Shown here piece by piece: positions 1-64,000 of a stretch of DNA of 64,000 nucleotides. The notes beneath the pieces are model-generated. The model saw nothing but the letters and a program-made list of their open reading frames with translations, ran no database searches and had not been told where the DNA came from. The stretch is from a virus. The DNA lies in the IMG/VR virus record IMGVR_UViG_3300024999_000040, positions 1-64,000 of that record; one strand, given 5' to 3'. Numbering within the stretch: the first letter of the stretch is position 1; the number at the start of each line of letters is the position of its first letter. Position numbers and translations under genes: made by a program.

Positions 1-2
1 AA

Positions 3-1259
3 GAAGGTGGAGGCAGTGGAACAGAAGGTTACAGTCCATTAACTTTAGAAGAATTTGGTCAAGGAATTTTATGGAAAACATATACAACAACACCTTCAAA
101 TAATGACTATCGTATTAGAAAATCAGGTTCTACTACATTTTGGGAAAAATTCTATGACCCATTGGGTGCTATAGCATATGAATGGCATCAAGTATCAGAT
201 ATTGAAATTCCAGATGTAACACAAAATAATGATTTGTTATCTCTTTATCTTCGAGGTAATGAAAACATAGAAAACAGTGTTCGCCTACATATAGAGAATG
301 GTGTAACCAAACTACAAAAGTTGATTGGTGAAAATTGGGCTAATGCGTCTTTTCAATCTGGTAGTGCTACTATACTTCTTGGTGATGATGTATCCGTAGG
401 AGGTATTGGGCATCATTTAAAAATTAGCGCAAAATCTATGGGAGCAAATTTTATTGCTATACAAGTCCCTTTTGATAATACAGGAACAGGCGAAATTGGC
501 ACTTCTGTCATGGGAGAGAAGCAAATTAGAGGAGTAACTCAATCTAACGATACTGGTGAATGGTCTGGTACTAAATTAACATACACAGTTCCAATAGGTT
601 CAAATAATGTAGTTGATAAAGTATATTATAGAATAGGTTCAATCCCTGCTACAAAGTCAATAATTATTAAATTATATAGAGAAATTGAAGATTATGAACA
701 TAAATTTTTTGAAGGAGTAATTCCAACTGCTAGAGCTACTGTAAATACTGAAGTTGATCTTACTTTATTAGAAACTGTTGGATTTAATGCAGGATTTAAT
801 ATGATAGTTGTGATGGAAAGTGCTGCAACATTTAGTTTAAAAATCAATGCTGCTGGTACTAGTCCTTGGTTTGCAAGAGATTATTGGGTTGAGCATCATG
901 AATATATTCCACATTGGCATACATGGGAAGCAGGAGAATATGAATCTGCTACTATAATTGTGCAAAGCGGGGTTCTTTATGTATGTCAGGAAGATGGAGA
1001 ACAGATAGGTACATTTACTACTAATTTGTCTTTGGGAAAATGGAAATCTTTAGAAGATGTATTGAGTGGAATTGGTGATAGTGATAGTAATGAATTACAG
1101 TTTGTTAATGAAATTAATGGAGGGTCAATTCTTGATACAAGTAATTGTTTTACATTAAATGGAGGATCATTATCTGATACTTCAATAGGTTATATTTTTG
1201 ATTGTGGTAATATTGCTGATATTGTAGCAACAACTTGTATTGATGGTGGTACTTTTTAA
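3..1259 (+). CDS. Virion/tail-fibre-like protein, 5'-partial
   Basis: The frame of ORF 162..1259 is open back to base 3 (EGGGSGTEGYSPL...). Gly/Thr-rich, ends in repeated (I/L)(N/D)GG motifs typical of phage fibre proteins. Confidence 0.55.
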   Translation, partial: EGGGSGTEGYSPLTLEEFGQGILWKTYTTTPSNNDYRIRKSGSTTFWEKFYDPLGAIAYEWHQVSDIEIPDVTQNNDLLSLYLRGNENIENSVRLHIENGVTKLQKLIGENWANASFQSGSATILLGDDVSVGGIGHHLKISAKSMGANFIAIQVPFDNTGTGEIGTSVMGEKQIRGVTQSNDTGEWSGTKLTYTVPIGSNNVVDKVYYRIGSIPATKSIIIKLYREIEDYEHKFFEGVIPTARATVNTEVDLTLLETVGFNAGFNMIVVMESAATFSLKINAAGTSPWFARDYWVEHHEYIPHWHTWEAGEYESATIIVQSGVLYVCQEDGEQIGTFTTNLSLGKWKSLEDVLSGIGDSDSNELQFVNEINGGSILDTSNCFTLNGGSLSDTSIGYIFDCGNIADIVATTCIDGGTF

Positions 1260-1284
1260 ACTATTAAGAGAGGAATGAATTAAA

Positions 1285-2148
1285 TTGGCTAATAAAATAA
1301 TTTTTAAAAATGGCTCAGATGCAGAAAGACTTGCAAAAACGCCCGATAATGGTGAGCCAATATGGATTACTGATACAAAAAAAATGTATTGTGGGGATGG
1401 ATCTACAGTCGGGGGAAATTTAATCTCAGGTGGTTTATCAGGTGGTAAAACATCAACTATCCATACTAGTGGGGTAGAAGATTTAGTAGTAACTGATATA
1501 CATAATAATACGGAGATACACCTTGAAAGTGAGGGGGATGTTGCTATTGATGCGGCAAATATTACAGACGACACATTTACGTGTAGGGTTCTAAATACTT
1601 CTACCATTGATAACACTATTACTTCATCTGGATTTATAACAACATATCTTCGTGACGGTGCTCACGATGAGAATATTATAACTACCCCATTAATAATAAA
1701 ACCAAATCAGAGTTACATTTTATCAGTTACTAATAATGGCGGTAGTAAGTTCTTAAATATATTTCCAGTAAATCAAGATACTCTTAGTTGGACTTGTACT
1801 GTAACGGCTGAAGCAGCAGATCCAGATCTTTCTGGAGCAACATTCATTATAAAAAATGCTAAATATTTTAAAGTTGGAAGCTTTGTATATTTTGGACTTT
1901 CATTTACTCTAACGGATTGGACAATGGGAAGGTATATACTTGGAAGTTTTAATTTGCCAGTTTCTAGGAAATCTACCGATTTTAGTACTATTGTAGCTTC
2001 TGCTAATTTTAGTACTTATGTACCTATAGAGGTTGGTAGTTTATTTGGTGGAGTGTTGTTTAATATAGGTAGCAATGCTGTTAGATTACCTGCTTCGGGA
2101 TCAACGGCAACTGTAAATATAACTGGCTTTTATGAGATGGCTGGGTAA
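1285..2148 (+). CDS. Tail-fibre protein with Mtd_N/hyaluronidase-type N-terminal motif
   Basis: N-terminus IIFKNGS...TPDNGEPIWITDTKKMYCGDG matches the major-tropism-determinant N-terminal pattern; C-terminus resembles a receptor-binding head (KVGSFVYF...FNLPV). Confidence 0.65.
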   Translation: MANKIIFKNGSDAERLAKTPDNGEPIWITDTKKMYCGDGSTVGGNLISGGLSGGKTSTIHTSGVEDLVVTDIHNNTEIHLESEGDVAIDAANITDDTFTCRVLNTSTIDNTITSSGFITTYLRDGAHDENIITTPLIIKPNQSYILSVTNNGGSKFLNIFPVNQDTLSWTCTVTAEAADPDLSGATFIIKNAKYFKVGSFVYFGLSFTLTDWTMGRYILGSFNLPVSRKSTDFSTIVASANFSTYVPIEVGSLFGGVLFNIGSNAVRLPASGSTATVNITGFYEMAG

Positions 2149-2163
2149 GAAGGAGGTATAAAC

Positions 2164-4830
2164 ATGAGCGATATTCTCCTAAAAAGAGGCAAGGAATCAA
2201 ATCGTATAAATGTAACCCCAAAACGTGGCGAGCCATTGGTTAGCTTCGATGATACAACAGGTAAGCCGAGATTATTTTTAGGTACAGGTACGGATATTGG
2301 TGGCATTGAAATAGGTGCAAGTTCAAGCGAAACTATATCTTCACTACCATCAACAATTTCATCATTTAAAGGATATAAAATAAAAAAATTTAGAATTCGT
2401 ATATCGGCGAATGATCTCAATAATGAAGCTATGCTTGGTCATTTTTCTGTAAAACCATTAGGAGGTAATTGGACGGATGACCCAACAGATTTTGTAATTA
2501 CAAAAGGGGTTAATTCAAGTTACAATCTTAATCCTACAGTTACTCATATGGGTTTTGAGTATGGAGAACATATTCCATGGACTGTATGCAATATCCCAAG
2601 TAGTGGCACTTATGATGGTACATTTGTAGAATTTACATTAAGTTTTGTTGATGGTTTAGCTAAAGAAATAGATAGACTTATATTTGCTGGCACAAATACT
2701 CATACTGGTAAATATCATGCAATGTCTTTAGCCATACAAATAGAATCTGAAGCAGGATCAAATACTAATGGATCAGATGGAATATGGCGAGATATGGTTT
2801 CATCTAGTTCTATGCAATATAATTCTACGGCATCTTTAGATACATCTTATAAATGGATAGTTGTTGATAATGAGTCATATACACCTGAATTTATAATGGA
2901 TTTAGGTTGGAAGAAGATTAAGAAAACAAGACTTCGTATTTCGGGTAATTCGCTTAGTTCTGAGAATGTTAATATGCAAAGGTTTTTATTTTATGATGAA
3001 GATGACAACTATGCTAATAATACAATGTTAACATGGGCAACTGGTAAGTATAGTAGTAGTAATTTAATAATGGCTAATGGTGGAAGTATGTTTTATGATA
3101 ATAGCGCATCAGCAGATGTAGGCAGACCAAGAAATCATAGAGCAGAGGTATTTCTTGAATTAGTAGTAACTTTTAATGATGTTCGTAAGTTAACAAAAGT
3201 TGATATTATGTTAGATGATAATACAGATCAAAATTACGAAATGTTTTGTGTTGACGTACAGTTTGAAGGTGATGTTGGAGTAAACGTTGATGGTTCTGAC
3301 GGTACATGGTATAGGATTATACTACCTAGAAGTATTTCTGGGACTGAAGAAATTATTGGGAATTATATACAATATATAGCAAATAATTTAGAAGAATCAA
3401 AAGAAAATATTTCTAACAAAGTAACTACATTTCAAACCACTCCAGATGACACTCATTATCCTAGTGAGAAATTAGTTAAAGATCAATTAGATTATAAATC
3501 TTCTTTTGAATCTCCCTTATGTTTATATCCAACAGAAGGGCTAGTTGTAGCATCAAGAATTCCATATGTAATAACTGAGGCAGGAAGTGCAATTAGATAT
3601 TCTAATTTATCTGCAAATATTCAAACATTAGCTGTTTTACAAGATGTTGCATGGAGTACAGTAATTGCTGACTATGATACATACAATGGAATTATTAAAA
3701 TAGTTTCAGATACAACTATAGAATTTACTGATGATGTATTCGTTTCATTAGAAGCAACTTTAAGGGCAGATAATTTTACTGGATCTAGTGATAAATTTTT
3801 AAGATTTGCATGGGTGTGGGCTGATAATAATGAAGTTATATCTGGAACAAACACATCGTATATTTTTCCACCAACAGAAAGTGAAGTGTCTAATTTATTA
3901 CCAATAGTAAAAGTATCAAGGAAATTTTATAAAGGAAATAAAATTAAACTTAGGGTCACTGGAGCAGGTTCAACTGGGACTTCAACGGCTAGAATTTTAA
4001 AAGAAAGTACAAAGTGTTATATTTATGAAGTTAATAATACTTCAGGATATGAAAGAGATAAAGTGAGTGTTTTTATTCGTAAAAAATCTGATAGTAGCAT
4101 TGTGTGGAATAGCGGAGAAATTGGAAGAACTACTAATCTTATTAAACGTTCTATGAATATGGCATATTCTACTATATGGGATAAAGATGAGTGTACAGTA
4201 ACTGGTAATGCAAATTCACTTGGTATGTCAAAAATTACTTTGGCTGGTTTGACAGATATGAGTGTTAAGCAAAAAATAATTGGATATAGAAGCGGTGATG
4301 AGTATACTGCACAAATTATAATTATGAACCCAACAATAAGTAAAATAAAAATATCATTAGAAGATTATCTTGTAACTCAGGGGATTTATGCGGAGTTTGG
4401 TTTAACTGGTAGTGGCTCTATTCTATCTAGTGGTACACAAGGAACTGATGCAGGGACATTAGTACAAGCACAAATTACTTCTCCACAAACAGGAATATAT
4501 ATATTAAATATTAGGGGAACTCCTGTGGCTGACACTAGTAGTTGGAAAGATGTAGATTTGCAATTAAACTTGAGATTTGAAGATGCTATTAGCGGTGAAA
4601 TTTATATTGGATTTACCAGTGTAAAAAAAGGATTATATGACATTACTAATAATTATCATTTATTAACTGATGATGCTAATATTCCTGAACAAACATATGT
4701 CAAATATTTAGTTGGATTAGATACTATATTGGATGCTTCAGAAAATTATGAAGTAATAATTGAAGATGTAACTACAAAAGGATTAAAAACATCTCAAAGT
4801 GATGCTGTAAGTTTTTCAACTGGTACGTAA
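2164..4830 (+). CDS. Large tail-fibre/receptor-binding protein with Mtd_N-like start
   Basis: ILLKRGK...TPKRGEPLV...RLFLGTG start; two internal repeated domains (KIKKFRIRIS..GSDGIW / KIKKTRLRIS..GSDGTW); YPSEKLVK fibre motif; RBS GGAGG. Confidence 0.6.
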   Translation: MSDILLKRGKESNRINVTPKRGEPLVSFDDTTGKPRLFLGTGTDIGGIEIGASSSETISSLPSTISSFKGYKIKKFRIRISANDLNNEAMLGHFSVKPLGGNWTDDPTDFVITKGVNSSYNLNPTVTHMGFEYGEHIPWTVCNIPSSGTYDGTFVEFTLSFVDGLAKEIDRLIFAGTNTHTGKYHAMSLAIQIESEAGSNTNGSDGIWRDMVSSSSMQYNSTASLDTSYKWIVVDNESYTPEFIMDLGWKKIKKTRLRISGNSLSSENVNMQRFLFYDEDDNYANNTMLTWATGKYSSSNLIMANGGSMFYDNSASADVGRPRNHRAEVFLELVVTFNDVRKLTKVDIMLDDNTDQNYEMFCVDVQFEGDVGVNVDGSDGTWYRIILPRSISGTEEIIGNYIQYIANNLEESKENISNKVTTFQTTPDDTHYPSEKLVKDQLDYKSSFESPLCLYPTEGLVVASRIPYVITEAGSAIRYSNLSANIQTLAVLQDVAWSTVIADYDTYNGIIKIVSDTTIEFTDDVFVSLEATLRADNFTGSSDKFLRFAWVWADNNEVISGTNTSYIFPPTESEVSNLLPIVKVSRKFYKGNKIKLRVTGAGSTGTSTARILKESTKCYIYEVNNTSGYERDKVSVFIRKKSDSSIVWNSGEIGRTTNLIKRSMNMAYSTIWDKDECTVTGNANSLGMSKITLAGLTDMSVKQKIIGYRSGDEYTAQIIIMNPTISKIKISLEDYLVTQGIYAEFGLTGSGSILSSGTQGTDAGTLVQAQITSPQTGIYILNIRGTPVADTSSWKDVDLQLNLRFEDAISGEIYIGFTSVKKGLYDITNNYHLLTDDANIPEQTYVKYLVGLDTILDASENYEVIIEDVTTKGLKTSQSDAVSFSTGT

Positions 4831-5117
4831 TAAAAACTCAATAAAATTAGCATTTTAATGGAATTTACAAGTCTTGAAAGCCTTGATATAGGCTGATTTC
4901 AATTTTGGTCAAAAACAAAATAAATTATAAAGGAATGAATTAAAATTATATAGGATATGGGAAGCAGACCACTTCCCTACCCTATTCAAAAAAAGGACGT
5001 GAATTAATGGAATACTATAACTTCTGTTTTTCGTGTGGATATTGTTTCCAAAAGATTAAGTTTATGATGTATATTTTAAAAAAATTTATGATGAAGGGAA
5101 TGAGATAAAACGGGTGG

Positions 5118-5321
5118 ATGAATAATTCCACCCTTTATAATTATGGGATGAGTATGACGAATTTATTAATCATTATATTGTTAGTAAGTATTTTGTTAAG
5201 TATGTGGATTGTGTATTTTAAGTTAAGGAAAAAGATGAGAGAGTTTCATGATTTTAATGTGGGAGAACACAGAACGATGCAACAAATGTATTTAATGTCA
5301 AATAAGAAACAAACTAAATAA
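5118..5321 (+). CDS. Small single-TM membrane protein
   Basis: One hydrophobic segment followed by a basic tail. Confidence 0.45.
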   Translation: MNNSTLYNYGMSMTNLLIIILLVSILLSMWIVYFKLRKKMREFHDFNVGEHRTMQQMYLMSNKKQTK

Positions 5322-5347
5322 TAGAGAGGGTGTTAATGAAGCAATGA

Positions 5348-5743
5348 ATGGATAAACAATTTCATAATTTATTGAAAGACAATTTAGATTCGGTGTATGA
5401 AATAAGAGATAAGTATTTTAATGGTTTATCTTTAACTCCATTGTACAATTATGAAAGGAATGAATTAACAGGAGTATATGAAGATGTGGTAAATGAGTTG
5501 GAAGTAAATGTAAATTGTCACATGTACATTTGCTTTGTAAAAAATGACGACAAAATTTATTTGAGGCACTATAATCTTGCTCAAAACAATGGCGGGAAAA
5601 AAAATAATGGTGGGGGTAAAATGAAATTTCATGTTGAAAAACATACCTTCACAAATTGGTATATGACTCTAAAATGGTTGTCAAGTTCACATCTTTATAA
5701 GCCTAGTCAAAAGAAAGATATTTTCGATTTATTGAAAAAGTAG
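5348..5743 (+). CDS. Hypothetical protein
   Basis: 131-aa ORF with upstream GAGG RBS. Confidence 0.55.
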   Translation: MDKQFHNLLKDNLDSVYEIRDKYFNGLSLTPLYNYERNELTGVYEDVVNELEVNVNCHMYICFVKNDDKIYLRHYNLAQNNGGKKNNGGGKMKFHVEKHTFTNWYMTLKWLSSSHLYKPSQKKDIFDLLKK

Positions 5744-5860
5744 AATATAAAATTTTTAAAAGATAGATTGAGCCTCATAAACTCAATCGACAAGAGTAGG
5801 AATCCTTGTACCCTACTCTTCTTTTATTGTTCAAAAAACAAGGAAATATAACATCAAGGA

Positions 5861-7237
5861 GTGGATATAATAATGGGTGGAAAAAGTTCTACATATGAAA
5901 TAATTAAAAATTTTGTGGAAATAGAATCACAAAGTGGGTGTAAATTACTAAGTAAAGAATACGTTTCAAATACTATTTTATATTTCGAATGTAAATGTGA
6001 AAATGAATTTTCTACAACATTTAATAATTTTAAAAATAATAATAAAAGACAATGTAATGATTGTGGAAAAGAAAGTGAGAAAAACAAAAGAAAACAACCA
6101 TATATAGAAGTTAAAAAATATGTTGAAAATTTAGGATATGAATTAATTGATAATGAATATATAAACAACTATACACCTATAACATTAAAAGATGAATATG
6201 GTTATTTTTATTATATAAAATTTAAAGGACTAAAATTGGGCAATATTCCTCATAAATTTAACACTTCAAATCCATATACAATACAGAATATTAAATTATG
6301 GTGCAAATTGAATAATAAACCTTTAGAATTATTAAGTGAAATATATAAAGGAAATAAGAAAAAGCTTTTATGGAAATGTTTAAAAGATGATTGTAAAGAA
6401 ACATTTGATGCAATATTTGTAAATATGGTTTCTACTGGTGAATGTGGTTGTCCTTATTGTGCAGGAGTAAGAGTAGGTTTGTCAAATTGTTTAGCAATTA
6501 AAAGACCAGAATTAATTTTAGAGTGGCATCCTACTAAAAATGGAGATTTGACTCCTTATGATGTTACTTGTGGTAGTCATAAAGATATTTGGTGGATATG
6601 TGAAAAAGGGCATGAATGGTCTTCAAAAATAAAAAATAGAAAAACAACAGATTGTCCTTATTGCTCTGGATTTTATCCTAGTGAAGATTATAATTTGGAA
6701 GTTTGCAATCCTGAATTAATTTTAGAATGGGATTATAGTAAAAATAATAAAAAACCAAAAGAATATTGTCCTGGTACTCAACAATATGCTTGGTGGAAAT
6801 GTCAAAAATGCAATCATGAATGGGAAGCCATAATTAATACTAGAACAAGAAAAACAAGACCATCTGGTTGTCCACAATGTGCAGAATCAAAAGGCGAAAA
6901 AGAAATAAACAATGTATTAACTAGATATAATAATCCATATGATTCAGAACACACCTTTGCTGATTTGATTGGTCTTGGCGGTGGATTATTAAGATTTGAT
7001 GTACCTGTGTTTTGGGATTATAAAAAAACACAATTAAGATTGTTAATAGAATATGATGGTATTCAACATTTTGAATGGGTTAAAGGTATGATGACTGAAA
7101 AACAGTTTGAAATATTACAAATACATGACAATCTTAAAGATGAATATTGCAAGAAAAATGATATAAAATTGTTCCGTATTCCCTATTGGGATTTTGATAA
7201 TATAGAACAAATTCTCAAAAAAGAGTTAAATCTTTGA
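5861..7237 (+). CDS. Zinc-ribbon repeat protein with C-terminal PD-(D/E)xK (Vsr/DUF559-like) nuclease; probable free-standing homing endonuclease
   Basis: Repeated WxC..GHEW...CPYC treble-clef motifs; C-terminal SKGE...LRFD...IEYDGIQH...KDEYC...LFRIPYW. Confidence 0.75.
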   Translation: MDIIMGGKSSTYEIIKNFVEIESQSGCKLLSKEYVSNTILYFECKCENEFSTTFNNFKNNNKRQCNDCGKESEKNKRKQPYIEVKKYVENLGYELIDNEYINNYTPITLKDEYGYFYYIKFKGLKLGNIPHKFNTSNPYTIQNIKLWCKLNNKPLELLSEIYKGNKKKLLWKCLKDDCKETFDAIFVNMVSTGECGCPYCAGVRVGLSNCLAIKRPELILEWHPTKNGDLTPYDVTCGSHKDIWWICEKGHEWSSKIKNRKTTDCPYCSGFYPSEDYNLEVCNPELILEWDYSKNNKKPKEYCPGTQQYAWWKCQKCNHEWEAIINTRTRKTRPSGCPQCAESKGEKEINNVLTRYNNPYDSEHTFADLIGLGGGLLRFDVPVFWDYKKTQLRLLIEYDGIQHFEWVKGMMTEKQFEILQIHDNLKDEYCKKNDIKLFRIPYWDFDNIEQILKKELNL

Positions 7238-7418
7238 TTTATTAAAAAAGTAAATAAAGTAAATTTATTGTAGATTAAGAACACTTCGTTATGAAGTGTT
7301 TTTTGTTGTGCAATAAAGCACAAATAAACAGACTAGGCTTGCAACCGAACACCGTAATCCTTAACGGCTGTCTGTTTATAAAATTATTTAAGGACAATAT
7401 AAAAAGGAGATATTAAAT

Positions 7419-8237
7419 ATGAATGAGTTAGTAGTAAAAGAAGTAAGTTTTAATGGTGACAATTTAATTGTTGTACAAAGTAATGAAGATGGTAAAATTT
7501 ATGTTGGCGTAAATTGGGTTACTAAAGGTATAGGATTAAGTGAAGATCAATGTAAAAAACAAGGAAGAAATATTCAAGAAGACATTGTATTGAAGAAAGG
7601 AAGTAAAAAGCTGAGTGCCAAATTTGACACTGGGGAAAATCGTGAAGTATGGTGTATTGAATTAGATTATTTTCCTTTATGGTTAGCTAAAATTTCAATT
7701 ACTCCATCAATGATAGAGAATAATCCAGAAGTTGTAAATAAACTTATTGAATATCAATTAAAAGCGAAAGATGTTTTAGCCAAAACATTTATAAATGAAA
7801 TTGATATAGATAAACAATTATCTAATTATTTGAATCTTGATGAAGATGAACGTGCAATTCAATATTTTAGAGAACGCAAAGAAAGAAAGCAAATTGAGCA
7901 AGAAAAGAAATTATTAGCAGAACAAAATGAAATTTTACAGCCTAAAGCTGAAAGTTTCGATATATTTATTGATGCTAAGAACAACCAAAAAATGAACGAT
8001 GTCGCAAAATCGCTTTCAGTTGGCAGAAATAAACTATTTGAATTTCTTAGAGAAAAGAAAGTTTTAATGAGCGATAATGTTCCTTATCAAAGATTTTGTG
8101 ACTCAGGATATTTTGTAGTAAAAGAATATACTATTGAAATGGGTAGTTATTGTAAAAATACAGCACAGACATTTGTAACTTCTAAAGGTGTAGATTACAT
8201 AAGAAAACTTTTAAAAGAAGTTGACTATAAAATTTAA
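7419..8237 (+). CDS. Phage antirepressor (P22 AR N-terminal domain plus KilAC/ANT C-terminal domain)
   Basis: VSFNGD...LWLAKI...KLIEYQLKAKDVL N-domain; PKAESFD...GRNKLFEFLR...PYQRF...VTSKG C-domain. Confidence 0.85.
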   Translation: MNELVVKEVSFNGDNLIVVQSNEDGKIYVGVNWVTKGIGLSEDQCKKQGRNIQEDIVLKKGSKKLSAKFDTGENREVWCIELDYFPLWLAKISITPSMIENNPEVVNKLIEYQLKAKDVLAKTFINEIDIDKQLSNYLNLDEDERAIQYFRERKERKQIEQEKKLLAEQNEILQPKAESFDIFIDAKNNQKMNDVAKSLSVGRNKLFEFLREKKVLMSDNVPYQRFCDSGYFVVKEYTIEMGSYCKNTAQTFVTSKGVDYIRKLLKEVDYKI

Positions 8238-8268
8238 CTAAGCAAATATAATAATTTACAAAATCCTC

Positions 8269-8297
8269 TTGACATATCTGTGTATTCGTAATATAAT
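8269..8297 (+). promoter_or_regulatory. Consensus sigma-A promoter with overlapping inverted repeat
   Basis: TTGACA(8269)-17 bp-TATAAT(8292); CTCTTGACATATCT and AGATATGTCAGGAG form a near-perfect inverted repeat. Confidence 0.8.
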
Positions 8298-8330
8298 AGG
8301 ATTATAGATATGTCAGGAGAATTAAAATGA

Positions 8331-8705
8331 ATGAATCATAAGGGTAATAGTATTATTACAAATATAATAAAGATAAAAACCATAATATTTATATTTTTTG
8401 TATCAATAACTTTTTCATATTGTTTAAAAAGTTACATACAAAATAATATATTAATTTTTAATAAAAGCAATGAAATTATCCTTTTCAGTTTATTTATTAT
8501 GATATTTTGGATTATGATTGTTTGCTTGTATTTGATTTATGAAAATAGAACATTAATAAAAGACAATACATTAATTACGTTAGAAAATCAGAAATTATTA
8601 TATAAAATATTAGAGATACAAGAAATTCATTATGATTCTATTATACAATCAAATACTATAACTAAAGAATTAATAATGGATGGTAAAGTAAATGGGGAAA
8701 TATAA
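8331..8705 (+). CDS. Two-TM membrane protein with coiled-coil tail
   Basis: Two hydrophobic segments; first gene after the promoter at 8269. Confidence 0.55.
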   Translation: MNHKGNSIITNIIKIKTIIFIFFVSITFSYCLKSYIQNNILIFNKSNEIILFSLFIMIFWIMIVCLYLIYENRTLIKDNTLITLENQKLLYKILEIQEIHYDSIIQSNTITKELIMDGKVNGEI

Positions 8706-9048
8706 TAACTATGAAGATATTCATGTTGATTTATGGTTAAAAAGAAATTCTATTAAAGAAAAAGAAGATTATTTAAATAAAGTGATGCATCAACATGGTA
8801 TAAATTGTAATTTTACGCATAATAGATATGGAGAATATGATATTTGGTTTACATATATGAGAAAAAATTATAGAATAGAAATAAATGAACAAGAATTATG
8901 TTACAATTTATTAGAAGAAAATATGGCAGGAATAAAGATGAAAAATAAATATCATCTAGTAGAAAAATTTTATGGAGATGATATTTTATATAAAATAATT
9001 AAATATGTACAAAAAAGAGGTAATGTTAATGTTGGAGTTATTGAGTGA
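8692..9048 (+). CDS. Hypothetical cytoplasmic protein
   Basis: 118-aa ORF overlapping both neighbours. Confidence 0.55.
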   Translation: MGKYNNYEDIHVDLWLKRNSIKEKEDYLNKVMHQHGINCNFTHNRYGEYDIWFTYMRKNYRIEINEQELCYNLLEENMAGIKMKNKYHLVEKFYGDDILYKIIKYVQKRGNVNVGVIE

Positions 9049-9517
9049 TATTGGCCTTGTATTTTTAATGAGTAGTTGGATAAATGCATGTATTGTAATA
9101 TGGTGGTTTAAAATAAACAATATTAATATTAGCAAAAAGAAATATATAGTTACTATATTATTATTGTCTGGTTTTCATGCAATAATTCAAAATATTATTC
9201 AACTTTTAGCCCCATTTTTAACTATTATATATTACCCTTTAATTATATCAATAATAACTAGAACAAAATTTCTAAACAATTTATGGATTAATACTAAACT
9301 TTTTATAATTATGTTATTAGTAGAAGCTAGTATTATGATGTTATTAGAATATATTTTTAATGTAAAACTTGTAAAGACAGAATCTATATTATTAACGTTG
9401 ATATATAGTATACCTGTAAGAATCATTGAAGTATTATGTGTATTATTTCTAAGTAAAAGGAGGAATTTTATATGTTTTGGCTATTATTTGGAAAACCGTC
9501 AAAAAAGAAAGATGTAA
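9005..9517 (+). CDS. Multi-pass membrane protein, possibly AgrC-like sensor domain lacking a kinase
   Basis: About 5 TM segments; lies next to the peptide ORF and AgrB-like gene. True start is probably ATG near 9023-9029. Confidence 0.45.
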   Translation: MYKKEVMLMLELLSDIGLVFLMSSWINACIVIWWFKINNINISKKKYIVTILLLSGFHAIIQNIIQLLAPFLTIIYYPLIISIITRTKFLNNLWINTKLFIIMLLVEASIMMLLEYIFNVKLVKTESILLTLIYSIPVRIIEVLCVLFLSKRRNFICFGYYLENRQKRKM

Positions 9518-9540
9518 AGAAAGAAGTAATCTGTAAGTAA
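9472..9540 (+). CDS. 22-aa peptide MFWLLFGKPSKKKDVKKEVICK (candidate AgrD-like signalling peptide)
   Basis: AGGAGG at 9458-9463, 8 nt before the ATG; followed by a terminator; not in the ORF track. Confidence 0.55.
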   Translation: MFWLLFGKPSKKKDVKKEVICK

Positions 9541-9570
9541 AACTAAAAACTAAATCAAAGAACACAACGT

Positions 9571-9600
9571 AAGGGCTATCTATTGAGGTAGTCCTTTTTT
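9571..9600 (+). terminator. Intrinsic terminator
   Basis: AAGGGCTATCT-ATTG-AGGTAGTCCTT hairpin followed by a T run. Confidence 0.65.
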
Positions 9601-9620
9601 GTTGTGCTAAAAAAATGTAG

Positions 9621-10154
9621 GTGATAAAAATTTTCGATGCAATAACTGATACGATTATTCATATTTTGATACGATTTAAGTTAATCAAACAAGATCAGTC
9701 TGAAGCAATTTCTTATTATTTTTCTGGTATCTTATGCGAAATATCTATATTCTTTTTTCTAATATTAATTGGATATCATTCTAATCAGATTTTACCCATG
9801 TTGGTTATTCTAATTATATTTTCTGTTCTTAGAGGCTTTGGTGGTTCAGATGAATCTGAAGAAATTTTTCACTTCGATAATCTCGAAACATGCTTTTTTC
9901 TATCTATTCTTTCTCTTTTGGGAATTTTTTATATGTCATTGTTTTTACAAAATTTTATTATACAAATATTTATTATTTGTATAATTTTTATATTTTTCAG
10001 ATTAAGAAATATTATAAACAAAGGTATGATTTTTAAAATTATATTTTTTACTATTTTGATTATGGACTTGATATTAATGTTGCTTGGTATATATCAATTT
10101 GTAAATGCAATTATTTTGACATTATCAGTTGTTATATTTACAGTAACAAAATAA
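9621..10154 (+). CDS. agrB: AgrB-like membrane peptidase
   Basis: Multi-TM protein with LRGFGG...H....ETCFFLS, matching the AgrB LRxxxGGxH...C catalytic His/Cys motif with a short insertion. Confidence 0.6.
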   Translation: MIKIFDAITDTIIHILIRFKLIKQDQSEAISYYFSGILCEISIFFFLILIGYHSNQILPMLVILIIFSVLRGFGGSDESEEIFHFDNLETCFFLSILSLLGIFYMSLFLQNFIIQIFIICIIFIFFRLRNIINKGMIFKIIFFTILIMDLILMLLGIYQFVNAIILTLSVVIFTVTK

Positions 10155-10264
10155 TAGTCTCTCCCCTCTCCCCTACCTCTCAAATCTAAATTAGAAAGGA
10201 ATGAAATAAAAATACGTTAAATTAACAGAAACGTATTAATTAATCTTGAGAGGATGATTAAAAA

Positions 10265-10600
10265 ATGGGTAATTTTCATGCGGGAACGCATTATTGTGGT
10301 GCAATATTAAGGTCTGAATTCAACTTCGATTATGATGCCACAAAAAATCAAATTACGCTAGGCGTTAATGATCAGATTTTTTATCTGGAAAATCCAACAG
10401 ATAATACTACAATGGTTGCAAGGGTATTTCTTTTCACTCCAATTGGAAGCGACATAAATTTTGATCTAAACAACAATTCAAATAGTAGACTTAAATGTCA
10501 AGACAGTATACCTAACGGAATCGAGAATGAAATGTATTTAAGTTCATTTAAGGTTAGTAGTGTACTTGGTAGTATATTTGAATTTTATTGTGTGGTTTAA
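10265..10600 (+). CDS. Hypothetical phage structural protein
   Basis: 111 aa, RBS GAGG, directly upstream of a fibre gene. Confidence 0.5.
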   Translation: MGNFHAGTHYCGAILRSEFNFDYDATKNQITLGVNDQIFYLENPTDNTTMVARVFLFTPIGSDINFDLNNNSNSRLKCQDSIPNGIENEMYLSSFKVSSVLGSIFEFYCVV

Positions 10601-10618
10601 GAGAGGATGTGAAATAAA

Positions 10619-13345
10619 ATGCCTTATATTGGTAATAGTTATGGAAGTGGAAGTAGTGGTTCTTCTTCTTCAAATAGTTCAACGACTTATATATCTTCAG
10701 GTACGGCTATAGCTCCAACCATTATATACAATACTGGTTTAGGAACAGTTACTATAGGTGATGGAACATATCGTTTATTTCATACTGCTAATTATACAGG
10801 AGTTATATCTGAACATGTTATAACAGGAAATACATTTGCAATAACTGAACATATTACATCATATATATGTTCAGATTACAATAACGGCACCCCAATAATT
10901 CGTACTATTACAGATTCATCTCAATTCAATTGGTCTAATATATGCCCTATTTATACAGTTACTAGAGATGGAGATAATTTTTCATATGTCAATTGGGACT
11001 CGCCCAGCAATGGTTTGCCGAATAAGATTCATGATCGTTTAATACGTACAGATAGATTTTCAAGAGAATCTGGATTAAGTATTGGAGAATCTGCAACTCC
11101 AATAATACGTACCATAATTGTATCATCGGGTATGATTTGGCAAGGGGTTTATAAAAATTCAATGGATTCAGTTGATTCATCAGTAGATATAGTTAAAATG
11201 TTATATACTGATGGCACTGGAAATTGGATAGATAGTTTTATAACTCAATATAATAACACACAATATGATACAGGAACAGGATTAGCTACTCTTACAGATG
11301 GTAATTATGCAGTAAATTGGATATTTAGAATGATAGGTAATCAAAAAGAAATTGTTGTATTTTTGGGTGATGGAGATTTTGATTTAAATACAGCAAAAGC
11401 ATCTCAGTTACCTAATAATATACCTGCTTTATTTGCTATTAATGGAATGCTTATAGGTCGTATTATTGTTTTGAAAAGTGCTGATGTCGCAATTCAAATA
11501 GACAGTGCATTTACAACAAAATTTGCTGCAAGTACAGTGACATCACATAGTGGTTTGACTAGTATTATTGGTGGGGATGCTCTCACAGGGAATTATTATC
11601 ATTCAGATCAAGAAATAAATAAAGATAGTGATGTTGAATTTGCTTCAGTAACAACAAATGATTATAGAAGTTTAGACAGTAATTTAAACTTAAATGCTTA
11701 TGTTGGTTATGATATTATAGCTCATGATAATATAATTCCTTCTTTAAATAATTCTAAAACATTGGGTGAGTCAAGTTTAGTGTATTCTGAAACATTTACA
11801 AGAAAAGTTACTAGTGATGATGATTTATCATTAGATGCTTTAACTGGTAAAAATATTATAATTAAGAAAAGCGTTTTACCAGATTTGACAAATACTCATA
11901 GTATAGGTTCTGCTACAAAAGTTATTAAAGAAGTTTTTACAGAAAAAGTTACTTCAGATGCAGATTTAATATTAGGTTCAGCTATTGGCTCTGATATTAT
12001 TTTAAGAAATGGAAACTCTGATGCTGGAATAATTACAGAAGCAGGTAATTGGGGAATTGGAAATATTAACCCCACTAAAAAACTTGAAATAACTGGTGAT
12101 GTATTAATTGATGGTGATTTGAATGTTGATGGCACAGTTACACAAATTGATGTTGTTAATCTTGATGTTACTAATAAAAACATAAACTTAGCTGTAACTG
12201 ATACTCCTACAGATGCTTTAGCAAATGGTGGGGGAATAGTTCTAAAAGGTACTACAGACAAAACAATACTATGGGATAATTCTAATGTTGAATGGGATAT
12301 TTCTGATGGATTAGATGTTGATGGTATTATTACTGCAAATGGAACTACTAGTGATGGTAGTACAAATATATTTATTGGTAAAGATTCTCTTGGAACAGAT
12401 GTGTTTAAAGTAGATACAGATGGTAGAGTTACAGCATCAGTCATTGCACCTACGGTAGATAGTACTACAGGTATTCAGATAACTAAAGCTGATAAAACAA
12501 CGCCAATCATTAATGTTGATACTACTAATGAAAGAGTAGAGATCAAAGGTGTTTCTGCTTATGGAATAGCACAGTTTATTGGAAATGGAGCAGATTCGGA
12601 ATCTTCAATTGGTTTTAAGGATTCTACTGATACAAATGATGAAGCTTGGGTTATTGGTAAGAATGTAGGTTTGAGTAATACAACAGGCAGATTTGGTATA
12701 TTTTATTTAAATGGTGAAAAATTAGTTATTACTACTGATGGTAATATTGGAGTGGGAACTGGAGAGCCTGATGATAGTGCGATACTTGATTTAACGAGTG
12801 TAAGTAAGGGATTTCTTTGCCCTAGAGTAACGAAAGCTCAACGGCTTGCTATGACAGCAGTTGAAGGATTGGAAGTTTATCAGACAGACAATGGCCCTGG
12901 TAAGTATTGCTACACAAACAGTATTTGGTGTCAAACTAGTGGATTAGAATATTTAGTTGGATATAAAACAGCTACGACAAATGTATCGTCTGCCATAGAT
13001 ATAGCTTTTGTAGTTGGCACTACAAATATGAGTTCAGTGACCTCGCCAAATATTCCATTAAAGAATGGGAAAGTATATTCTATTAATGCGTATGTCCAAA
13101 TTAATTCAACTGGATTATCTGGAGCAAGATTTTCTTTTGTAGACTCATCAAATGTAGCAATTTCTGCATTATATGATGGAATATGCTATACTGCATCAAG
13201 TGGAGATATTGGATCGCAACCAACAGCTGGTGGTATTTACAAACCAACCTCCGACCAAAATATAAAATTAAGAGCCGTAAGTGCATCTGGTACACCCATA
13301 TTGCAATATGATACGTTTAGAATTCAAGTTATACAAATATCTTAG
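10619..13345 (+). CDS. Long tail-fibre-like protein
   Basis: GNWGIGNINP/GNIGVGTGEP, KGFLCPRVT..QR and ANGGGIVLKG fibre motifs; 908 aa. Confidence 0.65.
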   Translation: MPYIGNSYGSGSSGSSSSNSSTTYISSGTAIAPTIIYNTGLGTVTIGDGTYRLFHTANYTGVISEHVITGNTFAITEHITSYICSDYNNGTPIIRTITDSSQFNWSNICPIYTVTRDGDNFSYVNWDSPSNGLPNKIHDRLIRTDRFSRESGLSIGESATPIIRTIIVSSGMIWQGVYKNSMDSVDSSVDIVKMLYTDGTGNWIDSFITQYNNTQYDTGTGLATLTDGNYAVNWIFRMIGNQKEIVVFLGDGDFDLNTAKASQLPNNIPALFAINGMLIGRIIVLKSADVAIQIDSAFTTKFAASTVTSHSGLTSIIGGDALTGNYYHSDQEINKDSDVEFASVTTNDYRSLDSNLNLNAYVGYDIIAHDNIIPSLNNSKTLGESSLVYSETFTRKVTSDDDLSLDALTGKNIIIKKSVLPDLTNTHSIGSATKVIKEVFTEKVTSDADLILGSAIGSDIILRNGNSDAGIITEAGNWGIGNINPTKKLEITGDVLIDGDLNVDGTVTQIDVVNLDVTNKNINLAVTDTPTDALANGGGIVLKGTTDKTILWDNSNVEWDISDGLDVDGIITANGTTSDGSTNIFIGKDSLGTDVFKVDTDGRVTASVIAPTVDSTTGIQITKADKTTPIINVDTTNERVEIKGVSAYGIAQFIGNGADSESSIGFKDSTDTNDEAWVIGKNVGLSNTTGRFGIFYLNGEKLVITTDGNIGVGTGEPDDSAILDLTSVSKGFLCPRVTKAQRLAMTAVEGLEVYQTDNGPGKYCYTNSIWCQTSGLEYLVGYKTATTNVSSAIDIAFVVGTTNMSSVTSPNIPLKNGKVYSINAYVQINSTGLSGARFSFVDSSNVAISALYDGICYTASSGDIGSQPTAGGIYKPTSDQNIKLRAVSASGTPILQYDTFRIQVIQIS

Positions 13346-13636
13346 TAAAAACCCAATGAATCATTCGATTTATTTACTTTAGCATTACCCAATGAAATGA
13401 CAATTTTAATTGGAAATCATGTTAATATATAGTATGTGAATAAACAATTATACACAATGGGTAGTAGGTATGTTCCTCTACCCTATTCCTTTATTTTTAT
13501 GTCGATAAAAATATCTGTCATCACATTTTTTCCTACATAAAAATGTAGTTCATTCACATTTTTCATATCTAAATTATGCAATTCTAATAACAATTGCATA
13601 TTTCTATACAATTTCTTTTCAAAAAATAAAAAATTT

Positions 13637-14073
13637 AAAAAACAAATAAAGGAGGAATTTCAAAATGCAAACCAGTATATTTCTTATTGATGTACATAAT
13701 GCATCAACGACAATTCAAATAGGTAAGGTGGTTTCAGTTAATGACGCAACAGATTTATGTATACAAATTTGGGGAACATCAACTTCATTTATAGTATCAT
13801 TTGAAGCATCATTAGATGGTATAAATTTCGATACATTTGAAGGTTATAGAATTGGTGATACAACGAAGACATTAATAACCAGTGCAACAACGAAAGGGTT
13901 ATATGAATTTGATGTGACATTAGTTAAAGCATTCAGAGCAAATTTAATAGCAATAGCTAATGGAAACATAAGTGTAGCCGCTAATGGAGTAATATTAAAT
14001 GATTAAAAATAATTATAAAAGGTAGGTGATGAATTTGAGAGTGAAAAATAAAAAGAATATTTATAAATCTGAT
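13637..14073 (+). repeat. Direct repeat copy 1 (RBS, 113-aa gene and start of next gene); copy 2 at about 19014-19452
   Basis: Near-identical DNA and protein at a 5379-bp offset; homology ends at AAATCTGAT. Confidence 0.9.
13665..14006 (+). CDS. Small beta-sandwich virion/adaptor protein, paralog 1
   Basis: Highly similar to 19044..19385 (FEASLDGxNF motif); strong RBS. Confidence 0.7.
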   Translation: MQTSIFLIDVHNASTTIQIGKVVSVNDATDLCIQIWGTSTSFIVSFEASLDGINFDTFEGYRIGDTTKTLITSATTKGLYEFDVTLVKAFRANLIAIANGNISVAANGVILND

Positions 14074-16227
14074 TCAAATATGGCTAATATGTCGCAAGAA
14101 ATGAATGGAAAAGCAAGTATTATAAACTCCTCACATATTTTTGTAGATGATGCAGCGAGAGATGTTTATTTTACTGCAAATCCAACTGAAAAAGTTGAAA
14201 ACTTATTGATAAGTGTTGGAGATGGATTTCAAGAATGGAGTGGTACAGCATGGATTAGTAAAACTAAAGTGGTTGAAGATCATACTTTGAAAGTTGAATT
14301 AGTAGCTAGAGGTATTACTTGTACTCAACTAGGAATGGTGGTAAATGATAATAATGAAGGTGTTAATAATGCAAACAAACTATCGTTAGGGTTAAAAAAT
14401 TATGGTACTGTAATTGTAGACAATGTTTATTACCTTAAAGCTCCATCTTCGGCTGTTGCTGAAGGAGATATTGAAATTTATGGTATTAAAGGTGGAGAGT
14501 TTAGGTTTAATCATACCAGTTCTACGGTTATGTTTAATCCTATGTATTTTACCAGTATAAAATTAAAAAATCTTAAGATGACAAATGAGTCAGTTAACAG
14601 TGTGTTGTTTTTTTATGGGGCATCAGATTTAAGCATACATCTGACAGAAGTTTCAGTTGAAGGATGCTCGTTTAACGGTTCAATTTCTTTATATAGGCAT
14701 AGTGGCCCTGAGAACGTAAATCCATATGTCACGTTCTATGGAATAGATAGATTTGTATTCAAGAACAATGTAGTAAATAATACAACTTTAAGTTTTATTA
14801 CTCTTGAGGATGTTCCAATTCCAATGATTATTTGTGAAGGTAATACTATTAAAAATTTTAGCCATACATTCTTAAGTGTTGGTACAACAAATGGTTTAAC
14901 GTATGGTTCTCAGATTGGAACTATTAGAAGAATGGCTGAAATAAAGAATAACTATGTATACAATGATAATACTTGGTTTACTGCTGATACGGTTTATCAT
15001 ACATTTTTCTTGTATGAAGGATTTGAATGTAAGTACGAGGGAAACCATGTTGAGGGATTGAAGTCAATTTATGATGATGCGGTCTATGATGCATATATCT
15101 CTTGCGAAACTTTAATTTATATGAACAACACTTGGAAGAATAATATATGTTTTAATGCTACAAAAACAAACAATGTTCTATTGAAATCAAAAGGTTCTGG
15201 TACTGGGGGATTGCTTAAGAGATATTACAAAAACAATGTATATATTGTCGAGGAGGGTTATGCTGCGGCTGTAGGTCAGGACATTACTAATTTACGGGTT
15301 GCTTTCATGAGTTTGACTTCTGACTGTGAGGAATATGTTGTTGAGAACAATACTTTTGATGTATATGATTTACGTTTTGATGTATCTGGAAATCCGCACA
15401 GGAATTTTAAATTACTTAACAACAAGTTTAAATGTAAGTATACAGCAGGTTCTATGGTTATTTGTACAATATCTGATACACAACCAATTGAAAATATTAT
15501 TATTAAAGGCAATACTATTCAAATAGCAGAAGCAACCACATCGAAATTAAATATAGTTAAAATGAGTGATACAAGGGTAGTAAGTACCATTCTACCAAAT
15601 ATTGTGGTTGAAGATAATTATATAGATGTACCTATTTTTTATGTATTCTATACATTAGCTGCAAAAAAATTAATTTTCAGAAACAATATGATTATTACTA
15701 ACACTACAGGTAGTATTGGATTAATGTATTCAGGATTTTATAATGAATCTTTGATAGATAATAATATTGTTGAATCTCTTTTATCTACTTCATTCTATGA
15801 GGGTAGGCAGAATTATGGAAGTGGGTATAAGTATGAAAAAATTATGCTAATACGTACTTGTGTATCTGATGCTAATAATTGTCTTAATTTAAGATTTAAT
15901 CATACCACAACTACACGTACCTATTATAAACGTAAGTATAAAGTATATACCAACACTGGTATAAAAGAATTTTATTATAGGTTTAGTCTTATTTATAATA
16001 TAGATCATTGTGATATTACTTTTATTGATACAACAGATATAGAACACACCTATGCTATTGGCACATCTGAAGGGACTGGAACTTATATTAAATTGATTAA
16101 CATAGGAGATGAAACTAACACTTATACTGTACGATTCAATAACGGAGCTAGTGAGACATATCTATACGTTCCTAATTGGAATGGTGCAAAATTAAGAATG
16201 GAAATTGAAACAATAGCAACAGAGTAA
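14026..16227 (+). CDS. Tailspike-like protein with right-handed beta-helix (pectate-lyase-like) body
   Basis: Repeated IxxNNxI/V turns; shares the LRVKNKKNIYKSD leader with 19405..21195. Confidence 0.6.
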   Translation: MMNLRVKNKKNIYKSDSNMANMSQEMNGKASIINSSHIFVDDAARDVYFTANPTEKVENLLISVGDGFQEWSGTAWISKTKVVEDHTLKVELVARGITCTQLGMVVNDNNEGVNNANKLSLGLKNYGTVIVDNVYYLKAPSSAVAEGDIEIYGIKGGEFRFNHTSSTVMFNPMYFTSIKLKNLKMTNESVNSVLFFYGASDLSIHLTEVSVEGCSFNGSISLYRHSGPENVNPYVTFYGIDRFVFKNNVVNNTTLSFITLEDVPIPMIICEGNTIKNFSHTFLSVGTTNGLTYGSQIGTIRRMAEIKNNYVYNDNTWFTADTVYHTFFLYEGFECKYEGNHVEGLKSIYDDAVYDAYISCETLIYMNNTWKNNICFNATKTNNVLLKSKGSGTGGLLKRYYKNNVYIVEEGYAAAVGQDITNLRVAFMSLTSDCEEYVVENNTFDVYDLRFDVSGNPHRNFKLLNNKFKCKYTAGSMVICTISDTQPIENIIIKGNTIQIAEATTSKLNIVKMSDTRVVSTILPNIVVEDNYIDVPIFYVFYTLAAKKLIFRNNMIITNTTGSIGLMYSGFYNESLIDNNIVESLLSTSFYEGRQNYGSGYKYEKIMLIRTCVSDANNCLNLRFNHTTTTRTYYKRKYKVYTNTGIKEFYYRFSLIYNIDHCDITFIDTTDIEHTYAIGTSEGTGTYIKLINIGDETNTYTVRFNNGASETYLYVPNWNGAKLRMEIETIATE

Positions 16228-16553
16228 CTACCGCACAATAGGTAAAAATAATGCTAAAATAAAAGTTCAAAATCTACACATACTAACATAACGGATACTT
16301 TATCTGTTTCTATATAAGAGTGGTTGAGAAGACTTTACATCTTCCCTATCACTCTTTTATTTTATATTATCTTTTTCCTTTCTAGTTAATTCTCAAACAC
16401 CCAATAAAATTCGTGTTTTAATGGAAGTAAATTTTCAAGTCTGCAAATGTAGATATATCAAGGGTTTCAAATTTCAATAAAATTCTAAAATATTATAGAA
16501 AGAAGTGATTTCTCATATCTCAAATATTAAAACTAGTCATAGATAATGACATC

Positions 16554-16955
16554 GTGGACAAATATCATAAACATTATTTTAAATTATATCCTAAACGTAA
16601 GAAGAAACCAATAGAAGCCCCTACTCACCCATCTATTAATAAGTGGATGGTATTACCTAGAATACAGATGAACGCTTTGAAACAGACATGGAAAGAATTT
16701 ATAATCTGGTTTGTTGTAAATCAAGGTTTAAAAGATAAAAAAATAGAAAAATGTTCTATGACTTTTATATCTTATTTCAAAACCAAAATTCGTAAGGATT
16801 GTGACAATACTGTACCGAAATTCATTCTTGATGGAATGGCTGATGAGAATGCACAGTTGATTGTGGATGATGATTCTTTACATGTGACAAGTCTAACTCT
16901 TAAATGCGAATATGACAAAGAAAGACCAAGAACAGAAATCTATATTGAATATTAA
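16554..16955 (+). CDS. rusA: RusA-family Holliday junction resolvase
   Basis: RKDCDN..PKFILDG...IVDDD...PRTEIYI motifs. Confidence 0.7.
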   Translation: MDKYHKHYFKLYPKRKKKPIEAPTHPSINKWMVLPRIQMNALKQTWKEFIIWFVVNQGLKDKKIEKCSMTFISYFKTKIRKDCDNTVPKFILDGMADENAQLIVDDDSLHVTSLTLKCEYDKERPRTEIYIEY

Positions 16956-16972
16956 ACTAAGTAAATATAATA

Positions 16973-17566
16973 ATGTTTCACATGAAACAATTGCTTGAAA
17001 GGAGCATCAATACAATGTCTAAAGGTAAAAAGTTAAATATTTCCACTCTCAAACAGGCACATGATAAGAATTTTAATACTAAAAAGAAAATAATTGTTCA
17101 AATTGACAATAAAGATTATCCTATCCTCATAGCTGAAAAATTCGAAATAACAAAAGTTCAGGATATGATTTCTGAATTGTTAGAAGTGCATAAAACTTTT
17201 GTAGATATGAAAGAAGTTTGGAATCTTCCTATATACTCTATCTTTTTACTCTTAAAGCACTTTACAGATTTAGAGTTAGAAGGTTTATCCTATGAAGAAG
17301 CAGTAATGGTTGTAAAATATCTCACCGATTTTGAAGTTCTTGAAACTATTATTGGTGCGTTTGATGAATTTGAAGTTGCTAAATTCAATACTTATATGAA
17401 GAAAGCAAAAGAGAATGTTGAAAAGTTTGCTAAGAGTCCTGAAGTACAAGCAGAATGGCAAAATATATTTGCTGATTTGAAACAGGATTTGGGCGAGGAT
17501 TTGGAAGTTACTGAAGTTGAGTCGGAAGAAAATCAGGAAGTGGTTGAAGAAAGTACAGGTGAATAA
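16973..17566 (+). CDS. Putative tail assembly chaperone
   Basis: Helical protein with an acidic tail in a morphogenesis context. Confidence 0.4.
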   Translation: MFHMKQLLERSINTMSKGKKLNISTLKQAHDKNFNTKKKIIVQIDNKDYPILIAEKFEITKVQDMISELLEVHKTFVDMKEVWNLPIYSIFLLLKHFTDLELEGLSYEEAVMVVKYLTDFEVLETIIGAFDEFEVAKFNTYMKKAKENVEKFAKSPEVQAEWQNIFADLKQDLGEDLEVTEVESEENQEVVEESTGE

Positions 17567-17568
17567 TT

Positions 17569-17892
17569 ATGGAAGGTAATATACAATTAAAAATATCGTG
17601 TGTATTTGATAATGAATCTTCAGAATTATTTAAAGAAGAAGTTAGAAAAATAGTTAAGGATATTATTAAAGAAGAGATAGCAAAGGCTGTAAAAGATATG
17701 CCTATTCCTTATTATCCTGTATATCCAGTTTATCCAACATATCCAATGTCCCCTATTTACACTACTAATCAACCTCCTATACAAGAATATGTAACTATCA
17801 CATGTGATTGTACTGCTTCTATTGCTGATTGTGGAAATAAGATTATAGAAAGTTTAAAGAATAGTAGTAAGAAATGTGGGTGTAGTTACTGA
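17569..17892 (+). CDS. Hypothetical protein with Pro/Tyr repeat
   Basis: PYYPVYPVYPTYP low-complexity segment. Confidence 0.5.
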   Translation: MEGNIQLKISCVFDNESSELFKEEVRKIVKDIIKEEIAKAVKDMPIPYYPVYPVYPTYPMSPIYTTNQPPIQEYVTITCDCTASIADCGNKIIESLKNSSKKCGCSY

Positions 17893-18164
17893 TGTCACTT
17901 GATAAACAAAGAAAAATAAGTGATTTCCCTCAAGGTGGAATTATAAATAGCCAAGATGGTTTAAATCTTGGCTATGCTTGTATTCATAATAATGGTATTA
18001 TGTTAAATACTCAATTTGGTAGATTAAATCATGTAGTAAACAATATAAATTCATCTAATATTAACATGAGTGATTTAAATAATATTAGAATTGATTTCAA
18101 TGCTAAACCTGATGTAGAGAAAATTGTAGAAGGAATTATAACACAATTAAAGAAGGTGAAATGA
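17892..18164 (+). CDS. Hypothetical protein
   Basis: TGATG coupling with the upstream gene. Confidence 0.5.
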   Translation: MSLDKQRKISDFPQGGIINSQDGLNLGYACIHNNGIMLNTQFGRLNHVVNNINSSNINMSDLNNIRIDFNAKPDVEKIVEGIITQLKKVK

Positions 18165-18165
18165 T

Positions 18166-18657
18166 TTGGAATTCAGAACAATTAAGGAACTCAACGAATA
18201 CATTAAAAAGCAGCTAGCAGCATCTATGCAAAAAGTTGGTGAAACAGCAGAAAGAGTGGTTCGTGAGCATGTAGATTCTGACGTTTATCGTGCATATACC
18301 CCCAAGGAATATGAAGCCACTTTTGAATTACGTGAATCACTTCATACTAAAACACCAAGAATTAAAAATGATGTTGTTGAAGTCGAAGTAAAACATAATA
18401 CAGATAATATCCATTCATATGAACCTAATCAACATCATTCAGTTGTAGAAAATTATAACCCACAAGATGTTTCAGATTGGTTGCCTTACCTTGTTCATGA
18501 AGGTCAGACACATAATTTATGGGGTGATAATTCTGATGCAGCTTATTTGAAGCCTAGACCTTATTTTGATAATGCAAAAAAAGAATTAGAGCAAAGTAAG
18601 GAACATGTTGAAACGTTAAAAAGAGAATTGAATGCTAAGGGTATAAAAGTAATATAA
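18166..18657 (+). CDS. HK97 gp10-like tail-completion protein
   Basis: VY..YTP..Y..T.EL.ES and C-terminal PRPYFDNA motifs. Confidence 0.6.
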   Translation: MEFRTIKELNEYIKKQLAASMQKVGETAERVVREHVDSDVYRAYTPKEYEATFELRESLHTKTPRIKNDVVEVEVKHNTDNIHSYEPNQHHSVVENYNPQDVSDWLPYLVHEGQTHNLWGDNSDAAYLKPRPYFDNAKKELEQSKEHVETLKRELNAKGIKVI

Positions 18658-18676
18658 GAATGAAAGGAAATAAGCA

Positions 18677-18913
18677 ATGTTAAAAATCCCTGAATTTAAA
18701 ATCAATGATAAAGTATTAATCAAAGACAATCTTCTTGTTGAATTACTTCGTTTAGAATTTACAGAAGAAACAGCAAAATCTTTTTCAAAGAAGTTTACAG
18801 GTAAAAAGAAAAAGATATATGACATTTGGACTGATAAAGATTCTGAACAACAATATGCAACTATAGATTTATGCTGTGAAGTACCTTTGCAATGTTTGGA
18901 ATTGTGTCAGTAA
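18677..18913 (+). CDS. Hypothetical protein
   Basis: 78-aa ORF with RBS AAGGA. Confidence 0.5.
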   Translation: MLKIPEFKINDKVLIKDNLLVELLRLEFTEETAKSFSKKFTGKKKKIYDIWTDKDSEQQYATIDLCCEVPLQCLELCQ

Positions 18914-19043
18914 CACGATAAAATCAAAATTTCATAGGGAATTTTTAGTGAGTCTTGAAAGCCTTGTAAATCAAGGCTTTGTTTTTTATAAAAAATGCAG
19001 TTATTAACAATAAAAAAACAAAATAAAGGAGGAATTTTTAAAA

Positions 19044-19385
19044 ATGCAAACAGCAGTATTTTATTTAGATGTACATAATATATCAACGACAGTGCAAACA
19101 GGTAAAGTAGTTTTAGTGAATGATTGTACGGATTTATGCATACAAATTTCAGGAACATCAACTTCATTTACAATAACTTTTGAGGCATCATTAGATGGAG
19201 TAAATTTTGATACATTTGAAGGTTATAGAATTGGTGATACAACGAAAACATTAATAACCAGTACAATAACAAAAGGTTTATATGAATTTGATGTAACGTT
19301 AATCAAAGCATTCAGAGCAAATTTAACGGCAATTGCTAATGGTAATATAAGTGTGGCTGCTAATGGAGTAATATTAAATGATTAA
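19044..19385 (+). CDS. Small beta-sandwich virion/adaptor protein, paralog 2
   Basis: Paralog of 13665..14006. Confidence 0.7.
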   Translation: MQTAVFYLDVHNISTTVQTGKVVLVNDCTDLCIQISGTSTSFTITFEASLDGVNFDTFEGYRIGDTTKTLITSTITKGLYEFDVTLIKAFRANLTAIANGNISVAANGVILND

Positions 19386-19404
19386 AAATAATTATAAAAG
19401 GTAG

Positions 19405-21195
19405 GTGATAATTTTGAGAGTGAAAAATAAAAAAAATATATATAAATCTGATACGCAATTGGCAACTATTGCGCGGCAGAATAAAGAAGCAAGTAGTAAT
19501 GTAGCTGGCTTTAAAATTAGTATAGTGCATGATGACGGCGATACTGGTTTTGCAACAATTATGAAAGTCAGCCTTGACGCAAGAAGTTTAAAGTGTGATT
19601 TAGCTGTAAACATAGGACGTGTAGACGATGGGGTTACTGCTGGAAAATATTCAGCATCTCAATTACTGGCTTTACAGGCCGCCGGATTTGGAATACTTAA
19701 TCACGGGTGGATACACGAAGCTCCAGCCGATTTAACGACAGCAGAAATAGACAATAGAGCAGCATTAGAAAAAGCTCGGTTTGCAGAGCTTGAAATTAAC
19801 GATGCTTATGATTATTACTGTTATCCAGGCGTAATGACAACGGGTAGTTTGACATTAAAAAATTACCTGAAAAATATATATAAATGTAATCTCTGCAATA
19901 CTGGTGCGCCCGATAATACATTTCCGTTTGATACAATGGAAATACATCGCCATCCATTGCCTAATACATCAGATAATCTTGCAACTGTTACCGCTTATCT
20001 AAATGATTGTTATAAAAACAATGAATGGGCGGTTTTATTTGCTCACACAAGTAATTTTACGGTATCTACGTACTTAGATACATTGCTTGATTATATCGTT
20101 GCTCAAGGATGGACTATAACGCCTGTAAAAACGGTGATAGATCAATTTAGAAATGTAATCGAACTTGGAAACAAAGGCGGGTCACATTTTTATTTAGATG
20201 AAAACGGCAACGTTGATTTTAGTCAAGTTAATCCGCTTATATCCTTTGATGATACCATCAGAGCATCTATTGCCGACTATTTTACAAACTGTGTTACGCA
20301 TCAAATCGTTGAATACAATACAATTGCAGATATGCCCACAATAGAAACTGGAACGCTTGAAACGTATAGATTTGCCAATTATAGCACAGACAGATACGGA
20401 TATCAAAAATTCAGAAAATTCAACACTACTGATCAGTGGTTTAGAAGATGGGATGCAACAGGGGGTGCTTGGGAGAGCTGGGTTAAGTATGATGTATTTA
20501 CGGAACGTGCAACAAAAGATTTTGAAATTTTTGATGATTTCATATACCAGACATTAACTGCTGCTAATACTCCGTGGATACTAAATAAAGGCACAGATGA
20601 AACAGCAATAGCACCTGCGATCGCAGTAATAACTGAACGTGGCACAGCAAGGCTTATTTCAGGCAATACAACTGGAGGTTTAATAGCAGATAATGGATCA
20701 CAACTAGTATGTGCAATACCAGTGCAAGCGGATACGGTTGGTCTTGCTGTTGAAGCAAGATTATTTATTAGTAATATTTTAAACATTAGTGTGAATTTTG
20801 GTTTAACTGATATAACAACTCTGGAAGAACCTTTTGAAATAGGTGCAAGTGATGCGATAACTTCAAATGCTTCAGACGCTTGTTGCTTTGTATTTGATGA
20901 TGGAGCAGACACAAAAGAATGGTTTGCTTGTGCCGTAGATAGTGATGCTGACGATACAGGGAATTCTTCTACTGGAATTGCTCCTGTTTCGGGTGTAAAT
21001 CAAACATTGAGAATAGAGGTAAACAATACCGGGAATACAATAACTTTTTATATTGGTGGAGTATTAGTAAAAACTCTATCAAATGCGGGAGTTACTCCAA
21101 ACGTAAATTTATATGCAACGGTTGTTGTAAATTCTACATCAACTATAAGCAGATACGTTTCACTGGACTACATTAGCATATCTCACAACAGATAA
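19405..21195 (+). CDS. Polysaccharide deacetylase (NodB/CE4) domain protein with knob-like and beta-sandwich C-terminal domains
   Basis: SIVHDDG, NHGWIH, YCYPG and VLFAH CE4 motifs; YQKF...WFRRW...WESW knob motif. Confidence 0.7.
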   Translation: MIILRVKNKKNIYKSDTQLATIARQNKEASSNVAGFKISIVHDDGDTGFATIMKVSLDARSLKCDLAVNIGRVDDGVTAGKYSASQLLALQAAGFGILNHGWIHEAPADLTTAEIDNRAALEKARFAELEINDAYDYYCYPGVMTTGSLTLKNYLKNIYKCNLCNTGAPDNTFPFDTMEIHRHPLPNTSDNLATVTAYLNDCYKNNEWAVLFAHTSNFTVSTYLDTLLDYIVAQGWTITPVKTVIDQFRNVIELGNKGGSHFYLDENGNVDFSQVNPLISFDDTIRASIADYFTNCVTHQIVEYNTIADMPTIETGTLETYRFANYSTDRYGYQKFRKFNTTDQWFRRWDATGGAWESWVKYDVFTERATKDFEIFDDFIYQTLTAANTPWILNKGTDETAIAPAIAVITERGTARLISGNTTGGLIADNGSQLVCAIPVQADTVGLAVEARLFISNILNISVNFGLTDITTLEEPFEIGASDAITSNASDACCFVFDDGADTKEWFACAVDSDADDTGNSSTGIAPVSGVNQTLRIEVNNTGNTITFYIGGVLVKTLSNAGVTPNVNLYATVVVNSTSTISRYVSLDYISISHNR

Positions 21196-21217
21196 CTACC
21201 GTGTAAGGAGGAAAAAT

Positions 21218-21361
21218 ATGGATAAAAAAACAATAAAACCACAACTTATCGAAAATGGCGAAGGAGAAATTGCAAAAGTTCTAACTAGCATTTCCACGCA
21301 TGTCAAAGAAATGAATGAATTAGGTAAAGAAGTAAAACCGTTTAAAATTAGTATAGTTTAA
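21218..21361 (+). CDS. 47-aa hypothetical protein MDKKTIKPQLIENGEG...
   Basis: AAGGAGG RBS 6 nt upstream of the ATG; below the ORF-track size cutoff. Confidence 0.5.
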   Translation: MDKKTIKPQLIENGEGEIAKVLTSISTHVKEMNELGKEVKPFKISIV

Positions 21362-21428
21362 ATAACTCATTTTGCCAATCCCCTTATTGTGATATAATTA
21401 CTACTATAATTTATCAGTTTGCAGGGGA

Positions 21429-22076
21429 GTGGTTCTTATTAGTGTTTTAGTTGCAATTGCAGTAAAACCAAAAGATGGGTTAAAACCATACTTATTAATG
21501 GGTTCAGACTCTAAAGAAGTTTTAATCGAAGCAGTACCATTGGTAAGCGGAGAATTAGATTTTAAAATTTCTACAAATGAGAATAAAGAAAAAATTTTCA
21601 GGGTTAATGATATACTTGTTGGTATGACAGGTAAGCATGATGATACATTAATGGTATCTTTTATAGAACATCTGCGAGAAAATGACATGGAATTTGAAAA
21701 ATTATCTTATTTGAGTTTTGATTACATTAAAAAATATGTAGAAAATGAAAATCGATATGATGCATTATGTGCTGTAACAATGGGTTGCTGCAAAAATTCA
21801 AAACCGATTTTAACCCGATTCACAGTAGATAAAACAAAATTAACTGATGCTAATATCAGGATTATAGAACCTCCGGATAACAATTGTATACCTTCTTATT
21901 CTGGCAAGTCAGTTGGTTTGGATGATTTACGAGAAAAGTTCGAGAAAGGTGTAAGAGACAGTATTAACATAAATCTGGTGGCTGTTAAGAAAACCGCAAC
22001 GGAATATTTGAAGGCAGCCGCTGCACGCTATCCAGAAACATGTAACCAAAACATTCGTATCATGTATTTGAAGTAG
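21429..22076 (+). CDS. Ntn-hydrolase/proteasome-subunit-like protein
   Basis: SVLVAIA...LMGSDSK...KIFRVN.ILVGMTG resembles the N-terminal motif of proteasome beta/HslV-like proteins. Confidence 0.5.
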   Translation: MVLISVLVAIAVKPKDGLKPYLLMGSDSKEVLIEAVPLVSGELDFKISTNENKEKIFRVNDILVGMTGKHDDTLMVSFIEHLRENDMEFEKLSYLSFDYIKKYVENENRYDALCAVTMGCCKNSKPILTRFTVDKTKLTDANIRIIEPPDNNCIPSYSGKSVGLDDLREKFEKGVRDSININLVAVKKTATEYLKAAAARYPETCNQNIRIMYLK

Positions 22077-22274
22077 TAACTACCACGCAATAGGTAATAA
22101 GGTTACGGTAAAGAGACTTAAAATATAGTCTCTTTCCTTCTCTATTTCATTTAACACTATAAAATTTAGGTTTTATTTGGTATGCTATATGTAGTGGTAT
22201 AAAGTTCAGTTTATATACTATATCTTGTATATGGAATTCATTAATATTTTAACTAAATAAATATAATATTTCTA

Positions 22275-22303
22275 TTGACAAGACTTTTCTATGGTAGTAT
22301 AAT
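22275..22303 (+). promoter_or_regulatory. Consensus sigma-A promoter upstream of tRNA-Met
   Basis: TTGACA-17 bp-TATAAT. Confidence 0.75.
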
Positions 22304-22411
22304 GTAATAGTACAAACAAAATAGCTTATCTTCCATGTGAAGAAAAAAGTAACGTATTCCTTTTGGGAATATAGATAATAACGTTTTTCGGTATCGTATA
22401 ACCGAATATAT

Positions 22412-22486
22412 CGCGGATTGGAGCAGTGGTAGCTTGTGAGAGTCATAATCTCAAGGTCAGTAGTTCGAATCTACTATCCGCAACCA
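22412..22486 (+). tRNA. tRNA-Met(CAT), initiator-like acceptor stem
   Basis: Cloverleaf CGCGGAT...ATCCGCA-ACCA; anticodon arm TGAGA-GTCATAA-TCTCA; T-loop TTCGAAT. Confidence 0.9.
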
Positions 22487-22707
22487 TGCCCGGTAGGGTA
22501 TTGCTATAGCAAAGATTTGTCAATTGTGGAGTAACTTTGGTCAGTTTCCATAATTGACACATATGCTGTAAGTATGGAACAATGGTAATCCCATCTAAGA
22601 ATGGTTAGTCCGTTTCATATTTAGACCAACAGTGTATGTGGTTTCATTAGTGTAAATATTAGTGAAATGACATATGCTGTTGAAACAAAATTAATTACAC
22701 AAAAAAC

Positions 22708-22736
22708 TTGACACAATTTAACTAAGGTGATATAAT
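22708..22736 (+). promoter_or_regulatory. Consensus sigma-A promoter with extended -10
   Basis: TTGACA-17 bp-TATAAT with TG upstream of the -10 box. Confidence 0.8.
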
Positions 22737-22786
22737 AATAGTGTAATCAAAAACAAAAATAATTGAAATTAAAGGAGATAAAAAGT

Positions 22787-23449
22787 ATGCTATCATTAAA
22801 GGAAAGTTTCAGAATCATGAATAATCTAGATTCAACTATCAATTCTCTATCCTATTATATAAAGGATACAAATAACGCAGTAAAAGTAGTTGAGAAACAT
22901 TATAAGTCAAAATCTAACTCTGATACAACAGATGAGGAAATAGATATGACAGTCGTTCGTACATATCCAAATGCTACAATTGTTGATATTGTGTATTTGG
23001 TTAAACAGTTAGTTGAAGAAAAGACAAAGTTATCACTTGCAATTGAGGATGCTAAAAAATATAGTATCGCACTTGATTACAAGGAGAATGATGAAAGACT
23101 TACTCTTGACTCTGCTGTTGAAACTGCAAAGAAAAGTAGAGATTTAGCAAATACACTAAAGAATCTTGTTGATTTAAAAGCTTCAGAAACTAAGAAAATT
23201 GGGAACTCTTATAAGTTCAACATCAACGGTGATCAAACTGTATACAAGTATGATATAGAAGTAGTAAAGACAATAGATTTTGATAGAACTGTTGTCAATG
23301 ACAACTATAAGAGATTGCTTGATAAGGCTGACACTTTATCTACACAGATTGAATCAGTCATGTTGAAAGATGTAGTAAATTATACACCCAAGTATAGTAT
23401 ACATGACTCTTTGACAGACATAGTTGATAAGTACATAGCTAGTAAGTAG
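22787..23449 (+). CDS. Helical/coiled-coil hypothetical protein associated with a downstream structured RNA
   Basis: ATG after AAGGAG RBS; motifs LSLKESFR, EKTKLSLAI, YKFNINGDQTVYKYD, TIDFDR. Confidence 0.75.
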   Translation: MLSLKESFRIMNNLDSTINSLSYYIKDTNNAVKVVEKHYKSKSNSDTTDEEIDMTVVRTYPNATIVDIVYLVKQLVEEKTKLSLAIEDAKKYSIALDYKENDERLTLDSAVETAKKSRDLANTLKNLVDLKASETKKIGNSYKFNINGDQTVYKYDIEVVKTIDFDRTVVNDNYKRLLDKADTLSTQIESVMLKDVVNYTPKYSIHDSLTDIVDKYIASK

Positions 23450-23489
23450 GGTTTAAGAGGTAGTAATACCTCTCCTCTATTTCTATAAA

Positions 23490-23892
23490 ATCCAAAAACA
23501 AGAATTGTGAATCGGTTCTGTTCATCGTTGGAACTATGCTAATGATGAGGTAGTCAATGCCTTAAATTGTCTAGTCATTTATTGATTAGTGAATACTAAA
23601 CTTTATAATAATAGTTATCTAACTGGTAATTTACTTTATAAATAAAAGTAATGCAAATTACATACAACAAGTATGTTTAAGAGGTTCGATAATCGTTTCA
23701 AGAAGCGTAAATTCATTAATTCGATAGGTCATTAGTTCGATAAACCGATAAATCAATAGTACAAGAAGCGATTCGTTAAGCGTATTAAATATTAAAGAAC
23801 AAAAACTTCTTTAAATTAGAAGAATTAAAAATTTCTGATTTTAATATAAATCAAATTGGTGCTTAAAATGATTCCTTTCTTGTTTTTTGGAT
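23490..23892 (+). ncRNA. Candidate ~400-nt structured RNA with internal 8-nt tandem array
   Basis: No ORF of 60 aa or more; ends ATCCAAAAACAAGAA and TTCTTGTTTTTTGGAT are complementary; six consecutive 8-mers at 23710-23757. Confidence 0.6.
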
Positions 23893-23919
23893 AAAATAAA
23901 TAGTTAAGAAAATTTATAT

Positions 23920-23996
23920 AGGGAATTATATCAGCTGGTTAGATAGTTCGTCTGATACGCGAAAAGTCATTGGTTCGAATCCAATATTCCCTACCA
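23920..23996 (+). tRNA. tRNA-Ile(GAT)
   Basis: AGGGAAT...ATTCCCT-ACCA; anticodon arm TTCGT-CTGATAC-GCGAA; T-loop TTCGAAT. Confidence 0.9.
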
Positions 23997-24319
23997 AATA
24001 GTATCCCTACAGCCTCTTATCGTAAGATAATGCACAACGGTAGCATATTAGTTACCAATATCATATAATATTGGTAACATCCTGTGGACTAGTGGTTTCC
24101 ACAATGGCAGGATAAGAAATTAATGTGGGAATAGTACTTGCAAAAATTATAGTCTCGTACTATTCCTATGTTAATTAAATTTGTTAAAGGATGTGATTGT
24201 AATAATCAAAATAGATAAAACAAATACAACAGGATTAACAAAAGAAAAGAAAGAAATATTAAAAAATGCAATGGGTTCTTGTAATTGTAAGATTTGTTTA
24301 ACAGATGTTTTGCAGGAAT

Positions 24320-26008
24320 GTCAACTAACCCCCACTTAAAATGCGAAAGCATTTTTGAAGTGGAGGCTTGGAGTAGAAATACTCTGTAGCAGTTGATTAG
24401 CCTCAGTAGTGAAAACTACTACGTTATGGGAAAATATATAGGTACTTCAGGATACTCCACAAGTCCTGAACTCTACGGTCTAAGACTAAACATCTCTGAG
24501 GGTAAGGAGAAGTGTTTTGGACATTAAACTTCCTAATAACATTGGCGATGTGGCTCGACCTTTATCTTTATGCTAAAGGCATTATTTATTAAGTTAAATA
24601 AAGGAGGTATTAAAGGAAACATGGTCTATATTTTAAATTTAAAAGGAGAACCTTTGATGCCTTCAACTAGGCACGGAAAAGTTAAACATCTTCTTAAAGA
24701 AGGTAAGGCAAAAGTAATAAAGAAAAACCCTTTTACTATTCAACTTTTGTATGATACTACAAATTACACTCAATTTATTACACTGGGTATTGATTCAGGA
24801 TACAGTAATATTGGGTTCTCTGCTATATCAGAGACAAAAGAACTTATATCAGGGGAAGTAAAACTCATTAGTAACCAACCTGAACGTACCAGGGACAGAC
24901 AACAATACAGGAGACAAAGACGAAATAAACTTCGTCACAGGAAGCCTCGTTTTGATAATAGGCGAAGAACCAAAGGTTGGTTAGCCCCTACTATACAAAA
25001 CAAACTAGATCAACATATTAAATTGGTTGAAAGAGTTAAATCTTTAATCCCAGTTAATAAAACAATTATTGAAGTAGCAAACTTTGATATACAAGCAATA
25101 AAAGATATTGATATTCAAGGTATAGGATATCAACAAGGTGTACAATATGGATTTTGGAACTTGCGTGAGTATATTTTACATCGTGACAGTCATATTTGTC
25201 AGAATCCTAATTGTAAGCACAAAAAAAATGCACCTAAGTTTGATTATATAAAAAGCAATATACCGTTACAGGTACATCATATTGGTTATTGGCACAATGA
25301 CCGAACAGATAGACCAGAGAATCTAATAACACTTTGTATTCACTGTCATACCTCTGCTAATCACAAGAAAGGTAAATTTCTTTATGAATGGCAGCCGAAA
25401 CTAAAATGCTTTAAATCAGAAACCTTTATGTCAATTATACGGTGGAGATTAGTAAACCTAATTCAAAATGAACACACTTATGGTTTTCTGACCAAAAGCA
25501 AAAGAATTACACTTAATTTAGAGAAAACACATTACAATGATGCTTTTTGTATTGCTGGTGGTTCAACTCAAAAGAGAGTAACCCCCTTAATGATAACCAA
25601 AAAACGCAGAAATAACCGAATACTACAAAAGTTTTATGATGCTAAGTATGTAGACCAACGAACAGGTGAGAAAGTATCTGCTTCAGATTTGCATTGTGGC
25701 AGAAGAAAACGGAATAAAAATTTAAATGACGAGAACCTAAAAAAGTATCGTGGTAAAAAAATAAGTAAAGGCAGAATAACTATAAGAACAAAACGTTATA
25801 AATTACAACCTAATGCAGAAGTAAATTATCAAGGTAAGAAATATCTTGTAACAGGTGTTGTGAATTACGGTAACTATGTAAGGTTAAAAGGATTAAAGAA
25901 GGATATTAAATCAAAAGAGGTACAATTACTTTATCTTAATACAGGGGCTTTAATCTGTTAATGTCATTCACTCCCCACTTGAAGAAGTGGGGCTACTCTG
26001 ACACAAAA
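24320..26008 (+). mobile_element. IS200/IS605-superfamily IscB element 1 (omega/HEARO RNA plus iscB, no tnpA)
   Basis: Left end GTCAACTAACCCCCACTT...GAAGTGGAGGC; right-end hairpin CCCCACTTGAAGAAGTGGGG; omega-RNA motifs CTACGTT and AACATTGGCGA. Confidence 0.85.
24570..25961 (+). CDS. iscB: RNA-guided endonuclease IscB (likely start ATG 24621)
   Basis: PLMP domain, RuvC-I LGIDSG, RRxRR bridge helix, HNH (HHI...NLITLCxxCH), RuvC-III HYNDA. Confidence 0.9.
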   Translation: MLKALFIKLNKGGIKGNMVYILNLKGEPLMPSTRHGKVKHLLKEGKAKVIKKNPFTIQLLYDTTNYTQFITLGIDSGYSNIGFSAISETKELISGEVKLISNQPERTRDRQQYRRQRRNKLRHRKPRFDNRRRTKGWLAPTIQNKLDQHIKLVERVKSLIPVNKTIIEVANFDIQAIKDIDIQGIGYQQGVQYGFWNLREYILHRDSHICQNPNCKHKKNAPKFDYIKSNIPLQVHHIGYWHNDRTDRPENLITLCIHCHTSANHKKGKFLYEWQPKLKCFKSETFMSIIRWRLVNLIQNEHTYGFLTKSKRITLNLEKTHYNDAFCIAGGSTQKRVTPLMITKKRRNNRILQKFYDAKYVDQRTGEKVSASDLHCGRRKRNKNLNDENLKKYRGKKISKGRITIRTKRYKLQPNAEVNYQGKKYLVTGVVNYGNYVRLKGLKKDIKSKEVQLLYLNTGALIC

Positions 26009-26035
26009 CTGATAGAGATAGTTTTATAAGCCAAT

Positions 26036-26500
26036 GAATTCGGTCTTTTAACGTGTTTTACTTGATGGCGGGTATGCCAACCGAAATTATCCATTAAAAC
26101 CACAACGACAACATCATAGCACCCCAAAATAAGCTTGGTTGTACGACAGTGGGAGGATAAAACACACAAATAGTTTGTTGATGTCAAATTTGTGTGAAGA
26201 GAAATCAACCATGATACACGTATAGTTGCCTGTCGTATGTGTAAAGTGAATCCTGCTTGGAATAAGCAACAGGAGAAAATCTAAACATCTATAAGGTCGG
26301 AAATGGTTCCCGACACACTTTTGTAATCGAATTCAAAATAATGGAGTGGCTTCGTTCGTTTTGAGTTTGTGAGAAAGTATCTGAGATGCAGGATATGCCG
26401 CCCTGCTGTAGATGTTTGGAAATCTATATAGAGCTTTAGGCTCAATCTTATTTTTATTGTAGAAGGAAACATCCGCATGTCTATACGATTTGCGGATATT
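26036..26500 (+). ncRNA. Candidate large, highly structured ncRNA (strand inferred)
   Basis: GC-elevated stretch without a credible gene and with many long-range complementary segments. Confidence 0.5.
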
Positions 26501-26537
26501 TTCGTGTGTAATAAAATAAAAAAATAAAACAACGGAG

Positions 26538-27608
26538 GTGGAACGAATGGCAAAAGTAGTAAAAATAAAATATTTTACAGATGAAAAGAAAGCATTAATA
26601 AATCCAGATAATAAGATTCTTTATGGTAAATATTTAAAATCAAATATTCTTAAAAATAAAGAGGTTAAGGATACAACCTATGCTATATATGAAAATTATG
26701 TAACTCAATTCTTAGTTTATTTAGCTGAAGAATGGGATAATGTTAATTTATATCATGAAGATTTTTTTGAAAATGCCATAGAAATTATAGAAGGATTTAT
26801 GTCGTTTTGTCAGGACACTTTGCAAAATAATAAAAAGGTAATTAATACTAAAGTATCAGCAGTATCTTCTTTTTATAATTGGAGTGTTAAAAGAAAAGAG
26901 ATTACATATCATCCTTTTGATGGTAAAATCGAAAGAATGAAAGGTGCTGGAGATGAAAGAATAACTAAAGATTATTTTCTTACTGAAGAACAAATTTTGA
27001 CAGTTGCTAAAGAATTAATTACAAATCCAAAATTTGATATTCAAGATAGGATATTATTTCATTTAGCAATAGATTCAGCTAATCGTATTGGAGCAATTTC
27101 AAAACTTACTTTATCAGCATTGGATATAGATAATATGCTATTCGAAAATATACGTGAAAAACGGGGGAATCGTGTAGAAGTTGTCTTTGAGGAGTTATGT
27201 AAATCCTACATTGAAGAATGGCTTATTATGAGAAAAGATATGGATAATCTTACGATTGATTCTTTATTTATGACTAGATATCATAATGAATATAGGATTA
27301 TGACAAGGAGTACTATATCTGACAGAGCTAGAAAAATAGGTACTTTATTAGGAATTGAAGATTTCCATATGCATTGTTTTCGTAAGACTTCTATAAATAA
27401 TGTAATGCTTTTAAGTGGTGATATTGAAATGGCAAAAGAACACGCTGGGCATAAATCGACTGACACAACTTTGATCTATATCAAAAAGAAATCGAAAACG
27501 GAGATCAGAGAAAAATTAAAAGAATTAAAAGAAAAGAAAAAGGCTGAAGCAGATAAAGTTAAACAACCAGAATTAATAACTCCAATAATTAATGAAGAGC
27601 AGGAATAG
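26538..27608 (+). CDS. Tyrosine recombinase (XerC/D-like)
   Basis: Catalytic set intact: SANRIG (R), EKRG (K), HCFR (HxxR), AGH...TTLIY (H, Y). Confidence 0.85.
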   Translation: MERMAKVVKIKYFTDEKKALINPDNKILYGKYLKSNILKNKEVKDTTYAIYENYVTQFLVYLAEEWDNVNLYHEDFFENAIEIIEGFMSFCQDTLQNNKKVINTKVSAVSSFYNWSVKRKEITYHPFDGKIERMKGAGDERITKDYFLTEEQILTVAKELITNPKFDIQDRILFHLAIDSANRIGAISKLTLSALDIDNMLFENIREKRGNRVEVVFEELCKSYIEEWLIMRKDMDNLTIDSLFMTRYHNEYRIMTRSTISDRARKIGTLLGIEDFHMHCFRKTSINNVMLLSGDIEMAKEHAGHKSTDTTLIYIKKKSKTEIREKLKELKEKKKAEADKVKQPELITPIINEEQE

Positions 27609-27787
27609 AGAACAAAATCACATTCCCCTTAAAGAAAAATAACTAAGTCCTCTACCCTAACTCCTACATATTAAATTATACCCAAAGAGATTGCTAATGT
27701 CAAATGCAATCAAATTCGATTGCAATAAGTTCAAATAGTAAATAGATATATGATATTTAAAAGAGAGGTAATAAATGGTGAAATAAT

Positions 27788-28225
27788 ATGGTTGAATTAC
27801 AATTTACTGAGGAACATATAGAACGAATTGTAACGCTTGAAACAAAAGTTGATAATATAGAGGACAAGATTGGCTCATTAAATAAAATAGAAAATGCTAT
27901 AACAAAAATATCTACACTTATGGAAATTCAAGCAAAAGATGAAGATAAGAAAGAAAAAAATTTAATGAAACAATCTGAAATGTTATCAGGATTAAGTAAA
28001 ACTCTTACGAAAGTAAATGACAATCTTGATTCTTTAAATACAGAAATTAAGGAAACGAATATAAGGATTGATAAATTGGAGAATAAGTTTAGTATTGAAA
28101 CTGAAAAAAGTAAAATAGATATACGAGACTGGTTAAAGACTGTAATCTTGAAGTTTTTGTTGCCCACAAGTGCTATTGGTTTTATTGTCTATGAAGCTGG
28201 AAAAGTTTTAAAGATAATTAAATAA
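27788..28225 (+). CDS. Coiled-coil protein with C-terminal TM (XhlA/holin-accessory-like)
   Basis: ERIVTLE start, heptad repeats, hydrophobic C-terminus. Confidence 0.5.
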   Translation: MVELQFTEEHIERIVTLETKVDNIEDKIGSLNKIENAITKISTLMEIQAKDEDKKEKNLMKQSEMLSGLSKTLTKVNDNLDSLNTEIKETNIRIDKLENKFSIETEKSKIDIRDWLKTVILKFLLPTSAIGFIVYEAGKVLKIIK

Positions 28226-28434
28226 GTATAATAATTAAAAACAAGAACAATAAGGCAATAAAAACATTGATTCATTGGGTTAATTTTTAGAGAGTCATTA
28301 ATTGGCTCTCTTTTTAGTTTAGGAAATTACTTAAAAAGTTTATATAGAAAAGAAATCACAAGAGAGTATTGGATATTATCCTATCTCTTTTTTTATTGTT
28401 TAAAAATAAATTATGAAAGGATGATGATATAACG

Positions 28435-31400
28435 ATGGCTAACGACAACTCACAACTTTCCATATTATTACGTGCTAAATTGGATTCCGCACAAGAATCA
28501 TTAAAATCAATAAATTTAGAAATTGATAAGCTTTCTAAAAACCCTGCTTTAAGTAAGTTAAAATTAAAAATTGACATTGATACTAAAAGTGTTGAAGATT
28601 TATTATCTAAGATAAATAAATTACAAGCTGGATTTAATGGCTCTGGTGGTGGAACTGGTTCTAAACCTTTTATAGATGATAATTTAGTAACTGAAAAAAT
28701 TCAAAGAATCAATAATTCTCTTGAACGGTTAAAAATAAATAAAGATAAAGTTTTTGCTGATGTAGGAGTAATAGCAGAAGTTAACAGACTTAAAGAAATG
28801 GAAACTTCATTTAAAAAAGGTGAAGTTACTGCTAGACAATATGCATTACAAATGGATAATGTACGGACTAAAGTTGCTCAAGTTTCTGGTTCGTTTCAAA
28901 ACGTAAATAAAGATGGGTATTCATTTGTTCAAATGCTTGAACTTGCTGCAAAAAAAATAGCAATTTGGGGCTTGAGTACTCAATTGGTGTACGGAAGTTT
29001 CAAACAACTAAAACAGGGAATTTCTTACATTTCCGAATTATCGAATTTTCTCAACGAGATTCAAATTGTAACAAATAGAACTAGTTCTGAAGTTGATAAT
29101 CTAGCAAAAAGTTATAATAACCTTGCAAGAGAAATGAAAGTTACTACAAAAGAGATTGCAGGAGAAGCAGCAAATTTGTACAGACAAGGTTTGGATGATA
29201 CTCAGGTCGAAGAAAGAATGAAGGGTATTATTCAGTATGCGAAGATAAGCAGTATTTCTTTGGCTGATTCTAATAAAATTATAACTGCTACTGCTAATGC
29301 AACTGGACAGTCAATTCAAAAAATTATAGATATTTTTGCATTATTGGGAGATACTACCAGCTCAGGTGCAGATGAAATTGGTGAAGCCCTACAGAGAGTG
29401 GCTTCTGCTGCTGAAAATAGCAATCTATCTTTAGAGAAAACTTCAAGCTGGTTGGCAACAATTTCTAGTATTTCCAGAGAAAGTTCATCAACTATAGGAC
29501 GTTCTTTAAATAGCATTATTTCACGATATGAATCTATAAAAGCTAAAGGCTTTAATGAAGAAGACGCTACAAAAATTAATGATGTTACTAAAGCTCTTTC
29601 TGCAATTAAAATAAATCCCACAGTAAATGGACAATTACGTGATTTGGCTGAAGTTATGGATGAAGTAGGTTCTAAGTGGGATGGATTAACTAAAAATGAA
29701 AAGGCATATATAGCTACTACGATGGCGGGTTAACAAAAAAAGCCCTTTTATACAGTAATGTATATCAATAGTGAACCATATCGGTGAAAGTCTTAGCCGT
29801 AAAGGTCGGAAGATAACGCCGAGATAAGAAATATATAAATATAATGGAGGTAGAATGAGATGAAAAATACATCTTTGTTATCTAATCAATTAGAAATAAT
29901 ATTAGGTGGTCTTTTAGGGGATAGTTCAATTAGAAAAAATACTAATCAAATTAATTTTGGTCATTCAGAAAAACAGTTCGAATATTTAAGTTGGAAACAT
30001 AATGAATTAAAAAGCATAAGTACAAATATAACAAAAGTATTAGTAGATAATAAATATATACGATATAATTTTGAAACTTTAAAAAAAGTTAGTGAAGAAT
30101 TTAAATTTATATCATTATTAATATTTGATAAATTTGGTAAAAAAAGAGTTAATAGAAAATGGTTGAATCAATTAACTCCTTTATCTTTAGCTATATGGTG
30201 GATGGATGATGGTTGTTTATCAATACATAAAGGCAACAGATATGGTAAATTATGTACTCATTGCTTTTCATATGAAGAGCATGAAATAATGAAACAATAT
30301 TTTAAAGTTAAATGGGATATTGATATTCAAATTAAATTAGAAAAAAATGAATATTATTTTTGTAGATTAAATGTAGAAAATTTAAAAAAATTAATAAGTA
30401 TTATATACCCCTATATAATACTTATACCTAATATGATTTATAAAATTGATTTAAATTATATTAACAATGTTAATTTAGGAGATTTTGAAGTAATATATAA
30501 TATTATAAAAAATTCTAAATTAACATAATATATATTTCAATCTTAACGACTGAATGTTCACCTCCTATTTTATAGGATGAAGTCACAGTCTGAACATCTA
30601 TGGAAACATAGAGAGTTGAGGTCAAGTGTAAAGACACTTTTAAGAAGAACCTTAACCACCATATATTAATATGGTCAGTAAGCGAAAGCTGAAAGTAACA
30701 GAATGACATTCCAACGTAATAGATTTATAACCCTCATGAATAATTATGATGATTCTCTTAAAAATTATGAGAATGCTATGAATTCAGCAGGGACAGCTTC
30801 TCAGAAGTTCGCTATTTACCAAGATTCTGTTCAGGCAAAATTGGATGAAGTAACTGCATCATGGGAAGGATTTTGGCAAAATAGTATTAATTCTTCTGTA
30901 ATAAAAACAGTGTTAGAATTATTATCTCAATTAATAGATGGATTTGATAATGTCGGTAGAATAATATTAATTACTTCTGGAATATTTATTGCATTTAAAT
31001 CTAAGGCAATTATTGATTTTATTGTTGGTATTGCCGCCACTATAAAAGGGTTATTTACTTTTACGGCTGCTGCTAACGGTGCTGCCGTTGCTGCTTCTAC
31101 TTTTCAAAAAGCATTAGGTATATTTGGATTAATTACAACTGCCATTACTTTACTGGTTGTTGCTATTGATACACTATCAAATAAACAGGAAAATCTTAAT
31201 AAACAAATTCAAGAAAATATTAATAAATATCAACAACAAAAATCAGCTATAGATCAATTAATTTCATCATATAAACAAAATGCCGAATTAGCAAAAACAG
31301 ATGAAGATGCTAAAAATACTCTTTATGATATTCAAGCTGAATTAGTTACAATATTTGGAGAAAGTGCCAAAGCAATAGATTTAGAAAGTGGTGCTATTGA

Positions 31401-34140
31401 TGATAATATTGTCAAGATTAAAGAATTAAATAAAGTTAAATTACAAGAATTTTTAGATGCTAATAAAATAATTGCTGATGAAAATAAAAGAATATTGGCA
31501 GAGCAAAAGTTTGGCACGGCTAGTTTTGATGTTGGTACGTATGGTGCTTCTGTAGGAAAATTTATTACTAATGGTGATAATTTAACTCTTAAAGAATATA
31601 TAGATTCTTTAAAAAAATTAAGAAATGAGTTAAGTACTGGAGCATTACCTGATTATACAATTGATTCAATTAAAGGTGTTCAAAATTTAAACACAGAAAT
31701 TGACAAACAGGAAAAGAAATATAATGAACTAAATGGAATTATAGTTCAAGTTGATACAGCACAAAAACAATTAACTGGTTCAACTGAAAATACAGGTGAT
31801 GTAGTAGAAGATGCAGGAAATAAAATTCAAAAGTACACTCAAGACTTAGACGAACTAAATAAAGTTACCGATTCAGCACAATCCACCTTCAAAGATTTAT
31901 CCTCTATGTATGAACAGGTTAACGAAGGTCAAGAACTCAACAATGATCAAATGCTTGATTTAATTCAAAATTATCCTGTCGTTCTTAATTATATGGATTC
32001 TGAAGGTAATCTCCTAGTATCTCAAACAGATTTATTAAAGATTCTTTTTGAAGCCAAAAAAGCAGACCTTAAATTAACGCTTCAAACTGAGAAAGACAAA
32101 GCAGATGCAGTTATTAGAAGTTTAGAAGTTCAAAGAGATGCATATTTAGGGTTTTATAGTGCTATAGGAGCTACTTTAGGATATTCTGAAGAACAAGCAG
32201 CAACCATGTTTGGTTTTGATAAAGAATCGTATGATAAAGCAGTTGTGGCAGCTAAAGATGCACAGGCTAAAATTAATGCTTTAGATAAGTTGACTTTTAA
32301 GGATTATAGTGGTAAAAAAACTAGTTCTAGCGGTAAAGAAATAGATGCTAATCTCTCCCTTATCGAAAAGGACAGATATTCCCAACTAGAAGCCTCTCTA
32401 AATAAAACGGATGTTTTATTGGAAAAAAATAAAGCACTTCAAGCACTTCATGAAGATGATATTTCTTTAATGAAGGAGGAGCAACAACTTCTTAAACAGA
32501 AGCAAGATCAATTGCATCTCATAAATGAAGAACGCCGTAAAGAACGTGATGAACTTCAAAAATCTATGTCTTCTCAGGGGTTTAGTTTTAGTGGTACTGG
32601 GGACTCTACCTCTGTTGCAAATTACACAAATGTAATTAATAAACTTACTGATGATGTGAACAAACACAGAACCGATAAAGATAAAACTTATTACAATACT
32701 CTAAAACAACGTCTTGAAGATGCACAGAATAATTTTAAAAGATTTAATGAACTTCAGATTAATGAAATTCCTAAAGCATCTATTGAATGGTGGAATTTGC
32801 AAAAAGCTATAGGAGATGTTGATGCTCAGATTTTAGAGACAACTGAAAATCTTGCAGAAGAACGTCTTCAAAACTTAGCTGATGTTGAAAAACAACTTGT
32901 AGAAATTATCAAGCAAGGTGTTCAAGATAAGATTGACGTTTTAGAAAAAGAACATGATAAAGAAATGGAATTGCTTGAAGAACGTCATGATGCTCGTATT
33001 GAATCATATGAAGATGATTTAGATGAATTTGAGGATTACACTAATGAGAAATTAGGACTTCTTGAAGATCAATATGATGAAGAAGATTTTCTTAAAGAAC
33101 TTTCAAAGAAACGTAAAGAAGCTAATGAGATTCAGCAGAAAATAAATGAATTATCTCTTGATGATAGTCTTGAAGCTCGTACTAAAGTTGCTGAATTAGT
33201 AGAAGAATTAGCAGATAAAGAAACAGAAATTACTAAATTCAAAACTGATAGAGAACGTACATTAAGAAAAGATGGCTTATCTGATCAATTATCTGATTAT
33301 CAAAAATATATTCAAGAGTTGAAAGATAAAGAGAATGACAGATACGAAACTAAAAAAGATATTCTTGAAGATGAATATGAAGAAGATAAAACTCGTTTAA
33401 ACAAACAATTAGAAAATGAATCTTTATATGCTGAAGCCAGAAAATTATTAATGAATAGTACTTTGGAAGAAATTGCTGAAAAATTTGATTTGTTTTCAGA
33501 TAAATTTGGTGAAGGATTATCTGTTTTAGGAGATAAAATTCAAAACGAATTTATTGAAAAACTTAAAGATGCTTTAGCTTTAATTGAAGAAATGGGTGGA
33601 TTTGATATTGAAACTGGTACTTCTGGAAGTTCTTCAATTATAGATAAAATGAAACAAAATTCTGCTGCTTGGTTTGATGCTTCTGCTTCAGAAAAAGAAC
33701 GTCTTGCTAATGAAAATCTTGAATTGGGTACATCTCTAGGTTGGGTTCGTAAAGATGATGGGCATTGGTATAAACCAGATGGTACTAGAGCATATGCCAG
33801 TGGAACATTAAGTGCTAAAGCAGGATTAGCCAAAGTTAATGAACAAGGTACAGAACTTAGAGTTTTAAATTCTGGTGATGGTATTGTAAATGCTGGTTTG
33901 ACTAAGAATCTTATTGATTTTGCTAAAATTGCTCCTGATTTCTTGAATAATTTTAAGTTTCTTACTCCAAAATTACCTAATATATCAGGTGGTAATGGAA
34001 TGACAATTGATGCTTCTATTACAGTTGTTGGTAGTGTGGATAAGTCGTTTATGTCTCAATTGGAAAAATCTCAAAATAATCAACTCGATAAAATAATAAA
34101 GAGTGTAAGTAGGACTACTGTGGGTAGAGGGAGTTTTTAA
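28435..34140 (+). CDS. Tail tape-measure protein, two exons (28435-29730 and 30706-34140; about 1576 aa spliced)
   Basis: TP901-type tape-measure core; splicing joins ...TTMAG|TFQRNRFITLM... in frame; C-terminal YASGT motif. Confidence 0.85.
29731..30705 (+). mobile_element. Group I intron in the tape-measure gene
   Basis: Exon ends in U and intron ends in G; P3 GTGAAC/GTTCAC (29771/30556); P4 ATATCGGTGAAA with GCCGAGAT; P7 GACTG/CAGTC (30548/30586). Confidence 0.85.
29860..30528 (+). CDS. Intron-encoded LAGLIDADG homing endonuclease
   Basis: ILGGLLGDSS and LAIWWMDDG motifs (LAGLIDADG_2 type). Confidence 0.85.
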   Translation: MKNTSLLSNQLEIILGGLLGDSSIRKNTNQINFGHSEKQFEYLSWKHNELKSISTNITKVLVDNKYIRYNFETLKKVSEEFKFISLLIFDKFGKKRVNRKWLNQLTPLSLAIWWMDDGCLSIHKGNRYGKLCTHCFSYEEHEIMKQYFKVKWDIDIQIKLEKNEYYFCRLNVENLKKLISIIYPYIILIPNMIYKIDLNYINNVNLGDFEVIYNIIKNSKLT

Positions 34141-34195
34141 TTTAATTCCCTCTCTTCCCTATTTTAAATTTTAAAAAATTAATTCTTAAAAGAAA

Positions 34196-34993
34196 GTGAG
34201 GTGTGGTTCAATGTTTATTTCTACAAATTTCACATACGATAATTCTACAAGTGATGAGATGGGAGTTTGGCTAGTTAGAGTCGAAACAGGATTGGTAGAA
34301 CAAAATTTTGGTATTCCTAGAACCACTATAACAGAGAAAATTAAAGGTCGGAAAAGACCTTATTTATATGGTTTTACAGAGGAAGTTATTAAATTCAGTA
34401 TTACATTAGCAAAAAGTAATACCAATCATACTTGGACTCTTGCCGAAAAAAGATCAATCTGTACTTGGTTGTTTAAAAATTCATATAAAGATTTTGTCTC
34501 TGATGATGATATCGAAATTGTTTATAAATGCGTTGCTGTTGGTTCTCCGAAATTTTATACTAGTACAAATGAAGATGGATACTGCGTTGTGGATTTTGAG
34601 TGTGATGCACCTCATCCATGGAGTGCTTCGAATGTACAGACATTTGATTTGAGTAGTATTAGTTCTGCTACTACGATTCAGATTCAGAATTTAAGTAATA
34701 TAGATGATTATTATTATCCTGAGTTGGAATTCCAATTAAAAAGTACTGCAACTGCATTTAAACTTGTGAATAACAATGACGGTGGGAGAATATTCGAATT
34801 TACAGGACTTAATGCTTTGGAAACAGTTTATATAAATAATGAAACTAAACAAATTATCTCGGACTCGGGTAACTATAGGTATTCTGCGCTCACCGATAAA
34901 AGATTCTTTCGGCTCCCTTATGGTACATCAAATTGTGTAATTTCGTATCCTTGTATTATTACAGTTAGATCACAATTTCCGATAGCAAAGTAA
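34196..34993 (+). CDS. Distal tail protein (Dit)-like
   Basis: Follows the tape measure; FTYDN..S..MG, ICTWLF, FECDAPHPW, YYYPELE motifs. Confidence 0.7.
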   Translation: MRCGSMFISTNFTYDNSTSDEMGVWLVRVETGLVEQNFGIPRTTITEKIKGRKRPYLYGFTEEVIKFSITLAKSNTNHTWTLAEKRSICTWLFKNSYKDFVSDDDIEIVYKCVAVGSPKFYTSTNEDGYCVVDFECDAPHPWSASNVQTFDLSSISSATTIQIQNLSNIDDYYYPELEFQLKSTATAFKLVNNNDGGRIFEFTGLNALETVYINNETKQIISDSGNYRYSALTDKRFFRLPYGTSNCVISYPCIITVRSQFPIAK

Positions 34994-35101
34994 AAATTTT
35001 ATAGTTTTTGATTAATGATTATTTGGAAAAGAAAAAAAGTTTTAGGGATAGATTGAATTAGCTATTCAATTGAAAAGTGTCCTCCACTTCCCTTTTTATT
35101 T

Positions 35102-36259
35102 TTGTGGAGGATAAGAAGGAGGAAAATTATAATGGCTATAAAAAAATATACATTAGTTATTGCAAAAGAATATATTGAAAGTATTGGATTTACATTACTT
35201 AATTATGATGAAAAAACTACATATGCTATATTTATTGATAAAGAAGGTTATTTATATAAATCTCAAATTTATAAGTTAAAATCTAATAGGAGGCCAAGAT
35301 TTATAGATTCCAGAAATCCATTTGTAGTATACAATATAAAATTATGGTTATTAAATCATAGAAATAATTTAAGATTAGTTTCGGATTACAAAAATTGGAC
35401 AACAAAATTAGTTGTTAAAGATTATGAAGGGTATATATATTCTATTTTACCACAAGGAATAATAAGAAATTATATACCTAGAATTGTTGATATGGCAAAT
35501 GATTGTTCTATACAAAATTTAAAGTTATGGTTAATAAAAAATAATAAAAATTTTATTTTACTATCATCCGAATATAATGGGTGTGAAAATAAATTATTAT
35601 TTAAATGTATAAATGAAAATTGTAGGGAAAGTTTTTATATGAATTGGTTGGATATATCTCAAGGAAATGGTTGTCCTTTTTGTGCTGGCAAACAAGCTGG
35701 ATTATCAAATTGTTTAGCAACCAAAAGACCTGATTTAATATCAGAATGGCATTTAAGTCTCAACGGAGACTTAACACCATATGATGTAACTTGTGGGTGT
35801 AATAAGGATATAATATGGCAATGTGGTAATAATCTTAATCATATATGGAAGGCGAAAATATATAATAGAACACTTAGAAATGATGGATGTCCACAATGTA
35901 ATCAATCAAAAGGAGAGGTAAAAATAGAGGAAGTTTTAAACATAAATAAAATTTATAATATTTCTCAACATAAGTTTCTTGATTGTAAATATATTAATAG
36001 TTTGGAATTTGATTTTTTCTTACCTGATTATAATATAATTGTCGAATATCAAGGTAAGCATCACTATGAACCTGTAGATTTTGCTGGTAGAGGCATAGAG
36101 TGGGCTGAGGAACAATTTAAAGAGAATCAAATTAAAGATCAAATTAAAAGAGATTATTGTAAAAATAATGATATAAAACTTATTGAAATACCATATTGGG
36201 ATTTTGATAATATTGAAGAAATCTTAATCAAAGAATTAAATTTAGATAAAGTAAACTAA
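35102..36259 (+). CDS. Second zinc-ribbon/PD-(D/E)xK homing-type endonuclease (likely start ATG 35132)
   Basis: Shares GLSNCLAxKRPxLIxEWH...NGDLTPYDVTCG and IPYWDFDNIE with 5861..7237. Confidence 0.75.
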   Translation: MWRIRRRKIIMAIKKYTLVIAKEYIESIGFTLLNYDEKTTYAIFIDKEGYLYKSQIYKLKSNRRPRFIDSRNPFVVYNIKLWLLNHRNNLRLVSDYKNWTTKLVVKDYEGYIYSILPQGIIRNYIPRIVDMANDCSIQNLKLWLIKNNKNFILLSSEYNGCENKLLFKCINENCRESFYMNWLDISQGNGCPFCAGKQAGLSNCLATKRPDLISEWHLSLNGDLTPYDVTCGCNKDIIWQCGNNLNHIWKAKIYNRTLRNDGCPQCNQSKGEVKIEEVLNINKIYNISQHKFLDCKYINSLEFDFFLPDYNIIVEYQGKHHYEPVDFAGRGIEWAEEQFKENQIKDQIKRDYCKNNDIKLIEIPYWDFDNIEEILIKELNLDKVN

Positions 36260-36282
36260 TATAATAAAGAAGGTGATTACAA

Positions 36283-39153
36283 TTGTTAGTAGATGCTTTA
36301 ACTATCTACAAATTTCCTAGTCGTTATAGACTTTATTTATGCAAACCTAATAAGGAAATAATTTCCATATTAGAAGAAGCATACAACATAGTATATTCTC
36401 CAAACCTTGTAAATTGTGATGATTTAACATTCACAATTCCTTATCTTATTGATGGTGAAGTAAATCCTAATTTTGATTTAATTCGTGGACACTATTTAAT
36501 ATTTATGGAGCAAATTCTAGAAGAAGATAACACGGTATTACTTCAAAAATATTTCTTAATAATAAAACCTAACAAACAGGGTGACAATCAAGATATATTA
36601 GAAATTGAATGTAAATCATTAGAAAAACAACTTACTAAAATTTTAAGAAATTTTAAAGGTGTTAAGAAATTATACAGGACTTCTGCTGAAATTGCTGCAT
36701 ATGTAGCCTCAGAAACATATCCAACTTTACAATCATTTATAGAAAGCGGAATACTAAATGTAGTAATTTCACGTTGTCCTAGTTGGTCTATAGGAGATAT
36801 AGACACTGATTTGAATAATATATATAGAAATATTGATGTAGATTCTCAGGCAGTATTAGATTTTTTGCTTAATACATGTCAAAAATCATTTAATGCAATA
36901 TTTTTATTTGATACGATTAATAAGAGTATAAGTGTAAAAAAACTAAGTTCAGTAGGCATTAATAAAGGTCTTTTTATATCAGAAGAAAATTACATAAAAC
37001 AATTTGGTGAAAACGCTGATTTTTCTGAAATTTGTACGAGGCTCTACTGCTATGGTAAGGATTCACTTTCAATCAACGCAATCAATCCCACTGGAACCAG
37101 TTATATCCAAAGTTTCTCATATTATAAGTCAACAACGTATATGAGTCAAAGTTTAATAGATGCTTTAAACGCTTATGACACTTTATTAACTAGTAAAAAT
37201 ACAGAGTTCCAAACACTACTAACTAGTCTCAACACATATACATCTCAATTAGCTACAAAAAATGACGAGTTGGATGTGTTGGAGGCGGCTCTTACTGTAT
37301 TGAATGATACGAAGGATGGGTATATACAACAAGATAGTCAAGGTACTATTCCTACATACAGTGGTTCTACATCATATATAGTAGGTAATGTTGTAAAATA
37401 TAATAATTTATTTTACAAATGTATATTAGCATCTATAGGTAATTTACCAACAAATATAACATATTGGTCTTCCATCAATGCACAGATAACAGCAAAAGAG
37501 ACTGAGATAACGACTAAGAATACTGAAATAACTACAACTCAAGGCAATATTGACACTACTAATACAAGTATTACTACTTTGAGGAATACAATTTCATTGT
37601 CTAGTAATTTTACTGTTGCTCAAATTTCGGAACTTGATAATTTTGTGCATGAACGAGATTTTAATGACACAAATTACATTGACCCAACCGAATTGAGAGA
37701 TGCAGGTATAGAAGTATTAGCAAGAATCAATACTCCTCCAATCGAATTGAACCTTGAAATTGTGGATTTTTTGAATATTGTAGAATGCCAACAGGATTGG
37801 AATAAATTAAAAATTGGGGATATTATAAATATACAATACTCTAAATTTAACATGAATGTAGAATTGAGGCTCATAGGGTACGTTCACAATTGGGAGGAAA
37901 ACTCCCTTCAATTAACATTCAGCAACAAAAGTCGTTTAAACGATCCGAATATGATCTGGGAAGAGCTACTTCAGAATTCAGTAACCACATCTACATCCAT
38001 CGACATTAACAAATTCACTTACGGGCAGTATGTTGATTCTGGTGAGCAATCACAGTTATTATCTTACATCTCATCTGAATTAGACCTAGCAGCACAGAAA
38101 GCGAAAGCAGGAACGAATCAGAACATTGAGATAAGCAAGCGAGGGATTACGTTAACTAACACCACATCTGATTTGAGACAATTGAGGTTATTAAATGATT
38201 TGTTAGTATTTTCAACTGATGGTGGTCAGACAGTAAAACTTGCGATTTCGCCTGATGGGGTAGTAGCAGAAAATGTTTACGGAAAGTTAGGAGCATTTGC
38301 AACAGTAGTAGCAGACCAAATAGTTGTTGGTGACGCTGGAGAAAAAATTGCAGATGGTGTAATTAACAGTGCAACTACATGGAATAATAGTGTACAACGA
38401 GATACATATTATAATAGAGTAAAAATATCAACAACAGGTGGAATTCAAGTTTTTGACAATCAAGTTACTCCTGTAGAAAGAATACAAATTGGTAATTATG
38501 CTACTGATAAATATGGTATTAGAATTAAAAATGCTGCTGGAACTGCAACTGTGCTTGACCAAGATGGTATTATTCAATCATGGGGCGATAGTTATGCTGA
38601 TAATGTGGATGCTACTCATAAGCTAAAAGTTAAATTCTATGTTCCTACTGAAACATTATCAGTTAAAAAAGTATTGCTTAATTTTTCTCTTGAAGCATTC
38701 AGATCATATGAGACAGGTGCATCAAGTGGAGGAGGACAGACATCAAGCAGTGGAGGTAGTGGGACTTATAGCACCACTGATGAAACGGGTTTAGGCTATG
38801 GTGGATATACGGACAATGCATCAGCAACTTCACCGCATAATCACTGGTTTGATTTTTCCCTTTCTAATCATTCACATAATGTAACGCTATCCAGTCATTC
38901 ACATACTGTGTCAGACCATACCCATAACTTGACATTTGGCATATACGAGGGTACTTCCGCTACAGGTGTTAAGGTCTATGTTGACGGTACTTTAAGACTT
39001 GACAATGGTGGTGCAGGATATACAACGGATCAGGCAAGTCTTGATTTATCGTCATGGATTACAACGACTGGCTGGCACTACATAGAGCTTTCAAGCACAC
39101 AATTGGGTAGAATTAATTGCGCTTATTTTATGCAGGTATTTTTAGGAGTATAA
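36283..39153 (+). CDS. Tail tip/baseplate hub (Tal-like) protein
   Basis: LCKPNKE start, TRLYCYGKD, LKIGDII and coiled coil; follows Dit. Confidence 0.7.
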   Translation: MLVDALTIYKFPSRYRLYLCKPNKEIISILEEAYNIVYSPNLVNCDDLTFTIPYLIDGEVNPNFDLIRGHYLIFMEQILEEDNTVLLQKYFLIIKPNKQGDNQDILEIECKSLEKQLTKILRNFKGVKKLYRTSAEIAAYVASETYPTLQSFIESGILNVVISRCPSWSIGDIDTDLNNIYRNIDVDSQAVLDFLLNTCQKSFNAIFLFDTINKSISVKKLSSVGINKGLFISEENYIKQFGENADFSEICTRLYCYGKDSLSINAINPTGTSYIQSFSYYKSTTYMSQSLIDALNAYDTLLTSKNTEFQTLLTSLNTYTSQLATKNDELDVLEAALTVLNDTKDGYIQQDSQGTIPTYSGSTSYIVGNVVKYNNLFYKCILASIGNLPTNITYWSSINAQITAKETEITTKNTEITTTQGNIDTTNTSITTLRNTISLSSNFTVAQISELDNFVHERDFNDTNYIDPTELRDAGIEVLARINTPPIELNLEIVDFLNIVECQQDWNKLKIGDIINIQYSKFNMNVELRLIGYVHNWEENSLQLTFSNKSRLNDPNMIWEELLQNSVTTSTSIDINKFTYGQYVDSGEQSQLLSYISSELDLAAQKAKAGTNQNIEISKRGITLTNTTSDLRQLRLLNDLLVFSTDGGQTVKLAISPDGVVAENVYGKLGAFATVVADQIVVGDAGEKIADGVINSATTWNNSVQRDTYYNRVKISTTGGIQVFDNQVTPVERIQIGNYATDKYGIRIKNAAGTATVLDQDGIIQSWGDSYADNVDATHKLKVKFYVPTETLSVKKVLLNFSLEAFRSYETGASSGGGQTSSSGGSGTYSTTDETGLGYGGYTDNASATSPHNHWFDFSLSNHSHNVTLSSHSHTVSDHTHNLTFGIYEGTSATGVKVYVDGTLRLDNGGAGYTTDQASLDLSSWITTTGWHYIELSSTQLGRINCAYFMQVFLGV

Positions 39154-39522
39154 AAATTTGAAAAGCAGTTCAATGTTGATGAAATCGGTATAACCCCTGA
39201 TAATTACTTGAGTTTTGTCGTTGAGGTCAATATTGAGCTGCTTACCTTTAAAGGTTAATGCCAATTCGGTTATTATTGTTTTCCCGTTTTCGATGGAAGC
39301 TGATTCACTGACGGCAACATCGTATTTCTTTATGATAGTGTCCGTGCTTAAATAGGTATTTCCATCAGTATAAAGCAGTTCATAGCCATTGTCGTATATT
39401 TTAACGATACCATTACTACCCGTTTCAATTTCAAGCTCTTTGGTTTCTTCTTGGGCGAAAGCTCCAGTAAACATTGTAGTCATGATGGCGATTGTTAGAA
39501 TTAAACTTATGATTTTTTTCAT
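39142..39522 (-). CDS. Secreted protein with signal peptide (accessory/moron)
   Basis: MKKIISLIL...AFA signal sequence; RBS AAGGAAGG; convergent with the tail gene. Confidence 0.6.
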   Translation of the reverse strand: MKKIISLILTIAIMTTMFTGAFAQEETKELEIETGSNGIVKIYDNGYELLYTDGNTYLSTDTIIKKYDVAVSESASIENGKTIITELALTFKGKQLNIDLNDKTQVIIRGYTDFINIELLFKFLYS

Positions 39523-39831
39523 GGTATTTTACCTTCCTTTTTAAATAATTTATTTATGTAAGTATACGTTTGTATTTCGTATTTGTCTTACAATACCATT
39601 ATACTACTATGGGAAAAATTTGTAAAGGGTTTTAACAAAATAAATATAATATTTTTAAAAATTTATTTTATTGGTAAGATGAACTAAATATGTTGGGATA
39701 AATATAAAAGTAATTACTTCCTTATTATAGTAGTTTAGAAAACGTTACCATTTCATAACAAATATTTACATACTGTAAAACTATGATATACTATATATAA
39801 GAAATATTATAATATTCTGGAGGTATTTGTT

Positions 39832-40350
39832 ATGAAAAGAATTAAATGGTTTACTTTAGGTGTTGTTTTAATATTATCGATATCTTTATTACTTATCGGA
39901 TGTTCAGACATTGAAACTAATGCCACTTCTATAACTGAAACTATTGTTACCTCAATTCCTACTGCAACTCCCATACCAGAACCAGTTGGTTTTGAGAAGT
40001 TTATGAAGGATAATTCATTAACTTTAACAGCAAAAGATTTGCAATTTGATATGGTTAATAATCTTGATAAAGAATTTGGATTAGAAGGTTATGCTGAATT
40101 AGATGATTATTATAATTACGGATTTGATTCAGACATAGAGAAAGATTATTTTTGTATGAGAGTTGAACCTGTCGGTGGAAGGTTTTCTGATTCGTGGTAT
40201 ATTTATTGTCATCGTGATAGTTTTAAGAAATTGTTTCAAAAGTTAAAAGACCTTAATGTTGTTGAGGTTTATGTAAAATGTAAAATACCAAAAAGTATAT
40301 ATGAGGATAATCAAGGTAATATGGCTGAAGCTATGAGAATTGGCTATTAG
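39832..40350 (+). CDS. Lipoprotein
   Basis: Lipobox LIGC followed by a Thr/Pro linker; own TTTACA...TATACT-like promoter. Confidence 0.7.
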   Translation: MKRIKWFTLGVVLILSISLLLIGCSDIETNATSITETIVTSIPTATPIPEPVGFEKFMKDNSLTLTAKDLQFDMVNNLDKEFGLEGYAELDDYYNYGFDSDIEKDYFCMRVEPVGGRFSDSWYIYCHRDSFKKLFQKLKDLNVVEVYVKCKIPKSIYEDNQGNMAEAMRIGY

Positions 40351-40504
40351 AAAGAGAGATTTAATCTTTCTTTCTAAATATTTTAACAAAACAAATATAA
40401 TGACTCTTGACAATATTACGTTTTGTGTGGTATAATTAATTATGTTAAATTTTTAACCTCTATTCCCTATTTGAAATTTTAATACATATATAATATAATG
40501 GTGA

Positions 40505-40846
40505 ATGGAGGATTATAATATGATTAAGATTATAAGCAGAGAAGATTCAATAGATGATAAAATTATTAAAGATGATAAAATAGTTGTTAGGATCAATACA
40601 GAATTAAAAGAAAAATTCATAAAATTACTTGATACCAAAGGTACTAATGCTTCAGATTATTTAAGACAATATATTGTTGAAACAGTAAACAACATTAACA
40701 AATATAAATTTGAAGATTCAACTAAATCATACATTATGGAAACAACACAGCCAGAGATTGAATTATATAAAAGATTAAGTGAACTTGAAGCCAAAGTAAA
40801 AGCAATGGAAAATATTTTGAAAAATCAAGGAATCGTTAAATATTAG
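40505..40846 (+). CDS. Ribbon-helix-helix-like DNA-binding protein
   Basis: KIVVRINTELKEKF...NASDYLRQYI pattern; TTGACA-18 bp-TATAAT at 40407-40436. Confidence 0.55.
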   Translation: MEDYNMIKIISREDSIDDKIIKDDKIVVRINTELKEKFIKLLDTKGTNASDYLRQYIVETVNNINKYKFEDSTKSYIMETTQPEIELYKRLSELEAKVKAMENILKNQGIVKY

Positions 40847-40970
40847 AAGTAAAGTGAAGATAGTTTGAGCTAATTGATTATAATGCTTTGTTATCACGTT
40901 GTTACAACATTGTTATAACAGTAAATATCCTTTATACTATATTTTGTAAGGTAAATATTGCCTTAACGAA

Positions 40971-41381
40971 ATGTATATGGAGGTTTTTATTATGTGTACA
41001 AAATCAATCAGAAAATCCAAACTCAAAAAATCAAAAGAAACCCAACTCACTCCCCTATCAGTCTTAGAATTCAAGAAAGACATCAAGCGGTACAAAGGAA
41101 ATCCAGCATCCATAGAATTCATGGGAGAACATATTAATATTGGTTGTAATTTTGACCAATTGAATTTACTTTCAAGTGATGATATGGGATTGCTTGTATT
41201 TTTAAACTGGGACATTTCTAGACCTGAGATATCCATAAGAGAAGAAAACATTAGTAAGGTATTCTATTCAACACATTACTACCAGATTGAGTTAAAAAAC
41301 CATGACTTAATACATATTAGTTTTACAGAAAACGAGTATCTTGAGATCGGTACTTCTGGTAAGGTGGTGTTGAATATGTAA
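40971..41381 (+). CDS. Hypothetical protein
   Basis: ORF with GGAGG RBS before ATG 40992. Confidence 0.5.
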   Translation: MYMEVFIMCTKSIRKSKLKKSKETQLTPLSVLEFKKDIKRYKGNPASIEFMGEHINIGCNFDQLNLLSSDDMGLLVFLNWDISRPEISIREENISKVFYSTHYYQIELKNHDLIHISFTENEYLEIGTSGKVVLNM

Positions 41382-41582
41382 ATGGAGTTACTGTTCACAC
41401 CCCCTTAAGCAGTTTAAAATAAATTGTGTCGCAATAATCAACTCGTAACCCAAAACATAGAATCATCAGTAGCAAAAAGACTTTGAAACCATTGAAATTT
41501 CAAGGTTTTTTTGCATTTTTTATTGACATAAATATGGTTATGTGATATACTTAACACATAACCATATTTATCTGAGGAGGTC

Positions 41583-41897
41583 TTGATTATGGCTGTTATA
41601 TACCAATACGACAAGCGCTCCGGTATCACTTACGCATACGAGTCTTATTCCTATTGGGACAAAGAAAAGAAAATGACTCGGGCGAAGCGCAAACTGATCG
41701 GGAGGCTTAACAAAGAAACCGGCGAGATTGTGCCGACGGACGGTAGGAATAGAGACGGGAAGCTCAAGGAAACCGTTGATAAGGAGCCAGACTACAAATC
41801 ACTGTATGAGAAACTGTTGAAAAAATACGCAGCGCAGGAAACTTTGGTGACGGCGCTGAAAGAAGAACTCAAAAAACTAAAGAAGAAGGGTGAGTAA
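41583..41897 (+). CDS. IS accessory protein
   Basis: GITYAYES.SYWDKEKK...KRKLIG motif; lies inside the IS ends. Confidence 0.6.
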   Translation: MIMAVIYQYDKRSGITYAYESYSYWDKEKKMTRAKRKLIGRLNKETGEIVPTDGRNRDGKLKETVDKEPDYKSLYEKLLKKYAAQETLVTALKEELKKLKKKGE

Positions 41898-41900
41898 TGT

Positions 41901-43571
41901 ATGTTGTTCGGAAGATTTGAATTCATCACAGATTTGCAATATAAGGTAAAGCATCTTCAACATGAAGTAGATGCTTTTAAGTCTGGCGAAAAATATGTAA
42001 AGATGAATTCAAGCTTCCAAGCAATGCTCGATGAAAGAAACCGCGAGGTAAAAAAGCTGCGGAACGAACTTGCCGACTCCCGCAGCGAGATGGTGACCGT
42101 CCGCAACAACTGGATGCAGGTATTTGAGGACTTACAGGAGGAACACGCTAAGGCAATCCACAATAAGGAGCGCATCAATAAAGCTCTTGAAGAACGGGCT
42201 CTCAAAGCCGAGAGGCGTGTCGACGAGCTTAAGGATGAAAACTTAGCGTTGAAACGGGAACATTATGCAATTCAAACCGAGTTGGAAGAAGAACGCGCCA
42301 AAAACCAAAAGCTACTATCGCAGATAAAGAAAACCCACGAAAACTCTTCGATCCCATCGTCTATGAAACCAAACCACAAACCAATCACCAACAACCGCGA
42401 AAAGTCAGGCAAAGCGCCTGGTGGGCAATTGGGTCATGAGGGACACGGTCGCAAGAAACAAAAAGCGACCGAAGTGATAGAAATCCCGCCACCGAGGGAA
42501 TACGCGGACAATCCGGATTACGAAGCGACCGGCAGAATAATCAAGAGGCAGCGGGTAGGTGTAAAGGTACTGCCGTACACTGAGGAATATGTCACCCTGG
42601 AATTCAGGAACATAAAGACGGGAAAGCTTGTATATGCTGATTTCCAAGCAGGCGTGGAGAATGATGTAAACTACGATGGGAGCGTCAAGGCGTTTGCGTT
42701 TTTGTTAAACAACCATTGTAATGTCTCAATGGACAAAACGTGCGAGTTCCTATCAGAAGTGACAGATGGGGCATTACAGATCTCAAAAGGCATGGTTTGT
42801 GGCTTAAGCCGTGAGTTCTCGGAGAAATCTAAGGCAGAGCAAGCAGAGGCGTTTTCAAACCTCGTAGTCGCCCCGGTGTTACATATAGATTTCACAACCG
42901 CCAAAGTGAACGGAAAGAATGTCAACGTTGCCGTCTGCGCCACGCCGCAAAATGCAGCATATTTTGCGCGGAAACACAAAGGCCATGAAGGTATTAAGGA
43001 CACACCGGCCGAGCTAAACCCAAACACCCTTGTGCACGATCATGACAAGACTTTCTACAGTTATGGACGCTTGCACCAAGAATGTTTAATACATATACTG
43101 CGATATCTTTTGGACAGCATACAAAACGAGAAGAACCTAACATGGAGCACATTGATGCGGGAACTTCTGAGGGAGATGATACACTACCGCAACAGTTTAG
43201 ATCTTGAAGAGGATTTAGATCCTGTCAAAGTCGCAGGATTCGAGGAAAGGTTTGGGCAAATCCTTGATATTGCAGACGCGGAGTACGATTACGAACCGCC
43301 CAGCAAATATTACAAAGATGGGTTCAATCTAAAAGAGAGGTTACGGGAATTTAGGGAAGCACATCTTCTGTTCTTACATGACAAAAATGTTCCAACATCA
43401 AACAATATTGCGGAGCGCCTGCTCAGAATATTCAAGCGAAAACAAAGACAAGTCATGTCTTTCAGAAGCTTTAGCACCCTTGATTACCTATGCCAGAGTT
43501 TTACCATGTTAGCGCAGTTGTGCTCTCGCAAGGTTAATGTTTATAGAAGTGTCGCCGACATTTTCGGTTGA
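41901..43571 (+). CDS. IS66 DDE transposase
   Basis: Coiled coil, NSSIPSS, GGQLGHEGH, LVHD, HQECLIH, TSNNIAERLLR motifs. Confidence 0.9.
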   Translation: MLFGRFEFITDLQYKVKHLQHEVDAFKSGEKYVKMNSSFQAMLDERNREVKKLRNELADSRSEMVTVRNNWMQVFEDLQEEHAKAIHNKERINKALEERALKAERRVDELKDENLALKREHYAIQTELEEERAKNQKLLSQIKKTHENSSIPSSMKPNHKPITNNREKSGKAPGGQLGHEGHGRKKQKATEVIEIPPPREYADNPDYEATGRIIKRQRVGVKVLPYTEEYVTLEFRNIKTGKLVYADFQAGVENDVNYDGSVKAFAFLLNNHCNVSMDKTCEFLSEVTDGALQISKGMVCGLSREFSEKSKAEQAEAFSNLVVAPVLHIDFTTAKVNGKNVNVAVCATPQNAAYFARKHKGHEGIKDTPAELNPNTLVHDHDKTFYSYGRLHQECLIHILRYLLDSIQNEKNLTWSTLMRELLREMIHYRNSLDLEEDLDPVKVAGFEERFGQILDIADAEYDYEPPSKYYKDGFNLKERLREFREAHLLFLHDKNVPTSNNIAERLLRIFKRKQRQVMSFRSFSTLDYLCQSFTMLAQLCSRKVNVYRSVADIFG

Positions 43572-43769
43572 TTTTACGGAGCAAATTTTCGCCGACATGT
43601 GGGAGTTCCATGTCGGCTTTATATTTGTTGGGGCGGTTCCTCCCCTGTGAACAGTAACTAAATGGATTATTAGGCAATTAAAGGGAAAGTAAAAAATTTG
43701 CAATTAAATCTTATTTATGGTATAATCATTATAAAAATAGCATATACTTACTAATTGAGGTGATGATAT

Positions 43770-43961
43770 ATGCACTATAGGAGGAAAAATAGAGATATGA
43801 ATGCTATAGTAGAAAGACCTTTTACAATATTAGAGTCTATTGAAGAAAGTTTTAAACAGATTAAAGAATTTAAAGAAGGCAAAAGGCAATTAAAAACTGT
43901 TGATGAATCTTTTACAGAATGGGAAAAGTGGGCAAAGGAAGTTGAAGATGAATCAAAATGA
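43770..43961 (+). CDS. Putative antitoxin (likely start ATG 43797)
   Basis: Small acidic protein (ESIEESFKQIKEFKEGK) overlapping a RelE-type toxin. Confidence 0.55.
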   Translation: MHYRRKNRDMNAIVERPFTILESIEESFKQIKEFKEGKRQLKTVDESFTEWEKWAKEVEDESK

Positions 43962-44328
43962 AGAATTGATTTATTATTCACTTCATCATACGGATACATT
44001 TAATGATGAAGTGAAATATTATATTAAGAGCAAAAAGTTCACAAAATTTCCTAAAGATATTGAGAATATTAAAGATGATTTGAAAAAAGGTATATTTAAT
44101 GGTACGATAATTGGAAATTTAGATTTAGATGAAAATAGAGTTGCTTACAAGATAAGAGCAAAAAATTCAAATACTGGAGTTGGAAAATCAAATGGTTATC
44201 GCCTTATATATTTAGTTGAAGATAATAATAAAATTATTTTTTTAGTAACTATATATTATAAGAAAGATGATAATAAAATTCCAAATGATTCAGAAATAAA
44301 ACAATTAATTAAAAAATATTGTATATAA
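43948..44328 (+). CDS. RelE/HigB-family toxin
   Basis: YKIR..NS..G.GKSNGYRLIY...LVTIYYK motif. Confidence 0.75.
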   Translation: MNQNEELIYYSLHHTDTFNDEVKYYIKSKKFTKFPKDIENIKDDLKKGIFNGTIIGNLDLDENRVAYKIRAKNSNTGVGKSNGYRLIYLVEDNNKIIFLVTIYYKKDDNKIPNDSEIKQLIKKYCI

Positions 44329-44428
44329 GACCGCACCTAACTAGTGGGGTCTTTTTGCTGTGTGGAAATTTCTCAGTAAATTAAGTAAATATAATAATAC
44401 AATTTTATTAGGAAAAGAGGTAGCAATA

Positions 44429-45928
44429 GTCAACCACCCACGACCCTAAAGGGTCGGGGCTTGCAAAAGTCTGATTGACTAGACTAAGCGAAAAGCTACG
44501 TTGTTTAGGTCATGATACCCAAGAATATTTATCCTAGTTCTTGGCTCTATCGTATAGTATTAAAAGTTCTAAGAGGTAGGAACGGTGTACTATATACAAC
44601 AAGCCTTTACAACATTGTCTAAGGATATTAACTCTAATATACGGAGGTTTTAAAAACAAAATGGTATATGTATTAAATATTCAAGGCAATCCAATTATGC
44701 CTTGTAAAGAAGCAAAAGCAAGAAAGTTACTTAGAGACAATCTTGCAAGAGTAATTAAGAAAGAACCTTTCACTATTCAATTGATTTTTGAATGTGAAAA
44801 TCAAGTGCAAGATATTACTCTTGGAATTGATGCAGGAAGTAAGATAATAGGTATATCTGCTACTACTGATAAACAAGAATTATATTCATCAGAGGTTGAA
44901 TTGAGGAATGATATTGTAGATTTACTGGCTACTCGTAGACAAAATAGACGCACAAGAAGAAACAGACTTAGATATAGAAAAGCTAGGTTTCTCAATCGTG
45001 TAGGTAGTAAAAACAAAGGATGGCTTGCACCTAGTATTGAAAACAAAATACAAACACATTTGAGTATTGTTGAGAAACTTTATAAGATACTGCCTATATC
45101 TAAAATTATAGTTGAAGTAGCATCATTTGATATTCAAAAGATTAAGAATCCTGATATACAGGGTGAAGAATATCAGCAAGGTGAAATGATGGGATGGAAT
45201 GCAAGAGAATATGTATTATTCAGGGATGGACACCAATGTCAAGGTAAAAAAGGTTGTAAGAATAAAATATTACGAACACATCATATAGAATCAAGGAAGA
45301 CAGGGGGAGATACACCGAATAATCTAATAACTTTATGTAAAGAATGTCATGATGATTATCATTTAGGTAAATTAAAACTTAATCTAAAACGTGGCAAATC
45401 ATTTAGAGATGCGGCTTTTATGGGTATTATGAGATGGGCATTTTATAATAAACTTAAAGAAATATATCCCAATGTAAGTTTGACATATGGGTATATAACT
45501 AAGAACACAAGAATTGAAAATAAACTACCAAAAGAACATAGGATTGATGCATTGTGCATTAGTGGTAATCCATTAGTTAAAAGATTGGATAGCTATTATT
45601 ATATTAAGCAAGTAAGAAAACACAATAGACAAATACACAAAGCAAATATCTTAAAAGGTGGAATCAAAAAACTAAATCAAGCACCATATGAGGTAAAAGG
45701 ATTTAGATTATTTGATAAGGTCAAATACAAAGGACAGGAGTGTTTTATATTTGGAAGAAGAAGTAGTGGATATTTTGATTTGAGAAAACTTGATAGAACA
45801 AGTATTCATAAATCTGCAAGTTATAAGGATTTAGAATTAGTAAGTAAAAGAAATAGTTTATTAATTGAGAGGAGAAAGGCGATTCCTCCACTCCCCTAAA
45901 GGGAAGTGGTTTCCTCGCCAAAATTTTA
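44429..45928 (+). mobile_element. IscB element 2 (omega/HEARO RNA plus iscB)
   Basis: Left end GTCAACCACCCACGACCCTAAAGGGTCGGGGC; right end CCACTCCCCTAAAGGGAAGTGG; CTACGTT and AACATTGTC omega-RNA motifs. Confidence 0.85.
44661..45899 (+). CDS. iscB: RNA-guided endonuclease IscB
   Basis: PIMP, LGIDAG, RRQNRRTRRNR, HHI...NLITLCKECH, HRIDA motifs. Confidence 0.9.
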   Translation: MVYVLNIQGNPIMPCKEAKARKLLRDNLARVIKKEPFTIQLIFECENQVQDITLGIDAGSKIIGISATTDKQELYSSEVELRNDIVDLLATRRQNRRTRRNRLRYRKARFLNRVGSKNKGWLAPSIENKIQTHLSIVEKLYKILPISKIIVEVASFDIQKIKNPDIQGEEYQQGEMMGWNAREYVLFRDGHQCQGKKGCKNKILRTHHIESRKTGGDTPNNLITLCKECHDDYHLGKLKLNLKRGKSFRDAAFMGIMRWAFYNKLKEIYPNVSLTYGYITKNTRIENKLPKEHRIDALCISGNPLVKRLDSYYYIKQVRKHNRQIHKANILKGGIKKLNQAPYEVKGFRLFDKVKYKGQECFIFGRRSSGYFDLRKLDRTSIHKSASYKDLELVSKRNSLLIERRKAIPPLP

Positions 45929-46315
45929 ATGAAAATAAGTGAATTATCTTTATTTGTCAATAATAAATTGGTAAATAATCAATTATTAAATGGTGATATA
46001 ACAAAGTATATTAATATAGGATGGAACACTATTAAAATTCAAACTAAGGATTTGTGTCAAATTTGTAGTTCATATCAAGTAAGTATTAAAATAGAGAATA
46101 AAAATCAATCTTGGGGTTGTTCTGAAACTGAAAATTCAGATAAAAATCATCTTATTAAATTATTACTTTTTGTTCCTAATGAAACAGAAAATATAAATAA
46201 AGTATTATTGAAAACATCAATTGTGAAAGACAAAAATATATTATTTGAAGAATTTAGTAAAGATTTATTCACAAGTCATACTAATCCATGTTTAACAACT
46301 TGTTCAACAAGATAA
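45929..46315 (+). CDS. Protein resembling a circularly permuted C-terminal domain of tail protein 36283..39153
   Basis: QSWG...H..K....VP.ET....KVLL and I..GW..I blocks are shared but in reversed order. Confidence 0.5.
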   Translation: MKISELSLFVNNKLVNNQLLNGDITKYINIGWNTIKIQTKDLCQICSSYQVSIKIENKNQSWGCSETENSDKNHLIKLLLFVPNETENINKVLLKTSIVKDKNILFEEFSKDLFTSHTNPCLTTCSTR

Positions 46316-46468
46316 TAACCCCATAAAAGTGACATTTTATTGGATAAAAATTGAAATTTAAGAAGATGAACCTTGCAAATTTAAGTGAATTTTAATGATA
46401 TTTATTAATTTACTTAATATTTTGCAAGGTTTTTATTATAGAAAATCATAAAAAGGAGGCATAAAAAT

Positions 46469-49400
46469 ATGATAATTGACTTTAAATCCCCTATCGTAAT
46501 TAGATTCAATACAGATTCAAATGGAAATGCTATTACTGAACCGATTATAAATGAATCAAAGCAAGTCATTAACCAAATGGTCGTTTTGGATCAAATTCCA
46601 AATAAACTGAACAGAATTTTGATTACTGGATATACTGAAATAGAACAACATGAAACTCTTACATTAGCTACGCAATTCCGCTGTAACTACCAAAATGGAA
46701 TCTTAACGTTCCATTCTTCAAAAGAAGGAAACACTATAAATATTGATAGTTATGCCGGAAGAGGGATAATTTATACTCCATCCACTCGTATTTATACAAA
46801 TTTGGATGGAATTGGTAATGTAAATCAAACATTATATGATCTCATAGCAATAACTTATAAAACACCTGTTTCTACCTTCACAGCACTCTCAACCATCTAT
46901 CCAACTCCAGAAAAAAATTGGACTGCACAATGCGAAGATACAGGAAAATTTTATAAATGGAGTGGTAGTGCATGGGAATATATTTCAATATTAAACAGTA
47001 GTCAAATTACGCAATTAAATAATGATATAGACAATTTAGCAGGTACAGGAAGAACAACAGAAACGGTAAAAGGAAATTCAGACAACATTAACGAAATCAA
47101 CAACAAACTTGATTCTGGCACAATCAACTCCCCTACCTTTATTTATGGTATGAATGGTGTGATAACTCATACAGGTGAAGTAATAGCATTCCCCGGAATA
47201 AGCTTCACTGGAATGACTATTGTCAATCTGCTAGGTAAAGATGGGGATTGTGAAGATGTAAGTAAGTGGTCGGGTTCTTCTGCTACATTATCTTTAGATT
47301 CAACAAATAAGATATTTGGAAGTAATGGTATTAAGATAACCTTAACATCGACAGCAGGTTCTGCATATAAAACATTGTCAACACTTAATGTAGATGTAAG
47401 TAAATATTATATGATGTCTGCATATTTAAAAAATGGGAATGCAACTAATGTGCGTCTATATAAAAGTGCAACAGGTGGAGGTGTATCGAAATCGGGGCCT
47501 TTTATTACAGATACTACTGCATTTACAAGAACCGTAATGAAATTACAACCATCTGATTTAAATGTTGCAAATACTATAACTTTATATGTAACTGGAGCAA
47601 GTACTCAATATGCTTATGCTGATGGAGTAATGTTTAACGAAATCTCCGCAGCAGACTATGCATTAACCGAATCTGAACTCCTAGCAAAATACCCATATGT
47701 CGAATCCTACGCAGCTTTACAAAATCCGTACTTTGAAAATCGCAGATATAACATGATTAGGAACGGTAACGGTGAGGAAGGTGTTGGGTATTGGATTCTA
47801 CATGATAGTAGTGTCACTCTATCTATAGAAAATGATAGATTTAAGATTGTGACTACTGCTGCGAGTCTAGTAAAACAGAAAATCAAAGTAAAACTAAATA
47901 CAGATTATTATTTTACTGCAAATGTAACTGGTTCAGGTGTTTCTGCTAGAGTATATCATTCCGATGCGACAACTGTTCTTAAAATAGGAGCAGGTTCTTT
48001 TAATAGTGGTGCTAACACAGAAATATGGGCAGCAATAAGAAACGCAGATGCAGAAACTTCATATTTTGATTCCATAATACTCACAGAAGGCACGACAGCC
48101 CCAACAACTTACCTATCCTGTGACTTACAGCGTTTTGTCATAGAAGGTCAATTCACAGATGACGATACTGTGACTGTGAAAGATGGTCAGGTATCAGGGT
48201 TGTTGAATTGGAAACATAGAACGTTGTATGGTAAGGATTATGATTGGATATATGCGGCAGATGGGACTGGATGGAAAAGAATGACTTGTTCATATGGTTT
48301 CCCTATCGGTTTATCTGCTAGTTATGGTGCAGGAAATACACATTTTGTAAAAAATAACGGAGATATTGTACGATTTAAACTTGAAGTTGATGAAAGTAAT
48401 ACATATGCTATGGGTAATGCTGATGCCACAAAAGTACATATTGCCGTAGCAGACACAGACACTGGCTTTGCAGAGTCTATAGCCCCTAATTCTGATGAAG
48501 TTAAAGCATTTATGAATGGGTGGAAGGCTACAGCCAATGATGGTACACGTTATACAGCATGGGTAAGTGTAGTAGATGGTGTAACTGTACCTACAGCACA
48601 AACTATTGACTTTGTTAAAGCTAATATAGCAAGCGGTTATGAAGGCTACAGGCTACATTACAAATTGGCAAATCCTGAACCGATAACCGATGTAAATGTA
48701 CATGTTCATGGCAGTATTTGGGGACTTGTGCCTGGAGATAATTATGTGACGGTGGATTCGGGGATGGTGTTGGAGGAAGTTGCGAATCCTATAAATGTAA
48801 CATCAAATTATTTTATAAATGATAATCGTTATGCAGATTTGCTGCAATATAAGGCAGAAACTATATTTCATATAAATAAAAATAGTTTGTTTGATTCGCT
48901 ATGGACATTAGATAGCAATTTAACATATACATATGGAAATTTACGAGCGTATACAGCCGTGGTAAATTTCAATGTAAATGCAGTATATACAGTAAAATAT
49001 CAAATACTAAAAACTCTTCATGTTCAGTCATTTGGTAACCTTGCAATGCAGTATGCACAGGATGTTTTTAGTAGTATTACGGCTATGGGAAAGGCACTGG
49101 AGGAAAAGCAGCAAAAGAATATCAGTCTTGATTCATTAGTGGATTTAAGTATATACGAGGAGTTTAAAAGTCTATACATTGTTGGTAGGTGGTTAAGGGC
49201 AGATTCAACTGCTCCATATATTTGCTACTTGCAATTAAAAATGTCTCCTAAAAAGGCGGTGCCGGTAATTAATCTAAAAGCAAACAGTGGTGTTGCTTTT
49301 AATGGTTCGGGCAGTTATACGACAATCCCATTGTCGAACATTTTAATTAGAACAACAATTATAGATACTAACAATTTACTTATTTATGCAACATATGTAG

Positions 49401-49489
49401 GAACTGATGCTACTATACAATCAAATTTATTGGCATATGGTGGGTGGGTAAATGTTAAAGTCATTGCAGACTGTCGCGGGAGGATTTAA
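46469..49489 (+). CDS. Tail-associated receptor-binding protein with carbohydrate-binding-like domains
   Basis: NLLGKDGDCE and NMIRNGNGE CBM-like starts; N-terminal baseplate anchor; RBS GGAGG. Confidence 0.6.
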   Translation: MIIDFKSPIVIRFNTDSNGNAITEPIINESKQVINQMVVLDQIPNKLNRILITGYTEIEQHETLTLATQFRCNYQNGILTFHSSKEGNTINIDSYAGRGIIYTPSTRIYTNLDGIGNVNQTLYDLIAITYKTPVSTFTALSTIYPTPEKNWTAQCEDTGKFYKWSGSAWEYISILNSSQITQLNNDIDNLAGTGRTTETVKGNSDNINEINNKLDSGTINSPTFIYGMNGVITHTGEVIAFPGISFTGMTIVNLLGKDGDCEDVSKWSGSSATLSLDSTNKIFGSNGIKITLTSTAGSAYKTLSTLNVDVSKYYMMSAYLKNGNATNVRLYKSATGGGVSKSGPFITDTTAFTRTVMKLQPSDLNVANTITLYVTGASTQYAYADGVMFNEISAADYALTESELLAKYPYVESYAALQNPYFENRRYNMIRNGNGEEGVGYWILHDSSVTLSIENDRFKIVTTAASLVKQKIKVKLNTDYYFTANVTGSGVSARVYHSDATTVLKIGAGSFNSGANTEIWAAIRNADAETSYFDSIILTEGTTAPTTYLSCDLQRFVIEGQFTDDDTVTVKDGQVSGLLNWKHRTLYGKDYDWIYAADGTGWKRMTCSYGFPIGLSASYGAGNTHFVKNNGDIVRFKLEVDESNTYAMGNADATKVHIAVADTDTGFAESIAPNSDEVKAFMNGWKATANDGTRYTAWVSVVDGVTVPTAQTIDFVKANIASGYEGYRLHYKLANPEPITDVNVHVHGSIWGLVPGDNYVTVDSGMVLEEVANPINVTSNYFINDNRYADLLQYKAETIFHINKNSLFDSLWTLDSNLTYTYGNLRAYTAVVNFNVNAVYTVKYQILKTLHVQSFGNLAMQYAQDVFSSITAMGKALEEKQQKNISLDSLVDLSIYEEFKSLYIVGRWLRADSTAPYICYLQLKMSPKKAVPVINLKANSGVAFNGSGSYTTIPLSNILIRTTIIDTNNLLIYATYVGTDATIQSNLLAYGGWVNVKVIADCRGRI

Positions 49490-49492
49490 ATT

Positions 49493-50104
49493 ATGAGAAA
49501 TCAATGTAGAATAGATGAAAATAATATTCTTTATTTCCAACCATATGAAGGAGAAGAAATTGTTCTTTGCAATATTAATGAGGTAAATATTCAAGACAAT
49601 ATGTTAATGGTAGATGGTGGATGTTATCCACTAGCAGAAAACTTTGGAAACGAAGTTGAGATACTAAATAAATGGAAAGAAATATATCCAAATGGTAAAC
49701 CAGAAACTATTAACATCGAATCCATTCGTCAATCAGTCATTTCAGCAATGGCTACTCAATGTGAATACAAAATAGTCAATGAGTTTTATTCTGATTGTTT
49801 AGGTGAATCTCTTCATTTTGGTTGTAAAAAAGATGAAGACCAGCAATGGATAATGGGTAAGTTTTTTAAAGCTCAATTAATCAAACAATCAAATCCTGAA
49901 CTCGCAGATGTGGCATTAGAAGCATTAGCATGGAAAAATCAAGTTGCTTTACAGTGTTTTGCATTTAGTCCTAATCAGATGATTGCTCTTGGAGAAGACA
50001 TGGAAACTCATTTAGCAGAAAAGAAAAATAGGTTTTATGAACTGAGGATTTGGGCTTTGGATGAGGTAAGAACGGTTGAGGAATTGGAGAATTGGGTATG
50101 GTAA
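49493..50104 (+). CDS. Tail-fibre assembly/chaperone-like protein (DUF4376-like)
   Basis: C...I...F.S..LG...HF...EDQ...WK pattern following the fibre gene. Confidence 0.5.
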   Translation: MRNQCRIDENNILYFQPYEGEEIVLCNINEVNIQDNMLMVDGGCYPLAENFGNEVEILNKWKEIYPNGKPETINIESIRQSVISAMATQCEYKIVNEFYSDCLGESLHFGCKKDEDQQWIMGKFFKAQLIKQSNPELADVALEALAWKNQVALQCFAFSPNQMIALGEDMETHLAEKKNRFYELRIWALDEVRTVEELENWVW

Positions 50105-50523
50105 GCGTATTGAGGGCTATATTTAAACATTTAGTCCTCTTTCTTATTTTAGGATTAATATATTATGGTATTGAGGTATGGTTTAGAGGTTATTCTTATT
50201 GGCAAATGGTAGTTGTAGCAATGATTATTACATTTCTCATTGATAGCTTAAATGAATATGTGCCTTGGTCTATGCCTCTTTATCAACAAGTTGGACTAGC
50301 AACTATTTTTTCAATTAGTATTGAGTTCTTCAGTGGATTATTATTTCGTAGTTTAGGTTGGATACTTTGGGATTATTCTAATATGGCATTTAATATATTG
50401 GGAGTAATTCAATTGTATTTTTGTTTAGCATGGATTCCACTTTCGGCGTTGGCAATTTTCTTATCAGATTTATTAAGGTACTTGTTGATGGATGAAGATT
50501 TTCCACACTATAAAATATTCTAA
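50092..50523 (+). CDS. Membrane protein of the putative ABC-permease (CmpB-like) family
   Basis: IEVWFRGYS, IEFFSG, LWDYSNMAFNILGVI motifs. Confidence 0.65.
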   Translation: MGMVSVLRAIFKHLVLFLILGLIYYGIEVWFRGYSYWQMVVVAMIITFLIDSLNEYVPWSMPLYQQVGLATIFSISIEFFSGLLFRSLGWILWDYSNMAFNILGVIQLYFCLAWIPLSALAIFLSDLLRYLLMDEDFPHYKIF

Positions 50524-50730
50524 CAACACATTAAAACATAGATTTTATTGGGAAATGGAAACTCAATAAATCAGTACTTTTATTGGGATGTTTTAAAGAC
50601 AAAGGGATGTAACTAATAGGGATGAAAACCACATCCCTATTAGTTTTATCGTTGCTGAAGCAACGAATATAATTATAACTAAATATTGATTAATTTTAAC
50701 TAAAGTGATATAATAATATAAGAAAGAGAG

Positions 50731-50982
50731 ATGATGATTATGACAACTATTTATTCAACAAAGGATTTCTATTTAGCATCTTTATTGCTAAGTTCTGATT
50801 TTAAATTTGTTGATTCTGAAAAGAAACAAGAAGGAGTTTATTTTAATTTTATAAACTCAAACGATGAATTATTGAAAAAATTGCTTAATGATTTTATTAA
50901 TTATCAGGCAATGGTTAACATGAGAAAATTCACTTCTGCTCTCACTAGATTGAGAAAGGAACTAGATAAATATAAACACTAA
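50731..50982 (+). CDS. DUF5659-like small protein
   Basis: TKDFYLASLL...VYFNF motif. Confidence 0.5.
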   Translation: MMIMTTIYSTKDFYLASLLLSSDFKFVDSEKKQEGVYFNFINSNDELLKKLLNDFINYQAMVNMRKFTSALTRLRKELDKYKH

Positions 50983-51014
50983 TGGTTTTTTAGAGATGAT
51001 GGAGATGACGAAAT

Positions 51015-51617
51015 ATGAACGATAAAGCACATCGTATCTTATCAAGTGTAATGATTATTGATGCAGATACAAATAAAGAACAAGAAGTTAGAAATTTGGT
51101 AAGTGGTTTTCTAGTAGATAATATAATTTCAAATACAAAATTCGAAAATGTAAATACAAGTTTATTTGTAAAAGATACATCATTAAAACACTGGAAACCT
51201 AAGGCACATTTCACAAAAATATTTAATAACGAAATAGAATACGCAAAAGAACTTTATGGTTTGACAAGAACCGAAGTTCTTTTTTTATATTCACTTTCAC
51301 CTTATTTATTATGGGAAAATAATTTGTTGGTTGATGAAGAAGATGACCCACTTAATCAAAAAAGACTTGCTGAATTATTAGGAATAGAAAGAAAAACTGT
51401 TCAACGAAATATGAAAACCTTAGAAGAAAAGAAATGTATTTATAGCATCCCATATGAAAGGGATGTTTTTTATTTGGTTAATCCTAGTTTGATGTACGCA
51501 GGACAACAAATAAATATGATTATTCCTTCCCTATTTCGCGCATCAGGTTATGAACCTAGCGAAAGCATTAGAAGTAATAGAGATAAAGCAACTAAAAACA
51601 ATCAAATCAAGGCTTAG
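51015..51617 (+). CDS. RepL-like winged-helix replication/maintenance protein
   Basis: FTKIF, HTH LNQKRLAELLGIERKTV, YLVNPSLMYAG. Confidence 0.55.
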   Translation: MNDKAHRILSSVMIIDADTNKEQEVRNLVSGFLVDNIISNTKFENVNTSLFVKDTSLKHWKPKAHFTKIFNNEIEYAKELYGLTRTEVLFLYSLSPYLLWENNLLVDEEDDPLNQKRLAELLGIERKTVQRNMKTLEEKKCIYSIPYERDVFYLVNPSLMYAGQQINMIIPSLFRASGYEPSESIRSNRDKATKNNQIKA

Positions 51618-51730
51618 AAGGCGATTTTATGTACCTTTAATGTCTCATGAGGTGACGAGAAATCAAGGGTTTTAAACGCCATATGGGACATTTCACATTA
51701 TTAGAGAAAATGAAAATGGAGGAATTTTAA

Positions 51731-52450
51731 ATGAATACAAATATTATGGGAATTTACAAGATTACTAATATTACAAATAATAAAATATACATAGGTAGTA
51801 GTGTTGATATTCATGGCAGATGGTTACAGCATCAAAATCAACTAAACAAGAATAAACATTGTAATAATTATTTGCAAAATTCTTGGAAAAAGCATGGAAA
51901 GGATAATTTTAAATTTGAAGTTGTTGAACTTGTTTCAGATGAGGATTTATTATTTTCAGCAGAACAGAAATGGATTAACAAAACAAAATGTTACGATAGT
52001 AATTATGGCTATAACATTTCAATAGAAGCAAGCAGACCTAATTGTGGGGATGGAACAAATCGATTAAATGCTAATTTTGTATTTAGGAATAAAATTACTG
52101 ATATTGTTGATATGAAATTAGATAAAAATGAAAAACTTGTTTATTATGTTCTTAGAGATTTTGCACAACATCCCTCAAACTGTATAATGCTAAATAATAT
52201 TGTACCTTCTTTTAAGGAATTAGAACCATTAGTGTCTTTAACTGAAAGAACAATTAGGGATGCTTTGAAAACACTTGAACAGAAGAATTTATTAAAGTTG
52301 GTACAGTCTGGTCACAAGAAGGCTATATACATAAATCCAGAATATTATTCTACAGGTAAAGAACTTAACATAGATACATTAGACCTTTTTAATTTGGAGT
52401 TATATACTTATGAAGATGTTGAAAATTATAAGAAGAAAAACACTAATTGA
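51731..52450 (+). CDS. GIY-YIG endonuclease fused to a RepL-like wHTH domain
   Basis: GIYKITN...YIGSS...R...E...YN; C-terminal ERTIRDALKTL...YINPEY. Confidence 0.75.
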   Translation: MNTNIMGIYKITNITNNKIYIGSSVDIHGRWLQHQNQLNKNKHCNNYLQNSWKKHGKDNFKFEVVELVSDEDLLFSAEQKWINKTKCYDSNYGYNISIEASRPNCGDGTNRLNANFVFRNKITDIVDMKLDKNEKLVYYVLRDFAQHPSNCIMLNNIVPSFKELEPLVSLTERTIRDALKTLEQKNLLKLVQSGHKKAIYINPEYYSTGKELNIDTLDLFNLELYTYEDVENYKKKNTN

Positions 52451-52668
52451 ACAAATATAATAAAAGGAGGAAAAATCCAATGGCTCCAGCAAAACCAAGT
52501 AAAACAAATCCAGATGTAAAGCAAAAAAGTCAGAAAAGCATCCTAGTTACTTCAGATAAGTGTATTGCGTGTTTAGAGCAATGTGAAAAAGGTTTAGCGT
52601 ATATTCAGACAGTCAAGAAAAAGTTTGGTAGTGGCTGTGTTTGTTATAAACTAAAGGAAAATAAGTAA
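52447..52668 (+). CDS. Small Cys-containing hypothetical protein
   Basis: CxxC..C motif; likely start at ATG 52480 after AGGAGG. Confidence 0.45.
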   Translation: MNKYNKRRKNPMAPAKPSKTNPDVKQKSQKSILVTSDKCIACLEQCEKGLAYIQTVKKKFGSGCVCYKLKENK

Positions 52669-52695
52669 ACAAATATAATAAAAGGAAGTGAAATC

Positions 52696-52992
52696 ATGTT
52701 TAAGAAAATAATTGAATCTTTCAAAAAAACAACAACCTCTAAAAAACTCACAGCATTGATAGTTGCGTTTTGGATTATGGTAATTATAGCAGATATAATT
52801 ATCTATTTAATTACAGGCAATACAATTAATGTAGTGGTCGATTATGTAAATACTGCATTCCTAGTTATTTTAGGTTCATATTTTGGTAAGAGTTTGATTG
52901 AAAATGTAGCAAAAGGTATAGAGAACAATATTACATCCAAGGCTACAGATATACCTACAGAATCAACAGAAAATCAAGAGTCTCAAGGTTGA
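52696..52992 (+). CDS. Holin-like two-TM protein
   Basis: SKKL..., two TMs, YFGKS..EN motif; upstream of the lysin. Confidence 0.55.
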   Translation: MFKKIIESFKKTTTSKKLTALIVAFWIMVIIADIIIYLITGNTINVVVDYVNTAFLVILGSYFGKSLIENVAKGIENNITSKATDIPTESTENQESQG

Positions 52993-53006
52993 AGGAGATG
53001 ATTTAA

Positions 53007-53633
53007 TTGAAATATTACAAAGTATTTATTACACATGTTATAGAACTTGACCCATTAGAAATTCGTGCATCATTAGTTTCTGCTACAGGAAAATCAATTA
53101 TTAAGAAATTTAAAAATTTCATCAATTGTAATTTTTTCTCAGGTAGTAAAACAGTTGGTTGGTTAATATCTGAAGGCAAAGTTTTATCAGAAAGACATGA
53201 ATATAAAATATGGAAAGGGAATCCAAAAGGCAGTTTGATAGTCTACAAAGATGGTTCAGTTTTCGTAGGTTGGAAATATGATTCAGAAATTGTAGCTGAA
53301 CTTGATAAGATATGGTTCTGTTGTCAAGGGTTTAACTTATTCCCTACTGGTATGGATGTAATTTCTGGAATAAAGAAAGAGGGATTTGACCCTAATCAGG
53401 TAGGTTATACAACGAACAGAATTGCTATTGGCTATAATAAGGTTACTAATAAAATAGTAATTACTGTAAGACCTTCTAGTAATGCTCAAAGGGCTGTTTC
53501 TACTATGAAAAACTTAGGTTGTGATGGTAATGCCATATGCCTTGACAGTGGAGGAAGCGTCAATTTAGGATTATTAGGGAAGTTGATATTTTCAACGTCT
53601 AGGAGATTAACAAACATCTTATGGTGGAATTAA
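53007..53633 (+). CDS. Phosphodiester glycosidase (NAGPA/DUF2233-like) protein
   Basis: INCNFF, RIAIGY, AICLDSGGS motifs. Confidence 0.7.
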   Translation: MKYYKVFITHVIELDPLEIRASLVSATGKSIIKKFKNFINCNFFSGSKTVGWLISEGKVLSERHEYKIWKGNPKGSLIVYKDGSVFVGWKYDSEIVAELDKIWFCCQGFNLFPTGMDVISGIKKEGFDPNQVGYTTNRIAIGYNKVTNKIVITVRPSSNAQRAVSTMKNLGCDGNAICLDSGGSVNLGLLGKLIFSTSRRLTNILWWN

Positions 53634-54580
53634 AGGAAGTGAAAAATATGGTAAAAATAAATGAACAACTAATTCCTGTAGGTCATCCAAATAGAGCAGG
53701 AACAAAAACAATTCCTATAGCTGTGATTGTACATTATACAGCTAATGATGCACCTTCCGCAACAGATACAGCAAACGCTAATTATTTTGCAAGAAAGTAT
53801 ATTGTCAAAAATGGAGTTATATATGAATCAAATGGTATTGATAAATTTAGATATGGTTCTACTCAATGGATTATAGATCAAGATAGTGCGACATTAGTAA
53901 TCCCTCAAAATGAAGTGTCATGGGGTTGCGGAGATAGGCAGTTACCTTATAACAATGGATATAAGGGGCAAACAAAAATAGCATATGATATATTTAATCA
54001 TAAACAGAATTATTTAACTATTAATTATGAAATTTGTAATAATGATACCATTAAAAATTCTAATGCTGATTGGCAAATGGCTTGTAACAATGCTATAGAG
54101 ATTATTGCACAAGATATGATTAAATATAATATTCCTATAGATAGAATTTATAAGCACCAAGATTTATCAGGTAAGATATGTCCAAAACCATTTATTGATA
54201 ATCCTAAATCATGGGAAGATTTCAAAAACAGAATCATAAATAAAATAAATAATAAGCAAGAAGGAAGTGAATCAGAAGTGATAATGGATAAAGTTTATAC
54301 TTGTAAAAGAATAGTAACTACTACATTAAATGTTAGAACTTCACCTAGTACAGATGGAAAAATTCTTGGACAATTTAAGGCCGATGAAGTCATTGTATGT
54401 ACAGGTGAAGTTGGTAATGGTTGGATAAGAGTTGTCTATCAAGATCAGGATGGATTTTGCTCAGAAAAGTATACAAATCCATTTATAGAACTAGATTATA
54501 AATCTAAGTGTGAACAATTAAGTAAAGATAATAATGCACTCACAAGTAAATTGAATGCCATTAAAAATATTTTAGATTAG
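53621..54580 (+). CDS. Endolysin: N-acetylmuramoyl-L-alanine amidase (Amidase_2) plus SH3b (likely start ATG 53648)
   Basis: IVHYTAN, YEIC, H.D.SGKICP; LNVRTSPST...GWIRV SH3b. Confidence 0.85.
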   Translation: MVELKEVKNMVKINEQLIPVGHPNRAGTKTIPIAVIVHYTANDAPSATDTANANYFARKYIVKNGVIYESNGIDKFRYGSTQWIIDQDSATLVIPQNEVSWGCGDRQLPYNNGYKGQTKIAYDIFNHKQNYLTINYEICNNDTIKNSNADWQMACNNAIEIIAQDMIKYNIPIDRIYKHQDLSGKICPKPFIDNPKSWEDFKNRIINKINNKQEGSESEVIMDKVYTCKRIVTTTLNVRTSPSTDGKILGQFKADEVIVCTGEVGNGWIRVVYQDQDGFCSEKYTNPFIELDYKSKCEQLSKDNNALTSKLNAIKNILD

Positions 54581-54591
54581 GATGTGATTGT

Positions 54592-54807
54592 ATGTTCAAT
54601 ATAACACATCCAAAGTACTCAAATATCACTTGGAGAAGCGAAGAAAACCAGAAAAGGATAAATACAATTATGTTAATTATGAACTACATCAATCGTGATG
54701 TAAACGATTTAGAATTCATGAAGGATAAAAGTGATTCTGAAAAGGCTGTACTTCAAGAATATATAACAATTCTCAGAAATTTACTTATCGAAGAAATGTC
54801 AGTATAA
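54592..54807 (+). CDS. Hypothetical protein
   Basis: 71-aa ORF after the lysin. Confidence 0.45.
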   Translation: MFNITHPKYSNITWRSEENQKRINTIMLIMNYINRDVNDLEFMKDKSDSEKAVLQEYITILRNLLIEEMSV

Positions 54808-54939
54808 AAACCAAATAAAATAGATTTTTTATTTGTTTTGGTTTTAGTATAGGTTTTGGTATGTACAAACATTAAGTCCATATTCTTGTATGAACTATAA
54901 ATAAAAAATAAGGTTAAATTAAGAAAGGTTAGGTGTATC

Positions 54940-55317
54940 ATGGACGTATTATTACAGTTAGGAATTTATTTGGCAATTGCAATTGGTATAGCAGGAATCG
55001 CTATAGTTGGAATTTGGTTAAGACGAAGATTCAATATCAAGGACTCTGAGATAGAATTAGCAAAATTAATACTTCAGGTAGTTGATTTAATTGTTGCTAA
55101 AGGGAACGTAAAATATAAGGGAGAGATTTCAGTTGTTATCAATTACGTAATCGAAGGAATAAAATTTGTCAATGAATTTGAGCAGGTAGATTCTATTCAT
55201 CAACAGAAAGAATTAGTTGCTGAAAAGGCACTTAGTATATGTGAAGAAAATGGAATAACTCCAGATCAGGCAGTAGTAGAATTAATAGACCAGGTGATAG
55301 AATATTTTATTAAATAA
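54940..55317 (+). CDS. Holin-like protein (single N-terminal TM)
   Basis: TM followed by a helical domain (VNEFEQ...KELV); last gene before a bidirectional terminator. Confidence 0.5.
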   Translation: MDVLLQLGIYLAIAIGIAGIAIVGIWLRRRFNIKDSEIELAKLILQVVDLIVAKGNVKYKGEISVVINYVIEGIKFVNEFEQVDSIHQQKELVAEKALSICEENGITPDQAVVELIDQVIEYFIK

Positions 55318-55326
55318 ACAAATATA

Positions 55327-55371
55327 ATAGGGATACAAGAATATTAAATTATTCTGTATCCCTATTTTTTT
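55327..55371. terminator. Bidirectional terminator between lysis module and integrase
   Basis: ATAGGGATACA...TGTATCCCTAT hairpin followed by a T run. Confidence 0.7.
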
Positions 55372-55389
55372 ACGTTTTTATTTTACCAA

Positions 55390-56595
55390 TTACATATCAT
55401 CCAATAAATCAATAGCCTTATTTTTTTGTTCTTGAATTAAATGTATATATGTTTCATAAGTTATTCTCACATCTGCATGACCTAACAATTCACTTACGGT
55501 TTTTACATCTATTCCTTTTTTAAAAAGCATGGAAGCAAAAGTATGTCTTAATACATGAAGTCCTTTATGCTTAATCCCTGCTCTCTCTAAAATAGCATCA
55601 AAAGTATTTTGTAAATTCCTTGGTCTTATTGGTGTATTATTGTTTGTAAAAAATATATAGCTATCTGGTGTATAATGATACATCTTATTAAGTTCTATAA
55701 GAGCATTTAAAGCCTTTTTACTTAACTGTATTGATCTATTTCCTTTTGGGGTTTTTGTGGTATCTTGGTGAACCATAATATTTTTGGGAGATGATTCATC
55801 TTTTCGTTTTCTATTTTTGGTTATAATGATACTGTTCTTCACATTTATTCTTTTATTTTCGATATCAACATCTAACCATCTTAATGCTAATGCTTCAGAC
55901 ATTCTTACACCGATATAGAGCATTAATATAAATCCATATCCTTTTTTAAATATGAATTCGTTATTATTATATTTTGTCAAACATACTTCTTCAAATTTTT
56001 CTTTTTCATTATCAGTAAATATTTCAATCTCTTTCTTTTTAAATTTAGAAGAAGAAGGTTTGGTTACTGTATTAACAGGATTAAATATTACCTTTCTATT
56101 GTCAGCAGCATATTTCATACAAGCATTGATGGCATCATAAGCTTTTTTTATTGATGAGTAAGACTTTCCATCTTCCACCATTTTATTGATTAATTCTTCC
56201 TGTATAACAGGTGCTGTAAGTTTATTTAATTCATAATGTCCAATATTTGGTATTATATGATTATTAATGGTTGATTCTAATCTATCATATGATAATGGTT
56301 TAAGATCATTTGTTTTTGTTAATTTTAGCCAACTTAAAATATAATCTTTTAAAGTATCGTTTGCTAAGTTATCTAATCCTTGAGATTGTAATAAATGATA
56401 TTCTTTTAATTTTGCCACAACTTCTTTTCGTTCTTTTCCATAAAAAGTTTTAATGATAGGTGTTCCTGATTCAGAAGTACCAGTTTGAATTTTTGCACAC
56501 CAACGATCATCTTTTCTTTGGAATATACTTCCTTCTCCATTTCCTCTCCTAGTATTTTTCTTTTCTTTTATTGTTTTTTCCTTCATTATTTTCAC
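55390..56595 (-). CDS. int: Phage integrase (tyrosine recombinase)
   Basis: RRGNGEGSI arm-binding start; GVRMSE, TKT, HVLRH, LLGH...TYETY. Confidence 0.9.
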   Translation of the reverse strand: MKIMKEKTIKEKKNTRRGNGEGSIFQRKDDRWCAKIQTGTSESGTPIIKTFYGKERKEVVAKLKEYHLLQSQGLDNLANDTLKDYILSWLKLTKTNDLKPLSYDRLESTINNHIIPNIGHYELNKLTAPVIQEELINKMVEDGKSYSSIKKAYDAINACMKYAADNRKVIFNPVNTVTKPSSSKFKKKEIEIFTDNEKEKFEEVCLTKYNNNEFIFKKGYGFILMLYIGVRMSEALALRWLDVDIENKRINVKNSIIITKNRKRKDESSPKNIMVHQDTTKTPKGNRSIQLSKKALNALIELNKMYHYTPDSYIFFTNNNTPIRPRNLQNTFDAILERAGIKHKGLHVLRHTFASMLFKKGIDVKTVSELLGHADVRITYETYIHLIQEQKNKAIDLLDDM

Positions 56596-56638
56596 CTCAT
56601 GAAAATTATAACATGAGGTATATTTTTAATCAAGGTTT

Positions 56639-56930
56639 ATACACCAATTTTGACACCAATACCGTTATAAAACTATATAAAAACTTGTAAATGGTTGTAA
56701 AGTAAAAGGGAGTTTAGAGTATATATTTAAGCAATAAAAAACCCACAAACCGCTTATATCAAGCAACTTGTGGGTCGTTTATTTTGGAGGCGCCACCCAG
56801 ATTCGGACTGGGGATAAAGGTTTTGCAGACCTCATATCATAAGTCTTGTAAGTATTGATACATAATGGTTATAAGGTTTATGATGAAATACTTGACACTA
56901 ATTGTACACTAATTCTTATTTTTGACACTA
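56639..56930 (-). other. attP: 49-bp core equal to the 3' half of tRNA-Cys(GCA) (56785-56833) flanked by arm-type repeats
   Basis: Minus strand reads GAGGTCTGCAAAACCTTTATCCCCAGTCCGAATCTGGGTGGCGCCTCCA with no 5' half; ACAC(C/T)AAT repeats on both sides. Confidence 0.8.
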
Positions 56931-57134
56931 TTTATTACACCAAAACTTTTCTGCTTGTTTATTAAACCATTCATCAACCTTGTTCTCTATTATATAGTAT
57001 TTACCACCAATTTTTAAAGCAGGAAAATCTTTGCGTTTAGCCAAAGCACGAACAGCATGTATTCCTATAATTTCTTTTTTATCTTTATTTAGATATTCAT
57101 ATAACTTCTGTGGGGTTATTAATATATTTTCCAT
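56928..57134 (-). CDS. Excisionase-like HTH protein
   Basis: IGIHAVRALAKRKDFPALKIGGKYYI...DEW; adjacent to attP. Confidence 0.7.
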   Translation of the reverse strand: MENILITPQKLYEYLNKDKKEIIGIHAVRALAKRKDFPALKIGGKYYIIENKVDEWFNKQAEKFWCNK

Positions 57135-57181
57135 GGTTTTGTCCTTATCTATGTATAATATATTTGTATCGTAGATATCAT

Positions 57182-57433
57182 TTAAAAATTAAATGCTTTT
57201 GCAAAAGCGTCAAGATCATCAATAATAAACAAGTCACTACTCCAATTCCCAGGCCAAACAGCATATAATGTTGTATCTTTTTTTACTGCTCGTAAATAAG
57301 ATTCAAAAACTCCTTGTTTATCAGACTTATTTTTATGATGAATATGATTTGTATTACCCTGTTTATCGACCTCAAAGTAACAAACTGTTTTCATATTATA
57401 TGGAAAATTATCTGATTCCTTTGCACTTCTCAT
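57182..57433 (-). CDS. Hypothetical protein
   Basis: RBS GGAG; YAVWPGNWSSDLF motif. Confidence 0.55.
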   Translation of the reverse strand: MRSAKESDNFPYNMKTVCYFEVDKQGNTNHIHHKNKSDKQGVFESYLRAVKKDTTLYAVWPGNWSSDLFIIDDLDAFAKAFNF

Positions 57434-57487
57434 TTTATTTTATCTCCTTTATTATATTTACTCGCTTTACCCCATAAAATTGGCTTT

Positions 57488-57898
57488 TTATTGTCTTATA
57501 TCTCTCGGTTTTTTAATTTCAATTTTCATTGATTCATCTTGATTCTTTCTTACTGTCTGCCATGAATTGGATTGATCATTTTTATAATTCCAAGGAACAT
57601 AGAAAGTAAAATTAGAGTTGTCTTCATAACAAATAGCTACAGCAGTAATATCTCCACCTGTAAATATTCTTTCGGAAAATGGCTTGCTCCATTCCCAATA
57701 TGCTTTTATATCCTTTAAATTCTTAACAGATAATAAAAAACTATAAGCTCTAAGAGATGTAGAACAATCACCATAATCACCTTGAATATAGTATTTTTTT
57801 TTAAATCCATCAACATTCATTCTGTCTATACATTTAGCAGGTATTATATAATACTCAGAATTTTCTAATGTAACCTCAATACATTTAAATTTTTTCAT
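57488..57898 (-). CDS. Hypothetical protein (single-gene cassette)
   Basis: RBS AAGGAG; bracketed by palindromic sites at 57474 and 57940. Confidence 0.6.
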   Translation of the reverse strand: MKKFKCIEVTLENSEYYIIPAKCIDRMNVDGFKKKYYIQGDYGDCSTSLRAYSFLLSVKNLKDIKAYWEWSKPFSERIFTGGDITAVAICYEDNSNFTFYVPWNYKNDQSNSWQTVRKNQDESMKIEIKKPRDIRQ

Positions 57899-57963
57899 AT
57901 TTTCTCCTTTAATTATTATATTTATTTTATTTACACACTATAAAAATTGATTTTTATTGGGTT

Positions 57964-59994
57964 TTATTCAAACTTACTTATATCTAAACCTATATCTTCA
58001 TTGTAGTTTATATAGCAAATATCATTATTATCTATTAATCCCTTTTGTTTTAACTTGTAATATTGTCCTTTGCTTAAATTTACAGTCAGACTATTTGCAG
58101 TTAAATAATCATTATTAGCAATATAGGTATCATATTCGTTTTTTAGATTGATACATATTACTGAATAATTATCTCCTTCAATCATTTTGTCACTATAATT
58201 CTTATCATAATGAGATACTTTATATTCATTTATAACTGAATTAACATATAAATTTGCATATTTATTATAAGTTTCAATATCCATATTTTGATATACATGA
58301 TTTAAATATTCTTGTACTTTATTTTCATTAAGGATATCAATGTTTTGTATAGTTTTACAGGTATTGTTTAATATTTCTTTATCGTAAAATGGTATATTTT
58401 TGTAATCACAATTATATATGTATATATTTTTGATATCAGTTACTATTCTTTTTCTATTTACCCTTCCAAATCTTTGAATTAATGAATCTATAGGAGCAAT
58501 TTCTGTATATAATTCATCATAATCTATATTTAAACTCACTTCTAATGCTTGGGTTCCTATAAGTAATTTTATATTGTTTGATTTATCGTATAATTCTTTT
58601 TCTATCCTTTCTCTACTTCGAGCATTAAATTTACCATGTAACATCTTAATATTTATCTTATTATGAATACAAAATTTTTCAAAATAGTAATAAGTGTCAA
58701 TAGCTTTCTGTACTGTATTAACACATATCAATACTTTTTTATTTGTGCTTAATAATTGATTTTTTATATGTTCAAAATCATTTTCTATAAAATAATTTTT
58801 ATAATGCAATTTATGTCTTTGTATATAGTTCTCTTTTATTGTAGGAGATATTATCTTATATATACTTAGTTTATTTTGAATTAAATCTATTAATGGTTGC
58901 GGTATACTTGCACTCATGATACATATACTAATATTATAGTTATCTTTTAAATATTTTAAACTCTCTAATATATAACAAAGAGTTTTGGTATCAAAAGCAT
59001 GTATTTCATCAATTATAAAAATAGAATTTTCAAACATAGATAATATCATTTCACTAAATTTACAATTAAAGAATGCTTTAACTATTTGAAATATTGTACA
59101 TACTGTAACTTGTTTAATTAAGTTTTTAAATGTTTGATATTCTTGTTTTACATTTATATTATCTAATTCTTTTGATAAAAAATATTCAGCTTTACTATGT
59201 AACATTCCAACATCTATTCCTTCATTTTTTAATCTTGTATACATAGCATTTATACTCGCTGTAAAAGGCAATATATAATATATTCTTCTACTCTTTGTTT
59301 GATTTTGAATAGAATTAGACCAAAATAAACTTGCTTCTGTTTTCCCTAGTCCTGTACGACCTATTAACAAACAATCTTCTTTAGTTTGTTTGCAAACCTG
59401 TTGCATTGAATTATATGAATCAAATTTAAATATTTCTGTAGTATTTAATCCAGTACTTATTTTAGTAATATTAGCTGATGCTAAATGGTCACATTGATTC
59501 AATATTCCTTTATGTAATATAGCTTGTTTAGATTTTAATAATTCCTCATTCTTTATGTATTCTAATATTTTAGGTTTAATATCTAAAGTGTCTATATTAT
59601 CTGATTTACTTTTAAAATTTTCTAGTTCTTGTTGATATGATTTTTCCTGTCTAGGAGTTTGTATTAATCCATATAAGTCATTTAATGTTTTATGGTGTGT
59701 AATAATACTTAACCTTTGAATTTCAGTTAAATCAATTAAACTAGCACTTAATATTTCATGTCTACATTTTCTAAATTTAGAAGTAATATTCTCTTGAAAA
59801 TCATCAGTTATTTTACCTATATCATGATAAAGAATTGATTTTCTTAACAACAAATATTCTTTATGAGATAAATTGAGTATAGTTTTCAATTGTTTTAATA
59901 CTTTGAATAATTTTTTATTGTGTTCAAATATAGTTTCATTATTTGATTTAGCTTTGTATTTTTTAAGTATCTTATTAACTTGTTGTGTTTTCAT
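57964..59994 (-). CDS. cas3: CRISPR-associated HD nuclease/helicase Cas3
   Basis: H...HDIGK...HH...D HD domain; TGLGKT, DEIH, SAS, QRFGRVNR; ATG 59994 after AAGGAG. Confidence 0.92.
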   Translation of the reverse strand: MKTQQVNKILKKYKAKSNNETIFEHNKKLFKVLKQLKTILNLSHKEYLLLRKSILYHDIGKITDDFQENITSKFRKCRHEILSASLIDLTEIQRLSIITHHKTLNDLYGLIQTPRQEKSYQQELENFKSKSDNIDTLDIKPKILEYIKNEELLKSKQAILHKGILNQCDHLASANITKISTGLNTTEIFKFDSYNSMQQVCKQTKEDCLLIGRTGLGKTEASLFWSNSIQNQTKSRRIYYILPFTASINAMYTRLKNEGIDVGMLHSKAEYFLSKELDNINVKQEYQTFKNLIKQVTVCTIFQIVKAFFNCKFSEMILSMFENSIFIIDEIHAFDTKTLCYILESLKYLKDNYNISICIMSASIPQPLIDLIQNKLSIYKIISPTIKENYIQRHKLHYKNYFIENDFEHIKNQLLSTNKKVLICVNTVQKAIDTYYYFEKFCIHNKINIKMLHGKFNARSRERIEKELYDKSNNIKLLIGTQALEVSLNIDYDELYTEIAPIDSLIQRFGRVNRKRIVTDIKNIYIYNCDYKNIPFYDKEILNNTCKTIQNIDILNENKVQEYLNHVYQNMDIETYNKYANLYVNSVINEYKVSHYDKNYSDKMIEGDNYSVICINLKNEYDTYIANNDYLTANSLTVNLSKGQYYKLKQKGLIDNNDICYINYNEDIGLDISKFE

Positions 59995-60021
59995 AGTTCT
60001 CCTTTTCATTAACAAAAAATA

Positions 60022-60907
60022 GTCTATAATATATAATATTCAAATTAAAACCGCTTGCCAAAAAGTTGAAGCTGTATAGTAAGGATTATTTATAATATAC
60101 AATATTTAAATTAAAACTTGCAAGCTCAATAAGCACAAAGAAGGTCGTTGGGCATTTATAATATATAGTATTTAAATTAAAACTTTCCAACTTATACCAA
60201 ATGATGGTAATTACTGACACATTTATAATATACAATATTTAAATTAAAACTGATGAAACTAGAGCACTTGATGTAGCTACGAACTTTATAATATATAATA
60301 TTTAAATTAAAATAATCTACAATTTGGGTGAGAGTCTAGTCCAGGAATGTTTATAATATACAATATTTCAATTAAAACGTGGAGCGTAGTAGGATAATTG
60401 TTTTTTGGAACATAATTTATAATATATAATATTTAAATTAAAACGTCTAAACCTGCATCAGTTAGCATTTTATCAAATTCATTTATAATATATAATATTC
60501 AAATTAAAACTGGTAAAGCTGTTAGTAATTGTAAGATAACGGTTGTGTTTATAATATATAGTATTCAAATTAAAACCAGATTGCTTGGGATATGGTATAT
60601 GTGAATTTACATTATTTATAATATATAGTATTTAAATTAAAATAAGGAATTTCCAGTTATCAGCAGTCTGATTTTCGTCATTTATAATATATAGTATTTA
60701 AATTAAAACATTATTTAAAAATGAAAATTATCAAATTCCTGATTGATTTATAATATACAATATTTAAATTAAAACCATATCATATCAATTTGCACAAATA
60801 GTTTATGATATATTTATAATATACAATATTTAAATTAAAACAAGTACTGGAATTAATAAGATATATGTGAAAGCGAAATTTATAATATACAATATTCTAA
60901 TTAAAAC
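60022..60907 (-). CRISPR. CRISPR array, 14 repeats and 13 spacers (33-37 nt)
   Basis: 30-nt repeat, minus-strand consensus GTTTTAATTTAAATATT(G/A)TATATTATAAAT; plus-strand starts at 60022, 60088, 60154, 60221, 60284, 60349, 60415, 60481, 60547, 60614, 60680, 60746, 60812, 60878. Confidence 0.95.
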
Positions 60908-61107
60908 CCATCGTATTTACAAGCCTTATTATTAAAGGCTTTTAGATACTAAAACTATCGATGTATTATTAAATTATCAAAGTTCACATATATTTTACAA
61001 AAATCAAACAAACTAAAGTTCATAGCTATTGATTCTAGTAGGGTTATAATACTTTGTCGATGCATTGGTATTTTTGCATTATATTACATCGACAAAGTAT
61101 TCTTTAA
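60908..61107 (-). promoter_or_regulatory. CRISPR leader
   Basis: AT-rich non-coding region between cas7 and the first repeat, with ACTTTGTCGATG/CATCGACAAAGT and AAGCCTT/AAGGCTT inverted repeats. Confidence 0.65.
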
Positions 61108-62172
61108 TTATATTAATGTATTCTTTAAATATTCAATATAATTATCATAAGTTTTTCCGATAGTAGAAATTATAATTCTTTCATCACCTTCAAAAGTATC
61201 TTTTAAATCTTGTTCTAATTCACCCATAAATCCAGACCTAATGCCTATATATATCTTTGAAATTCTGAATTCTTCATTGTCATCAATGGTTTGTTTTAAA
61301 TATTCAAGATTTAATTTATTCTCTCTAAATATATTACAGAATATTCCACCGCCAATACTATAATCAGCAAGTATTGTAAATTTACTATTTAAATCTTCCA
61401 AATGATTTCCAACATCAGTTCTTAAATGTTGAATTGCTTTTAATGTATGAGAAATTCTATTAAATCTTTCATCTTTACTCAATAGAATATTACCATTTTT
61501 ATCTGCTTGTATTCCTAAAGTAGATAATTCATTTGGTAAAAAATCTACATAACCACATTCATCAGGTTTAATAGTGAATTGTCCAACTCTATCTACTTCA
61601 AAACAGAAAGGCATTGACATTTTACAAGAATAAACTTCTTTAGTATATAATATATTATTAGAATTTGTTTTTTTTGTGCAAAATTCTTCTTGAATCGTAG
61701 TATGTCCTATTGCTTGTAAAGACGAGATAAATAAACATTTATATCTTTTTTTAGTCATAGCTCTAGTATATTTTTTACCCTTTTCTTCGTATAAAGATTG
61801 CTTTTCTTTTGACAATAAATCATAATCTTTTTTATTGATCTCAATAGTTTTAGCTCTCATAAAGCCCATGACATCTTCATCATAATTTATATATGGATTT
61901 GCTTCTATAATAACTGTTTGTTTATCAGCTTCTCCATCTAACTCAATATTTGAGTTCTTATGTCCATATGTATCCCTTACAATTATCTTAATACAATATT
62001 TCATATTTTGAGGACTAGCATATGGGAAAATACCTTCATTACTTTTAATTTTCTTGACATAACTTTTATTTGTAGTCCCTCCTGTAGCTTTTCCTTCAAC
62101 TTCTTTACTGCTCATGTTTAACCTTGCATTTCTCGTTTCTATTGCTGTAATTCCCTGCAAAAATCTTGTCAT
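61108..62172 (-). CDS. cas7: Type I-B Cas7 (Cst2/DevR-like)
   Basis: KKI...PYASPQ, ANPY...EDVMGFMRA, ISSL, RVG.F motifs. Confidence 0.8.
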   Translation of the reverse strand: MTRFLQGITAIETRNARLNMSSKEVEGKATGGTTNKSYVKKIKSNEGIFPYASPQNMKYCIKIIVRDTYGHKNSNIELDGEADKQTVIIEANPYINYDEDVMGFMRAKTIEINKKDYDLLSKEKQSLYEEKGKKYTRAMTKKRYKCLFISSLQAIGHTTIQEEFCTKKTNSNNILYTKEVYSCKMSMPFCFEVDRVGQFTIKPDECGYVDFLPNELSTLGIQADKNGNILLSKDERFNRISHTLKAIQHLRTDVGNHLEDLNSKFTILADYSIGGGIFCNIFRENKLNLEYLKQTIDDNEEFRISKIYIGIRSGFMGELEQDLKDTFEGDERIIISTIGKTYDNYIEYLKNTLI

Positions 62173-62218
62173 AACAATAATCTCCTTTTAAAAATTTTAT
62201 TTGAATTTATTTTAATAA

Positions 62219-63316
62219 TTACTGCATAGTTATTCTGAATTGAAGAGAAGTTTTATAATCTTTCCATTTTCTAAAATTTAAAACTTCTTCCATTTCATCT
62301 AAGTTAGATAGAATATTTAAACTTTCTTGATATTTAAGCAAAAAATCTTGAAATTTAGATTTATTATCACAACATCTTAGTTGTTTAGACAGTTCTTTAC
62401 TATCTTCTGATTCAAGTAACTTTATACATATCTTATTAACAATTTCTTTTTGCTTTTCTGTCATTTCATAATCCTCCAATAATTCATATAATTCTTTTGA
62501 GCAATTTTTATTATATTTTAATAATGTATTTGTAAAACTACTTTTATTTATCAAATTATAAAATAAACCTAGTTCAATAAATTCATGTAGTAATTGAGAT
62601 GATTTTAAATCTGATAATAAATTATAATCTTTTCTATTAAGAACTTTTTCATCATAAAAAACATTTTGTCCATTTGCAATGCAGTGTTGAGATAAGTAAT
62701 TTGAATTAAACATATCTTGAATTCGCTTTATATTTAAACAAGTTTCAATGTAATTATCAGTTTTCTTTATTTTAACATCAATTAATTGATTCTTGTCTAT
62801 TTTAAGTTGTTGTTGATTAGTTATATATCTCATGGCTTCATCTGAGTCACTATTATACAATATAGCAGAACCAATTCTTTGATTATTTAAAACACTTATT
62901 AAAGATAAATAAACACAAATCGGACATATATCTACATGCTTTAAATTACTAGCATGGTTAAAAAAAGTTTGTGATACCAAGTTAGCTATATATTTTCTAT
63001 CCACTTCTATATTAGTGTTAACTTGTTTTTCTCCACAGATTATACAATATTTATGATTAGATATATTATTTAATAATTCTCTCATAACTTCTTCTATGGA
63101 TTTTTTAGATTTAGTCTGAGTTAATATAGAATTAAAATGTGTTAATGCTTGACAAATGTCTACTCCTTCAGATTTTATTGCAGATTGTATTTTAGCACTT
63201 ATAATTTTATTATTTTCAAATAAATCTTGAATAGTAATTTCTGAATAAGGTTTCTTTATTATATTTTCTAAAACAAATAATCCATTATCAACTTGATAGT
63301 GATATGTTCTTTTCAT
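62219..63316 (-). CDS. cas8b1: Compact Cas8b1/Cst1-like large subunit (CxxC-CxxC) with probable internal Cas11 start at 62464
   Basis: VDNGL start, CIICG and ICPIC motifs, located between cas6 and cas7; GGAGG-8 nt-ATG internal RBS. Confidence 0.7.
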   Translation of the reverse strand: MKRTYHYQVDNGLFVLENIIKKPYSEITIQDLFENNKIISAKIQSAIKSEGVDICQALTHFNSILTQTKSKKSIEEVMRELLNNISNHKYCIICGEKQVNTNIEVDRKYIANLVSQTFFNHASNLKHVDICPICVYLSLISVLNNQRIGSAILYNSDSDEAMRYITNQQQLKIDKNQLIDVKIKKTDNYIETCLNIKRIQDMFNSNYLSQHCIANGQNVFYDEKVLNRKDYNLLSDLKSSQLLHEFIELGLFYNLINKSSFTNTLLKYNKNCSKELYELLEDYEMTEKQKEIVNKICIKLLESEDSKELSKQLRCCDNKSKFQDFLLKYQESLNILSNLDEMEEVLNFRKWKDYKTSLQFRITMQ

Positions 63317-63997
63317 TTAAGCCTCTTTTCTGGAAGTTATATAACTTAAACATCCAGCTCCCGAACTTGAATTTTGTCCTAATCCTAAATAATATATTAT
63401 CTTTTGCATTTTAGGAGAAGTTTGCACCCACACATTATATATATAACCGTTATTGTAGATTTCTTTTACTTTAAAACTTTTTGATTTTATCTCATCTATA
63501 TCATCTATATCAAAGAAAATTTCACCTTTAAAATCTTCTTGATATATTAGTTTATACTTCCTTTTAGCATTTTCAATGAGATTTTTATAATATAAACTTT
63601 CATAAACCGTAAGAGTATATGGCTTACAATTATCATCTTTAGAAGTTTCTATTACTGGACTAAGAGCCTTATATAACATTATGTTATTAAAAAGTACTGA
63701 CTTATCAACTTTAATATCTTTTAATATAAATTCATTGTCTTGTAATTTTATTTTTTTTGCATGAAGAATACCCTTAATGATTTTTTTGATAATATCTTCT
63801 TTACCAGAAATAATAAGTTTTAATATTGTATATTTATTTATTTTTATACCTTGTTTTGTAAAATGAGCATTCTCAAATAATAAAGTGAAGTTAAATAATT
63901 TATATATATGTCCTGATTCAACTCTATAACCTTGATTATGTAACATTTTTTCTAATATTTGATCAGATATTGATAAATAATAGTAACAATTTTTCAT
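63317..63997 (-). CDS. cas6: CRISPR endoribonuclease Cas6 (may extend beyond the window)
   Basis: LHNQGY...YKLFNF, LSPV, NLIENAKRKY, C-terminal Gly loop GLGQNSSSGAG. Confidence 0.88.
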   Translation of the reverse strand: MKNCYYYLSISDQILEKMLHNQGYRVESGHIYKLFNFTLLFENAHFTKQGIKINKYTILKLIISGKEDIIKKIIKGILHAKKIKLQDNEFILKDIKVDKSVLFNNIMLYKALSPVIETSKDDNCKPYTLTVYESLYYKNLIENAKRKYKLIYQEDFKGEIFFDIDDIDEIKSKSFKVKEIYNNGYIYNVWVQTSPKMQKIIYYLGLGQNSSSGAGCLSYITSRKEA

Positions 63998-64000
63998 AAC

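Follow-up and report, generated by a model that had tools for sequence, protein, structure and literature searches.

We have identified a palindromic DNA element that recurs between the genes of a large temperate phage and that, judged from comparisons of sequence and held at about even confidence, most likely marks exchangeable gene cassettes, as the junction where related phages swap cassettes and modules. The element characterises the whole lineage of SPbeta-like large temperate phages of Firmicutes, and its placement supports the view that the sites delimit translation units and modules. The cassette-boundary reading draws its support by proxy, from breakpoints in the SPbeta clade, and the same exchange probably operates in the phage studied here.

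An intergenic palindrome far above background

The window, the whole 64,000-nucleotide stretch of DNA analysed here, is part of a 148.7-kb phage contig with 29% G+C. The full consensus, (A)AC-CCAATRAAA-N6-TTTYATTGG-G, spans 24-32 bp around an 18-bp core, ATAAAA-N6-TTTTAT, and is both longer and present in more copies than a preliminary description of this DNA had it. A PWM of the 24-32 bp element found 36 sites at >=19 bits in the whole contig (about 0.1 expected) and 0-1 in third-order Markov controls, so that the enrichment over background proposed in that description as a check is borne out. All but one of these sites (35/36) are intergenic, with coding sequence making up 84% of the genome. 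The core alone is noisy, because at <=1 mismatch it occurs 16 times in the window against 5.7 expected; exact cores number 6 against 0.12 expected. The spacing between the arms is an invariant 6 bp (geometry 9-6-9), spacer sequences differ among all window sites, and the site total for the contig is 36-49.

Every one of the 13 positions originally listed carries a motif-like site, but the exact core stands at only five of them (22159, 46323, 54815, 57474 and 57940), the other eight having 1-3 mismatches over the 12 core bases. All had been called intergenic or overlapping a stop codon, which describes 35 of the 36 PWM sites but not an exact copy at 32402, omitted from that list, whose host ORF is similar to SPbeta YomI over 32803-33573. 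A good site at 26031 had also been left out (Table 1).

Table 1. Palindrome sites and the candidate recombinase gene in the 64-kb window (window coordinates)
Feature	Position	Strand	Context	PWM score (bits)
Junction palindrome	4838..4861	.	7 nt past stop of ORF 2164-4830	26.5
Degenerate copy, tandem pair no. 1	13353..13376	.	7 nt past stop of 10619-13345; 3 core mismatches	16.7
Junction palindrome, tandem pair no. 2	13389..13412	.		25.7
Junction palindrome	16401..16424	.	Between modules 13665-16227 and 16554-18913	27.9
Junction palindrome	18915..18938	.	1 nt past stop of 18677-18913; then intrinsic terminator 18958-18980 (terminator scan)	25.4
Junction palindrome, exact core	22156..22179	.	3' of terminator 22110-22135; 5' of promoter 22275-22303 and tRNA-Met	
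Junction palindrome, absent from preliminary list	26031..26054	.	69 nt past IscB gene stop; downstream neighbours skipping-rope RNA and recombinase 26538	23.5
Candidate recombinase	26538..27608	+	Tyrosine-recombinase family, Pfam Phage_integrase 1.2e-15	
Junction palindrome	28255..28278	.	Ahead of tail module 28435-46315; then terminator-like hairpin	23.3
Exact core, sole intragenic site	32399..32422	.	Within tape-measure-like ORF 30703-34140 (1145 aa)	
Junction palindrome, exact core	46320..46343	.	4 nt past stop of 45929-46315; ahead of fibre module 46469-50523	31.4
Junction palindrome, tandem pair no. 1	50528..50551	.	4 nt past stop of 50092-50523	25.5
Junction palindrome, tandem pair no. 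2	50563..50586	.	Then terminator-like hairpin	25.4
Junction palindrome, exact core	54812..54835	.	4 nt past stop of 54592-54807	21.4
Junction palindrome, exact core	57471..57494	.	Arm holds stop codon of minus-strand gene 57488-57898	31.5
Junction palindrome, exact core	57937..57960	.	3 nt past cas3 stop; 38 nt 5' of gene 57488-57898	29.1

The proximity to stop codons remarked on earlier is real: in the plus-strand region 6 of 11 intergenic sites begin <=7 nt from the upstream stop, and in the minus-strand region the stop is often a TAA, TGA or TAG within the arm itself. Sites of the early region stand a few bases 5' of the next ribosome-binding site, and those of the late region just 3' of stop codons, beside terminators and far from the next start; where canonical terminators accompany a site, they stand separately beside it. 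The sites are distributed over both strand blocks of the 149-kb genome and form no single array. By coordinates, they bracket the receptor modules, the fibre module and the single gene 57488-57898 as had been described, and the gene whose end one of them abuts (57964-59994, minus strand) is indeed cas3. The ORF at 2164-4830 does not encode a Cas3.

Conservation across SPbeta-like phages

A de novo dyad scan ranked ATAAAA-N6-TTTTAT as the most over-represented dyad in this phage (10 vs 0.6 expected), and also first in its distant relatives, a Chengkuizengella prophage (31 vs 0.6), Geobacillus virus E3 (17 vs 0.8), Clostridium phage c-st (13 vs 2.2) and SPbeta (8 vs 0.6). Four SPbeta-clade genomes carry 13-18 exact cores each, against 1 for a reversed-pattern control, and 33-43 motif sites per genome, with the homologous core motif occupying the same gaps between stop codon and ribosome-binding site. 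Five fragmentary relatives (G001-G005), which have no DNA in common with one another at 1e-15 and only a few short, low-identity stretches in common with this phage, hold 3-12 sites each at <=3 mismatches (9-12 in G001-G003) in like placement. The motif is kept in a relative of 41% G+C, and two prophage contigs account for 15 of the 16 sites in the 4.4-Mb Chengkuizengella marina genome; 9 of 218 proteins are common to this phage and those contigs. Lone perfect copies are present in many unrelated genomes.

Mosaic breakpoints in the SPbeta clade are enriched at the palindrome

As this phage has no close relatives, the breakpoint test was run in the SPbeta clade as a proxy. Genome-wide, 82 of 504 homology-block ends lay on the motif, against 4.5 under a uniform spread (about 18-fold) and 14.2 when only ends in non-coding DNA are counted; 41 out of 123 block ends came within 8 nt of a motif, the expectation for non-coding DNA being 12.4. 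Breakpoints were present in 58 of 96 motif gaps (60%) vs 75 of 291 motif-free gaps (26%; odds ratio 4.4, P 1.4e-9), pairwise counts that come from four related genomes and do not represent independent events. Of 155 SPbeta-clade sites, 71 had a breakpoint within 6 nt; about half of the sites have none, and most breakpoints lie elsewhere.

The position of these breakpoints matches the motif at base-pair resolution, in either arm; a breakpoint test of this kind had been proposed in the preliminary description. In 18 of 25 motif-anchored junctions homology stops 0-1 nt past the core, and in 24 it stops within 5 nt; the point of loss may be in either arm. The spacer travels with the right block in 14 of these junctions, with the left in 8, and differs in 3; one spacer, agactg, was seen with all four pairings of two left and two right flanks. 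In SPbetaL4, the annotated anti-Gabija gene gad1 is part of a motif-bounded segment that stands in place of SPbeta yoqY. Since BLAST blocks run on through any conserved motif, placing crossovers in the arms, a dedicated site-specific reaction is inseparable in these data from recombination through the sole conserved bases. In the present phage, neither the internal duplications nor the IscB elements end at the motif, their boundaries being 75-766 nt away from the closest site, and contig-level read placement yielded only short-sided, unreliable joints.

Candidate recombinases and a possible mechanism

The element is a duplex-DNA dyad, CCAATRAAA-N6-TTTYATTGG, that occupies the gap from a stop codon to the next ribosome-binding site or stands at a structural module's 3' end. 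In an exchange, crossovers would occur within either 6-9 bp arm, and the variable spacer would leave with one partner, left or right. A phage protein of tyrosine-recombinase fold could catalyse the reaction as a dimer on the inverted arms, candidates being the product of 26538-27608 (YomM-like position) and that of an Xer-like gene found at contig 137880-138800, in a position like that of YopP. Differences between spacers might be accommodated if a single strand pair is exchanged and replication follows.

The stronger proposition, that SPbeta-like large temperate phages, including this groundwater phage and SPbeta, encode a dedicated cassette-exchange system in which YomM/YopP-like orphan recombinases (here 26538 and/or 137880) dimerise on the dyads, is one we advance tentatively and rate as rather improbable. 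Promoterless cassettes, such as anti-defence genes (for example gad1) and tail-fibre modules, would be swapped between co-infecting or resident phages, making the system a viral counterpart of integrons whose sites are simple duplexes and allow heterologous spacers. Alignment of 26538-27608 to XerA/XerD shows the catalytic R, HxxR, H and Y all present; the gene is located in the structural module, as is SPbeta YomM, and has homologues in c-st and G004. More generally, orphan integrase-fold proteins are parallel in position, YomM, YopP and YopR in SPbeta corresponding to 26538, 137880 and 134312 here. None of the recombinases at 26538, 55390 and 137880 adjoins an array of sites, the candidates are poorly conserved over motif-bearing phages, and the site-to-site differences in spacer argue against classical tyrosine recombination, which does not tolerate them.

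Alternative readings

Another reading, possible though on the whole unlikely, gives the motif a mainly regulatory role: a phage DNA-binding dimer would use it as an operator or transcriptional roadblock before each translation unit, and it would become a recombination hotspot passively, as the sole conserved patch between unrelated genes, in the manner of PeSL. Dyad symmetry with independently varying half-sites suggests a dimer on duplex DNA. At consensus sigma-A promoters (contig 71.5 kb, 131.1 kb and 138.8 kb) the -10 element precedes the motif by 27-36 nt and the Shine-Dalgarno follows it, which is a roadblock position, and a strong site lies 14 nt ahead of the first gene of an sro-like operon, as SPBRE lies before yopM in SPbeta; no -35/-10 consensus was found inside the motif or at any constant spacing from it. 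The phage encodes an MrpR/SroF/YopR-family protein (contig 134312-135265; Pfam MrpR_N_CB, PF22822, 2.9e-16; PF22823; PDB 9rd5, 5.7e-11, and 8a0a, 1.5e-9) beside a YopQ/DndB-like neighbour; the nine proteins common with the Chengkuizengella prophage contigs include an MrpR-like protein and no other obvious sequence-specific DNA binder. Regulatory motifs that mediate shuffling have a precedent in PeSL (PMC2839356, PMC4122927).

The operator had been named from the outset as the alternative and, while a matching repressor is present, the mapped SPbeta site weakens the case. SPBRE, the site bound by SPbeta MrpR in ChAP-seq, re-derived from target promoters as AAATACAAAAAATATGTA, is unlike the palindrome in sequence, and the two occur separately in the SPbeta genome; a reading of the motif as an MrpR-bound SPBRE finds no support. 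Both are A-tract-rich, about 18-26 bp long, dispersed between genes and often directly 5' of the Shine-Dalgarno, and the homologous repressor and sro-like operon of the SPBRE system are also found in this phage, but SPBRE has about 10 sites, against the palindrome's 36-49 here and 33-43 per SPbeta-clade genome (PMC10516654; bioRxiv 10.1101/2025.11.27.690993). The phi3T SroF acts as a monomer on an asymmetric 26-bp box, unlike the symmetric palindrome. Near-identical cores persist although the MrpR-like proteins are only 20-29% identical, which is unusual for an immunity repressor, and the late-region sites trail stop codons rather than precede starts.

It is improbable that the motif functions as an RNA hairpin in polycistronic mRNA, whether as a processing site, stabiliser, leaky terminator or element of translational coupling or uncoupling. 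It does lie between stop codon and ribosome-binding site on the transcribed strand, its arms can pair over 9-10 bp in this phage, and phages SP82 and T7 carry intercistronic RNase III hairpins. However, G.U (19) and A.C (20) mismatches are equally common on the transcribed strand, and the arms do not covary, because Watson-Crick pairs number 233 against 246.9 +/- 4.9 with 3' arms shuffled among sites; at the variable position ATGAAA faces TTTCAT a single time, where about 2.5 such pairings would be expected. Geobacillus virus E3, which is thermophilic, and SPbeta have only 6-7 symmetric A-T pairs, too few for a stable fold. The sites have no match in Rfam and no T-run after the motif, and they do not answer to the intrinsic-terminator pattern of a stable G+C-containing stem, a following T-run and pairing kept up by compensatory change. 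The motif is not a selected hairpin; its arms vary independently.

Less probable still is an integron-type system of single-stranded attC-like hairpins, an IntI-like integrase and an attI platform. The phage does have promoterless single-gene units, each with a 3'-end site by the stop codon, and encodes several tyrosine recombinases. The sites are, however, 24 bp rather than 57-141 bp, with arms conserved as sequence and not as structure and without structural covariation or a conserved pattern of extrahelical bases, and no integrase heading a single array with attI and Pc is evident. The analogy to attC drawn in the preliminary description, taken as one to folded hairpins, finds no support, the arms forming fewer Watson-Crick pairs than shuffled ones. 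Finally, chance in an AT-rich genome, or generic curved DNA without specific function, has a negligible claim: low G+C, about 6 random matches per 64 kb to the core at one mismatch and the lone copies elsewhere are compatible with it, but it is already refuted by the counts, and against it also stand the intergenic bias, the fixed spacer length, the retention of the motif at 41% G+C and its confinement to prophage in the Chengkuizengella genome.

Comparison with known systems

A close precedent is PeSL (promoter-early stem-loop), a family of regulatory cassettes that are mobile in T4-type phages (Arbiol et al. 2010, PMC2839356; Comeau et al. 2014, PMC4122927). Like our motif, PeSL is short, conserved and intergenic, is present in tens of copies next to small accessory ORFs, and sits at the edges of insertions, deletions and replacements between related phages, as the palindrome does in the SPbeta clade. 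PeSL is a composite of sigma-70 early promoter and terminator stem-loop that recombines homologously over a longer motif, whereas the element described here has neither a promoter consensus nor a selected stem-loop, conserves only 12-18 bases on the two sides of its variable spacer, and belongs to SPbeta-like siphoviruses of Firmicutes.

Xer/dif sites and the pdif modules of Acinetobacter plasmids have inverted arms around a 6-bp spacer, with many sites per replicon bracketing modules. In sequence the palindrome has the same core geometry, and its spacer likewise varies by site, but its arms are symmetric and 9 bp long rather than 11 bp and XerC/XerD-specific, and it does not appear to match the dif consensus. 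Integron attC sites also stand at the 3' ends of promoterless cassettes, beside or overlapping the stop codon, but are long, structure-conserved and folded as single strands. The stoperators of Cluster A mycobacteriophages, reportedly described by Brown and colleagues in 1997, are repressor sites, about 25-35 of them in short intergenic gaps genome-wide; they resemble our sites in this distribution and differ in being 13-bp, asymmetric, oriented with transcription and bound by a known protein. A limited full-text search found no paper on the motif, which is no proof of novelty.

Implications for large temperate phages

If the palindrome is a true exchange junction, it would explain how accessory, anti-defence and receptor-binding genes are reshuffled among very large temperate Firmicutes phages as units ready for translation, and cassettes in metagenomic phages could be delimited by a simple sequence rule. 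The integrase-like genes yomM and yopP, at present without a function, would also gain one. SPbeta and phi3T in Bacillus subtilis offer a genetically tractable model for the motif.

Results

The palindromes previously read as gene-cassette boundaries are real, yet were under-described. The IMG/VR record of the phage, whose opening 64 kb form the window, comprises 148,716 bp (29% G+C, CheckV completeness 76%), and a groundwater scaffold of 191.7 kb carries the same phage. Structural modules lie on the plus strand up to ~55.3 kb, and early, replication and lysogeny genes on the minus strand from 55.4 kb to the contig end. The exact core ATAAAA-N6-TTTTAT occurs six times in the window versus 0.12 expected, and the bare core at one mismatch is noisy (16 versus 5.7). 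Alignment of sites gave a longer element, (A)AC-CCAATRAAA-N6-TTTYATTGG-G, and a position weight matrix at a threshold of at least 19 bits confirmed enrichment, with 36 sites in the contig versus 0–1 in Markov controls, including an overlooked one at 26031. All 13 sites of the preliminary description are motif-like; five have the exact core and the other eight carry 1–3 core mismatches. Its claim that every site is intergenic largely holds (35 of 36, with 84% of the genome coding), but an exact copy that it did not list, at 32402, is within a tape-measure-like ORF.

The reported proximity to stop codons also stands. In the plus-strand block, 6 of 11 intergenic sites begin 1–7 nt past the upstream stop, the next start follows 100–600 nt after the site, and separate canonical terminators adjoin some sites. 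In the minus-strand block the site takes up the intergenic space: the upstream stop lies 1–6 nt from it or is a TAA, TGA or TAG within the arm, a Shine-Dalgarno sequence lies a few bases on, and the next start is mostly 13–28 nt past the site. Promoter and terminator scans showed no constant relation of the motif to either, and a limited literature search found no description of it. Two tandem palindrome pairs spaced by 11–12 nt (window 13353–13412 and 50528–50586) may represent doubled sites or unoccupied cassette slots. A second repeat, of long AT palindromes like GGTATA(C/G)(C/T)ATATAT, adjoins three junction sites. The 888-aa ORF at 2164–4830 is not cas3 and matches nothing in Pfam or PHROG.

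Features of the phage (window positions unless marked contig, for the whole record)
Feature	Position	Strand	Remarks
ORF, 888 aa	2164–4830		Site at 4838 comes 7 nt after its stop
Second repeat	22180–22240; contig 98931–98990; contig 124810–124880		Next to junction sites
Three IscB genes (RRXRR + HNH)	24320–25961; 44429–45899; contig 131916–133383		
Candidate recombinase	26538–27608		Structural module; catalytic R, HxxR, H, Y present
Classical integrase	55390–56586		Candidate recombinase
Cas3	57964–59994	minus	CRISPR-Cas locus
CRISPR array	60009–60918		14 repeats, ~30-nt repeat, 66-nt period
Cas7/Cst2	61108–62172		CRISPR-Cas locus
365-aa gene, possibly Cas8b	62219–63316		CRISPR-Cas locus
Cas6	63317 onward		CRISPR-Cas locus
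WGR + PARP-catalytic-domain protein	contig 113559–114671		Unusual cargo
NAMPT/NAPRTase homologue	contig 124981–126465		Unusual cargo
Intein-interrupted gene with LAGLIDADG domain	contig 128165–130093		Unusual cargo
sro-like lysogeny operon	contig 134312–138800		Xer-like recombinase, 95-aa ORF, MazF/PemK, DndB/YopQ-like, MrpR/SroF-like
Xer-like gene	contig 137880–138800		Candidate recombinase

The phage also encodes a type I-B-like CRISPR-Cas locus (window 57964–64000, continuing past the window). A HEARO/omega-RNA precedes each of the two window IscB genes (Rfam 118–140 bits), and IscB copies 2 and 3 share 83% identity across 1.46 kb, which suggests that an IS200/IS605-type element was recently active. 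Neither the ends of internal duplications nor those of the IscB/omega-RNA elements coincide with the motif. Contigs from four DNA sequencing runs of a single groundwater study, compared with positions 44001–64000, yielded no convincing excised or joined forms; their joints have sides of 21–30 nt (for example 45957 to 57970) and are unreliable.

Scanning IMG/VR with the perfect 24-mer retrieved five fragmentary contigs, in which motif placement matches this phage; at three or fewer mismatches, G001–G003 (G003 at 41% G+C) have 9–12 sites each and G004–G005 have 3–4. A megablast search with 20 kb from the window matched no isolated phage. Close relatives do not exist for this phage: the five contigs have no DNA in common among themselves at 1e-15, which makes breakpoint comparison impossible in its own clade. 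Searching 596 Gb of genomes for the perfect palindrome gave ~100 single matches dispersed over unrelated taxa, consistent with chance except for a Chengkuizengella prophage. The repeat of a Spiroplasma genome is a different one, whose loop is conserved. In Chengkuizengella marina, 15 of 16 genome-wide sites fall on two prophage contigs, one of which encodes a protein of the MrpR family of SPbeta-type integrase-fold repressors. Of the 218 proteins of this phage, only 9 are homologous to proteins of that prophage: the MrpR-like protein, Pol III alpha, SSB, five tail proteins and one of unknown function. AgrB-like and LytTR-domain genes (L170:2473–3674; contig C8, 82.5–83.7 kb), some 1 kb upstream of the MrpR-like gene in the prophage, may be a peptide-signalling input replacing arbitrium.

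When over-represented dyads were sought de novo, the core ATAAAA-N6-TTTTAT came out on top in the phage itself, in the Chengkuizengella prophage, in Geobacillus virus E3, in Clostridium phage c-st and in SPbeta. Exact-peptide searches of IMG/VR returned no MrpR-like relatives, and two distant MrpR-like loci from a profile search (G006 and G007) lack the motif. The top repeat of G007 (IMGVR_UViG_3300044556_000077) is AAAATAGGGGGTA; identical copies stand 4–8 nt ahead of the start codon in 13 early genes (114.8–129.2 kb), resembling a start-associated sequence, and it is an extended ribosome-binding site. Short contigs with MrpR-like proteins of 51–63% identity (L013–L017) show a single weak site and are too short to inform.

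As the SPbeta clade (SPbeta, phi3T, Goe13 and SPbetaL4) is well sampled, it served as proxy for the breakpoint comparison, and here breakpoints fall on the motif more often than expected. Within a 17-kb early region, a motif is present no more than 8 nt from 41 of the 123 homology-block ends, where non-coding DNA would predict 12.4. At the scale of whole genomes, the motif coincides with 82 of 504 block ends, versus 4.5 for a uniform spread and 14.2 counting only ends in non-coding DNA. A breakpoint falls in 58 of 96 motif-bearing gaps, versus 75 of 291 gaps that lack the motif (odds ratio 4.4, P = 1.4e-9), and 71 of 155 sites have one within 6 nt.

A motif-anchored comparison of 25 pairwise junctions at ~10 loci placed the end of homology 0–1 nt past the 18-bp core in 18 cases; 24 junctions lose it within 5 nt. 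In 14 junctions the spacer travels with the right block and in 8 with the left, while 3 have differing spacers; crossovers therefore lie in either arm. One spacer, agactg, joins each of two left flanks to each of two right ones, and SPbetaL4 carries an annotated gad1 within a motif-bounded segment in place of SPbeta yoqY. Because every count rests on comparing related genomes in pairs, the events are not independent; even so, an intergenic position can hardly by itself account for the effect size and base-level precision.

Discussion

These junctions fit a reaction of tyrosine-recombinase type that acts where spacer and arms meet and tolerates spacer heterology; if a single strand pair were exchanged and the product then replicated, either inheritance of the spacer would result. 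The gene at 26538, the Xer-like gene, the classical integrase at 55390 and the MrpR-like gene are candidate enzymes only, and are poorly conserved between motif-bearing phages. The SPbeta candidates are YomM, from the tail module, YopP and YopR, all orphan proteins of integrase fold. A skipping-rope RNA (Rfam RF02924, 63.6 bits) lies at window 26286–26414, directly 5' of the recombinase gene 26538–27608. Recombination through the sole bases conserved between unrelated genes, as at PeSL elements, mobile regulatory cassettes of T4-type phages (PMC2839356, PMC4122927), fits equally well.

The repressor operator offered as an alternative in the preliminary description is retained solely as a possible primary role of the motif, through some putative binder. 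An MrpR-type operator was considered, because the phage has an MrpR-like protein, SPbeta MrpR binds dispersed elements termed SPBRE (PMC10516654), and phi3T SroF binds as a monomer to a 26-bp A-tract box (bioRxiv 10.1101/2025.11.27.690993). The SPbeta-type lysogeny cassette is confirmed at contig 134.3–138.8 kb, with an intact Xer-like recombinase gene, a long (223 aa) MazF/PemK toxin-like protein and an MrpR/SroF/YopR-like protein (PF22822, PF22823; PDB 9rd5, 8a0a); one strong junction palindrome stands 14 nt ahead of the operon's first gene and another palindrome within it, at contig 137477. However, SPBRE re-derived from published SPbeta target promoters is AAATACAAAAAATATGTA, distinct from the SPbeta palindrome, which sits in the stop/RBS gaps of yoq–yor early genes. 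Being also the top dyad in the five phages named above, the palindrome is probably not an MrpR operator.

A hairpin of folded RNA or single-stranded DNA, and with it the integron-type attC analogy drawn earlier, is disfavoured by arm pairing. On the transcribed strand G.U and A.C mismatches are equal (19 and 20), Watson–Crick pairs across the arms number 233 versus 246.9 ± 4.9 with 3' arms shuffled among sites, the two arms vary independently at the R/Y position, and SPbeta and the thermophile phage Geobacillus virus E3 have only 6–7 symmetric A-T pairs. Thus, the motif fits a pair of half-sites read on duplex DNA. A promoter for YonO RNA polymerase was rejected: that enzyme has a single start, upstream of yonK (PMC5467207), and a search of the 149 kb found no YonO homologue.

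Ranking first in five phages and distinct from SPBRE, the palindrome characterises the SPbeta-like supergroup as a whole, and its reading as a cassette boundary is supported, via homology, by the clade in which it is testable.

Follow-up and report, generated by a model that had tools for sequence, protein, structure and literature searches.

The duplicated unit and the two enzymes behind it

The window, which is the whole stretch of 64,000 nucleotides that was analysed, covers positions 1 to 64,000 of the 148.7-kb IMG/VR record IMGVR_UViG_3300024999_000040. Judged by its sequence, the record belongs to an uncultured, large, SPbeta-like siphophage, and no close relatives of this phage were found in the collections searched. 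All genes lie on one strand, and the parts of the locus described below are on the plus strand.

Two copies of a ~440-bp unit, and only two in the entire record, were found at positions 13637–14075 and 19013–19454, the second beginning right after a terminator (18958–18980). Direct comparison gave 88% identity (E 1e-153) at an offset of 5379 bp, which confirmed the duplication reported in the preliminary description. Each copy comprised a ribosome-binding site (RBS), a gene for a 113-aa protein, an intergenic Shine-Dalgarno (SD) sequence and the ~13 opening codons of the gene that follows. A run of 51 perfectly identical nucleotides was located inside copy 1 (13980–14030). The 113-aa proteins (genes at 13665–14006 and 19044–19385) were 84% identical, and with a dS of 0.43 and a dN/dS of 0.23 both gene copies are under purifying selection; such a dS does not fit a recent duplication.

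A profile of 40 homologues was compared with the PDB, and full-length matches were obtained to YomS (6i5o, E 3e-18) and to the C-terminal domain of XepA (6i56, E 3e-17). The homologues in the databases carry the label PF27453 XepA, and the 113-aa protein was assigned by profile to the YomS/XepA family of beta-sandwich proteins. Assembly into pentameric discs is a trait of this family.

The open reading frames of the enzymes were listed from positions 14026 and 19405. The TTG codons at 14035 and 19414, placed 5–6 nt past the SD sequence AGGTAGGTGA, are the likely true starts, and hence the leader MRVKNKKNIYKSD is common to both enzymes. No other protein carrying this leader was found among 5.8 billion proteins searched, so that a search of relatives for leader fusions, as had been proposed, has had no material so far.

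The first predicted receptor-binding enzyme (14035–16227) consisted of the leader, an N-terminal module at residues ~22–80 and a right-handed beta-helix body. The AF2 model of the 733-aa protein had a pLDDT of 84 and a pTM of 0.82. The best Foldseek matches were the tailspikes of HK620, Sf6, AM24 and APK09, with a probability of 1.0 and TM scores of only 0.2–0.3. The model has a right-handed parallel beta-helix fold resembling solved tailspikes. Beta-helix tailspike depolymerases cleave glycans and are attached to the virion as trimers.

The second predicted receptor-binding enzyme (19414–21195, 596 aa) was composed of the shared leader, a NodB-like deacetylase domain opening at GFKISIVHDDG, a beta domain and a ConA-like lectin C-terminus, ending HNR-stop. 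For a NodB assignment, a match to PF01522 above the gathering score together with the Asp-His-His metal motifs was taken as the criterion. The enzyme gave a weak match of 17.1 bits against a cut-off of 23.1; its 61% identical homologue P0002 is annotated as PF01522. HDDG and HGWIH motifs were read directly in the sequence, and the model of this domain was only moderate. The lectin domain (residues 380–593) was modelled with a pLDDT of about 90 and matched the legume-lectin/GH16 fold by Foldseek (E 4e-9 to 1e-7, TM by target 0.55–0.70), which identifies it as a ConA-like lectin/glucanase jelly-roll domain. The two bodies behind the shared start were unrelated, as previously claimed. A 17-nt exact repeat, TTTAAAATTAGTATAGT, encoded FKISIV where the deacetylase body begins (19510–19526); its partner was found at 21341–21357.

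The N-terminal junction and the element at gene ends

It had been proposed that the bodies were exchanged by a shufflon- or integron-like site-specific mechanism at the palindrome CGCAAT-N8-ATTGCG (19454–19473), which encodes TQLATIA within the N-terminal peptide. The palindrome of 6+8+6 nt is present, and it is within chance: perfect 6-bp inverted repeats with spacers of up to 12 nt occurred at 8 per kb and in 21% of 40-nt windows (2% when at least 3 G/C per arm were demanded). The junction of copy 1 contained no such palindrome, and its fold z-score was +1.5 versus −1.6 in copy 2. Homology had also been said to end at this site. Instead, an identity of 93% up to 14075 was followed by 52% over the next 27 nt, against a background of about 30%. 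A 3-nt indel and another shared GCAAGTA were found beyond the junction, and the similarity of the two enzyme proteins ran on to about residue 30. Recombination that brought in a homologous but diverged N-terminus would leave such a gradual decay.

The joins in homologues were scattered, those of each body being fused to their N-termini at other points, which is the outcome that the preliminary description had given as refuting its proposal. In the beta-helix family, the N-termini were joined at about residue 80–90, with a further module at residues 22–139. The homologues of the deacetylase body carried other kinds of N-termini of 28–140 aa, all joined just before GFKISI, and the lectin domain was found behind yet other bodies. 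A D-(S/T)-(N/Q)-(L/M)-like motif occurred at varying positions in some enzymes behind YomS-like genes (loci L007, L010 and L017).

The motif noticed earlier at or after three stop codons (16225, 21193 and 22077) proved to be beyond chance. Its core, TAACTACC, belongs to an element of about 30 nt, longer than first reported and here termed E. Both CTACCRYRYAA and CRCAAYAGRTAA occurred only at the three E sites in the genome, 0.09 occurrences being expected for CRCAAYAGRTAA. Copy A (16225–16254) contained the stop TAA, CTACCG, CACAATAGGTAA and a decayed RBS/ATG. Copy B (21184–21222) contained the H-N-R-stop codons and CTACCG, followed by the RBS and ATG of a relic ORF, while copy C (22077–22106) preceded a terminator hairpin (22110–22135). 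None of the three sites formed an attC-like hairpin; the dyad was only 4–5 bp and the folds were no better than those of shuffled sequences (z +0.08 to +0.74). A search of comparable gene ends in IMG/VR turned up no E motifs. The element reads as an inherited stop/RBS intergenic junction, since a stop, an RBS, an ATG and H-N-R-stop codons were recognized within it.

The relic ORF (21218–21361, 47 aa) had the same anchor-type N-terminus, MDKKTIKPQL, and ended KPFKISIV-stop, where the partner of the 17-nt repeat lies; it has the appearance of a third deacetylase-type gene cut off after its start. It was followed by a passenger gene (21429–22076) for a 215-aa protein, predicted by Atlas feature (score 0.96) and structure-cluster matches to be proteasome-beta/Ntn-hydrolase-like and not tail-related. 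TM scores of 0.73–0.81 were obtained to clusters of which a minority (20–27%) carried PF00227. The preliminary description regarded positions 21218–22076 as a passenger captured by site-specific exchange. The segment does lie between two copies of the 3' motif; the mechanism was unsupported.

The beta-helix, deacetylase-lectin and proteasome-like genes all ended exactly at TAACTACCR, which counts against an origin by modular recombination. The passenger segment was bounded precisely by the FKISIV junction on one side and a stop plus E on the other, tidier than random illegitimate recombination predicts.

A reverse-complement match of 12/14 between the 22077 element and positions 19466–19479 had also been noted. 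The match is real and not beyond chance, as matches of at least 12/14 to 14-mers of this element turned up at about 5 genomic positions unrelated to it. The nominal chance of such a match near a junction was roughly 0.3%, before allowing for the free choice of motif, and it likewise counts against modular recombination.

The short motifs might have no mechanism behind them at all, E being the 3' edge of an ancestral duplicated unit and both the third copy and the in-gene match being coincidences. Copies A and C agreed in 19/21 nt, as the two ends of one duplicated unit would, and inverted repeats and 12/14 matches were common in this genome of 29% G+C. However, copies A and B have 9 exact bases in common and are about 70% identical over 38 nt. 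Copy B also stands at the end of a third gene, only 884 bp away from copy C; with an expectation for TAACTACCR of about 1.5 occurrences per strand genome-wide, this is unlikely to be chance. This explanation was considered distinctly improbable.

Gene order and the neighbouring recombinase

According to its annotation, SPbeta has the gene order yomS, yomR, yomQ/P/O/N, the tyrosine recombinase yomM, tape measure, Dit and YomG, where yomR directly follows yomS and is annotated as an XkdV-like minor tail protein. The window matched this order, with a tyrosine recombinase at 26538, a tape measure at 28435, Dit at 34196 and a YOMG_N-domain tail protein at 36283, and the same order was observed in the related locus L039. 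In 9 of the 14 distinct contexts examined, the gene directly behind a YomS-like gene encoded a fibre or an enzyme; among these were a Pel9A-like beta-helix, GDSL esterases, a deacetylase and YomR. A related start peptide, M-x-(Y/F/V)-(K/Q/N)-(D/N/E)-K..., was present in most of these enzymes and not in SPbeta YomR.

The literature places XepA and YomS among the lytic-cassette proteins without an assigned role and reports XepA to be cytotoxic (PMC6834076); for YomS itself no role is established there (PMC6834076, PMC8812541). The modules could accordingly be lysis or envelope accessories rather than virion parts. The enzymes would be exported or released, along with the YomS-like protein, at a late stage of infection. 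By stripping or modifying polysaccharides of the wall they would aid release or block superinfection, and the leader would serve as a targeting or partner signal. Such a role would suit the loci L010–L012, where a GH25 lysozyme gene lies about 1 kb upstream of the module, which is set amid acyltransferase and esterase genes, as well as the close homologues of body 1, which are cellular membrane-anchored or SLH proteins. It is opposed by the leader, which by direct reading has no hydrophobic core and hence is not a Sec signal, by the location of the module where SPbeta has its tail-fibre gene, ahead of the tape measure, and by the distant amidase endolysin of the window (53621–54580). A tail role is favoured because body 1 has a tailspike fold and some of its homologues are fused to BppU baseplate domains, besides others with SLH or membrane anchors. 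Lysis or envelope accessories were therefore regarded as unlikely.

The tyrosine recombinase (26538–27608; PF00589, E 1e-15) was placed in the yomM position by synteny. It is the nearest recombinase, a generic PF00589 protein encoded 4.4 kb downstream, and no reported function of YomM-type recombinases was found in the literature. A dedicated exchange was considered in which, behind a constant leader, receptor-binding bodies and passenger genes would be inserted, excised or inverted by this YomM-like enzyme acting on the E core, and perhaps on the in-gene site. The main support for it was the tyrosine recombinase found downstream of such modules in SPbeta, L039, L036 and L006. Further, E occurred only three times in 148.7 kb, in one region and always at the 3' ends of unrelated genes. 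Copies B and C formed direct repeats around the 884-bp passenger segment, copy A looked like an unoccupied site, as core-mediated insertion predicts, and the in-gene site matched E in the inverted orientation. Against these points, the in-gene site had no counterpart in copy 1, E lacked a hairpin and is accounted for as an inherited junction, its motifs were absent from comparable gene ends in IMG/VR, and no E-like sequence was found near the recombinase gene. One strand carried all genes. An inversion of 19466–22093 would fuse the leader to an immediate stop, and the minus strand there held only a 50-aa junk frame in place of an alternative body. With the body junctions scattered in homologues, the site-specific exchange claimed at the palindrome was unsupported, and the broader exchange by the recombinase was judged very improbable. 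If true, it would make the YomM-type recombinase of SPbeta-like phages a phage-borne cassette system for host-range genes.

Probable modular recombination and comparison with known systems

We proposed, as the probable explanation, that the locus holds two paralogous modules of a yomS-like gene and a receptor-binding protein gene, shaped by duplication or acquisition and by general recombination. Each module consists of a YomS/XepA beta-sandwich gene and a closely spaced enzyme gene. The first ~13 enzyme residues, identical in both copies, and the next ~15, similar and diverged, may together make up a short peptide for attachment at the N-terminus. The body that follows this constant start is either a predicted beta-helix tailspike-type depolymerase or a NodB-like deacetylase with a ConA-like lectin domain, and one virion would carry two surface-glycan specificities. 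We infer that the leader attaches the enzymes to the virion in partnership with the YomS-like protein. The preliminary claim of a constant N-terminus joined to unrelated C-terminal enzyme bodies is supported in this form, with the small gene and the short leader as the constant 5' unit.

The most likely route would be duplication of the module, or acquisition of a related one, followed by domain replacement through general recombination between related phages. The recombination would be homologous where flanks were shared and illegitimate elsewhere, the conserved flanks being the yomS-like gene with the leader at the 5' side and the ~30-nt stop/RBS intergenic element at the 3' side. The 47-aa relic ending FKISIV with its 17-nt exact repeat and the relic H-N-R-stop codons in E were read as scars of such recombination. 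Modular shuffling of host-recognition genes is an ordinary process; a site-specific cassette system was not demonstrated.

The Bacillus subtilis prophages SPbeta (yomS-yomR-yomQ-yomP) and PBSX (xkdV-xkdW-xkdX-xepA) likewise have a YomS/XepA-family gene beside a tail-fibre gene. The SPbeta cassette is also placed in the same way with respect to the tyrosine recombinase, tape measure, Dit and YomG-type tail protein. Unlike these cassettes, the module here was present twice, enzyme bodies replaced the fibre, and the N-terminal peptide was unlike that of YomR.

The Mu G and P1 C segments (Gin/Cin) and the R64 shufflon (Rci) share with the locus a constant N-terminus, variable C-termini and a recombinase gene nearby. 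They differ from it in that no inverted alternative bodies and no matched inverted sites at both junctions were found here, and the motifs followed stop codons rather than standing at the starts of variable segments. A shufflon or invertible tail-fibre segment was rejected, as only copy 2 had the 12/14 inverted match, copy 1 had none, and the minus strand read from 22093 stopped at once. Integron cassettes (IntI, attI, attC) similarly have a short motif at the 3' ends of consecutive unrelated genes, and one passenger segment was flanked here by direct motif copies. However, no attC-like folded site was present, no IntI-type arrangement was seen, and one 'cassette end' coincided with a gene's own stop codon and RBS junction. 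An integron-like array was rejected on the single-strand folding z-scores of the E sites given above.

In the modular theory of phage evolution, short conserved intergenic borders, such as the boundary sequences of lambdoid phages, can act as crossover sites in general recombination among related phages. The E element is likewise a short conserved sequence at gene borders, here seen within one genome only. Multi-tailspike phages (CBA120 with TSP1-4, K1-5/SP6, G7C and Klebsiella multi-depolymerase phages) combine conserved N-terminal anchors with exchangeable catalytic bodies. The likeness would lie in an N-terminal part that is constant and serves for attachment, in C-terminal depolymerase or esterase bodies unrelated to each other, in more than one specificity per virion and in mosaicism by recombination at domain borders. 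In contrast to the folded anchor domain of 100–300 aa in those phages, the shared part here was ~13–30 residues long and was co-duplicated with a separate small beta-sandwich gene.

The duplicated unit and its phage

The segment 13637-14075 was repeated at 19013-19454 with 88% identity, confirming the ~440-bp duplication claimed in the preliminary description, and no third copy was detected in the whole record. Each copy contained an RBS, a gene for a 113-aa protein (84% amino acid identity between the copies), an intergenic SD and the beginning of the next gene. Based on the position of the SD AGGTAGGTGA, the next gene was likely to start at the TTG codon at 14035 and 19414, respectively. With this start, the N-terminal peptide common to the 733-aa (ORF listed from 14026, ending at 16227) and 596-aa (ORF listed from 19405, ending at 21195) enzymes, termed the leader, was MRVKNKKNIYKSD. 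The identity was uneven: the first half of the 113-aa gene matched at 70-85%, the intergenic region and the leader at 93% (67/72), and one run of 51 nt had no mismatch. A dS of 0.43 and a dN/dS of 0.23 indicated that both 113-aa genes had been maintained and that the duplication was not recent.

Homology between the copies had been described as stopping at a palindrome (CGCAAT-N8-ATTGCG, 19454-19473) within the 596-aa gene. The identity did drop there, but past 14075 and 19454 it was still 52% over 27 nt (background ~30%); beyond an indel of 3 nt both copies again read GCAAGTA, and the protein similarity between the two enzymes extended to about residue 30. The leader was not found joined to any other body: searched as a degenerate DNA pattern it gave 0 matches in IMG/VR, and residues 1-40 retrieved only the protein itself from 5.8 billion proteins.

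The window, which opens an IMG/VR record of 148.7 kb and spans its first 64 kb (29% G+C; the record ~76% complete by CheckV), belonged to a large siphophage of SPbeta architecture that had no DNA or protein match among GenBank phages. In SPbeta, yomR starts one base after yomS, and its product is annotated as an XkdV-like minor tail protein; downstream lie yomQ, P, O and N, then yomM (tyrosine recombinase), yomI (tape measure), yomH and yomG. The same order was observed in the window, from the yomS-type module through the tail genes, which included a tape measure (28435-34140), Dit (34196) and a tail protein with a YOMG_N domain (36283). The tape measure was split into 28435-29733 and 30703-34140 by a LAGLIDADG endonuclease gene (29860-30528). 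Also encoded were several HNH proteins, a pair of tyrosine recombinases and an endolysin of the amidase type.

Other features were recorded in the window. A phage-encoded Cas3-like helicase-nuclease of 683 aa, with HD, DEAD/Helicase_C and Cas3-like C-terminal domains, lay at 57964-60015 on the minus strand. Two more fibre-like genes (287 and 888 aa; 1285-4830) shared the N-terminal pattern K(N/R)G...(A/N)...P..GEP...D and had no YomS-like gene upstream. A tRNA-Met (22412-22486) was located downstream of a perfect TTGACA-17-TATAAT promoter (22275-22303), and a tRNA-Ile at 23920-23996. The motif TTAACTAA-N5-7-ATATAAT, present at 16951-16974, 22247-22270 and 22716-22739, each time upstream of genes, may be a phage-specific promoter element.

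The YomS-like family and the enzyme bodies

YomS and XepA have been described as pentameric discs of unknown role in "lytic cassettes" (PMC6834076; PMC8812541). A profile built from 40 homologues of the 113-aa protein matched YomS (6i5o) with an E of 3e-18 and XepA (6i56), in its C-terminal domain, with an E of 3e-17. An exhaustive HMMER search returned 223 clusters at E<=1e-3, mostly ~110-aa proteins and some repeated domains within large proteins; at 45-48% identity, the 113-aa protein had homologues at a single locus in IMG/VR and at two loci in metagenomes. On other contigs, the YomS-like gene was followed by a Pel9A-like beta-helix (L006-L009, L039), a GDSL esterase and a beta-helix (L010-L012), a GDSL protein (L017), a 752-aa protein (L036), or a deacetylase and a pectate-lyase-like protein (the contig of P0003). 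Five contexts had no enzyme or fibre neighbour (L003/L016, L005, L013, L037, L038). On one of these, a 105-kb contig (L037, 5001-6245), the YomS-like gene lay among the head genes, between those for the prohead protease and the major capsid protein, and was followed by a gene for a 298-aa coiled protein; the association with tail enzymes is not universal in the family.

Most of the downstream enzymes started with M-x-(Y/F/V)-(K/Q/N)-(D/N/E)-K, a basic residue and (Y/F/M)-K, a pattern that SPbeta YomR did not fit. Several also carried D-(S/T)-(N/Q)-(L/M)-(A/I) at a variable distance from the start, and it was this motif that the palindromic site encoded. The pairing and the related enzyme N-termini suggest that YomS-type proteins are putative partners or adaptors of tail enzymes. 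A complex prediction of 4+1 copies of the 113-aa proteins with residues 1-45 of the 596-aa protein scored 0.00, which counts neither for nor against such binding. The pairing places the YomS/XepA family beside receptor-binding enzymes in many phages.

The two bodies were unrelated, as proposed: a beta-helix and a polysaccharide-deacetylase-like protein. The model of the 733-aa protein (pLDDT 84) was most similar to beta-helix tailspikes. Its homologues aligned from about residue 80-90 on and had membrane anchors, SLH-like starts or BppU baseplate domains in place of the leader, and residues 22-139 were also found in a different 407-aa protein. The 596-aa protein contained a NodB-like domain (a weak Pfam match, with HDDG and HGWIH motifs; the homologue P0002 was labelled PF01522), followed by a beta domain and a ConA-like lectin domain, the last also occurring behind other bodies, including a beta-helix. 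Its full-length homologues had N-termini of other kinds (28-140 aa), every junction lying just before GFKISI. Module borders in the wider families were thus several and differed from the palindrome, the scattered pattern that the preliminary description had named as refuting its reading. An uncultured large phage that infects a low-G+C host may in this way combine two specificities for glycans.

The 3' element and the passenger segment

A ~30-nt element, E, consisted of TAACTACCR, YRYAATAGGTAA and an A-rich stretch. Its presence at three gene ends (16225, 21193 and 22077; copies A, B and C) was verified. The sequence CRCAAYAGRTAA occurred in the genome only at 16234, 21184 and 22086, against 0.09 expected. 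Copies A and C matched at 19/21 positions; copy B had 9 exact bases in common and ~70% identity over 38 nt. At 21184 this sequence formed the last codons of the 596-aa gene, H-N-R-stop. Proteins of its lectin-domain family share a conserved C-terminal H-(N/D/K/T)-R. Copy B also held the RBS and ATG of the next ORF. For these reasons E was read as an inherited stop/intergenic/RBS junction that had decayed in copies A and C. No significant fold was found for E. Two pattern scans of IMG/VR (2 and 15 matches) did not find it at comparable gene ends: one of the 2 lay at a stop before a hairpin (L019), within chance expectation, and all 15 were out of frame in unrelated contigs.

The ORF next to copy B (47 aa, 21218-21361) had a strong RBS, began with MDKKTIKPQL, resembling the start MDDKILKSRL of the L039 enzyme, and ended with KPFKISIV-stop. 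Its final 17 nt recurred exactly at 19510-19526, in the codons that open the deacetylase body. The ORF appears to be a remnant of a third gene of this type. Downstream, a proteasome-beta/Ntn-hydrolase-like protein was encoded at 21429-22076, with a promoter-like TTGCCA...TATAAT noted by eye at ~21373-21399. The 884-bp segment between copies B and C was also considered as a transposon with a target-site duplication; this was rejected as unsupported: there was no transposase, and reading of the ends showed no evident terminal inverted repeats.

Origin of the region

A shufflon- or integron-like, site-specific exchange had been put forward for the region. It was kept under consideration because E is tidy, in that three unrelated genes have their ends precisely there and two copies precisely bound the passenger segment, both of which the inherited-junction reading leaves unexplained, and because a tyrosine recombinase recurs downstream of YomS-like/enzyme modules. 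The latter was seen in the window (26538-27608, the YomM position), in SPbeta (yomM, 40301-41302 of L018) and in three related loci (L039, 6451-7476; L036, 9024-10028; L006, 10755-11717). The window enzyme and SPbeta YomM shared position and family alone, BLASTP being not significant, and no function for a recombinase in this place was found in the literature. A skipping-rope RNA (RF02924, 64 bits; 26286-26414) was located just 5' of the window recombinase gene. Between the fibre modules and this gene, a HEARO RNA (Rfam RF02033, 118 bits) directly 5' of a 463-aa HNH protein (phrog_119) at 24320-25961 looks like an IscB/omega-RNA-type element.

Several features of the sites argued against such an exchange. 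The palindrome was absent from copy 1 of the duplicated unit, and 6-bp inverted repeats were frequent in this genome. The 12/14 inverted match of the in-gene site to E was one of ~5 such places outside the E copies; its falling at a junction had a nominal probability of ~0.3% prior to correction for free motif choice. E had no significant fold, and an inversion across the in-gene site and E would terminate the protein at once. The attractive site-specific reading is therefore corrected as unsupported, and we consider it very unlikely, since none of the defining features of shufflons or integrons that were examined was found in the region. The best-supported origin, and a fairly probable one, is an SPbeta-type module: the yomS/receptor-binding unit would have been duplicated, and the enzyme bodies would then have been swapped through general recombination.

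Follow-up and report, generated by a model that had tools for sequence, protein, structure and literature searches.

Between two tRNA genes of the phage genome examined here lie a promoter, a gene for an acidic 220-amino-acid protein and, directly behind that gene, a structured non-coding RNA; together they make up a gene-plus-RNA module that is new and belongs to the accessory regions and tRNA islands of phages. The window, by which we mean the whole 64-kb stretch of DNA that was analyzed, is the first part of a 148.7-kb virus record in IMG/VR. The phage is A/T-rich and tailed, and its genome carries an integrase, a tape-measure gene and two IscB/HEARO elements. We are highly confident that the RNA represents a real family that is obligately linked to this gene. 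The center of the RNA is occupied by a conserved, periodic strip, and the best explanation overall, which we hold with slightly less than even confidence, is that promoter, gene and RNA form one module in which the strip serves as a multivalent docking surface. At a minimum, the analysis adds an RNA family to those known and gives a first hint of function for a large group of hypothetical phage proteins.

The layout of the module agrees closely with the original prediction, which had been made from the DNA letters of the window. All features of the module, and both flanking tRNA genes, are encoded on the + strand. The predicted tRNAs were identified as tRNA-Met(CAU) at 22412-22486 on the upstream flank and tRNA-Ile(GAU) at 23920-23996 on the downstream side; ARAGORN found these two tRNAs only, and no tmRNA. 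The promoter at 22708-22736 has the form TTGACA-17-TATAAT with a TG extension, and it matches the σA/σ70 consensus at 12 of 12 positions, as had been claimed. A promoter with the same 12/12 match was located 50-74 nt 5' to the gene in loci L011, L023, L025 and L045, so that it is present in five lineages including that of the window. The 220-aa ORF (22787-23449) belongs to an unannotated phage family, and 42 close homologs begin at the same Met. Within the roughly 470 nt that follow (23450-23919), no ORF of at least 30 aa was found on the strand of the gene, in line with the predicted gap of about 400 nt without a long ORF; the opposite strand of this region contains one ORF only, of 32 aa. 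No credible promoter was found between the gene and the RNA. A terminator-like hairpin with a weak T tract is located just 3' to the stop codon (23456-23473) and can be regarded as a weak terminator only. The RNA would probably be transcribed as the 3' part of the message that starts at the consensus promoter, and we infer that gene and RNA are co-transcribed. The tRNA-Ile gene begins 28 nt 3' to the RNA, with no terminator in between, and tRNA processing at this site is a possible origin of the RNA 3' end.

The original prediction had further proposed that the ends of the non-coding stretch are complementary and that the gap specifies an end-paired RNA. Loci for comparison were gathered by way of the protein, 21 from viral contigs, 34 from metagenomes and one from a genome collection, and five further loci were added by exact look-up of distant family members. 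After duplicates were removed, 30 loci with a full-length RNA remained (alignment A2), and each sequence was searched for a closing helix as a duplex between 45-nt windows. In the window, a 5' arm at 23490-23504 pairs with a 3' arm at 23877-23892, just where the complementarity had been placed, and end pairing was found in all 30 distinct loci, with energies of -22 to -66 kcal/mol and the partner window 340-470 nt downstream. These helices were 3.6 to 12.7 standard deviations better than those formed by shuffled arms. The arms themselves vary in sequence by lineage, with AUCCAAAAACAAGAA in the window, AACCAAAGCAUUCUC in other type-A loci and CUAACCAGAAGCAAAGCAAGAU in type-B loci. Even L057, a locus from a Bacteroidales MAG whose protein is 31% identical, keeps the closing helix, there with a GC-rich arm.

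The strand from which the RNA is made could be read from the same helices. The closing helix was more stable on the + strand than on the - strand in 29 of 30 loci (Wilcoxon p = 2e-6), with mean energies of -37.4 and -29.7 kcal/mol, respectively, and there were 114 G-U pairs in the + strand helices versus 57 in those of the - strand. This preference and the excess of G-U pairs argue for an RNA rather than for an inverted repeat in double-stranded DNA. Folding of the window RNA gave a z-score of -4.6 on the + strand, a value equaled by none of 100 shuffles, versus -1.5 on the - strand. The existence of the RNA and its strand are thus established. From the first to the last paired base it covers about 403 nt (23490-23892), and these two positions presumably are its ends.

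Inside the closing helix, the fold is supported by covariation. In the window, GAAUC at 23509-23513 pairs with GAUUC at 23870-23874 to form an inner closing helix, and RNAalifold on alignment A2 showed that 5 of its 6 pairs have changed on both sides. The type-A helix is GAAUC/GAUUC, and its type-B counterpart is AGACUA/UAGUCU. It was the only helix recovered when all 30 RNAs were aligned globally with MAFFT and folded with RNAalifold, because the arms are too divergent for alignment by sequence. Just inside the 5' arm is a pseudoknotted domain (23514-23548), in which a hairpin (23522-23529 with 23541-23548) carries in its loop the sequence GAACU (23531-23535), which pairs with GGUUC at 23514-23518. 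The 17 type-A sequences share this hairpin, with a loop GAAYU that pairs with an upstream GRUUC. Across the domain, 94.5% of the cells were paired, versus 77% in shuffled alignments, and none of 500 shuffles reached the observed value. Scoring of the type-A hairpin was confined to the six inner pairs (23524-23529 with 23541-23546), all of which covary, and the pseudoknot helix was 100% paired, with one of its pairs alternating among GC (8 sequences), AU (6) and GU (3). Farther into the 5' half, a local hairpin, CUAGUCA/UGAUUAG (23571-23589), was recognized by comparison with L023, which retains it with both sides changed, as CUAACGA/UCGUUGG. A minimum free energy fold of the window sequence alone pairs much of the central strip with 23566-23595, but this pairing is unsupported, since in the L023 comparison the same stretch forms the local covarying hairpin. 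The 3' domain (23783-23869) consists of short, variable, A/U-rich hairpins and ends in a conserved AAAUGAUUCC motif before the 3' arm.

With its position directly behind the stop codon and no promoter of its own, the RNA could be regarded as a cis-acting 3' untranslated region that serves stability, processing or feedback and has no function in trans. The hairpin after the stop codon can be read in the same sense. Its counterpart in most other loci has a conserved YUAACCA loop (the copy in the window has a GUAA loop), and in many loci this loop is complementary to the 3' tail of the RNA. The complementarity was present in 7 of 7 members of the type-A2 subset, to which the count is limited. A length of 340-470 nt, a pseudoknot, a closing helix exceeding 20 bp and a conserved strip of 105 nt nevertheless go far beyond what known 3' stabilizers need, and conservation of the RNA extends down to a protein identity of 31%. 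We therefore consider a purely cis-acting role very unlikely.

The most distinctive part of the RNA is its periodic strip (23682-23782), a segment of approximately 105 nt with about 12 UUCRNUAAU-like units, most of it unpaired. The six contiguous 8-mers recognized in the original prediction (23710-23757) are present as described, as is the bracketing CAAGAAGCG repeat, which starts at 23699 and again at 23762; the extent of the array had been underestimated, the six units being the regular core of the longer strip. A conserved C occurs at 23706, 23714, 23722, 23730, 23738, 23746, 23754 and 23762, in each case with an A four bases later. Over the aligned RNAs there were on average 11.7 such C...A sites per molecule. 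A spacing of 8 was the most common (123 of 322 intervals), followed by 7 (53) and 12 (34). The same periodicity was apparent by base, with C recurring at lags of 7-8 and 15-16 and U at lags of 4, 8, 12 and 16, and the sequence logo of the unit reads UUCRNUAAU. In composition the strip is poor in G (11%) and enriched in C (18% versus 11% elsewhere); among trinucleotides, UCG is enriched eightfold and UCA fourfold. It had been anticipated that the array would vary in length among relatives. On the contrary, the strip proved to be the best conserved and length-stable part of the RNA, with the largest share of invariant or near-invariant columns in the alignment and most of the fully invariant ones. 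The most distant loci keep the central conserved region, and in them the 8-nt pitch is weak, blurred or replaced by one of 7 nt. The strip is present once per locus and is single copy in the 148.7-kb genome (nhmmer, E 2e-21).

The strip would appear to be single-stranded in vivo, judging from several folding results. Consensus folding of the two larger groups left it unpaired, and in 29 of 30 RNAs its pairing probability was below that of the rest of the molecule (0.49 versus 0.62). In the window RNA itself, the two values are practically equal (0.61 versus 0.62). Two simple readings of the repeated unit were discarded. The strip is not a stop-codon array, as UAA and UAG are not enriched in it relative to the rest of the RNA, and mimicry of a T-loop or an anticodon loop, which would place the conserved A at +2 relative to the C, was discounted on inspection since this A is found at +4.

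Where inverted repeats enclose short direct repeats of 7-8 bp, the arrangement is reminiscent of iterons or of the heptad operators of omega-type repressors. This likeness, together with the conservation of the strip in sequence, could be taken to indicate an element that acts at the level of DNA, such as a replication origin, a partition or operator site with iterons, or a single-strand origin, with the paired ends being an inverted repeat. The strand asymmetry described above, in which end pairing is better on the + strand in 29 of 30 loci and the excess of G-U pairs is confined to that strand, speaks against such an element; taken alone, it would be compatible with a single-stranded DNA origin on the + strand. 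The folding z-score is also strand-specific, the pseudoknot and hairpins covary, and an 8-bp pitch does not match the helical repeat of DNA. An element of this kind appears extremely improbable.

The original prediction had also stated that genes for proteins of this type have comparable non-coding stretches behind them, and this was borne out when the gene and the RNA were each used as the starting point. The protein led to 36 distinct loci in which 380 nt or more of sequence past the gene was available, and 33 of these had an intact RNA there. In the other three, the contig ended inside the strip (L068), a TnpB element was inserted in the 5' arm (L056) or a hairpin was interrupted by a sequence that begins like a HEARO RNA (L046). 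The RNA was kept behind the genes of L066, L069 and L070, whose proteins are found at profile E-values of about 1e-35 to 1e-46, and there the closing helices had energies of -46 to -56 kcal/mol. In the reverse direction, RNA copies without the gene were sought with two narrow patterns. A pattern built from the last two units of type-B strips gave 18 hits in viral contigs, one of which fell in coding DNA by chance. The gene was upstream in each of the 17 genuine cases, with the motif 264-352 nt past the end of the gene, and six of the 17 were on contigs that the protein search had missed. With the type-A 5' motif pattern, 7 of 8 hits in viral contigs were chance matches in coding DNA.

The other neighbors of the module differ between loci, and homologs of the genes downstream of the module in L017 are located 27 kb away in the genome of the window phage; the gene and the RNA therefore move as a unit. 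A second obligate partner was considered in the form of a 94-aa DNA-binding protein that is encoded upstream in many loci, but it is absent near the module of the window. Genes for tRNAs occur within about 1 kb of the module in about half of the related loci, so that this association is frequent and not obligatory. Closing helix, 5' pseudoknotted hairpin, UUCRNUAAU strip and location behind the gene, the four features of the proposed family, were all found in the window and in the related loci. The obligate linkage of RNA and gene is thereby well documented; it is evidence for shared function or shared expression and not proof of physical binding.

As the original prediction had supposed, the pair corresponds to no named system. 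Rfam 15 gave no match within 23450-23919 even at E<=10, which includes the models for tmRNA, RNase P RNA, 6S RNA and Y RNA. At the gathering score, no match to the module RNA was obtained in the window or in 15 related loci, and at E<=1 there was none in four distant loci. The covariance models for the phage RNAs GOLLD and ROOL likewise failed to match in the window, the 15 related loci and the four distant ones. Fragments of the module RNA may be included among the 8,495 unnamed candidate structured RNAs that have been catalogued from IMG/VR (PMC10690425).

GOLLD and ROOL are large ornate phage RNAs that are often found near tRNA islands and assemble into homo-oligomeric cages, with no protein partner identified (PMC12286853). 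The module RNA resembles them in being a large phage RNA with a tRNA neighborhood, a closing helix and pseudoknots (PMC12286853), and it might by analogy work without the protein. It would then act by self-assembly or alone, the strip would make RNA-RNA or tertiary contacts, and the gene would share only a promoter and a pathway with it. The tRNA genes found near roughly half of the loci fit such a reading, as does the acidic nature of the protein encoded in the module. On the other hand, GOLLD and ROOL have no obligate gene, whereas the module RNA is preceded by one specific gene in every locus examined; at 340-470 nt it is smaller, and neither Rfam model matches it. The long, unpaired, periodic and conserved strip is another feature that distinguishes it from GOLLD and ROOL, and such a strip resembles a site for a ligand or protein more than a folded core. 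We regard an RNA that functions without the protein as unlikely. Since the function and protein partner of GOLLD and ROOL are not known, these RNAs offer few experimental handles. The module RNA is an uncatalogued RNA of this general kind that always comes with one specific gene and has, in its periodic strip, an obvious candidate interaction surface; the question of what it does is therefore directly testable, and the outcome could reveal the role of the RNAs of phage tRNA islands.

The protein family is large. Clustering at 50% identity divides it into 793 clusters, of which 570 are at E<=1e-10, and these hundreds of clusters come from phages of anaerobic digesters and other microbiomes; one member is from a Tissierellia MAG. 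No relative was found in 50,697 deposited phage genomes by tblastn with three family members or by blastn with the locus, and profile searches of Pfam, PHROG, PADLOC, NCBIfam and PDB sequences with the 220-aa protein returned only noise. The AF2 model (pLDDT 91.6) predicts two helix/beta-hairpin/helix units together with terminal helices. Foldseek against PDB and BFVD gave no match at E<=0.001, the top rows being TolC-like with a TM-score of 0.24. In a wide structural search, only 3kdq_A, a Corynebacterium protein of unknown function, rose above the background of helical proteins (Z 10.2, rmsd 5.1, 150 residues aligned), and the neighbors in the ESM Atlas were unnamed phage clusters at TM 0.7-0.8. 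No recognizable RNA-binding domain or family was detected in the protein by these sequence and structure searches.

Modeling of the protein as an oligomer, which had been suggested as a further check, supports self-association. A three-copy model scored 0.43 versus 0.00 for the best control. In the calibration, 20 of 30 proteins known from their structures as pairs of one chain attained this mark, as did 1 of 23 known as single chains; the modeled protein was run as three copies with an alignment of our own, unlike the calibration set, and its score is for this reason taken as supporting evidence only. Between runs, at least 88% of the contacts agreed and the pLDDT of the partner chain was at least 81. 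Residues H38, D108 and Y155, which are invariant in the family, are located in the modeled interface. These results support a predicted homo-oligomer. The protein is acidic, with a pI of about 5.6 for the member in the window and averages of 5.1-5.6; in the close family the pI is 5.1-6.8 and the net charge -9 to 0, and distant members have net charges of -14 to -3. This acidity is unusual for a protein that coats about 100 nt of RNA, and it counts against simple electrostatic coating.

How the module might work can be outlined from these features. The RNA is held closed by an end helix of more than 20 bp, with the pseudoknotted hairpin inside the 5' arm and variable hairpins in both halves. 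The largely unpaired central strip of about 105 nt would then offer about 12 units at a pitch of about 8 nt and may thus allow a repeated or oligomeric partner to dock at many points. That the strip binds some such partner, whether a protein or a host factor, we judge to be somewhat probable. The likeliest candidate would be the co-encoded protein as a homo-oligomer, giving a ribonucleoprotein. Binding of the protein to the RNA is plausible; binding to the strip itself we propose only tentatively. Tentative as well is the complete picture of a new phage ribonucleoprotein, in which a homo-oligomeric, TolC-like helix/beta-hairpin protein sits on a ruler-like, single-stranded strip of about 12 units at 8-nt pitch that projects from a closed RNA scaffold, and the resulting particle has its effect in trans while the phage infects, for instance on the host tRNA or translation machinery or on host defenses. 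If this is correct, a large ornate phage RNA would for the first time have a protein partner of its own. The module as a whole would be an accessory, moron-like unit of a tRNA-island or early region.

The same strip could instead be directed at the host. The RNA might be a decoy or sponge that presents about 12 sites to a host factor, with the protein acting on the same target or pathway; candidates for the factor include an abortive-infection ribonuclease or toxin, a tRNA-targeting nuclease and an oligomeric RNA-binding protein. A repeated, multivalent motif in an unpaired region would suit this purpose, as would a strong host-type promoter and a moron-like position in an accessory or tRNA region. 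Phage RNA is known to mimic an antitoxin in the case of pseudo-ToxI, and acidic phage proteins, like that of the module, often appear to be inhibitors. No host target can be named, however; the unit is not a known recognition motif, the strip shows no enrichment of UAA or UAG over the rest of the RNA, and neither PADLOC nor any other family match provides a hint. We consider a decoy rather improbable.

Several characterized systems share part of this organization. Regularly spaced short motifs on unpaired RNA are read by TRAP in the trp leader, by HutP and, beside a pseudoknot in its own mRNA, by T4 gp32. The proposed oligomeric or cooperative reading of motifs at a fixed pitch would be similar, but these proteins use pitches of 5-7 nt and other motifs, have unrelated folds and act on regulatory leaders rather than on a closed RNA of 400 nt that follows the gene. 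Type III toxin-antitoxin systems such as ToxIN, which also occur on phages, combine one promoter, a repetitive RNA and one gene. In these, the RNA is upstream of the gene and its repeats of about 34-36 nt are cut by the endoribonuclease toxin, whereas the units of the module are 7-8 nt long and downstream of the gene, and the protein has another fold; no match of the module protein to a toxin family or to PADLOC was found. OLE is a large ornate RNA in which unpaired nucleotides are highly conserved, and it is genetically linked to the genes of its partners OapA, OapB and OapC (PMC9723947, PMC12054373). OLE and the module RNA are alike in combining a large RNA, conserved unpaired bases and a genetically linked protein gene. 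Unlike the module RNA, OLE is a cellular RNA of extremophilic and anaerobic Bacillota for which binding has been demonstrated, and its RNA and proteins are unrelated to those of the module.

In Bacillota and Bacteroidota phages, the reverse-transcriptase-linked UG27, DRT2 and retron systems likewise have a structured non-coding RNA with accessory genes at its side (bioRxiv 10.64898/2026.09.22.753630). The UG27 RNA is an array in which the number of hairpins, each of about 150 nt, varies, while the module has a single closed RNA. Ten ORFs of about 400-490 aa from the neighborhoods of the module included no reverse transcriptase; they matched PhoH with PIN, a metallophosphatase, a helicase, a D5-like primase, or nothing. 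A link to retrons, DRT2 or UG27 was rejected because no reverse transcriptase was found in these neighborhoods. For the same reason, and because the neighboring IscB has a HEARO RNA of its own, the alternative suggestion that the 8-mers are a template or guide segment was not sustained.

In the window, the module has an HslV-like peptidase and this IscB as neighbors. The HEARO model (RF02033) matched at 24320-24559 and 44429-44632, outside the gene/RNA pair and not within the module, and among the 15 related loci scanned it matched only in L011. The IscB gene, with RRXRR and HNH domains, occupies 24570-25961 and is accompanied by its own HEARO RNA, so that this element is next to the module and yet separate from it.

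In a subset of the related loci, designated type A2 (here L002-L005, L007, L027 and L030), a hairpin with the loop YUAACCA lies immediately behind the stop codon of the protein gene, ahead of the structured RNA. In all seven type A2 loci this loop is the exact complement of the last bases of the RNA, its 3' tail, and the two sequences covary, with the loop/tail pairs UCAACCA/UGGUUGA, UUAACCA/UGGUUAA and CUAACCA/UGGUUAG all represented. Because pairing between the loop and the tail is in competition with the outermost base pairs of the closing helix, this sequence complementarity may reflect either a long-range pseudoknot or an alternative folding of the RNA. The copy in the window is without the YUAACCA loop/3' tail complementarity seen in the type A2 loci.

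Many loci have a further conserved stretch of approximately 120 nt located 3' to the RNA, which starts with UGGAUACAUUGAAGAAAUACGAAAGUUAUGA and contains paired segments (L004:5120-5250, L006:5165-5290, L010:5148-5270 and L012:5172-5300; also in L030, L034 and L037). No Rfam family matched this stretch at the gathering score, and it may represent a second small RNA not yet catalogued. In L002, an abiF RNA motif (RF03085; positions 2181-2217) that scored 41.6 bits, exceeding its cut-off, is found about 250 nt 3' to the RNA.

Mobile elements target the RNA gene, as two of the related loci illustrate. In L056 (560-1000) the 5' arm of the RNA contains a break that is followed by an IS605-type TnpB ORF, and in L046 (3455-3572) a hairpin of the RNA is interrupted by a sequence whose start, GUCAACUACCC, resembles the HEARO 5' end. 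The window itself carries two IscB elements, two copies in one phage, at 24320-25961 and 44429-45899; each consists of a HEARO (omega) RNA (117.8 and 140.5 bits, respectively) followed by an ORF. The ORF of the first was confirmed to encode RRXRR and HNH domains. No tnpA was seen near either element.

Upstream of the tRNA-Met gene that flanks the window module, a 215-aa ORF (21429-22076) had no Pfam match and showed weak similarity to HslV-family peptidases (phrog_1040, E 0.005). A skipping-rope RNA (RF02924, 63.6 bits) was located at 26286-26414 in the window, directly 5' to an integrase gene (26538-27608); L008 and L016 also have this motif on the upstream side of the module. Sub-threshold Rfam matches were found upstream of the module in two distant loci: two tandem YrlA (Y RNA-like) matches in L066 (119-358; 38 bits versus a cut-off of 69) and three HDV-like ribozyme matches in L057 (360-882; at most 38.1 bits versus a cut-off of 44).
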